DNA from: Reclinomonas americana ATCC 50394 | Taxonomy: Eukaryota | Reading direction: 5' to 3' | Length of the DNA: 32,570 bases | Assembly: GCA_048213135.1 (NCBI GenBank) | Contig: PS015251.1 | Coordinates: 3,550-36,119, forward strand | Part shown: piece by piece, positions 1 to 32,570 of the stretch | How the letters are laid out: every line of letters starts with the position of its first letter | Numbering within the stretch: position 1 is the first letter of the stretch | The notes under the pieces: generated by a model | The model's input: only the letters and a program-made list of their open reading frames with translations | What the model was told of the DNA's origin: nothing | Database searches by the model: none | Translations under genes and position numbers: made by a program

Positions 1-2259
1 CCTCTCTTCCCCCTTCTCCCTTTTCCGCAACTCTGCACATGGCATCCACCGAATCGATGCCGGGCAACTGCGGCGGCAGCACGGCCTTGGTGTGCCCGGC
101 CAAGTACCGCCGCATCGTGTACACGGCCTGCGCGCCGGCCTTGCGATTGTCCAGGTCGATGATGAACCAGTAGGCGTGGTACGGATGGCTAAAGCCTTGC
201 GCCAGGCGCTTGAAACAAACGCAGTGGCCTCCGTTGGCCACGGCTGCAGGCAGCTGCTCCACACCGCGCGGAATAAAGTATTTGAAGAGTGCGCGAGCGC
301 CCTGACAGCATGCGGTAAGGCACAGCACCCATGATGGCGCAATCTCCCACTTCGACGCAACTATTCTCTCCAGCGGCCACTCCCAGTCGGAGAACGCTCT
401 CGCAGCGTGCCCGCCGGGCCGGTCGGGCCAGTTGAGACTGTCGATGAGACCGTCGTCGATTAGTGCCATGAAAAAGCGCGTCGCAATGTCCATCATGGCG
501 TGATAAAAGTTCCAGAGTTGTTCCTTGTTGTAGCCGCGCTCGAGGAGCACGCCGAGTTCCACCAGGTCGCAGAGCTGCGAAAGGGGGGAGGGGGGAGAAA
601 TGTGTGAGGGAAAGGGGTGAGGGGGCAGGGAGGGGAGAGAGAGGGGAAGGGGATGGGCAGTGGATGCTCTCTTCGGGAAGAATGAGCGTGTGCGTGTGTG
701 CGTGTGAGTGAGAGAGAGTGAGATAGAGAGAGAGAGAGAGACGGAGAGAGAGACACTGACAGTGACAGAGACAGAGACAGAGAGAGAGAGAGAGAGACAG
801 AGAGAGTGAGTAAGTAAGAGAGACAGACAAGGAAATGGAGGACGAGCCGAGAAGACGGAATGACACCGAAGGCTACTGTCTCTCTCATTCAGTCTCTCAC
901 GCCGTCGGCGGAAATGCAAAGGAGTGTGATGGGCAGGTGACATCAACCGCTTGAACACAACACTTGCGAGTGAAGATGAGGAAAAGGACACTGCCCCGGC
1001 TTGCCATATCTCACGAGCGGAGAACGAGAGGAAGAGCAGAAGAGCGATAGACAGGCGAAACTAATCGTTCTCTCTTGCCTTGAGAGAGTAAGAGCGCGTG
1101 CGTGAGAGAAGGAGAAGGAAGGACGAGAGAGAGCGAGTCCAACTTTTCTGGTGCTTGCAACACCTCACCAGCGGAGAACGAGAGGAAGAGCAGAAGAGCG
1201 ATTGACAGGCGAATCTATTGCCTTGAGAGAGTGAGCGTGTGAGGGCTGACACCAATCACTTCTTTTGACCACAACACTCTGGCGAGAGAATGACGAACAT
1301 TGAAAAGGAAGACGAATCTCTCCTGCTGACTGCAGGAAGCTTGAGAGAGGCATTGTCATTGCATCAAGAGCCATCCCACCCTGCCTTCGAATCCCGCCCA
1401 CCAACCTCATCGCCCTGCACCATCGCCTTACTCCTCTGCAGCTGCTCGACCGACGACGCAGACTCCACCTCATCCACAGCAAACGCCAGCGTCATCCACT
1501 TTTCCCACGCTGGCCACGTGCGAGTCACATTACGCGTCGCCACAAACACATTGTTGGCGTATAATACAGTGTGTGACGAGGGGTGGTCAGCGGAGAGAGC
1601 GAGGCACTGGTCGGCGCGGATGCTCTGCTCGAAGACGGGTGGGGGTGGTCTCTTGCGTGCCTCCTCTTCCTCCTGCAAAGCGAGAAAGACAGTGAGAAAG
1701 GAAAGCAGTCGAGGTTGCTGTCGCAGTGAAAGCATAGGCGTTGCTTGGTCGTCTCTCTCTTTCTCTCTCACACACTGTGGCTGCCTTACTTGTCATCGTT
1801 GTGACAATGAGTGATGAGTGGGGAGAGAGAAAGAGAGAGGGGAGGCTCTCTCTCTCTCTCTCTCTCTCCCCCTTTGTGTCAGTCTCTGCGTCTCTATGAG
1901 AATGAGTGATGAGTGATGAACAGAGAGAGAGAAGGAGGAGAGGAGAGACATGCAGACTTCTCTCTTGTCTCTCATTCCTCTGTGTCTCTCACTCTCTTGC
2001 CTCTCTTGTCTCTCTCATTTCATGTCAGGTCTATGTGACTGAGAGAGATAAACAGAGAGAAAAGAGAAGAGCAGAGAGATGCACTCATCTCTCTCTCTCT
2101 CTTGCTTGTCTCTCAGGCTCTTCTTGTCTCTGTCAGTGTGTCTCTCGTTCCTTCACTGCCTCTCACTGTGACTCTCTCTTTCTTTCTTTCATTGTTTCAG
2201 TCCCTGCGTCACATGAGAATGAACGATGTGTGATGAGAGAGAGACACTCTTCTTCATTC

Positions 2260-2298
<39 letters not shown>

Positions 2299-2481
2299 CT
2301 TCTCCCTCCCCTCTCTCCCTCCCCTCTCCCCTCTCCCCTCTCTCCCTCACTCACTCACCACTGACACTTGTTGCGCAGGTCGCGGTCGCTGAGTAAACAA
2401 AGAAAACAGCAGCAGACTGGTGACCAACGCAATGCCCACAATCGACGTGATCAACACACTGCGTCGTCGATCATCGCGCAT
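1..2481 (-). CDS. Type II membrane glycosyltransferase, GT61-like (3' partial; runs off the window)
   Basis: Exons 2481-2359, 1672-1406 and 574-~32 join in phase 0 with GT-AG introns. Exon 1 encodes MRDDRRRSVLITSIVGIALVTSLLLFSLF (basic tail plus a single TM anchor). Exon 3 contains QLWNFYHAMMD and HCVCFKRLAQGF, resembling the N-x-x-H-x-x-x-D and CF-x-x-h-x-x-G motifs of GT61 enzymes. The exon 2 donor (1405) and exon 3 end are less certain. Family call is by motif recognition only. Confidence 0.7.
1015..1250. repeat. Imperfect ~155-nt intronic duplication
   Basis: agcggagaacgagaggaagagcagaagagcgat..acaggcgaa occurs at ~1016 and ~1170, inside intron 2 of the GT61-like gene. Confidence 0.75.
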
Positions 2482-2825
2482 TGCTTGAACGAATGAAAGA
2501 AGTAAAGGAAAGTAACGTTCATGTCCTGCGACGTTTTTCTTGCAATCATGGTTGCTGGTGGTCGACTGTGGAATAGTGTGCAAAGTAGTGCATGTTGCTG
2601 CTGATTGTGTGGCGAGTATGGCAATCGGCATTTGGCGTGTCGGATATCGATCCCGGACTCACGACGTACGCGTCTGCATTTGCGGTTGCGGTCGACTTTT
2701 TTTTGAATGTAGTGGAGAGAGTAGAGCGTCCACATGCTTACTGCTGAGTGCGTCGTGGACAACTCCTCCATTTTTGTCGCCAGTGGGATCCGGAATGCAG
2801 TTGTAACTTGAAATTACACAAAACA

Positions 2826-2996
2826 CTTCATTCACCAACAAACAAGCAACAGCTGTCTTGATGACCAAGTTCAACCGAATCCAAAACATCAACACAGACA
2901 CCAATCTTGAGGCAGCAGCAGGTTCCTTGTGTGTGTGTGTGTTCGCTCTCGGAGCTCCGAACAAGTCGCGATATCGCGATCGAGAACTGCGATCTT
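2826..2996. repeat. Dispersed ~150-170 bp repeat, copy 1 (possible short non-autonomous element)
   Basis: Near-identical to 13521-13671. Flanked by the 14-bp direct repeat ttgtaacttgaaat at 2801-2814 and 3009-3022. Contains the palindromes tcggagctccga (2949-2960) and tcgcgatatcgcga (2966-2979). Confidence 0.8.
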
Positions 2997-3162
2997 CACC
3001 GCATAAGCTTGTAACTTGAAATAATTCTGTTTTGCATTCCCGAATCCCTCGTAAACGATAACACTCCACGTGCAGATCCATCCGTGAGTATGTAACACTG
3101 CCTCGCCAGACGATATTTTGCGTGTCCGGACCTTCGCCGCGGCGGACAACTTCTCTCACACC

Positions 3163-4282
3163 ATGCCTGGCAAGGTGAGGTCGTACAGTCAGTGAGCTTG
3201 CCTGCCATTCACAGTGTTTCATAGCAGAGGCTTGCTTTGTGCTGCAGGTACTGCGAGGCCACACGAGTTCGGTGCATGCCGTGGCCGTCACCCCCGATGG
3301 CCGCCACGCTGTGAGTGGCAGCTGGGATAACACGGTACGAGTGTGGTCGCTGGCCAGTGGCGCGGAGGTGCGTCGACTGGAAGGCCACACGAGAGTTGTG
3401 TGGGCAGTGGCCGTCGCGCCCGATGGCGAGCATGTTGTGAGTGGCAGTCAGGATATGACTGTACGCGTGTGGTCGATGGCGAGCGGCGAGGAGGTGCGCC
3501 GACTGGTGGGCCACACGAATGTGGTGAGAGCAGTGGTGGTGACACCCGATGGTCAGCACATTGTAAGCGGCAGTTGGGACCGCACTATGCGGGTGTGGTC
3601 ACTTGAAACTGGTGCGGAGGTGCGCCGACTGCGAGGCCACACGGATCAGGTGCAGTCAGTGGCAGTGACACCCGATGGCCAGCACATTGTGAGTGGCAGT
3701 CAGGACAGGACTGTACGGGTGTGGTCACTGGCAAGTGGCGAGGAGGTGCGCCGACTGGAAGGCCACACAGGTGGGGTGTGGGCGGTGGCAGTGACGCCCG
3801 ATGGTCAGCACATTGTGAGTGGCAGTACGGACAAGACTGTACGGGTGTGGTCACTGGCAAGTGGCGAGGAGGTGCGCCGACTGGAAGGCCACGTGTGTGG
3901 GGTGGGCGCAGTGGCGGTGACGCCCGATGGCCAGCACATAGTGATTGGCAGTGCGGAAAACTCTGTACGAGTATGGTCACTGACAAGTGGCGAGGAGGTG
4001 TGGAGTCTGGAAGGCCACACGAATGTGGTGTGGGCCGTGACAGTGACACCCGATGGCCACATTGTGAGTTGCAGTCATGACGGGACTGTTCGGGTGCGGC
4101 TCGCAATACGCGCTCCGGCAATTGCTGAGCTGCAAGCTGCCCGGAATGCCCACCAAGCCTTAGTCGAGATGCAGCTGCCGCCCGATGTGGACGGCGACCC
4201 GCGATGCCTCGTGGAGATTGTGCTGCGCTGCTTCATCGGTGAGGACGCGGAGGCTAGTCTCTTTGGTGCGCCCTTATATTGA
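3163..4282 (+). CDS. Seven-repeat WD40 beta-propeller with highly similar repeats and a short C-terminal tail (~348 aa)
   Basis: join(3163-3174, 3248-4282): ATG CCT GGC AAG|gtgagg...ctgcag|GTA CTG CGA GGC CAC. Seven ~42-aa (126-nt) repeats of the form GHTxxVxAVAVTPDGQHIVSGSxDxTVRVW. Confidence 0.92.
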
Positions 4283-5289
4283 GAGAGAATGAATGTGCTC
4301 GAGAGAGAGGGATGGAGAGGGAGGGAGGGAGGGGGGAGAGGGAGGGAGGGAGGGAGAGGGAGGGAGAGAGAGAGACGAAGTACTCCCGCCCATCGCCGTG
4401 CCGACCATTCTCCGTCATCCATTGCGCTCGTCGACGACAGCAGCATGTGGTTTCATCGCAAACCCTGTACACGCGGTGACACGCCAGACCAAACTCCTAC
4501 CCAAAAGTATCCACACACAAACGGAAGGCGCAGACCATGGCCATGCTTCGATCGCGACGATCGCGATGGCATTGACAATACAACAACAACAACAACAACT
4601 TTAATAAATCCGAACAGCAAAATACACCTGCATGATGATCACCTTCGTGCGTGCACGTGAGCACCAGAACTGTTGCGGATGTACGCAGCGATCTTGCAAG
4701 TATTCATGGCGCACAAGGCGAGCTCACAATGTGAGAGACGGCTACGCTGCTCCGGGAACAAGCGCGACAAAAAAATCTCGACGTCGATATTTCTCCAAAA
4801 AAGAAAGTCCACGTTGACTGATGTCTCGCGTTTACACAAGCTCTCGGAAACAACAGCAACGACGAATCATTCGGCGACACGCGGGCAAGCAACTTCTTGT
4901 GTGAAAGTTCATCTGTATCCAGAGCGACAACACCATCGCAGCGCAGTACCAATTTCAATCGCGAAGCTGACAGCTGCCCTCTTCAGAGTTTGTTGCCTGG
5001 GCAAAAAGAGAGAGGATAGCGGCTGCGCCGTGTGGTTCTTTAAGTTCGTTGTAGCCCCCAGCAGTCGACATGCGAGGCCAGGACATCTTGAACTTTTCTA
5101 ATCAAACATTGTAGGCGCACGCCATGGCCTCCCTCATTGTCGACACTGGCCGCCGAGCGATGGCTTTGGGCCGCGAATCGCCGCCAGTGACCAGTCGATT
5201 GTGGGAGATCTTGATCGCTACAGTGCCAACTACAAAACACATCCGTGCATCACCGTTCACTTTGCTCTCTCACACACTCTGCGCATGCC

Positions 5290-8200
5290 TCACGTGTGCG
5301 TGCGCATCATCATGGTTGGGCGATTGAGCGCAGCGACTGCGGCCGCCGATTGCTGCGCCGACATGTCGGCGTCGGTGCCAGTCGGTTGCGTGCTCGACGC
5401 GACCGTCTTGGCGATGAGAGGGCGGAAGCCGAGGTCCTCCAGGGGGACGCCTTGTCTCGCCAGGTGTTCCTCGTAGGTGCGAATGGTTTCGTTGTGTTTC
5501 TGCGAGAAGGAGGGAAAGGGTGAGGCAGGGGAAGGGGGAGGTGAAAGGGAAAGGAGAAGGAGAGGGAAGTGAGAGGGAGAGGGAGAGGGAGAGGGAGAGG
5601 GAGGGAAAGGGAAAGGGGAAGGGAAAGGGGAAGAGAGAGGGAAGGGAAGGGGAAAGACTGAGGGAAGGGAACGGGAAAGAGAGAGTGTGAAAGAGAGAGA
5701 AGAAGGAGTGGTAAGAAAGAGGAAGGAGTGGGAAATTGATAGAATAAGCGGTGGGAAAAGAGAGAGAGAGGAGAGCGAGTGAGAAAGAGAGTAAGAGAGA
5801 GAAGAGCGAGTGGGAAAGAAAGAGGAGAGCGAATGGGAAAGAGAGAGAAGAAGGAGTGGGAAAGAGAGAGGAGAGCGAACGGGAAACATATACAAGAAGT
5901 GGGAAATAGATAGAATAAGGGGTGGGAAGAGAGAGAGGAGAGCGAGTGGGAAACAGAAAGAGAAGAGCGAGTGGGAATGAGAGAAGCGAGAATGGGAAGG
6001 ATAGAGAACAAGGGGTGGGAAAGAGAGAGGAGAGCGAATGGGAAATCGATAGAATAAGGGGTGGGAAAGAGAGAGAGAAGACAGCGAGCGAGAAAGAGAG
6101 AGAAGAGCGAGTGGGAATGAGAGAAGCGAGAGTGGGAAGGAGAGAGAACAAGGGGTGGGAAAGAGAGAGGAGAGCGAATGGGAAACAGATAGAAGAAGGG
6201 GTAGGAAAGATAGAGTGAGGAGAGCGAGTGGGAAAGAGAGAGGAGAGCGAATGGGAAAGAGAGAGAAGAAGGAGTGGTAAGAAAGAGGAAGGAGTGGGAA
6301 ATCGATAGAACAAGGGGTGGGAAGAGAGAAGAGCGAGTGGAATGAGAGAAGAGCGAGCGGGAGGAGACGGAAGAAGGAGTGGGAAAGAGAGAAAGAGAGG
6401 AGAGCGAGTGGGAAAGAGCGAGAGCGAATGGGAAACAGATAGAAGAAGGGGTAGGAAAGATAGAGTGAGGAGAGCGAGTGGGAAAGAGAGAGAAGAGCGA
6501 GTGAGAAGAGAGAGAGAGAAGAAGGAGTGGGAAAGACAGAGAAGAGAGAGTGGGAAAGAGACAGAAGGAGTGAGAAAGGGAGAGAAGAGCGAGTGGGAAA
6601 GAGAAAGAAGAGCGAGTGGGAATGAGAGAAGCGAGAGTGGGAAGGAGAGAGAACAAGGGGTGGGAAAGAGAGAGGAGAGCGAACGGGAAAGAGAGAATAG
6701 CGAGTGAGAAGGGAGAAGAGCGAGCGAGAAAGATATGGAGGAGAGGGACTCAGAACAGAGAGAGAGAGAGAAAGTGAGAGAATTACAGAGAGATAGGCTA
6801 TTAACATGCTTGGCGCCACTGCTACTGTCTCTTCGTTCTCTCTTCTTCTCCCTTCATCGAGTATTTCGAGCCAGTTTTCATCGTGCTTCATCTCACTGCT
6901 GTCACAAGTTATCTCTCTCATACCCGTGATTTCTACAGCACACATTCAATGCCGTCTCTCTCACTCATTACTGCCCACAGTCTCACTTCTCTTCCACGAC
7001 CACCACTCCTTCTCCCCCCGCTCCTCCTTTCCCTTTCCACGCAACTGCCGTGACATACGACAACTGCTCCTGCAGCTCCTGAATCCGCTGACTCTTGCTG
7101 CGCAGCAGGTCGTCCAGTCGATGCGGATTCGCACCCATGGCGTCCGGATCGACATTCGCCGCCTGCAGCACCTCCGTGAGCTGCACGTTGCGCTTCTGCA
7201 GCGTGTCGTCCAGCGTGGCCAACTTGCGCTCCAGCAGCAGGTTGCGGAATCCGCTCTGCTGCTCGGCACTGCGCGCGAGTGAGCGAGACATAGGGAAAGT
7301 GGTAGAAGGAGTATGTCGAGTAGGTACCTCATCATGACCTCCTCGAAGCGCGCGTACAGCTCGTCGCGCTCCTTTTGCACTGCGGCGAATCGCTGCTGCA
7401 GCACCTCGCACTCCCAGCGCACGTCACGAAGTTGGGCCTCCACCAGACGCAGGCGGGCCTTGGCGTCGCGGAGGGCGATTTTTTCCTGCAGGGGGGAAGG
7501 GGGAGTGAGGAGAGGGGAAGAGGAGAAGGGGGGAGAGGGAAGAGGAGAAGGGGAAGAGGAGAAGGGGAAGAGGAGAAGGGGGAAAATAGAGGGAGTGGCA
7601 AAGAGAGGGAAAGAAAAGGAAGGAGGGAGAGAAAGAAAAACACAAACACTCATGTGAATTGAAGGACGCAAATAGGGACAGAATGAAGCAGAACGAGAGA
7701 GAGAAACAGGGAGGAAGGGAAAGAAAAAGAGAGAGAATGCAGAGAGCAAACACTGAGGTGAAATTAGTGATGGAAAAGGAGACAGAGAGACGCCGAAGAA
7801 GAGAGAGCAACAGAGAGTTAGGGAAAGAAAAGAAGAGCGAGAGAGAGACAGAGAATGCAGAGCACATACACTCATGTGAAATGAACTATGCAATGCAACG
7901 AGAGCCACAGAAAGAGGAAGAGAGACAGAGAAAACAAAGCACAAACACTCATGCGAAACGAAGGATGCAAATAGAGACAGAGCGAAGCAGAAGCAGAAGG
8001 AGAGAGCGAGAGACGGAGAATGTAGACAGCAAAATCGCATGCGAAATTAAGAACGCAAAGAGAGACAGAGAACCAGGGAGGAAGGGAAAGAAAAGGAGAG
8101 AGAAAAGCATAAGAAGAGAGAGAGAGAGAGAGAAACAGGGAAGAAAGGAAGAAAGAGAGACAGAGAACGCAGAGCACAATACTCATGCGAAATGAATGAT

Positions 8201-11200
8201 GCAAGGGGACAGAGAGAAGCAGAAGTAGAAGACAGAGAGAGAGACCACACACAGAGAATGCAGAGCGCAAACACTCACGCGAAATGCAATGAGAGACAGA
8301 GAAACAGAAGGAGAGAGAGAAACAGAAGAAGAGTGGGAGAGACACAGGAAGGGAGGGAAAGAAAGGAGAGAGAGAGAGCGAGACAGAAAGCATAGCGAAA
8401 ACACTTGAAAAGCAGAAGACAGCGAGCGCAAACACTCACGCGTTGAATGACGCAAAGTGAGACAGAGAGAAACGGGGAGGAAGGGAAAGAAAAGGAGAGA
8501 CAGAGGCGGAGAAAGGAGAGCGCAAACGCTCATGCGAAATGAAGGACGCTAAGAGAGACAGAGAGAAACAGAAGGAGGAGAGAGAAACGGAGAGAGAGAG
8601 TGAGAGAGAGACAGCCAAAGCAGAGCGAAAACACTCATGCGAAATGAATGATGCAACGAGAGACAGACAGACAGACAGACAGAGAGAGAGAGAGAGAGAG
8701 AGGAGAGGCATCGTGCGGAAACCACGATCCCTTCGAACCACCCTTTCTTCCCCCCTTCCCTCTCTACTCCTTCCCCTCCCTTCCCCTCGCACACACCTTT
8801 TCATAATTCGCCTTGGCCAACCGCAGCTCCTCCACCTCCTTCAGCGTGCGGGCCAGCGGCTCGCGCAGCTTCTTGTTCTCCTGGATGGTGTCGAACAGGT
8901 CCTTCTCGTTTGTCGCCTCGTCCTTCTTCATGTTCTCCAACTCCTCCTTCAGACCCTTGATCAGCTCAATGTTGTTGGAGGTGATGTCGTTGTAGTACTC
9001 CTGCGTACGAGATAAATGTCAGCGTGTGTTGGAGGGGTCACGGCACACAGCAAGCAGCACCTTAATCTCCCTAAAGTCCTTCTCGTGCTGCTCCATCAGC
9101 TCGTGAATGTGCGCGTTCTTGCGCTGCTCAATCTCCACCACCTCGCGCCGTCTCTCCTCGTTCATCTGGTCTCGCAGCTCGTTCAGCAGGCGCTCGTATT
9201 TGAGTTGCATCTCGCGGGCACGGCGCTCGAATTCTGGGGCGAGGAGAAAAGGGCAAAGTGAGGGAGGGGGGAAAGAGGGGAAGGGAGGAGAAGGGCAGGG
9301 AAAGAAAGGGGGAAAAGATAGGGCAAAGGTGTGATACCTGCTGACAGGCACAGGGGAAGAGGGGAGAGAGGGAAAGAGGGCAGAGGGAAAGGGGGAATAC
9401 ATAGGGCAATGGTGAGATACCTGCTGACAGGAAACGGCAGGGAAACAAAAAAGAACGCTCGCACAGGGGAAGGAGGAAGAAAGAGGGAAGAGGGAAAGGG
9501 GAAAGATAGGGCAAAGGAGTGATACCTGCTGACAGGCACAGGGGAAGAGGGGAGAGAGGGAAAGAGGGCAGAGGGAAAGGGGGAATACATAGGGCAATGG
9601 TGAGATACCTGCTGACAGGAAACGGCAGGGAAACAAAAGAGAACGCTCGCACAGGGGAAGGAGGAAGAAAGAGGGAAGGGGGAAAGGGGGAAAGATAGCG
9701 CAAAGGTGTGACAAGTGCTGACAGGCAGAGGGGAAGAGAGGGAGAGGGAAAGAGGGAAGAGGGAAAAGGGAAAAGGATAGGGCAAAGGTGTGATACCTGC
9801 TGACAGGAAGCGACAGGATAAACAAAGAGAACGACACAGGGGAAGGGAGAAAGAGGGAAAGAGGAAGAGGAAAAGGGGGAACAGATAGGGCAAAGCTGAC
9901 AAGAAGGGACAGGATAAACAAAGAGAACGAGTGCTCGCACAGGGGAAGGGAGGGAAAGAGGGAAGAGGGATAGGACAAAGGTAGATACCTGCTGACAGAA
10001 AGCGGTAGAATAAGCAAAGAGAACGACTGCACAAACAACGAGTGTAAACACACTTGCACACAGTGCGAGAGAAAGAGAGAATGGAAAAGAGAACAGAGAG
10101 ATGATAAGAGGAATCCTGTGTCTGTGTTTGTGTGTTCGTGTTGAGTATTGCTTTCGTCGTCTCAGTCTTCCCCACTCTTATCATCTTTCTTCATCTTATC
10201 TATCAGCCTCCTATTCACTTGTCTTTCTCTAACCCTCAGCTGCCGCACTCACTATCTCACACACCCCCTCTCGCAAACGTGCATTCATCGCTCTCTTTCT
10301 CTCTTCTTTCTCCTCGCTATCCTTCCTCTCTTCCTTCGTTCCCTCACGGGAACAGCTTGCTTGCTCTCTCCCTCGTCCTTTCCCTCTCTTTCCCCCTTCC
10401 CCTTCCTTTTCCCCCTCCTCCGCACCTTCTCGCAGCTCCGTGACCCGCTGATCATGCTCCTGTCGCATTCTCCGCATCACATTCTCCTGTCCGAGTTCCG
10501 TCTCCTTCAGCATGCGACGTGACTCGCGCCGGTCGCTCTTGTTTTCGCGCTGCGATTCGCGATGCGAGTCCTCCTTCAGCTTCAGCGCCGACTCGGACTC
10601 GAGCTTCAGTTGGTCCATCGCCAGTTTGTTCTCGTACAGAAGGTGGCGGATCTTTGCGGGGGAGGGGAGGTGAGGGGGAAAAGAAGAAGGGGGAGGAGGA
10701 GGAGGAGGAGGGCGCACCTTTTGCTTGTAAATCTTGGCTTCGACAGAGTTCTTTTCTGAGAGTTCCTCCATCTCACGCTCTCGGTTGCGCAGCATGGCCT
10801 GGTGAAGGAGAAGGGTGAGGGAGGGGGAAGGGGGAAGGGGGAGGAGAAGCAATGGGCACAATGCAGAGATCAAGAAAGAATGGAAAGAATGAACCACAGA
10901 CAAGAAAAGAAAAGAAGGGAAGAAAGAAAGCAAAAAGGAAGGAAGAAGAAAGAAAACGAGAGACTCCCAGAAGTGGGAGAGAACATGAACAATTAAACGC
11001 ACCTTCAGTTCCTCGTTCTGCTGCCTCGTGAGCTCCCAAAACGTGTTCAGTCGATCACGTTCCAGTTGAAAGTACGCCCGTTGGCTCTCCTCCTCGGCCA
11101 GACGCGATTTCATCGCATCCACAGCAGTCTCCAGCTTTTGCAGGTATTCCGCGTCACTGAAAGGGCGAGGGGGTGAGGAGAGGGAGGCGAAGGAGAAGGG

Positions 11201-12375
11201 AGAAGGAGAAGGGAGAAGGGAGAAGGAGAAGGAGAAGGAGAAGGGAGAAGGGAGAAGGTGAAGGGAGAAGGGAGAAGGAGAAGGAGAAGGGAGAAGGAGC
11301 AGGAGAAGGTGAAGACATAAGGAGAAGGAATGAGGTGAAGGTGAAGGATGAGGTGAAGGAAAAGGAGAAGGTGAATGGAGAGGGCGAAGGAGAAGGTGAA
11401 TGAAGAAGGCGAAGGAGAAGGAGAAGGAATAAGCTGAAGGTAAAAGGATGAGGTGAAGAGGGCGAAGGAGAAGGTGAATGAAGAAAGCGAAGGAGAAGGA
11501 GAAGGAATACGCTGAAGGTACAAGGATGAGGTGAAGGAAAAGGCATATGGTGAATGGAGAAGGCGAAGGACAAGGCAAGGCGATGAGGTGAAGGATAAAG
11601 TGCGCCCAAGAAGCGAAACGCGAAGGCAGAGACACACACGATCTCTCTCTGACTCAGTCCTCACTGCTTAGAGAAGTATACGGCAGCACACCACACCCTT
11701 CTCTCTGCGTCTCTCTACGCCGATCTTTCTCTTTCTGCCTCAAGAAGGTGGAGGACAAGCGCGTCTGAGAGGGAGAAAGACGAAGGATAAGGCACACCTG
11801 CACAGAGCAAGTGTGTTGCTCTGTCTTTCTCTCGTGAAGCACTGTTTGATGAGCACCTTACAACAAGCTGACTCACTCTCTCACACAGGAAGAATACAGA
11901 GAAAGAGAAGTGAATAAGTTGCGTCTCTCTCTCTCGTGGAGCACTGTATGATGAGGGCCTGAACACACTCCCACACACTCACACACTCAGAGAAAGAAGT
12001 GAGAGAGAAAAACAGAAGTGAATGAGTTGCGTTCTCTCTAAGACTTGTATCACTGTTTGGTGAGGGCCTGAACACACAAACACACACATACACACACACA
12101 CACACACACTCTCTCTCTCATTATCTCCTCTCCTTTTCCTCCCCTTCTCCTCTCCTTTTCCTCTCCTTCTCCTCTCCTTCTCCTCCCCTTTTCATCCCCT
12201 TCTCCTCTCACCTTGGAGGCAATCCCGCCCACTTTGCACTGGCCGCAGAGGCCGCAGCCGAGGCCGGGCGCGATTTCTTTCCCTTCTTCCCCTTCTGTGA
12301 GAGAGAGAGAGAGAGAGTGAGAGAGCGAGTGAGAGTGAGTCAGAGACAGAGAGAGGGAGAGAGACAAAGAGAGAC

Positions 12376-12407
<32 letters not shown>

Positions 12408-13032
12408 TGAGAGGAGAGCTCTCTCTCTCTGTCNNNNNNNNNNNNNNNNNNNNNNNNNNNNNNNNNNNNNNNNNNNNNNNNNNNNNNNNNNNNNNNNNNN
12501 NNNNNNNNNNNNNNNNNNNNNNNNNNNNNNNNNNNNNNNNNNNNNNNNNNNNNNNNNNNNNNNNNNNNNNNNNNNNNNNNNNNNNNNNNNNNNNNNNNNN
12601 NNNNNNNNNNNNNNNNNNNNNNNNNNNNNNNNNNNNNNNNNNNNNNNNNNNNNNNNNNNNNNNNNNNNNNNNNNNNNNNNNNNNNNNNNNNNNNNNNNNN
12701 NNNNNNNNNNNNNNNNNNNNNNNNNNNNNNNNNNNNNNNNNNNNNNNNNNNNNNNNNNNNNNNNNNNNNNNNNNNNNNNNNNNNNNNNNNNNNNNNNNNN
12801 NNNNNNNNNNNNNNNNNNNNNNNNNNNNNNNNNNNNNNNNNNNNNNNNNNNNNNNNNNNNNNNNNNNNNNNNNNNNNNNNNNNNNNNNNNNNNNNNNNNN
12901 NNNNNNNNNNNNNNNNNNNNNNNNNNNNNNNNNNNNNNNNNNNNNNNNNNNNNNNNNNNNNNNNNGAGAGAGAGAGAGAGTGAGAGGAGAAGCTCTCTCT
13001 CTCTGTCAGTGTGTGTGCGTAACTGGAGGCAT
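5290..13032 (-). CDS. GAS8: Dynein regulatory complex subunit 4 / growth arrest-specific 8 (trypanin family), ~506 aa
   Basis: Exons 13032-13024, 12294-12212, 11156-11003, 10798-10718, 10651-10426, 9233-9061, 9000-8797, 7485-7328, 7268-7046, 5499-5290; all phases match (1521 nt). Family motifs: MPPKGKKGKK, YFQLERDRLNTFWELT, KIYKQKIRHLLYE, EIKEYYNDITSNNIELIKGLKEE, RNLLLERKL, HNETIRTYEEHL..GVPLEDLGFRPL. The 9-nt first exon and the extreme C-terminus (possible extra donor at 5293) are less certain. Confidence 0.93.
5500..6760. repeat. Degenerate GA-rich minisatellite in GAS8 intron 9
   Basis: Many copies of gagaggagagcga(g/a)tgggaaa and gatagaataaggggtgggaa-type units. Confidence 0.85.
7640..8660. 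repeat. Degenerate minisatellite in GAS8 intron 7
   Basis: About nine copies of a cactcatgcgaaatgaa-like core separated by GA-rich spacers. Confidence 0.8.
9310..10030. repeat. Tandem repeat in GAS8 intron 5 (188-nt near-exact duplication plus diverged units)
   Basis: The blocks starting at 9331 and 9519 are near-identical. The core gatacctgctgacag occurs at 9333, 9416, 9521, 9604, 9792 and 9984. Confidence 0.88.
11185..12075. repeat. (GAGAAG)n-like tract plus three diverged ~110-nt units in GAS8 intron 2
   Basis: gagaaggtgaa units at 11185-11600; cactgt(t/a)tg(a/g)tgag-containing units at about 11830, 11930 and 12040. Confidence 0.7.
12434..12965. other. Assembly gap (532 N) inside GAS8 intron 1
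   Basis: N run. Shorter 20-N gaps lie at 18437-18456, 22620-22639 and 29387-29406, all within microsatellite tracts. Confidence 0.99.
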
Positions 13033-13420
13033 TGAGCGAGAGTGTGTGACAGCGCGCGATTGAGTGATTCGCGCTTTCAACGGTCAGTGATGTGGCAGGT
13101 GTCATCGCTGCACATCATGCATCATTGGTTGTCTCGCTCGTTGTTTTGCTCCGCAGAAGTGCAGTGCCTGAATGAGTAGAGTGCGCGCAGTGTACAGAAG
13201 AGTGCTTTACATACTCGCCGACTATAATTGCGCTTGTGGAAATTGCAAGCGACGACGAAATCGAAATCGAAGCAGTGTGCATGTTGCAATTGAGCAGTGT
13301 GCTGGGCACGGTGTGCGCTCCTGCCAGAGGATGAGAAGATTTAACAGTAGAGAATAGGGCAAGTCAACAGAGCAAGAATGATGGGAAAAGAGGGAGAGAG
13401 CAAAGGCCAAACAAATATCG

Positions 13421-13671
13421 AGCTGTCTTGCAATTGATGACCAAGTCCAACAGTATCCAAAACATCAACACAAACACCAGTCTTGAGCGGCAGCAGCAGG
13501 TTCCTTGTGTGCAACAACAACTTCGTTCACCAACAAACAAGCAACAGCTGTCTTGATGACCAAGTTCAACCGTATCCAAAACATCAACACAGACACCAAT
13601 CTTGAGGCAGCAGCAGGTTTCTTGTGTGTGTTCGCTCTCGGAGCTCCGAACAAGTCGAGAACTGCGATCTT
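13421..13671. repeat. Dispersed repeat copy 2 (13521-13671) preceded by a diverged partial copy (13421-13511)
   Basis: cttc(g/a)ttcaccaacaaacaagcaacagctgtcttgatgaccaagttcaaccg...ggagctccgaacaagtcg...gagaactgcgatctt is shared with 2826-2996. Confidence 0.85.
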
Positions 13672-14209
13672 ACCTGTGGATTTGACGCACTTGCATACGC
13701 ATAGCGTTTTCTGCGATCGTACACGGCACATCGAATTCGGGGGAAGGCCAAAGCCAGGCAAACACGTCCGGATCCGCGCAACAAGCAAAAACAGTGCACA
13801 GACACAACAAGTTTACCAATTCAACCTCACAGTGCAGCTGCAACACCATTCTTCGTGAGTGTCATACCGAAAGCCATCTACGGCGTGCAAAACGCAACTG
13901 ACAATGCTGCCCTTTGCTTGCCATCGCCATCGCCGTCACCTCAAACTGCATGTCACACAGTAAGCCACTCTCCCCTCCTCCAACCCTCTCTATAACAAAA
14001 AATAGAAACTTCACTGATCCACACACAACAATGAGCATCTACCAGTGATCGCCAACAAGTCTCGTGTGCTTTGATGTTGAGCATGAAGCCCTCTTCCATC
14101 TTTCCCTCTCCCTCTCCCCCTCCTCCCTCCTTTTCCCTCTTACCCCCTCCCTTTCCCTCTTACCCCCTCCCCCCCTCTCCCCCTCCCTTTCCCTCTTACC
14201 CCTCCCCAC

Positions 14210-16884
14210 TCACAACGACTTTCGCGGTCCCCGCCTCGCACGTCGCGACTGCGACCCCGACGCCCCACCCGCCGCCGCCGAATCATCAGTGGCCGCAAAG
14301 TCCGCCGCATGCACCGCCGCATCGGTGAGACGTGCAGTGGCGTCGCTGAGCGAGAGCAGAGTGGCCCAGTCGACGTGACCCTTGGCCTCGGTGCTCAGCT
14401 GCTTGATTTTGACCGCCACATTGTAGGCGCGAGCGGCCATGTGAGTGGCCACGTCCAGGTCGTGCACGCGACCAGAGGATGATGATGAGGTAGAGGAGGA
14501 GGACGGCCCGCCTTGATCGCCGGCTTCAATGGCGGCGGCAATCGCCGCCGCGCTCTGCAGCGTCAAGGCCGAGGCGGCATTCTTCTCGGGATCCAGGTCC
14601 TCGTCCGGCACGACACGTCGGTTGGCCAGCGCGGCTGCCAGCCACGAGTCGGCGCGCACGTCAGGCGCTGCGAGAGAGTGTGTGTGGCGAGTGAGGGGTA
14701 CATTGGTGATAGAGTAATGATCGCTGTAGACGTACCAGCTGCAGCTATTGGGTGCGGCATCGGGGCTGCTGCTGCCGCTGCTGCCGCGGGGGAAACTGTG
14801 ACGAAACGCCCAAGTGAGTAATGTGTTTGCGAGCGAGATATAGTCACTCACGCGCTCACCTTGGCGATCCCACGCCACTGGTGGTTTCCAGCCCGCCGGC
14901 TTTTCTGCTTTTTCCGCCTTGGCTTCGACGCCGAACTTGTACCGGACATGTCGCGCCGCGCCGATACCGCGACCCGGATGCCATGGGTTGCCGAAACCGT
15001 CAGCAATTGCAGCTTGCAGCACCCCAAAGCCTCCAGCAGCAGGCTTTGGGGAGGCGGCGAAGATGCCCGCCGGCTTTTCTGCGTTTTCAGCCTTGGCTTC
15101 GACGCCGAACTTGTACCTGCCATGCCCGAAACCGCGACCAGGATGCCATGGGTTGCCGAAACCGTCAGCATCTGCAGCTCGCAGCACCCCGAAGGGAGGT
15201 TTCCATCCACCGCCTCGACCGGCCTGTCCGCCACCAACAGCCAGACCTCGGCCAATGCCACCAGGAGCAGCAGCCGCACCAAAGCCACCGGCTGCTTGCC
15301 CTGCACCAAAGCCAACACCACCCTTTGCAGCGAAGCCACCAGCAGCCTGCCCACCGCCGAAGCCGCCAGCAGCTTGCATTGCGCCGAAGCGTCCACCACC
15401 CTTCGCACCGAAGCCACCTCCAGCTTGCCCTCCGAAGCCACCTCCACCAGCTTGCCCTGCACCGAAGCCGCCTCCACCAGCTTGCCCACCGCCAAAGCCG
15501 GCAGGAGCAGCCTGTGCAGCACCGAAGCCACCTCCAGCTTGCCCTCCGAAGCCACCTCCAGAAGCTTGCCCTCCACCAAAGGCACCTCCACCAGCTTGCC
15601 CGCCGCCAAAGCCGCCTCCGCCAGCAGCCTGCCCTCCACCAAAGGCTCCGCCAGCAGCCTGCGCTCCACCAAAGGCACCTCCAGCCTGCCCTCCGCCAAA
15701 GGCACCAGCAGGTTGCCCTCCGCCAAAGCCGGCAGGAGGAGCATAGGCAGCACCGAAGCTACTTCCAGCTTGCCCACCACCAAAGCCACCACCACCAGCC
15801 TGCCCGCCGCCAAAGCCGGCAGGAGCAGCCTGCGCTCCGCCAAAGGCACCACCAGCTTGCCCTCCGCCAAAGCCGCCACCACCCTTCGCAGCAAAGCCAC
15901 CAGCAGGTTGCCCTGCACCGAAGCCGCCTCCGCCAGCCTGCGCTCCGCCGAAGCCTCCGCCAGCCTGCCCTCCACCAAAGCCTCCACCTCCCTTTGCGGC
16001 GAAGCCACCTCCAGCTTGTTGCCCTGCACCGAAGCCTCCACCAGCTTGCCCTGCACCGAAGCCACCTCCACCAGCTTGCCCTCCACCAAAGGCACCTCCA
16101 CCACCTTGCCCACCGCCAAAGCCGCCTCCACCAGCAGCCTGCCCTCCGCCAAAGGCACTAGCAGCTTGCCCTCCGCCAAAGCCGGCAGGAGCAGCCTGTG
16201 CAGCACCGAAGCCACCTCCAGCACCTTGCCCTCCGCCGAAGCCACCTCCAGCTTGCCCTCCGCCAAAGGCACCTCCAGCCTGCCCTCCACCAAAGGCTCC
16301 GCCAGCAGGTTGCCCTCCGCCGAAGCCGGCAGCAGCAGCTTGCCCTCCACCAAAGGCTCCGCCAGCAGCCTGCGCTCCACCAAAGCCGACAGGAGCCTGT
16401 GCAACGAAGGCTGTCCGCCATTTGCCAAAGCCACCTCCAGCAGCTTGCCCTCCACCAAAGGCTCCGCCAGCAGCTTGCCCTTTGCCAAAGCCCCCTCCAC
16501 CTGGCCCTTTGCCAAAGCCCCCTCCACCACCCACCTGCATAACACCCACATCCCGGATCTTCATAGGCTCCACTGCACGTGCACGGACCGCGAAACCTGC
16601 ATCTGCATGCTCGCGGATCACCTTCTCCATGTGGGCTTCGGGGAGCGCGCGGAACTCGCCCTGCGTGAGGTCCTCCAGGCGGAGTTCTTCCACAGAGCGG
16701 CTGTCGAAGAGCGGGTGCGCGGAGATGTGGCGGCACGCGAGGCACTGAGGAGGAGTGAGTGAGTGAGAGGGCGGAAAGAGAGAGAGAGGAGGGGGAGAGA
16801 TGAAACTTCGTCGCGGGCTTGGTATGGATGCTTTTCGCGAATGACGACATAGTTGTCCATGAAGCCGCCAGTGCCCCACAGCAT
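14210..16884 (-). CDS. Nup98-like protein: N-terminal GLEBS motif, long Gly/Ala/Gln GFG-repeat region, unrecognised C-terminus (~826 aa)
   Basis: Exons 16884-16807, 16744-14860, 14795-14736, 14667-14210 (2481 nt, phases match). RHISAHPLFDSRSVEELRLEDL matches the Rae1/Gle2-binding GLEBS pattern (I-S/T-A...S-x-EELR-x-ED). It is followed by dozens of GGFGGGQA / GAFGGGQA repeats. Confidence 0.8.
14892..15194 (-). repeat. Internal coding duplication (~174-nt period) in the Nup98-like gene
   Basis: Two copies of FGVLxAAxADGFGNPWHPGRGxG...RYKFGVEAKAExAEKPAG. Confidence 0.85.
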
Positions 16885-17289
16885 GGTATTGTGTGTGTGT
16901 GAGTGGGAGAAGGGAGAAGAGAAGAGAGGGAGTGTGTGCTGAAGAGTTCGTTCGGAAATGTGAGCGGGACACGCTCCTGTGCATCTGTGTGCGCCTCCCT
17001 TTGGCGAGAGCACGAGTGTCAAGGGTCAGGGGTCACCGCGTGCTGTCTTTGCGGCAAAGCTGCAGAGAATTAGGCGAGAACGTCGACGTCGACGTCGCGA
17101 TCGACTCAAAATGCATCGCCACAGCGTTGCTGCACAGCAGTGTGCAAGCCGATAGGTGGTCCCAATAGGTTTGCAGGAGAGTTCCAAGTTCGTCGCCAAG
17201 TGCGGAATGCCCTTGTGGCCACATGCGATTCAAAGGCGTTGACGTCGAACATTTAGGCGCGATGTTCTCGACGCTGCATGTCTCACAGC

Positions 17290-17903
17290 CGGTTCTGCAC
17301 CGCTTCCAATGTAGTACACAGCTCTATACACCTTCTGCGACTTGCAGTCCAGCTTGTCGACCTCGCATTCTCGAGAAAACAGGACTCCCGTGTGTCCCGC
17401 ATCACTGCATCTTTTGAAAAACGGAGAAATGCGCGCCCTCCTCGCCCTCCTCACTCTCGCACTGCTGCTCCTCCTTGCCAGTGCACATGTGACTCTCAAC
17501 TCAGAGAGGATCACTCTTATGGACATGGAGGAGGCGACTCCCACCTTGCAGCCTTACAACTTCACAAATTCGAACAACAACGCAGTTCTGGAGCCGCTAT
17601 CTGCTCTCGTCGGTTCTGCACTGCTCCCGATGTACTACACAGCCTTCTACACCTTCTGCAACTTGCAGTCCAGCTTGTCTACCTTGCATTCTCGAGAAAA
17701 GAGGATTCTTACTGTCCTCCAGCATCTCTGCATCTCGACATTCAGCGGAGAAATGCGCGCTCTCCTCGCCCTCCTCTCACTCTCCCTCTTGCTGGTCCTC
17801 GCCAGTGCACATGTGACTCTCAACTCTGAGAAGACCGCCTCGACAGTGGCTCTCATGGACATGGAGGAGGCGACTCCCACCTTGCAGCCTTTCAACTGCA
17901 CAA
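17290..17903 (+). repeat. ~320-bp tandem duplication covering the upstream region, start codon and signal peptide of the lipase gene
   Basis: 17290-17567 aligns with 17610-17903. Both contain cggagaaATGCGCGC.CTCCTCGCCCTCCTC...ATGGACATGGAGGAGGCGACTCCCACCTTGCAGCCTT, with ATGs at 17429 and 17753. Confidence 0.9.
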
Positions 17904-18391
17904 TGCAGTGGCCGTCGCATCCGCGCGCCACCAACGTCAATGCGCTGCACATGGAGGATATCAAGGTCGTCATGGCGCTGGGAGACTCAATGTCGGTATG
18001 TGTGTGCATTGATGAATGAGAGAGAGATTGTGATAAAAGATTTTCCTTCTCTTTCACTCTCTCACTCTCCGCACAAGCTCTTTGCGTGCAAGGTTGTTAT
18101 CTGGACTCTTTACCATGTCAGCCTTCATTCTCTGTCATGACCCCTTGTTCTTCTTCTTATTCTTCTTCTTCTCATCTCTGTCTTTCACTTTTCTACTCTT
18201 TCCTTCTCTCTCACTCTCTCTCGCATGCTCTCTCCTTCTCACTTAGTGTGCATGCTTGTTTTCAGGACTCATTCCCCAGTCAGCCTGCATTCTCTGTCAT
18301 GACCCCTTCTTCTTCTTCTTCATCTCTTCTCCTCTTCTCTGTCTTCCACTTTCCCTCTCGTCCCCTCCGTCTCACTCACTCTGTCTCTCTG

Positions 18392-18435
<44 letters not shown>

Positions 18436-21400
18436 CNNNNNNNNNNNNNNNNNNNNTCTCTCTCTCTCTCTCTCTGTCTCTGAATTCGCCAGCACTGTCT
18501 GTTTTTCCGTTCTCGGTCCGTCTTCCTGTTTTTTCCCGGCATTCTCTCTTGCCTTTGTGCTGCGCGTGGCAGTCCGTTTGCCTCTAACTCGTCGTGCTCT
18601 TCTTTGTCCTTCGTCGCACCGTTCTTATATTCTGTCTTTGCGTTCAGTTTCCCCTTCTCTTTCCCCATTTCTCGCTCGCTCTCGTTCTCGCTCTCTTGCC
18701 CTCTCACTGTGCATGTTGCAGTATATTTGCCTTTCAGTACTCGTCTTCGCCTTTGTCTCGATGTCGCACCTCCTTGCGGTCTCGATACTTCCCAAGTGCT
18801 TGCGTTCATCTATTCATTGCCCTCTTTCTGTTGCTGACTCGCCCTTCTCTCTGCTCGTCTCCTCCCGTTCTGTGCTATTCTCCTCATTCTCCCTGTCTTT
18901 CTACCCATTCAATCTCCACACGATTTGTTTCTTCTCCTCCCTTCTCCACACGTTTCCTCCCTTCTCCCAATCTCCTCCCTTCTCCTTCCTTCTCCTTCCT
19001 TCTCCTTCTCCTTATTCCCCCTTCCCCTTCCCCTTCCTCCCAGGCCGGCTTCGCCATGCACTCCCCCCACGCCTACGTCCTCATCGACACCCTCGTCGAG
19101 TTCCGCGGCGACGTGTTCTCCATTGGCGGCAACAAGGGCCAGTTCACCCTGCCTAATTTCATCAAGGTCTGATCCTTGAAACCTGGCTGGTTTCCCCGTT
19201 GTTTTGCGCTCACCTGTGCCGCCAGGTATTCCGCCCCGATTTGGTCGGCGCTTCGATTGGTAACAGGTGCGACGTGTTCTTCTCTTGCTCTCACGTGTCG
19301 CGGTGCTCATGATGCGTGCACATGAAGCCTCCCGCTGGACGCCATCAAGTGGAAGGATCACATCATCCAGCCATTCGACCCGAAGGTGACGCACCTCAAC
19401 GGTGCGCAGTCGCAAGCCAAGGTGGCTGATGTGCCCGCGCAAGTGGAGTTGAGTGGGGGGCGGCAAGAGAGATCACAATCTGCTTGTGCTCCAATTTTGG
19501 CAGCTTTACTTCCATTCTCCACGTCTCCATGGCACTGTTCTTGCCTCTTTACTAATTCTTCCTCCCTTGAATCCACACTTTGCATCTATATTGCTCAGCA
19601 TGTCCCGCCGCTCGCCTCTCGTGCTCCAAACTCGACACCTGTGATTGTCTGCCCGTTTCAATCGTGTTATACGTCTCGTCGCTTTGCCTTGATCCTCAGG
19701 TTTCAGCTCGTGTCGTTCCCCTTTCATTTCCGCTCATTGCGTGTGCTGCTGCCCTCTTCACTTCACCTGCCTCACGTCTTGATCCTCGCCACCCCTCAAC
19801 TTTCCACATTCTCTCTCTTTCTGTACTCACAGCGTTCTCTTTTCCATTCCCCTTCTACAGCTACCTCGTCAGCCAGCTCAAGACCACCTACGCCGACGTC
19901 GTCGACTTTGACAACGACTGGAAGGTGTGTCGTCTGTCACAGAATCTTTGCCTTCTCTCTCACTCACTGTCACTCTGCAGATGCTCACCATGATCATCGG
20001 TTCGACTGCTCAACCCTTAGCCGCTTTCCTTTCTCTCTCTATCCTGACTTCTTCGCCCTCACAGGTGCCAACAACCTGTGCGGCGCATGCAAGGGCCGGG
20101 TGCGCAAATTCATCAACTGCACATTGCTTCATGCAGTCGTCGCTCACCGTCTTGCCTCTCGCAGGACTACGCCAACCCCGACTACTACGAGCAGCAGCTG
20201 GACAACATCATGCAGACCATCGAGTCGCAGATCCCGCGGTATGTTTCTTCGTCGCTCCGTTCTGTGAACAGAACTCACTCCTCTCCATCTCTCCAGCGTC
20301 TTTGTCAACTTGCTCCCCATGTTCAACATCTCGCAGTTGCGGCGAGGTGCATTCGTCTTCTGCCCTGTGTTATCGCTGACGATCGTCACGCAGGGTTCAC
20401 GAGTTCGCCATGACGAGCGAGTATTGCCGGGTGAGTGCACAAGCACGAAACGCTGTTGATTTGCATCTTTCCCCTTGCGTTCACTTTCACGCTCTTTCTG
20501 TCCCTCCCATTTCCACTCACAGCTTGCTCCTCTTCCTCTCTCTCTCCCTCCCTCTTCCTTTCAACGCTGTCTTTTTGTTCCTCAATCGCCTCATTTCTGT
20601 CACCCGTGTCTTCTCTTGTCACGTTGCTTGCTTGCGCTCTTCTTCTGTGCCGTATTCTTCTGTTTTCCCCGCCCTCTCACACGCACCCGCCTTCACTCTC
20701 TTTTTCTCTTTCCCTCCCTTCCCTTCCTCCATCCATCCATCTCACCCTCCTCTCCCTCCCCGCAGTTCATGTGGAAGGACATTGTGAAGACGGTACGTTT
20801 CCAACACATCTCACACCCCCTCTCTCCTCTTACAACTCACCGTCCCCCTCTGTCACACCGCAGGAATGCATGGTAATTCTTCACCCATTCACCCACCCTT
20901 CTCCCTCCCCGCTCACCCTCTTCCTGTCAGTGCCTGCAAGGCGATGCCACCGACAATGACCGCCTCGTGATGGACCAGTATGCCGTCGAGTTCCGCAAGC
21001 GCGCCAACATTGTGGCCGAGCGCTGGCAGGCCAAGAACCTGCCTGGCTTCACGGTTCGTATGCGTGGGAAGAGATCCGCAATTGTCTCTCTCGTCACTCA
21101 CCTCTCGTGTGCAGGTCAAGGTCCAGCCGTTCACGGAGAACCATATCCTTTTGCAGTCAATGGTCCCCCTCTCGTCCTTGTCGTTTCTTCGTCCTTGACT
21201 CCCCGTATTGCACTGAAGATTCTCGGGCTGGAGTACGTGTCCAAGCTTGACTGCTTCCACCCGTCGTACCTGGCCGACGGCGCATTCTCTCTTGGCCTGT
21301 GGAACAAGTTGCGTGTGCAACCATTGCAGATGAGTGCGAATCGTTGCTCATCTCTGTCCCGCAGCCTCATGTCGAGCCCGGCGGAGAAGATGCACACCAT

Positions 21401-21511
21401 CGACTTTGATCATCTCGACTGGAAGGTGCGTCGAGTGCGCTCCTGACTAATCTTTGTGCCTCTCACCACTCCTCTCCACAGTGCCCCGGACCGGACACGG
21501 TGTTCCAGTGA
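17753..21511 (+). CDS. PLB1: Secreted single-domain phospholipase B1-like GDSL/SGNH lipase (~388 aa, 17 exons)
   Basis: Exons 17753-17995, 19044-19166, 19226-19266, 19328-19447, 19861-19924, 19981-19999, 20065-20099, 20165-20238, 20297-20335, 20394-20430, 20766-20792, 20864-20872, 20931-21053, 21115-21142, 21214-21307, 21365-21425, 21482-21511 (1167 nt, in frame). Signal peptide MRALLALLSLSLLLVLASA. Family motifs: DIKVVMALGDSMSAG, FSIGG..TLPNF, DFDNDWKMLTMIIGANNLC, IPRVFVNL, VQPF, LDCFHPS, LWNNLM. Confidence 0.9.
21143..21213 (+). other. U12-type (minor spliceosome) AT-AC intron, 71 nt
   Basis: 5' end ATATCCTTT, branch site TCCTTGAC at 21192-21199, 3' end GCAC. Removal restores QPFTENLKILGLEYVSKLDCFHPS in frame. 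Confidence 0.88.
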
Positions 21512-21580
21512 AACCAAGCACACTGGCGTGCACTCAGACACCCACATGCAAACAAATGAATTCCAACAATGAGTACTTCA

Positions 21581-24500
21581 TCACATGATTGCACATCTGC
21601 GGCGGTTGCTGCGCGGAGGCTCCTCCGGTTCCGGATCAGGAATGTCGCTAGGCAGCTGTGCGGCGCCGGCAGTGACATTGCAGAAGGCGTCCACGTACTG
21701 CAGGGGAGGGAGAGGGGGAGGGAAGGAGGGTGAATGGGAAGAAAGAGTCTGTGTCGAAGATGAGTCGCGCAACATCGTGAGTGATTTGCGGAAGTGGCTT
21801 GTTGACGTAGCGCAGCACCACGAGCGCGTCGGGATTCTCTGTCGCTGGCGGTGAGGCACAACCGCGAGGGAGTCAGAGAGAGGATAAACACACCTGCCGT
21901 GCGACCCGGACGCGGTGCCACCACCGCAGAGCAGTGTTCGGGCTGGTTCTCGGCGCCGAGGATCGCGCGGTCTGCGCCGCCGTACTTTTCCACGTGTTGC
22001 TGCATGTCGCCCCAGATGTCGCGTCCGTTCTGCAGCGCCCTCCGCTCCACCTCCCATGAGAACAGGGAGCTGCCGGTTGATGGCCCTGCAAAGAAGAGAG
22101 TGAGCACTTGAGTTTATCATAGGTTGCACGACACACAAACCGTAGGGGTTCACTTCAATCAGCCAGCTGCGGGTGCGATCGGCGGAGAATGCAAAGTCCA
22201 CGATGCATCGCTCGTACGGCAACACGGCCAGTATCTCCTCAAACATGGCGCACATGCGGTCGAGGAATTCTTGCTGCGCGCGAGAGGTGAGCGAGGGGCA
22301 AAAGGAGGAAGGGGGCTGTGATGGAGCGTGCGACGTACCGCGTGCTCAGCAATGGTGGGAAAGAACACAATGTTGGTGTACTGGGAGATGCCGATGAGCT
22401 GGCGGTCGCAGACGATCTGCGAAATGGGGGAAGGGGAAGAGAAGGGGGTGAGAAGGGGAAGGGGGAGGGGACGGGGAGGGGAGGGTGAGGGAGAAGGGGA
22501 AGGGGAAGAGGATGAGGAAGGGAGAGGAGAGGAAGGGAGGGAGGGAGGGAGGGAGGGAGGGAGGGAGGGAGGGAGGTGAGGAGAGGGAGGGAGGGAGGGA
22601 CTGATAGACTCGTCCCGAANNNNNNNNNNNNNNNNNNNNGGGGAGGGGAGGGGACTGATAGACTCTCCCAACTTGTCTCGTTCTCTGCCTGGCTGTCACT
22701 CTTTCAGTATTCAAACTGCTGCCGAATGCGTGGCTCTCTCTCCTATCTGCCGTTGCCCTGTGTCAGTACGTTGTGCGTCAGCCAGCACCCTTCTCAATGG
22801 TACAGCAGAAATATGAGGACAAACAAGCTCTCATTCTCCTCTCTCTTTTCCAGCTAATGCTGGTTGCTCATTTTTCTGCGTGGCTTTCTCCGTTCTGTGT
22901 TGTCACGATGCAAACAACCCTGACGCCGACACGTTTTCTGTCTTGCGCCCTCGAGTCTCACAACAATGGTGCAGATACTGACCTGACATTTTCCTCTCTC
23001 TCTCACTTCCCTTTCCCTTTCCCTTCCCATCCCATTCCCACCACTCACCCCGCGAAACTCCAGCGCCGGATCGAGGTCCGCCCACTGCCGAATCACCACG
23101 TGAAAGTTGAACGGCTGCGTGTCCATGTGCATGATGGCGCCGATGAGATCCGTGCGAACGCGCTCACTGGGAAGAGGAGCGAATCCGTCGGCAAAGGAGC
23201 AGGAAAAACGGAGGAGAGTGCAATACTCACCTGCGCACCATGGCCCACATGGCGTCCGCAGCGGAATGAGAGCAAACCAAGCGTGTGGCGGCAGTCTGCG
23301 GTGATTGTCAGTTGCACTCTTCATGCTTCCTTCCTTCCTCCCTCCACTCACCAACAGTGCATGCAGTCTTCCATTCGCCGACGGCGGTCCTTCTCCGCAC
23401 ACCGCTCGCATCTGCGGTCATGAAGTGAGCATCCCATCTCCCAACCTCCTCCATTTGGCATACGCACCTCCTCCTCCACCACCTCGCGATACCGCGGGTG
23501 ACTCTCCAACAGCCCAGCATCCTTGGGCGATCGTGTCGACAGGCGTACAAATGCACCGCACGCAGTCCACTGCTCAGCCTATTGCAGGAGAAGGAGACGA
23601 TCAGCAAGAAGGAGAAGAAAGAGGAAGAAAAAGAGGAGTGGGAGCATCGGATAAGGAAGAAGAGGAGAGATGGAGAAAGCAGGAGAGAGCAAGGAGCATG
23701 GGGTGAAGGAGGATGATCGAGGAGAACAAGGAGAAATGCAAGTGCAGGTGTGGGAGAAAAGGAAAGAACTAATGGAAGGAAACCGGGAACCGAAGTAAGG
23801 ACGGACGATGCGAATGATGCGACGAGGTGGAATGGAGAGAAAGACAAAGAAGAAGAGTAACATCGACAACAGAATGAATGCAACGCGGGGTAACGACAGA
23901 CGGAGAAGTAACTGAACCACAGCACCACCGTCACTACCATCACCACCAGCGGATCGAAAGAAGACGGAGGTTAAACAGAGAACACCCCTTGCCTATACCG
24001 CCGCACCTCCAACACTCGCTGAATCTTCTCCGACAACTGCGCATACGCCGGCAACGTCGCACACAACCCCTCGTGCGACACATCCGCAAACGACGTGTCC
24101 AGTCCAGCCGCCTGCGAGCGTTCCACTGCGCGAATGACCGTGTATGCCTCGTCGATCGCTGCGTAAAAGCAAATGAGTTCACAGAGAAAGGAAACATGAA
24201 AGAGAGAGAAGACGGACCGAACCCCAAAGACGACAGCAAAGAAGGCGATTGATCATGCATGAAAATCGCAAACAACGAGCAGTGTGAATAAGAAGCGATT
24301 GGGCGGGGGAGAGAGCATGCTTCTAGTGTGCGTTGGCGCGTCGTAGGCAGGGAAGTGAGAGAGGAATGAAGACGATCGACAAGAGCGAGTCAGGGAAGAG
24401 ACAACAATGAACATGACCGATCATACTTGAATCACAACAATCAGGTCATGCAAATGAGAAGCGACTGGGCGGAGGAGAGAGCATGTTCGCTTGTGTGTGC

Positions 24501-25303
24501 CGTAGTCAGGAAAGAGACTCAGCAACGACTGCGATCGTGTGAGTGCGCAGTGGAGAGGGAAGATAAGGATCGATCATGTAAATCACAAGAATCGAGCAGT
24601 GTGAATAAGAAGCGATTGGGCGGAGGAGAGAGCATGCGTCTAGTGTACGTTGGAGCGTCGTAGGCAGGGAAGAGAGGAATGAAGACGATCGACAAGAGCG
24701 AGTGAGGGAAGAGACAACAATGAACATGACCGATCATGCATGATAGTCGCAACAATCAGGTCATTCGAATGAGAAGCGACTGGGCGGGGGAGAGAGTATG
24801 CTCGCTTGTGTGCGTGCGTTCGTCGTAGTCAGGGAAGAGACTCAGCAACGAATGCAATCGACAAGAGAAGAGTCAGGGAGGAGATAACAAAGAAGGCGAT
24901 CGATCATGCATGAAAATCGCAAAAATCAAGCAGAGTGAACGAGGAGATGACAGGCTCGAGAAGAGCATACACCGCTTGGAGTGTGTATGTGGTGTGTGCG
25001 TCAAGGACATTGACAAATGATCGCTCTTTCCTCTCCTTCTCATCAGCGATCGCTCACCTCGCGCCTCTTCGATCGTCAACGGCAGAAATCGCGTGGCAAA
25101 CGTCCACGGAGCAAGTGCATCGATCCTACACTCATCCCGAATCAGAGAGCGAGAAAAGTAAGAGAGACAAGTGTCGATTGCTATTTATACAAACGCAACC
25201 AATGTTCCGGATCGAAATGCGACGAGTAGGCGAGGCGACCGGCGTCGGCGCCCGGGCCAAAGGTGAATGGGTTGATGGAGGCGTCGGGTTGCGCGGATGA
25301 CAT
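21581..25303 (-). CDS. Cdc123/R2K-clade ATP-grasp protein with C-terminal CaaX motif (~422 aa, 12 exons)
   Basis: Exons 25303-25200, 25125-25058, 24158-24007, 23578-23468, 23411-23352, 23295-23231, 23166-23049, 22416-22339, 22273-22141, 22085-21894, 21844-21774, 21697-21581 (1269 nt, in frame). Motifs FDPEHW..LAPWTF, AFVRLSTRSPKDA, SERV, VVIRQW..LDPALEFRGIV...LIGISQY, IVDF, WLIEVNPY, SSLFSW. Ends RSNRRRCAIM*. Confidence 0.88.
24250..24925. repeat. ~316-nt tandem duplication in intron 2 of the ATP-grasp gene
   Basis: gagcagtgtgaataagaagcgattgggcgg...gagactcagcaacga occurs at about 24277-24540 and 24593-24860. Each copy has an internal diverged subrepeat. Confidence 0.85.
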
Positions 25304-25384
25304 GGTGTTGGCTCAACGATGGACGGCGAATGGGGCGGAAAAGGAAATGTCCTGGGAGGACGATGTGAAGTTGAAAGGGAAGGG

Positions 25385-27300
25385 ATGTCGCGAGTGGGAA
25401 TGCGTGGTTTTGTGATTGGTATGTGTGTGTGTGTGAGACAGAGAGAGGGAGAGTGAGGGAATGAGAGAGAAGAAAGAGAGGAGAGAATGAGAGCGAAGGA
25501 AGAGTGGAGAGAAAACTGATGCAATGCATGAATGTGTGTGTGCGAGAGAGAGAGAGAGAGAGACTGAGTGAGGAGAGTAGAGGATAGTGAGACCGAGAGA
25601 GTAGAGAACAAGTGAGAGAGAAAGAAGAAAGAACGGAAAAAGTCCGAGTGACTTGGCGAGTAAAGAGAGAGAAAGATAGACACACACACACTCTCTCTCT
25701 CACCCACACTCAGAGAGAGAGAGAGAGCGCGCTGTACAACTGAGGGTAGAGAGGGGCGAGAGAAGGAGAAAAGAGAGAGAAATCCGAGACACACTTCTCT
25801 TCCCCCATCTCTCCCCTTCTCTCCCCTTTCTCTTCCCCTTCTCTTCTCCCCTTCTCTTCCCCCATCTCTTCCGCCCCTCTCCCCTTCTCTTCCCCTTCTC
25901 TTCCCCCCTCCCTTTCCCTCATCCTTCCCCTCACCCACCCTTCCCCTTCTCCCTTCCCCCTTCACGCAGCCATCACCACCACCACTCTCCTCCTCTTCAT
26001 CACCCTCTCCACCCTCGCCTCTCCCCTCCGCGGCGACTCTGCCTCCCATTCCACAAGCTGCCGCGGCACCTCGCCCATCGACTACACCCTCGTCAAACCC
26101 TCCACCCCCGCCTCCTCATGGATCGGCTACGGCAAGGAGCTTCAACTCAACTGCCTCTCCGGGAGCATCACCGACGGCACGGCAGACGCACCCCTCCTGC
26201 TCTTTGTCAACTCCACCGCCGTGCACCACTTCAACATCACCTCGTGGACCGACGATCGCCAGGCGCTGGCCAATGGAGTGCAAGTCGGCCTGCGCTGGTC
26301 GTCGCCGACGCCGACGCTGTGGACGCTGGTGATGGAAGGTGGTAGTGGCGGCGGCGGTAATAATGTGCGAGTGGCGCTGCGTGCCGACTTTGTGATTGAC
26401 GGCGTGCTGGTGCCGGGCTTTGACGGGCAGCCGTGGTCGGCGCAGCATGTGGGCCGCCATCGCCTCGCCACGTTGGACCTCGGCTACGGCACGGTGGTGC
26501 GCTTGAATTCGCTGCGCGGACAGCTGTGGGACGAGCACTCGAGCGCGCCGTCGTTCCTCCTGCAGCTCATGCCGCAGCAGTACCCCGACTCGCTGATCGA
26601 CCTCACGCCGCTGGTGCGCAACGCACCGCAGCTGGCCGGCGGACTGGCCATCAACGCGCAGTACGTCGTCCAGCAGGGTGACACGGTGGTGCCGACGGCG
26701 TGGACGTTGCAATTCCAGAATTTGAACGAGGTGTGGAACTCCGACCTGCTGCTCTTTGTCGACGCCAAGGTCGCGCCGGCGCCGCCGCCACCGCCGCAAG
26801 ACAATTGCCGGCCGGCGTGCACGCCGCAGGGCGCCATTCCACTCGCCGACTGTGCGTGGTACACGAGTGCGACGGGCGGCATCACGTGGCTGCCGACGTC
26901 GTACGCCAAGGCCGCCGCTTGTGCGTGCACGCTGGAGGGCTCGCCGGGCGCCCTCTCGCCCTCGGCGCAGTGCGTGCGCGAGCAGGTGCACCTCGGGCAC
27001 ACCAGCGAGGCGTACTGGACGGAGGCCGAGAAGCAGGAGTTGGCGCACTGGAAGGCGCAGCTCTGCAACGAGTTCTTCTGCTACCCGCAGTACGGCGCGA
27101 TTATCGAGCGCATGTCGTCGGTGGCCTACAAGCTGCACATGGACGCCTACGCCAAGTGCTGCTGTCCGCATGGGGCGGCGCCGCCGGAGGATTGGGAGTT
27201 GCTGATGTTTGGCAATTATGATGGGTGGGTGTCGTCGGTGTGTAGGGTGGTGGTGTGGTCGATTGAGACTTTCGGGCCGTGTGGGTGTGAGAGGTGGTAG
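25385..27300 (+). CDS. Predicted secreted protein: signal peptide, N-terminal domain, Pro linker, Cys-rich C-terminal domain (~450 aa)
   Basis: Long exon 25970-27300 follows a CT tract and cacgcag acceptor, with strong coding codon bias. Probable first exon 25385-25418 (MSRVGMRGFVI; G|gtatgt, phase 1; alternative ATG at 25400) gives the signal-like MRGFVIAITTTTLLLFITLSTLASPLRG. The first exon is tentative. Confidence 0.75.
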
Positions 27301-28262
27301 GTGGGGGGAGAGAGGGGGAAGGAGGGAAGGAAAGGGGGAGAAAGGGGGAAGGGAGAGAGAGGGGGAAGGGAAGGGTGAGTTCAATGTATGTTAATAATGA
27401 GTTTTTTTGAGATGAAGGGGTGGGAGGGCAATGGACGCTGAGGGACATTGGGATTGGGCAGGCAGAAGAGAAGGAACCAGAGTGTGAGAGAGAATGATCA
27501 GCGCGCAAGTAGTAAGAGCGCATTCGAGAAGGCAATTGCAAGCATAGAGTGGGAGAGAATCATCGACAGAAGGCGGTGCAAGTGTGTTGATTGTGTGCAG
27601 GTCCGGAGGGAAAGCGAGAGGCACACAAAGTGTCAGAGTGTTGAGATCGGACAGAATGAGTCGAAAGAGTCATCTGCAAGGGCACAAATGACGGCAGACG
27701 ATGGGAGATTGAATGAGAGAGAGGGATGGGGCACTGTTGCGAGTACATGAAGCGCAGGCTGGCGAACAAGGAGCGATTTTGATGAGCTGTGTGCATGTTG
27801 ATTTGCGCTGCAAATACCGCGACTAATTTGCTGACCAGAAGCGAAACTGCGCCTGCAAGACTCGACACAAGCTCAAGAGTGGTGCGTTCTCTGTTGCGTA
27901 GGCCTTCCCTTGCCTGATGTTGCTGTGGTTTTCACCTTTGCAAGCAGAATGGCAATTTGCTGTGGAAATTGAATTCCGACATGCATTCCAAGCCACGGCC
28001 TGCGCTCTTTGCTTTCTGCCCCATGGCCCTGCTGAGCACCCTTCCGAGTCCATCGTTCACGCTTCTCGGGCCCGGCGCGGACTGACATGCGACTCGCTTG
28101 CAAATGTTCGCCATTTCGCCAAGTTGCGCACAAGAAAAGGCTCGCGTGTTCGTTTAAACACTCACCTCATTCTTTGCCTTCTCACACGCGCGCACAAACC
28201 ACCGCCGACTTAACGAAAAAGTCTCGCACTTCCACTCTTACCACACACTCAACTCAGCAACA

Positions 28263-31200
28263 ATGGCAGATGGTGAGTGTGTTTCGGACAGAGATTATAT
28301 TGCAGTGTGCGTGTGCGTGTGCGTGGGTTTTGTTTTGTGAAAGTCGACTTTTTTGTGTGTGTCTCTCTCTTCTCAGTCTCTATCTCTCTGTCTGCTATGA
28401 GAGAGGAAGAGATGCAGTATCACAGTGAGACTTTGACAGTCATCTCGATTCACATTGCGCAGATTTGATTGATTGATGTGTATGTGTGTGCGTTGTTTGT
28501 CCGAGTGCACAGAGGACGCCTATGCGCATCACAAACAGTGAGGAAGTGAGAGAGGGAAGTGAGCATGTGTGTGTGAGAGAGAGAGTGAACGGTGTTTCGC
28601 ATTTCTTTGGTTTCATTGTCCAGAACTGAGTATTGGCACTCTCGTTTTGCAGCGCTTCCTTTTTTTCTCCCTCTCTCTCCCTCATGCGCGCTCATACGCG
28701 CCCGTGCCATCTCTCCTCTTTGCCTCTTGCTTTTTATTCACACGAGAGAGACAAAATATCGAGGAATTATTCCGTGTCACTTCCTCTTCTTTTCTCACAA
28801 GCACCCTTGCCTTCTCCTCTCTGCCTCCTCTTGCTTTTTATTCACACGAGAGAGACAAAATATCGAGGGATTATTACGTGTCTAATTCTTCCCTTCTCTT
28901 CTTTTCTCTTGCCTTCTCATGTCTGCCTCCTCTTGCTTTTTATTCGCATGAGAGAGAAGGAATTATTCCGTGTCTAACTTCCACTCTCGCTTCTTTTCTT
29001 GCGTCGAAGAATGGTTGTCATCGTCTGGCATTCGCTGACCTCCACTTTCTTGCGCACTATATTCTTGTTCATGCCTCTGATATCGTGGTCACGTTCCGTA
29101 TTTCTCTTCGTCGCTGGTTCCCTGTTATCGACGTTTCTTTCTTGCCCGCATTCTGTTCGTCATTTGCATGTGCACACAATACGCGTCAATTGTTGCCTCT
29201 TCATCTCTCGTTCGTTCTTCTTTTCCTCCTCTCCGTTGTCGCACCAGATCAACACTTCTTCTTCAACCGTTCACAGCGGCTGGCTCTCTCCCTCTCCCTC
29301 TCCCTCTCCCTCTCCCTCTCCCTCTCCCTCTCCCTCTCCCTCTCCCTCTCCCTCTCCCTCTCCCTCTCCCTCTCCCTCTCCCTCTCNNNNNNNNNNNNNN
29401 NNNNNNCCTTTCCCTCTCTCCTCTCTCTCCCTCTCCTTCCCCCTCTTTCCCTTCTCCCTCTCTCCCTCTCTTCTCCTCCATCTCCTTTACATACTCTTTC
29501 CTCTCTTTCTTGATTTTTCTCCTCCCTCCCCGCTTCCCCTCCCTCGCCCCTCATCGCTTTTTCCCCTTTACCCACTTCCCTTTTTTTTGCACAGTCGTTC
29601 CGCAAGTGAGAGACGGGTACTCGGAGGAGGAGCTGGAGAAGGGCCGCCAGCTGAAGGCCATTCTCACCTCGCCGACGTTGCGTTTTCTCTCGCATCTCTT
29701 CCAGCGTGCACACAGGCTGAACTCACTCTCATTCTGCGCGCAGATTCGAGGAGGTGCCATTGACTGGATTCTCGTGGTGTCACCTGTGTTGCTCACTTGT
29801 CTATGCGTGCAGGATGCCGCCAAGTCGTTCAACGACATGGTGTGTGCGTGTGCGCGCTTCTTCTGCTGTGCCGTCAAGTGTGCTGACAAGGTGGATGCAG
29901 TGCGACGGCGCCGACATTCCGAAGGAGGTGACCAAGATGCTATTCGCGTCGTGGAACGAGGCAGCCAAGAACTACACCGACTCGGTCGAGTGCCAGGTGC
30001 CGACCGAGGGCGATGACGTGAGTAATCCAGTACGATTGCATTTTTCCAGTCTTCATGCTAACCCCTCTCCGTTGTCTTTCAGTTCGAGGGGGCGTGGGCT
30101 TACTTTACTGGTGATGCCAGCTGCGAGAATCTCAATCTGGCGGCAGTGAGTTTTTTTGCACTGCCCGCGATAGCATACTTCCAACCACACTTCTCACTCT
30201 GCTCGCCACCAGTTCACCAAGGCGTACCGCATGTGGGCGTCGGGTGTGATGCGAAAGTGTGGAGTGGAGCTGGACGAGGGCGACGCTGCGCCTGCCTCGA
30301 GTGCCGCAGAGTGCGTGCCAATTTGGAGAGTTGATGCAAAGGAACGAGAGACTGATCGCGACTGTGTGTGCGTGTGCGTGTGCAGGGAATCTGCGAGCGC
30401 CGGGTATGTATGATCCTTGTTGATGTGATGTTTACGTTCTCTCTGTATCTGACGACTGTGGGCTCGTGGCATCGCGTTCTTGCAGCGGTGCACCTGGTGA
30501 GTTTGTTGTGCTTCAGTGAGCTATAATCGGGCTGTCTCCTGACCTTTTTGTCTCTCTGCAGGCGACGAACTCCGTCAAATGATCAACTCTCCGCAGTTGC
30601 GTGGTGGTCGTGTCATCCTGTCTGCATAATGCTGAGCTGACTTTGTTGTTGCTCGCAGGTTCGAAGACGTGCGTCGCTAGACTTTCTTGTGCTCCGTGTC
30701 ACTCCTGCATCCCGTCTCCATACCCCTTCTTCTCTCAAAAGAGAGAACCCTTCTCCTGCAAGGAGAGACCCCTTCTCTTGCAGAGAGATGAGTACCTTTC
30801 TCCTGTACTGAGAGAGAATTCGTCGATTGCAGAAAGAGAACCCTTCTCCTGCAGAGGGAGAGAGAACCCCCTTATCCTTCAGCGAGTGAACCCTTTCCTG
30901 CATAGAGAACCCGTCTTCTCCTGTAGCGTTAGAACCTTTCTCTCCGTCAGAGAGAGAACTTTTCTCCTCCAAGAGAGTGAACCCTTGTCTTGTAGAGAGA
31001 GAATCCTTCTCTTGCAGAGAGAAACCCTTCTCTGGTACCCCGCTCTCTTCAGAGATAGACCCCTTCTCACTTCAGAGGGAGACCCCTTCTCACTTCAGAG
31101 AGAGACCCCTTTGCCTTGAGAGAGACCCCTTCTCACTTCAGAGAGAGAGACCCCTTCTCACTTCAGAGAGAGAGAGACCCTTGTCACTTCAGAGAGATAA

Positions 31201-31741
31201 CCCTTCTCCTGCAGAGAGATATATCCCTTCTCTCCTTCAAAGGAAACTAACATATCCCTTCTCCTTTGGTTATATTGCGCGCAGATGTGCCGCGACAGCT
31301 TCACCCAGTGCGACGTGAGTCTTCGACCGCACCGCTGTCGCCTAGTTCGTCTTGCACTCATTTGCATGTGCGCAGTCCGACGGCTCGGGAGCGCTCTCGA
31401 AAGACGAGGTGCGCACGCTGCTCAGCCAGCTCAACCTGGTTGCGGGCTTGATGACTGGTGGTTCGTTTTTTTGTGTCTTGACGAGCGACACCCATGTCAG
31501 TTCCTTACTCATATCGCTGTGATGCGTAGGATCGTCGCAAGAAATTCCTGTCGACGGACCTGAGGTGAGTACATCGTTGGCTGTTATTTGTTTTTTGTTT
31601 GCATGCTAACCATTGTCGCAGTTCGACATGATCTTCGCCATGCTGGACACGGATGGCAGCGGGAAGCTGGAGCTGGGCGAGTTCACGGACCTGTCTCGCC
31701 AGTTCTTCACCATGCTGGCCGACAAGATGTCGAGCGCCTAA
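28263..31741 (+). CDS. Two-lobed EF-hand calcium-binding protein (~249 aa, 15 exons)
   Basis: Exons 28263-28272, 29595-29676, 29744-29753, 29813-29839, 29901-30017, 30083-30145, 30213-30310, 30386-30403, 30486-30496, 30562-30595, 30659-30668, 31285-31314, 31376-31460, 31530-31564, 31622-31741 (750 nt, in frame). The C-lobe has canonical loops DSDGSGALSKDE and DTDGSGKLELGE; the N-lobe is degenerate. Confidence 0.85.
28720..28980. repeat. Three ~105-nt tandem units in EF-hand gene intron 1
   Basis: cctcttgctttttattc(a/g)ca(c/t)gagagaga...(g/a)attat recurs at about 28722, 28827 and 28929. Confidence 0.8.
30738..31240. repeat. ~25-nt minisatellite in EF-hand gene intron 11
   Basis: Roughly 15-20 units of agagaga(a)cccyttctc...cag. 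Confidence 0.85.
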
Positions 31742-32212
31742 GAGCTTGCCGACATTTTGTTTTTTTGAGACTCATTTGCCCGCTGTGGCACAGCAATCAT
31801 GAACTCCTTTATTGATTACGTATGTAGTCCAAAGACTGTAGGGTCATATGCATGACAGAGCACCGACGGTGGAGCATATGACAAAACGACGTTGATGGGA
31901 TCGCGGAACTTCCAGGTGGCCGACTACGAAGTGTTCCTTGTTGAGTGAATAACAAGAACACAGTACTTCTTGGTCGTTCAGGTGTCATCCATCTTGCATG
32001 ACATGCACAAGCACGACAAAGGCGACCACATGCATGTGTGTCTTGTCGATCGTTGCACACCTCTCTATCAAGAGCAGGGAAGACCACTGAACAGTCGCAC
32101 AGAACCCATCACCAACATCGCAGACTGTTGTTGCTGCTGCAGTGCGACTTCACGTCGGAGAAAAGACGTCCTGCATCGCGCGTCCTCTCATCTCTCCCTC
32201 ACATCACTGAGA

Positions 32213-32500
32213 ATGGGATTTAAAGACGGTGGCGGTGAAGGCAGCGGCTCTGCCTCTGCCCCTCCTCTTCCTCCTCCTCCTCGCGCAGACGGAGACAGCC
32301 AGATTGTTCTCGAGCAGCAAGTGATGCGACTCTCTGGCGAGGAACAATATGAGGTCTGTGTGGTGCGCGCTGTGCATCGTCGTCCTCCATCAGGAGAGGA
32401 AAAGGAGGAGGAAGAGAAGAAGCCACCGCGTTTGTGGATGGAGCATGTCGTGCAAGATTCGCGGGCAATGGCGGACGAGTATGTGTGTCCAGTGTGTTTG
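32213..32500 (+). CDS. First exon of a probable RING-finger (TRAF-like) protein, 3' partial
   Basis: ATG at 32213 opens a 96-codon frame ending ...AMADEYVCPVCL|gtgagt, followed by a GA-rich intron. Only the first CxxC is visible, so the RING call is tentative. Confidence 0.55.
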
Positions 32501-32511
32501 GTGAGTGAAGA

Positions 32512-32563
<52 letters not shown>

Positions 32564-32570
32564 GGGAAGG

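Follow-up and report, generated by a model that had tools for sequence, protein, structure and literature searches.

The window analysed here (a stretch of 32,570 nucleotides from Reclinomonas americana ATCC 50394) contains a class of GTTG(C/A)G donors that is not due to chance. We read it as a second abundant 5' splice-site class, N-A/GUUG(C/A)GU (a slash marks the cut), which would serve about one in six introns of the window and in which the ordinary consensus A-G/GUG(C/A)GU lies one base downstream of the cut, with a U in place of the ordinary +1 G. We give this reading, jointly with its explanation by a shifted register of U1 and with the class members being genuine U2-type GT-AG introns, a probability of about 55%; the exact cut bases are those suggested by protein homology and the GT-AG rule. 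Such a mode of recognition is known in human, and there only as a rarity.

Curated introns and their donors

The intron set comprises 47 GT-AG introns of four genes in this one window, whose models were built by hand and admitted GT donors alone:

17903-21511, plus strand: GDSL-lipase-like gene, 17 exons and 16 introns
5290-11156, minus strand: GAS8/DRC4 gene, 8 exons curated and the 5' ones not found; open model with Pfam GAS and PDB DRC4 matches
21581-25303, minus strand: CDC123-like gene, 12 exons, frame open from ATG to stop
29595-31741, plus strand: EF-hand gene, 14 curated exons, 5' exons outside the model; open model

The GDSL-lipase-like model encodes 343 aa with no internal stop, and its product is 49% identical to P0003 over 342 aa (E 2e-117). 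Up to 17 homologues of it were used, several of them from transcriptome-based collections (EukProt, MMETSP), and Pfam Lipase_GDSL is present in the homologues. The CDC123-like gene has weak Pfam D123 matches on two exons (E 9e-4 and 0.17) and the last exon of the EF-hand gene matches Pfam EF-hand_1 (E 3e-6). No frameshifts were found in the exons of the four models over 343, 421, 462, and 245 translated residues.

Thirty-five of the 47 donors start with GT followed by A, C, or G, and 30 of these 35 have G at +5, as the preliminary description had said of the usual donors. Eight of the 47 are GTTG(C/A)G, with GTTGCG in seven of them, and this matches the earlier estimate of about 9 shifted donors in ~57 introns; all ten heptamers that had been listed were recovered at their coordinates and strands. 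The eight class donors, of which the last is itself only a candidate, are followed here by the two other listed sites:

19448-19454, plus strand: donor GGA/GTTGAGT, phase 2, GDSL-lipase-like gene, intron 19448-19860
20336-20342, plus strand: donor GCA/GTTGCGG, phase 2, GDSL-lipase-like gene, intron 20336-20393
21308-21314, plus strand: donor CAA/GTTGCGT, phase 2, GDSL-lipase-like gene, 57-nt in-frame intron 21308-21364
29677-29683, plus strand: donor GAC/GTTGCGT, phase 2, EF-hand gene, then a 10-nt exon at 29744-29753
30596-30602, plus strand: donor GCA/GTTGCGT, phase 2, EF-hand gene, then a 10-nt exon at 30659-30668
7039-7045, minus strand: donor GCA/GTTGCGT, phase 0, GAS8/DRC4 gene, intron 7045-5500
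21767-21773, minus strand: donor GAT/GTTGCGC, phase 0, CDC123-like gene, intron 21773-21698, placed by reading frame only
25193-25199, minus strand: candidate donor TTG/GTTGCGT, phase 2, first intron of the CDC123-like gene, ambiguous
25-31, minus strand: candidate donor AGA/GTTGCGG closing exon 574-32, truncated where the window ends
13017-13023, minus strand: candidate donor CCA/GTTACGC, string present, no defined gene

At 31(-), 30 nt of the putative intron lie within the window and the frame is still open, and at 13023(-), which adjoins a CA/GA repeat and a 532-N gap at 12434-12965, no homology was found. The remaining four of the 47 donors, which were absent from the earlier list, start with GTT and have G at +5:

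20000-20005, plus strand: donor TCG/GTTCGA, GDSL-lipase-like gene, G at +5 and at -1
21054-21059, plus strand: donor ACG/GTTCGT, GDSL-lipase-like gene, FTV/KVQPF gapless
31461-31466, plus strand: donor GTG/GTTCGT, EF-hand gene, the only phase-1 donor joining to exon 31530
22135-22140, minus strand: donor ACG/GTTTGT, CDC123-like gene, yields NPYG/PSTGSSLFSWE

At 20000 the junction IIG/ANNLC is gapless in the homologues covering it and retention of the intron leads to in-frame stops, and at 22140(-) a GTGTCG 6 nt downstream is likewise in phase. All four of these GTT(C/T)G(T/A) donors keep both +5 G and -1 G and fold canonically with U1, and they show that +3 tolerates a T and that GTTG(C/A)G stands apart as a group of its own. 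They resemble the canonical-register donors with U at +3 or +4 that, in the passages of Tan et al. 2016 (PMC4856993) consulted, are stabilised by U-pseudouridine contacts, and they are not part of the shifted class.

All eight class introns, like all 47 curated introns, start with GT and end with AG, which is partly by construction because the models admitted only GT donors. The acceptors of the eight are cag in seven and tag in one, preceded by C/T-rich runs. U12-type introns, whose donor motif is [AG]TATCCTT, are likewise a second class with its own 5' motif beside the major class; that motif is in none of the eight class donors and their acceptors are ordinary pyrimidine-rich CAG sites, and a U12-type identity was rejected.

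One-base displacement of the class

Independent position frequencies, which the preliminary description had named as the test of chance, predict 0.27 GTTG(C/A)G donors as against the 8 seen in 47 introns of this one window (p 3e-10), and background composition predicts 0.73 (p 6e-7). On the sense strand of the four genes, eight of the ten GTTG(C/A)G hexamers sit at modelled donors. Every positional preference in the class is displaced by one base. On the intron side, +4 is G in all eight members whereas it is G in none of the 35 donors without T at +3, and +5 is C or A in all eight whereas it is G in 34 of the 39 other donors. The class has G at +6 in 8/8 and T at +7 in 6/8, and its positions +4 to +7 match the normal +3 to +6 (G 26/35, C/A/T, G 30/35, T 25/35). 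On the exon side, -1 G is found in one of the eight as against 34 of the 39 other donors (p 9e-5) and -1 A in 5/8 as against 2/39 (p 7e-4), which resembles the normal -2 position (A in 20/39). Six of the eight are in phase 2 compared to 6 of the 39 other donors (p 0.002), which are mostly in phase 0 (26/39).

The earlier claim of a distinct and frequent donor class in which the conserved G is moved from +5 to +6 and is anticorrelated with -1 G is thus upheld, and the statement that eight of nine sites lack -1 G was correct (-1 is A in seven of the ten listed sites and T, C, and G in one each). Its formula of a normal donor with an inserted T accounts for the G at +6, but the exon side and the phase are displaced too and hence it is not the best description. 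The displacement of exon side and phase by one base points instead to AG/GTG(C/A)GT in which the +1 G is replaced by T and which would be cleaved one base upstream.

Placement of the class junctions

Within 45 nt of the eight class sites there are 44 other GTs; 29 of them are out of phase, and the in-phase ones are one with a stop and 14 that are open. It had been claimed that for most of the sites the neighbouring GTs give the wrong phase or a stop; 30 of the 44 do so. The donors at 29677 and 30596 have no in-phase open alternative, and the six remaining ones have 1 to 4 each. Five alternatives were scored in the GDSL-lipase-like gene, namely the closest in-phase GT upstream and downstream of each donor, together with a retained 21308 intron (the -42 and -45 GTs of 21308 were left out), and each was below the curated junction in 15-16 of 16 homologues. 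At 19448 the junction PAQV/DYLV is gapless against the 16 homologues covering it, and 15 of these 16 give a lower score to the sole in-phase alternative (-39). At 20336 the split codon CA/G is the Q of a conserved FNISQV motif and the alternatives at -15 and +33 are worse in 16/16. At 21308 the split codon AA/C is the second N of a conserved LWNN motif, the alignment is gapless, and the -9 alternative and intron retention are each worse in all 16. The alignment of P0005, a close metagenomic homologue of the lipase, breaks off exactly at the 21308 junction. The exons flanking 7045(-) have residue-continuous matches to the solved DRC4 chains of human, cattle, Chlamydomonas, and Tetrahymena, with the junction at 429/430 in human, 428/429 in Chlamydomonas, and 438/439 in Tetrahymena. 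As aligned, the junctions at 19448, 20336, 21308, and 7045(-) are fixed at the protein level by independent homologues, and it is at this level that the exon ends are seen to be used.

The donors at 29677 and 30596 are at equivalent positions in two EF-hand repeats and, being paralogous, are not independent. The basis for 29677 is an end-to-end open model, the frame, and repeat equivalence, and SPQ/FED at 30596 in the second repeat parallels SPT/FEE of the first. Another possible path at 30596 uses the phase-0 donor GTCATC at 30612 and skips the 10-nt exon. At 21773(-) a pyrimidine-rich intron follows the donor, and use of either in-phase GT at -33 or -45 would cost residues. At 25199(-), which alone in the class has -1 G, an open in-phase GT (GTATAA) lies 9 nt downstream. 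At 20336, 30596, and 25199 the next exon begins with G, and a TT...GG intron cut one base later would give the same mRNA.

U1 register, rival explanations, and implications

Since -1 and phase are both displaced by one base, a +1-shifted register of U1 suits the pattern better than a bulged U does, and a stray extra T is disfavoured. At the class donors we infer that U1 snRNA would first bind in the +1-shifted register, so that C9 of U1 would face the +1 G and not, as is usual, an exonic -1 G; U10 would face -1 A, A7 would face +3 U, C4 would face +6 G, and A3 would face +7 U. Later U6/U5/Prp8 steps would then place the cut at the only GU, one base upstream of the U1 register. The preferences found (+6 G, +7 U, -1 A, and -1 G not needed) are displaced on the exon side and the intron side alike. 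When duplexes were folded with the standard U1 5' end, which may differ from the organism's own U1, 39 of 39 other donors paired in the canonical register on the intron side. The minimum-energy duplex was in the shifted register in four of the eight class members (19448, 21308, 30596, and 7045) and bulged in none; 20336, 29677, and 21773 gave nothing meaningful and 25199 gave three canonical pairs. With standard U1 the class duplexes were weak in any register (-5.2 to +0.7 kcal/mol).

In the human shifted register, U1 pairs throughout one position downstream and cleavage stays at the GU (Roca and Krainer 2009, as cited in passages of PMC4856993 and PMC11162779), and this has been experimentally established for some human sites (Tan et al. 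2016, PMC4856993; PMC11162779). The test oligonucleotide ACA/GUCAAGUAU given in PMC4856993 shares -1 A, +6 G, and +7 U with CA/GUUGCGU here. Taken together, the validated non-canonical registers cover 1.5% of the 201,541 human sites in that source. Compared to the human shifted sites described there, the class found here takes up 8 of 47 introns, has a near-fixed heptamer with U and not C at +3, and is known from sequence.

A bulged U, where U1 pairs canonically at -1, +1, and +2, one U of +2/+3 bulges, and +4 to +7 pair as the normal +3 to +6, would produce the same intron-side pattern as the shifted model. A one-nucleotide bulge register at +2/+3 in human was reportedly described by Roca et al. 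in 2012. For human, the bulge at +3 (or +2) has been validated as a register, with 68 sites predicted and 54 kept after curation (Tan et al. 2016, PMC4856993, Figure 1C legend, Table 3), and there too a consensus donor has one nucleotide more between +2 and +4 and +6 G pairs with C4 of U1. With this pairing a -1 G opposite C9 should help, yet it is depleted in the class and -1 A is enriched, none of the eight has a bulged minimum-energy duplex with the standard U1 5' end, and the displaced phase is left unexplained; the human bulge register likewise explains neither why -1 G is lost and -1 A gained nor why the phase is displaced. The sequence thus speaks, indirectly, against membership of the bulge +2/+3 register (-1 G depleted to 1/8, bulged duplexes in 0/8), and we consider a bulged U unlikely. 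A dedicated snRNA, whether a U1 paralogue whose 5' end has changed (an A in place of C at position 8, say, would abolish the single central mismatch that the shifted register has) or a modified U6 or U1 snRNP, would account for a class that is frequent and uniform although its eight duplexes with standard U1 are weak and four lack a shifted duplex. To our knowledge, eukaryotes hardly differ from one another at the 5' end of U1, which counts against this. An Rfam search of the window found no family, hence no snRNA, so nothing there bears on the idea; variant U1 genes do exist in human, according to the abstracts of PMC3561869 and PMC10870369. We regard a dedicated snRNA as quite improbable.

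That no special register is involved, the sites being loose donors defined by GT and exon/intron context with GTTGCG mutationally favoured or a chance hexamer, would agree with a permissive +3 (the normal register includes four GTT and two GTC donors), with +5 G being absent in 5 of the 35 donors without T at +3, and with GTTGCG occurring 27 times on both strands as against ~18 by a hand estimate from base composition, which is not a striking over-representation. It is nevertheless very unlikely considering the excess of eight donors over 0.27 expected, the confinement of +4 G to the class (8 of 12 donors with +3 T, 0 of 35 others), and the coupled changes at -1 and in phase, which looseness would not lead one to expect. 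Mis-modelled junctions, or an assembly error adding a T to normal GTG(C/A)G donors, might be suspected because the models are hand-built, the assembly has N gaps, and three of the ten listed sites could not be confirmed. But four junctions are fixed by independent homologues, the exons are free of frameshifts, and a stray T in normal donors would have kept -1 G at ~87% and not at 1/8, and we hold the chance of such an artefact to be slight in the extreme.

Returning to the shifted register, what determines the 5' cut, U1 binding or the later U6/U5/Prp8 contacts, has usually been studied on rare human sites or engineered minigenes. If about one-sixth of introns were offset by one base throughout the organism, there would be hundreds or thousands of natural test cases. 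The class also matters for annotation because gene finders trained on +5 G and -1 G would miss or misplace its donors. It is possible, at somewhat under even odds, that roughly 15% of introns in the lineage as a whole have a U1 binding site that is uncoupled from the cut by one base, either through an ordinary U1 that is shifted or through a U1 paralogue changed at position 8. If this is true, the matching displacement in phase would suggest that the class shares an origin or a constraint, its members being, for instance, ancestral phase-0 introns with boundaries that slid by one base, and such an organism would reveal the extent to which the register may drift during evolution.

Gene models and introns of the window

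The window is a stretch of nuclear DNA from an intron-rich eukaryote, with 51-65% G+C in most 2-kb windows, four N gaps and introns that are strongly C/T-rich, and no Rfam family was found in it at gathering thresholds. The evidence examined was the window sequence together with protein homologues. When our own donor-agnostic dynamic-programming gene finder, retrained with an acceptor matrix, was run, it recovered 21 of the 47 curated donors, and it was abandoned in favor of hand curation because exons of 9-19 nt were beyond it. Four genes were curated by eye from the sequence, admitting only GT donors, and each model was checked by translation, which gave 47 introns:

17903-21511, plus strand: GDSL-lipase-like gene, 17 exons
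29595-31741, plus strand: EF-hand gene, 14 curated exons
25303-21581, minus strand: CDC123-like gene, 12 exons, open from ATG to stop
11156-5290, minus strand: GAS8/DRC4 gene, 8 curated exons

The exons of these genes are very short, several being just 9-19 nt. Tiny internal exons on the plus strand lie at 20864-20872 (9 nt), 19981-19999 (19 nt), 29744-29753 and 30659-30668 (10 nt each) and 30486-30496 (11 nt); in the homologue alignment the lipase exons of 9 nt and 19 nt code for the conserved residues ECM and MLTMIIG. The lipase junction GTCCCC at 21163 introduces 5 residues that most homologues lack and, judged from sequence, may be imperfectly modelled. The long introns consist of tandem repeats at 5677-6718 (periods 23/67/140/299 nt), 9304-10032 (188/96 nt), 11185-11575 (6/13/78 nt) and 30724-31219 (22-23 nt), and intron 2 of the CDC123-like gene, about 24200-24950, carries repeats of roughly 250 nt. 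At 17315-18019 (+) a tandem duplication seems to cover the first exon of the lipase, which encodes the signal peptide, and the region upstream of it, with two like stretches (...MRALLALL...SAHVTLNSE...) within one open frame. A 940-codon open frame at 14213-17032 (-) is rich in GGFG/FG repeats and nucleoporin-like by eye, without a Pfam match, and seven WD40 repeats, composed of tandem units of 126 nt, are encoded at 3179-4279 (+) by an intronless stretch, which is unusual compared to the densely interrupted other genes.

Homologue support for the displaced donors

The preliminary description had listed nine introns, and possibly a tenth, that start with a usual donor hexamer plus an extra T, so that the conserved G stands at +6 instead of +5. 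All ten heptamers are present, at 19448, 20336, 21308, 29677 and 30596 on the plus strand and at 31, 7045, 13023, 21773 and 25199 on the minus strand. Four of the sites are backed by external homologues, three of them in the lipase gene, where a search with ORF 20877-21443, in which three lipase exons share one frame, returned 53 homologues among 1.84 billion representatives. These carry Pfam Lipase_GDSL and come from scattered protists; several are from the transcriptome-based collections EukProt and MMETSP (Cavostelium, Ancyromonas, Palpitomonas and Paramoeba) and one is a Thecamonas gene model. The spliced 343-aa lipase model, computed from the coordinates, aligns with homologues end to end; identity is 49% to homologue P0003 (342 aa, E 2e-117) and 63% to the metagenomic homologue P0005 (196 aa). 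Aligned by MAFFT with 17 homologues, the model shows no gap at the junctions 19448 (PAQV/DYLV), 20336 (FNISQ/V) and 21308 (LWNN/LM), and conserved residues are encoded by the split codons at these junctions. The in-phase alternatives tested at the three sites, which at 21308 were those other than the more distant in-phase GTs at -42 and -45, were outscored by the curated model in 15-16 of the 16 homologues, as was retention of the 57-nt intron that stays in frame at 21308. P0005, a 602-aa 'hypothetical protein' and the closest lipase homologue, drops out of alignment with the model exactly at the 21308 junction, and between two aligned blocks it contains about 110 additional residues, as would result from reading through introns; a search of metagenome contigs for P0005-related loci gave 35 pattern matches, none of which was confirmed.

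At 7045(-), the two flanking exons, one ending in ...LSYVTA and the next opening with KHNETIRTYE, match solved DRC4 chains, and the residue numbering runs on unbroken: 429/430 in human and cattle, 428/429 in Chlamydomonas and 438/439 in Tetrahymena, the last being a weak match (E 0.98). The in-phase alternatives there would remove 3 residues or add 13-15. A purine-rich run, GGAAAGGGAAAGGAGG..., directly follows the donors at 7045 (7011-7038, -) and 31 (1-24, -), and the C/T-rich intron body starts only past it.

The donors at 29677 and 30596 are equivalent in position in two EF-hand repeats of one gene (...SPT/FEE/... and ...SPQ/FED/...), each followed by a 10-nt exon with a strong acceptor before it and a canonical donor after it. 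They are paralogous and hence not independent sites. No in-phase GT lies within 45 nt of 29677, and another path via GTCATC at 30612 is possible for 30596. The donor at 21773(-) is supported by the CDC123-like model, whose 12 exons are open throughout, and by the typical intron after this donor; Pfam, run on single exons of this gene, matched D123 weakly (E 9e-4 and 0.17). The donor at 25199(-) is ambiguous since an in-phase, open GTATAA lies 9 nt downstream. As to the other two candidates, 31(-) is truncated by the window end and 13023(-) is without gene context and adjoins a 532-N gap. Exon 574-32(-) had no match in a PDB search and no homologues in the protein collection, and searches of that collection with the GAS8 exon ORF and with the 516-aa ORF 25750-27297 returned none; these three blank searches are weak evidence against close relatives there.

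Beyond the ten sites, a 60-nt candidate intron of this class at 302-361 (-) (ATA/GTTGCGT ... ctgtcag/) is in frame and open within the long exon 574-32. In coding score it reaches 0.19; exon windows of 60 nt give 0.74 +/- 0.26, and the in-frame intron proven at 21308 gives 0.04. At 13838-13898 (-), past the stop of the FG-repeat gene, TCA/GTTGCGT is followed about 60 nt on by an acceptor-like ...tgttgcag; this may be another member of the class, in an unmodelled gene or a UTR.

Frequency and composition of the donor class

The 47 curated donors comprise 35 with GT[ACG], eight with GTTG(C/A)G and four with GTT and G at +5. From independent position frequencies 0.27 donors of the form GTT[GA][CA]G are expected and from background composition 0.73, whereas eight were observed (p 3e-10 and p 6e-7, respectively). 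Of the 12 donors that have T at +3, 8 have G at +4; of the 35 others, 0 do. The four genes contain 10 GTTG(C/A)G hexamers on their sense strand, of which 8 serve as donors in the models and the remaining two lie within an exon (31439) and within an intron (24753, -). We consider it highly probable, at roughly 0.85, that the donors of this class are really used.

Positions +4, +5, +6 and +7 of the class are G (8/8), C or A (8/8), G (8/8) and T (6/8), identical to +3 to +6 of normal donors. The exon side is different as well: G at -1 occurs in 1 of 8 class members compared to 34 of the 39 other donors (p 9e-5), and in 0 of 7 when the ambiguous 25199 is left out, whereas A at -1 occurs in 5/8 compared to 2/39 (p 7e-4), resembling normal -2 (A 20/39). 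Six of the eight are in phase 2 compared to 6 of the 39 others (p 0.002), which are mainly in phase 0 (26/39). That exon side and phase are displaced along with the intron side is a new point, and because the -1 composition and the phase move too, we describe the class as a whole displaced consensus. A class site would be the entire consensus AG/GTG(C/A)GT with a T replacing its +1 G, and the cut would fall one base upstream of the consensus point, at the GT that this T creates.

If the assembly had wrongly inserted a T into normal donors, these heptamers would also result; this reading is disfavoured because normal donors would keep their -1 G, at about 87%, whereas 1/8 was observed, and because the exons show no frameshifts. 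The same scarcity of -1 G argues against simple looping out of one U, since such a bulged site would be expected to profit from -1 G. An introner-like common origin was rejected, as the six short class introns are alike in the donor alone by eye, and U12-type identity was rejected as the U12 motif is absent.

Pairing with U1 and comparison with known sites

When each donor from -3 to +9 was folded against the standard U1 5' end, all 39 other donors formed their intron-side pairs in the canonical register. Four of the eight class members paired in the shifted register (-1:U10, +1:C9, +3:A7, +4:U6, +6:C4, +7:A3) and none in the bulged one; of the other four, one formed three canonical pairs and three gave no meaningful duplex. 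The preliminary observation stands; the reading placed on it finds partial support and is narrowed in favor of the shifted register.

Among the literature matches listed, which leave aside supplementary donor tables, no description of such a donor class in any organism was found; an earlier one may exist in some genome paper. That U1 binds one nucleotide downstream at some human sites is restated in PMC11162779. In Tan et al. (PMC4856993), the test oligonucleotide for the shifted register is ACA/GUCAAGUAU, 68 human sites are predicted to have the +2/+3 bulge, and the validated non-canonical registers combined cover 1.5% of 201,541 human sites. Compared to that joint figure, the class here accounts for 8 of 47 introns (17%) and is almost one fixed heptamer.

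We lean slightly towards these donors being read by shifted-register pairing with U1. All eight duplexes with standard U1 are weak (-5.2 to +0.7 kcal/mol), which would allow for a modified U1 or for helper proteins.
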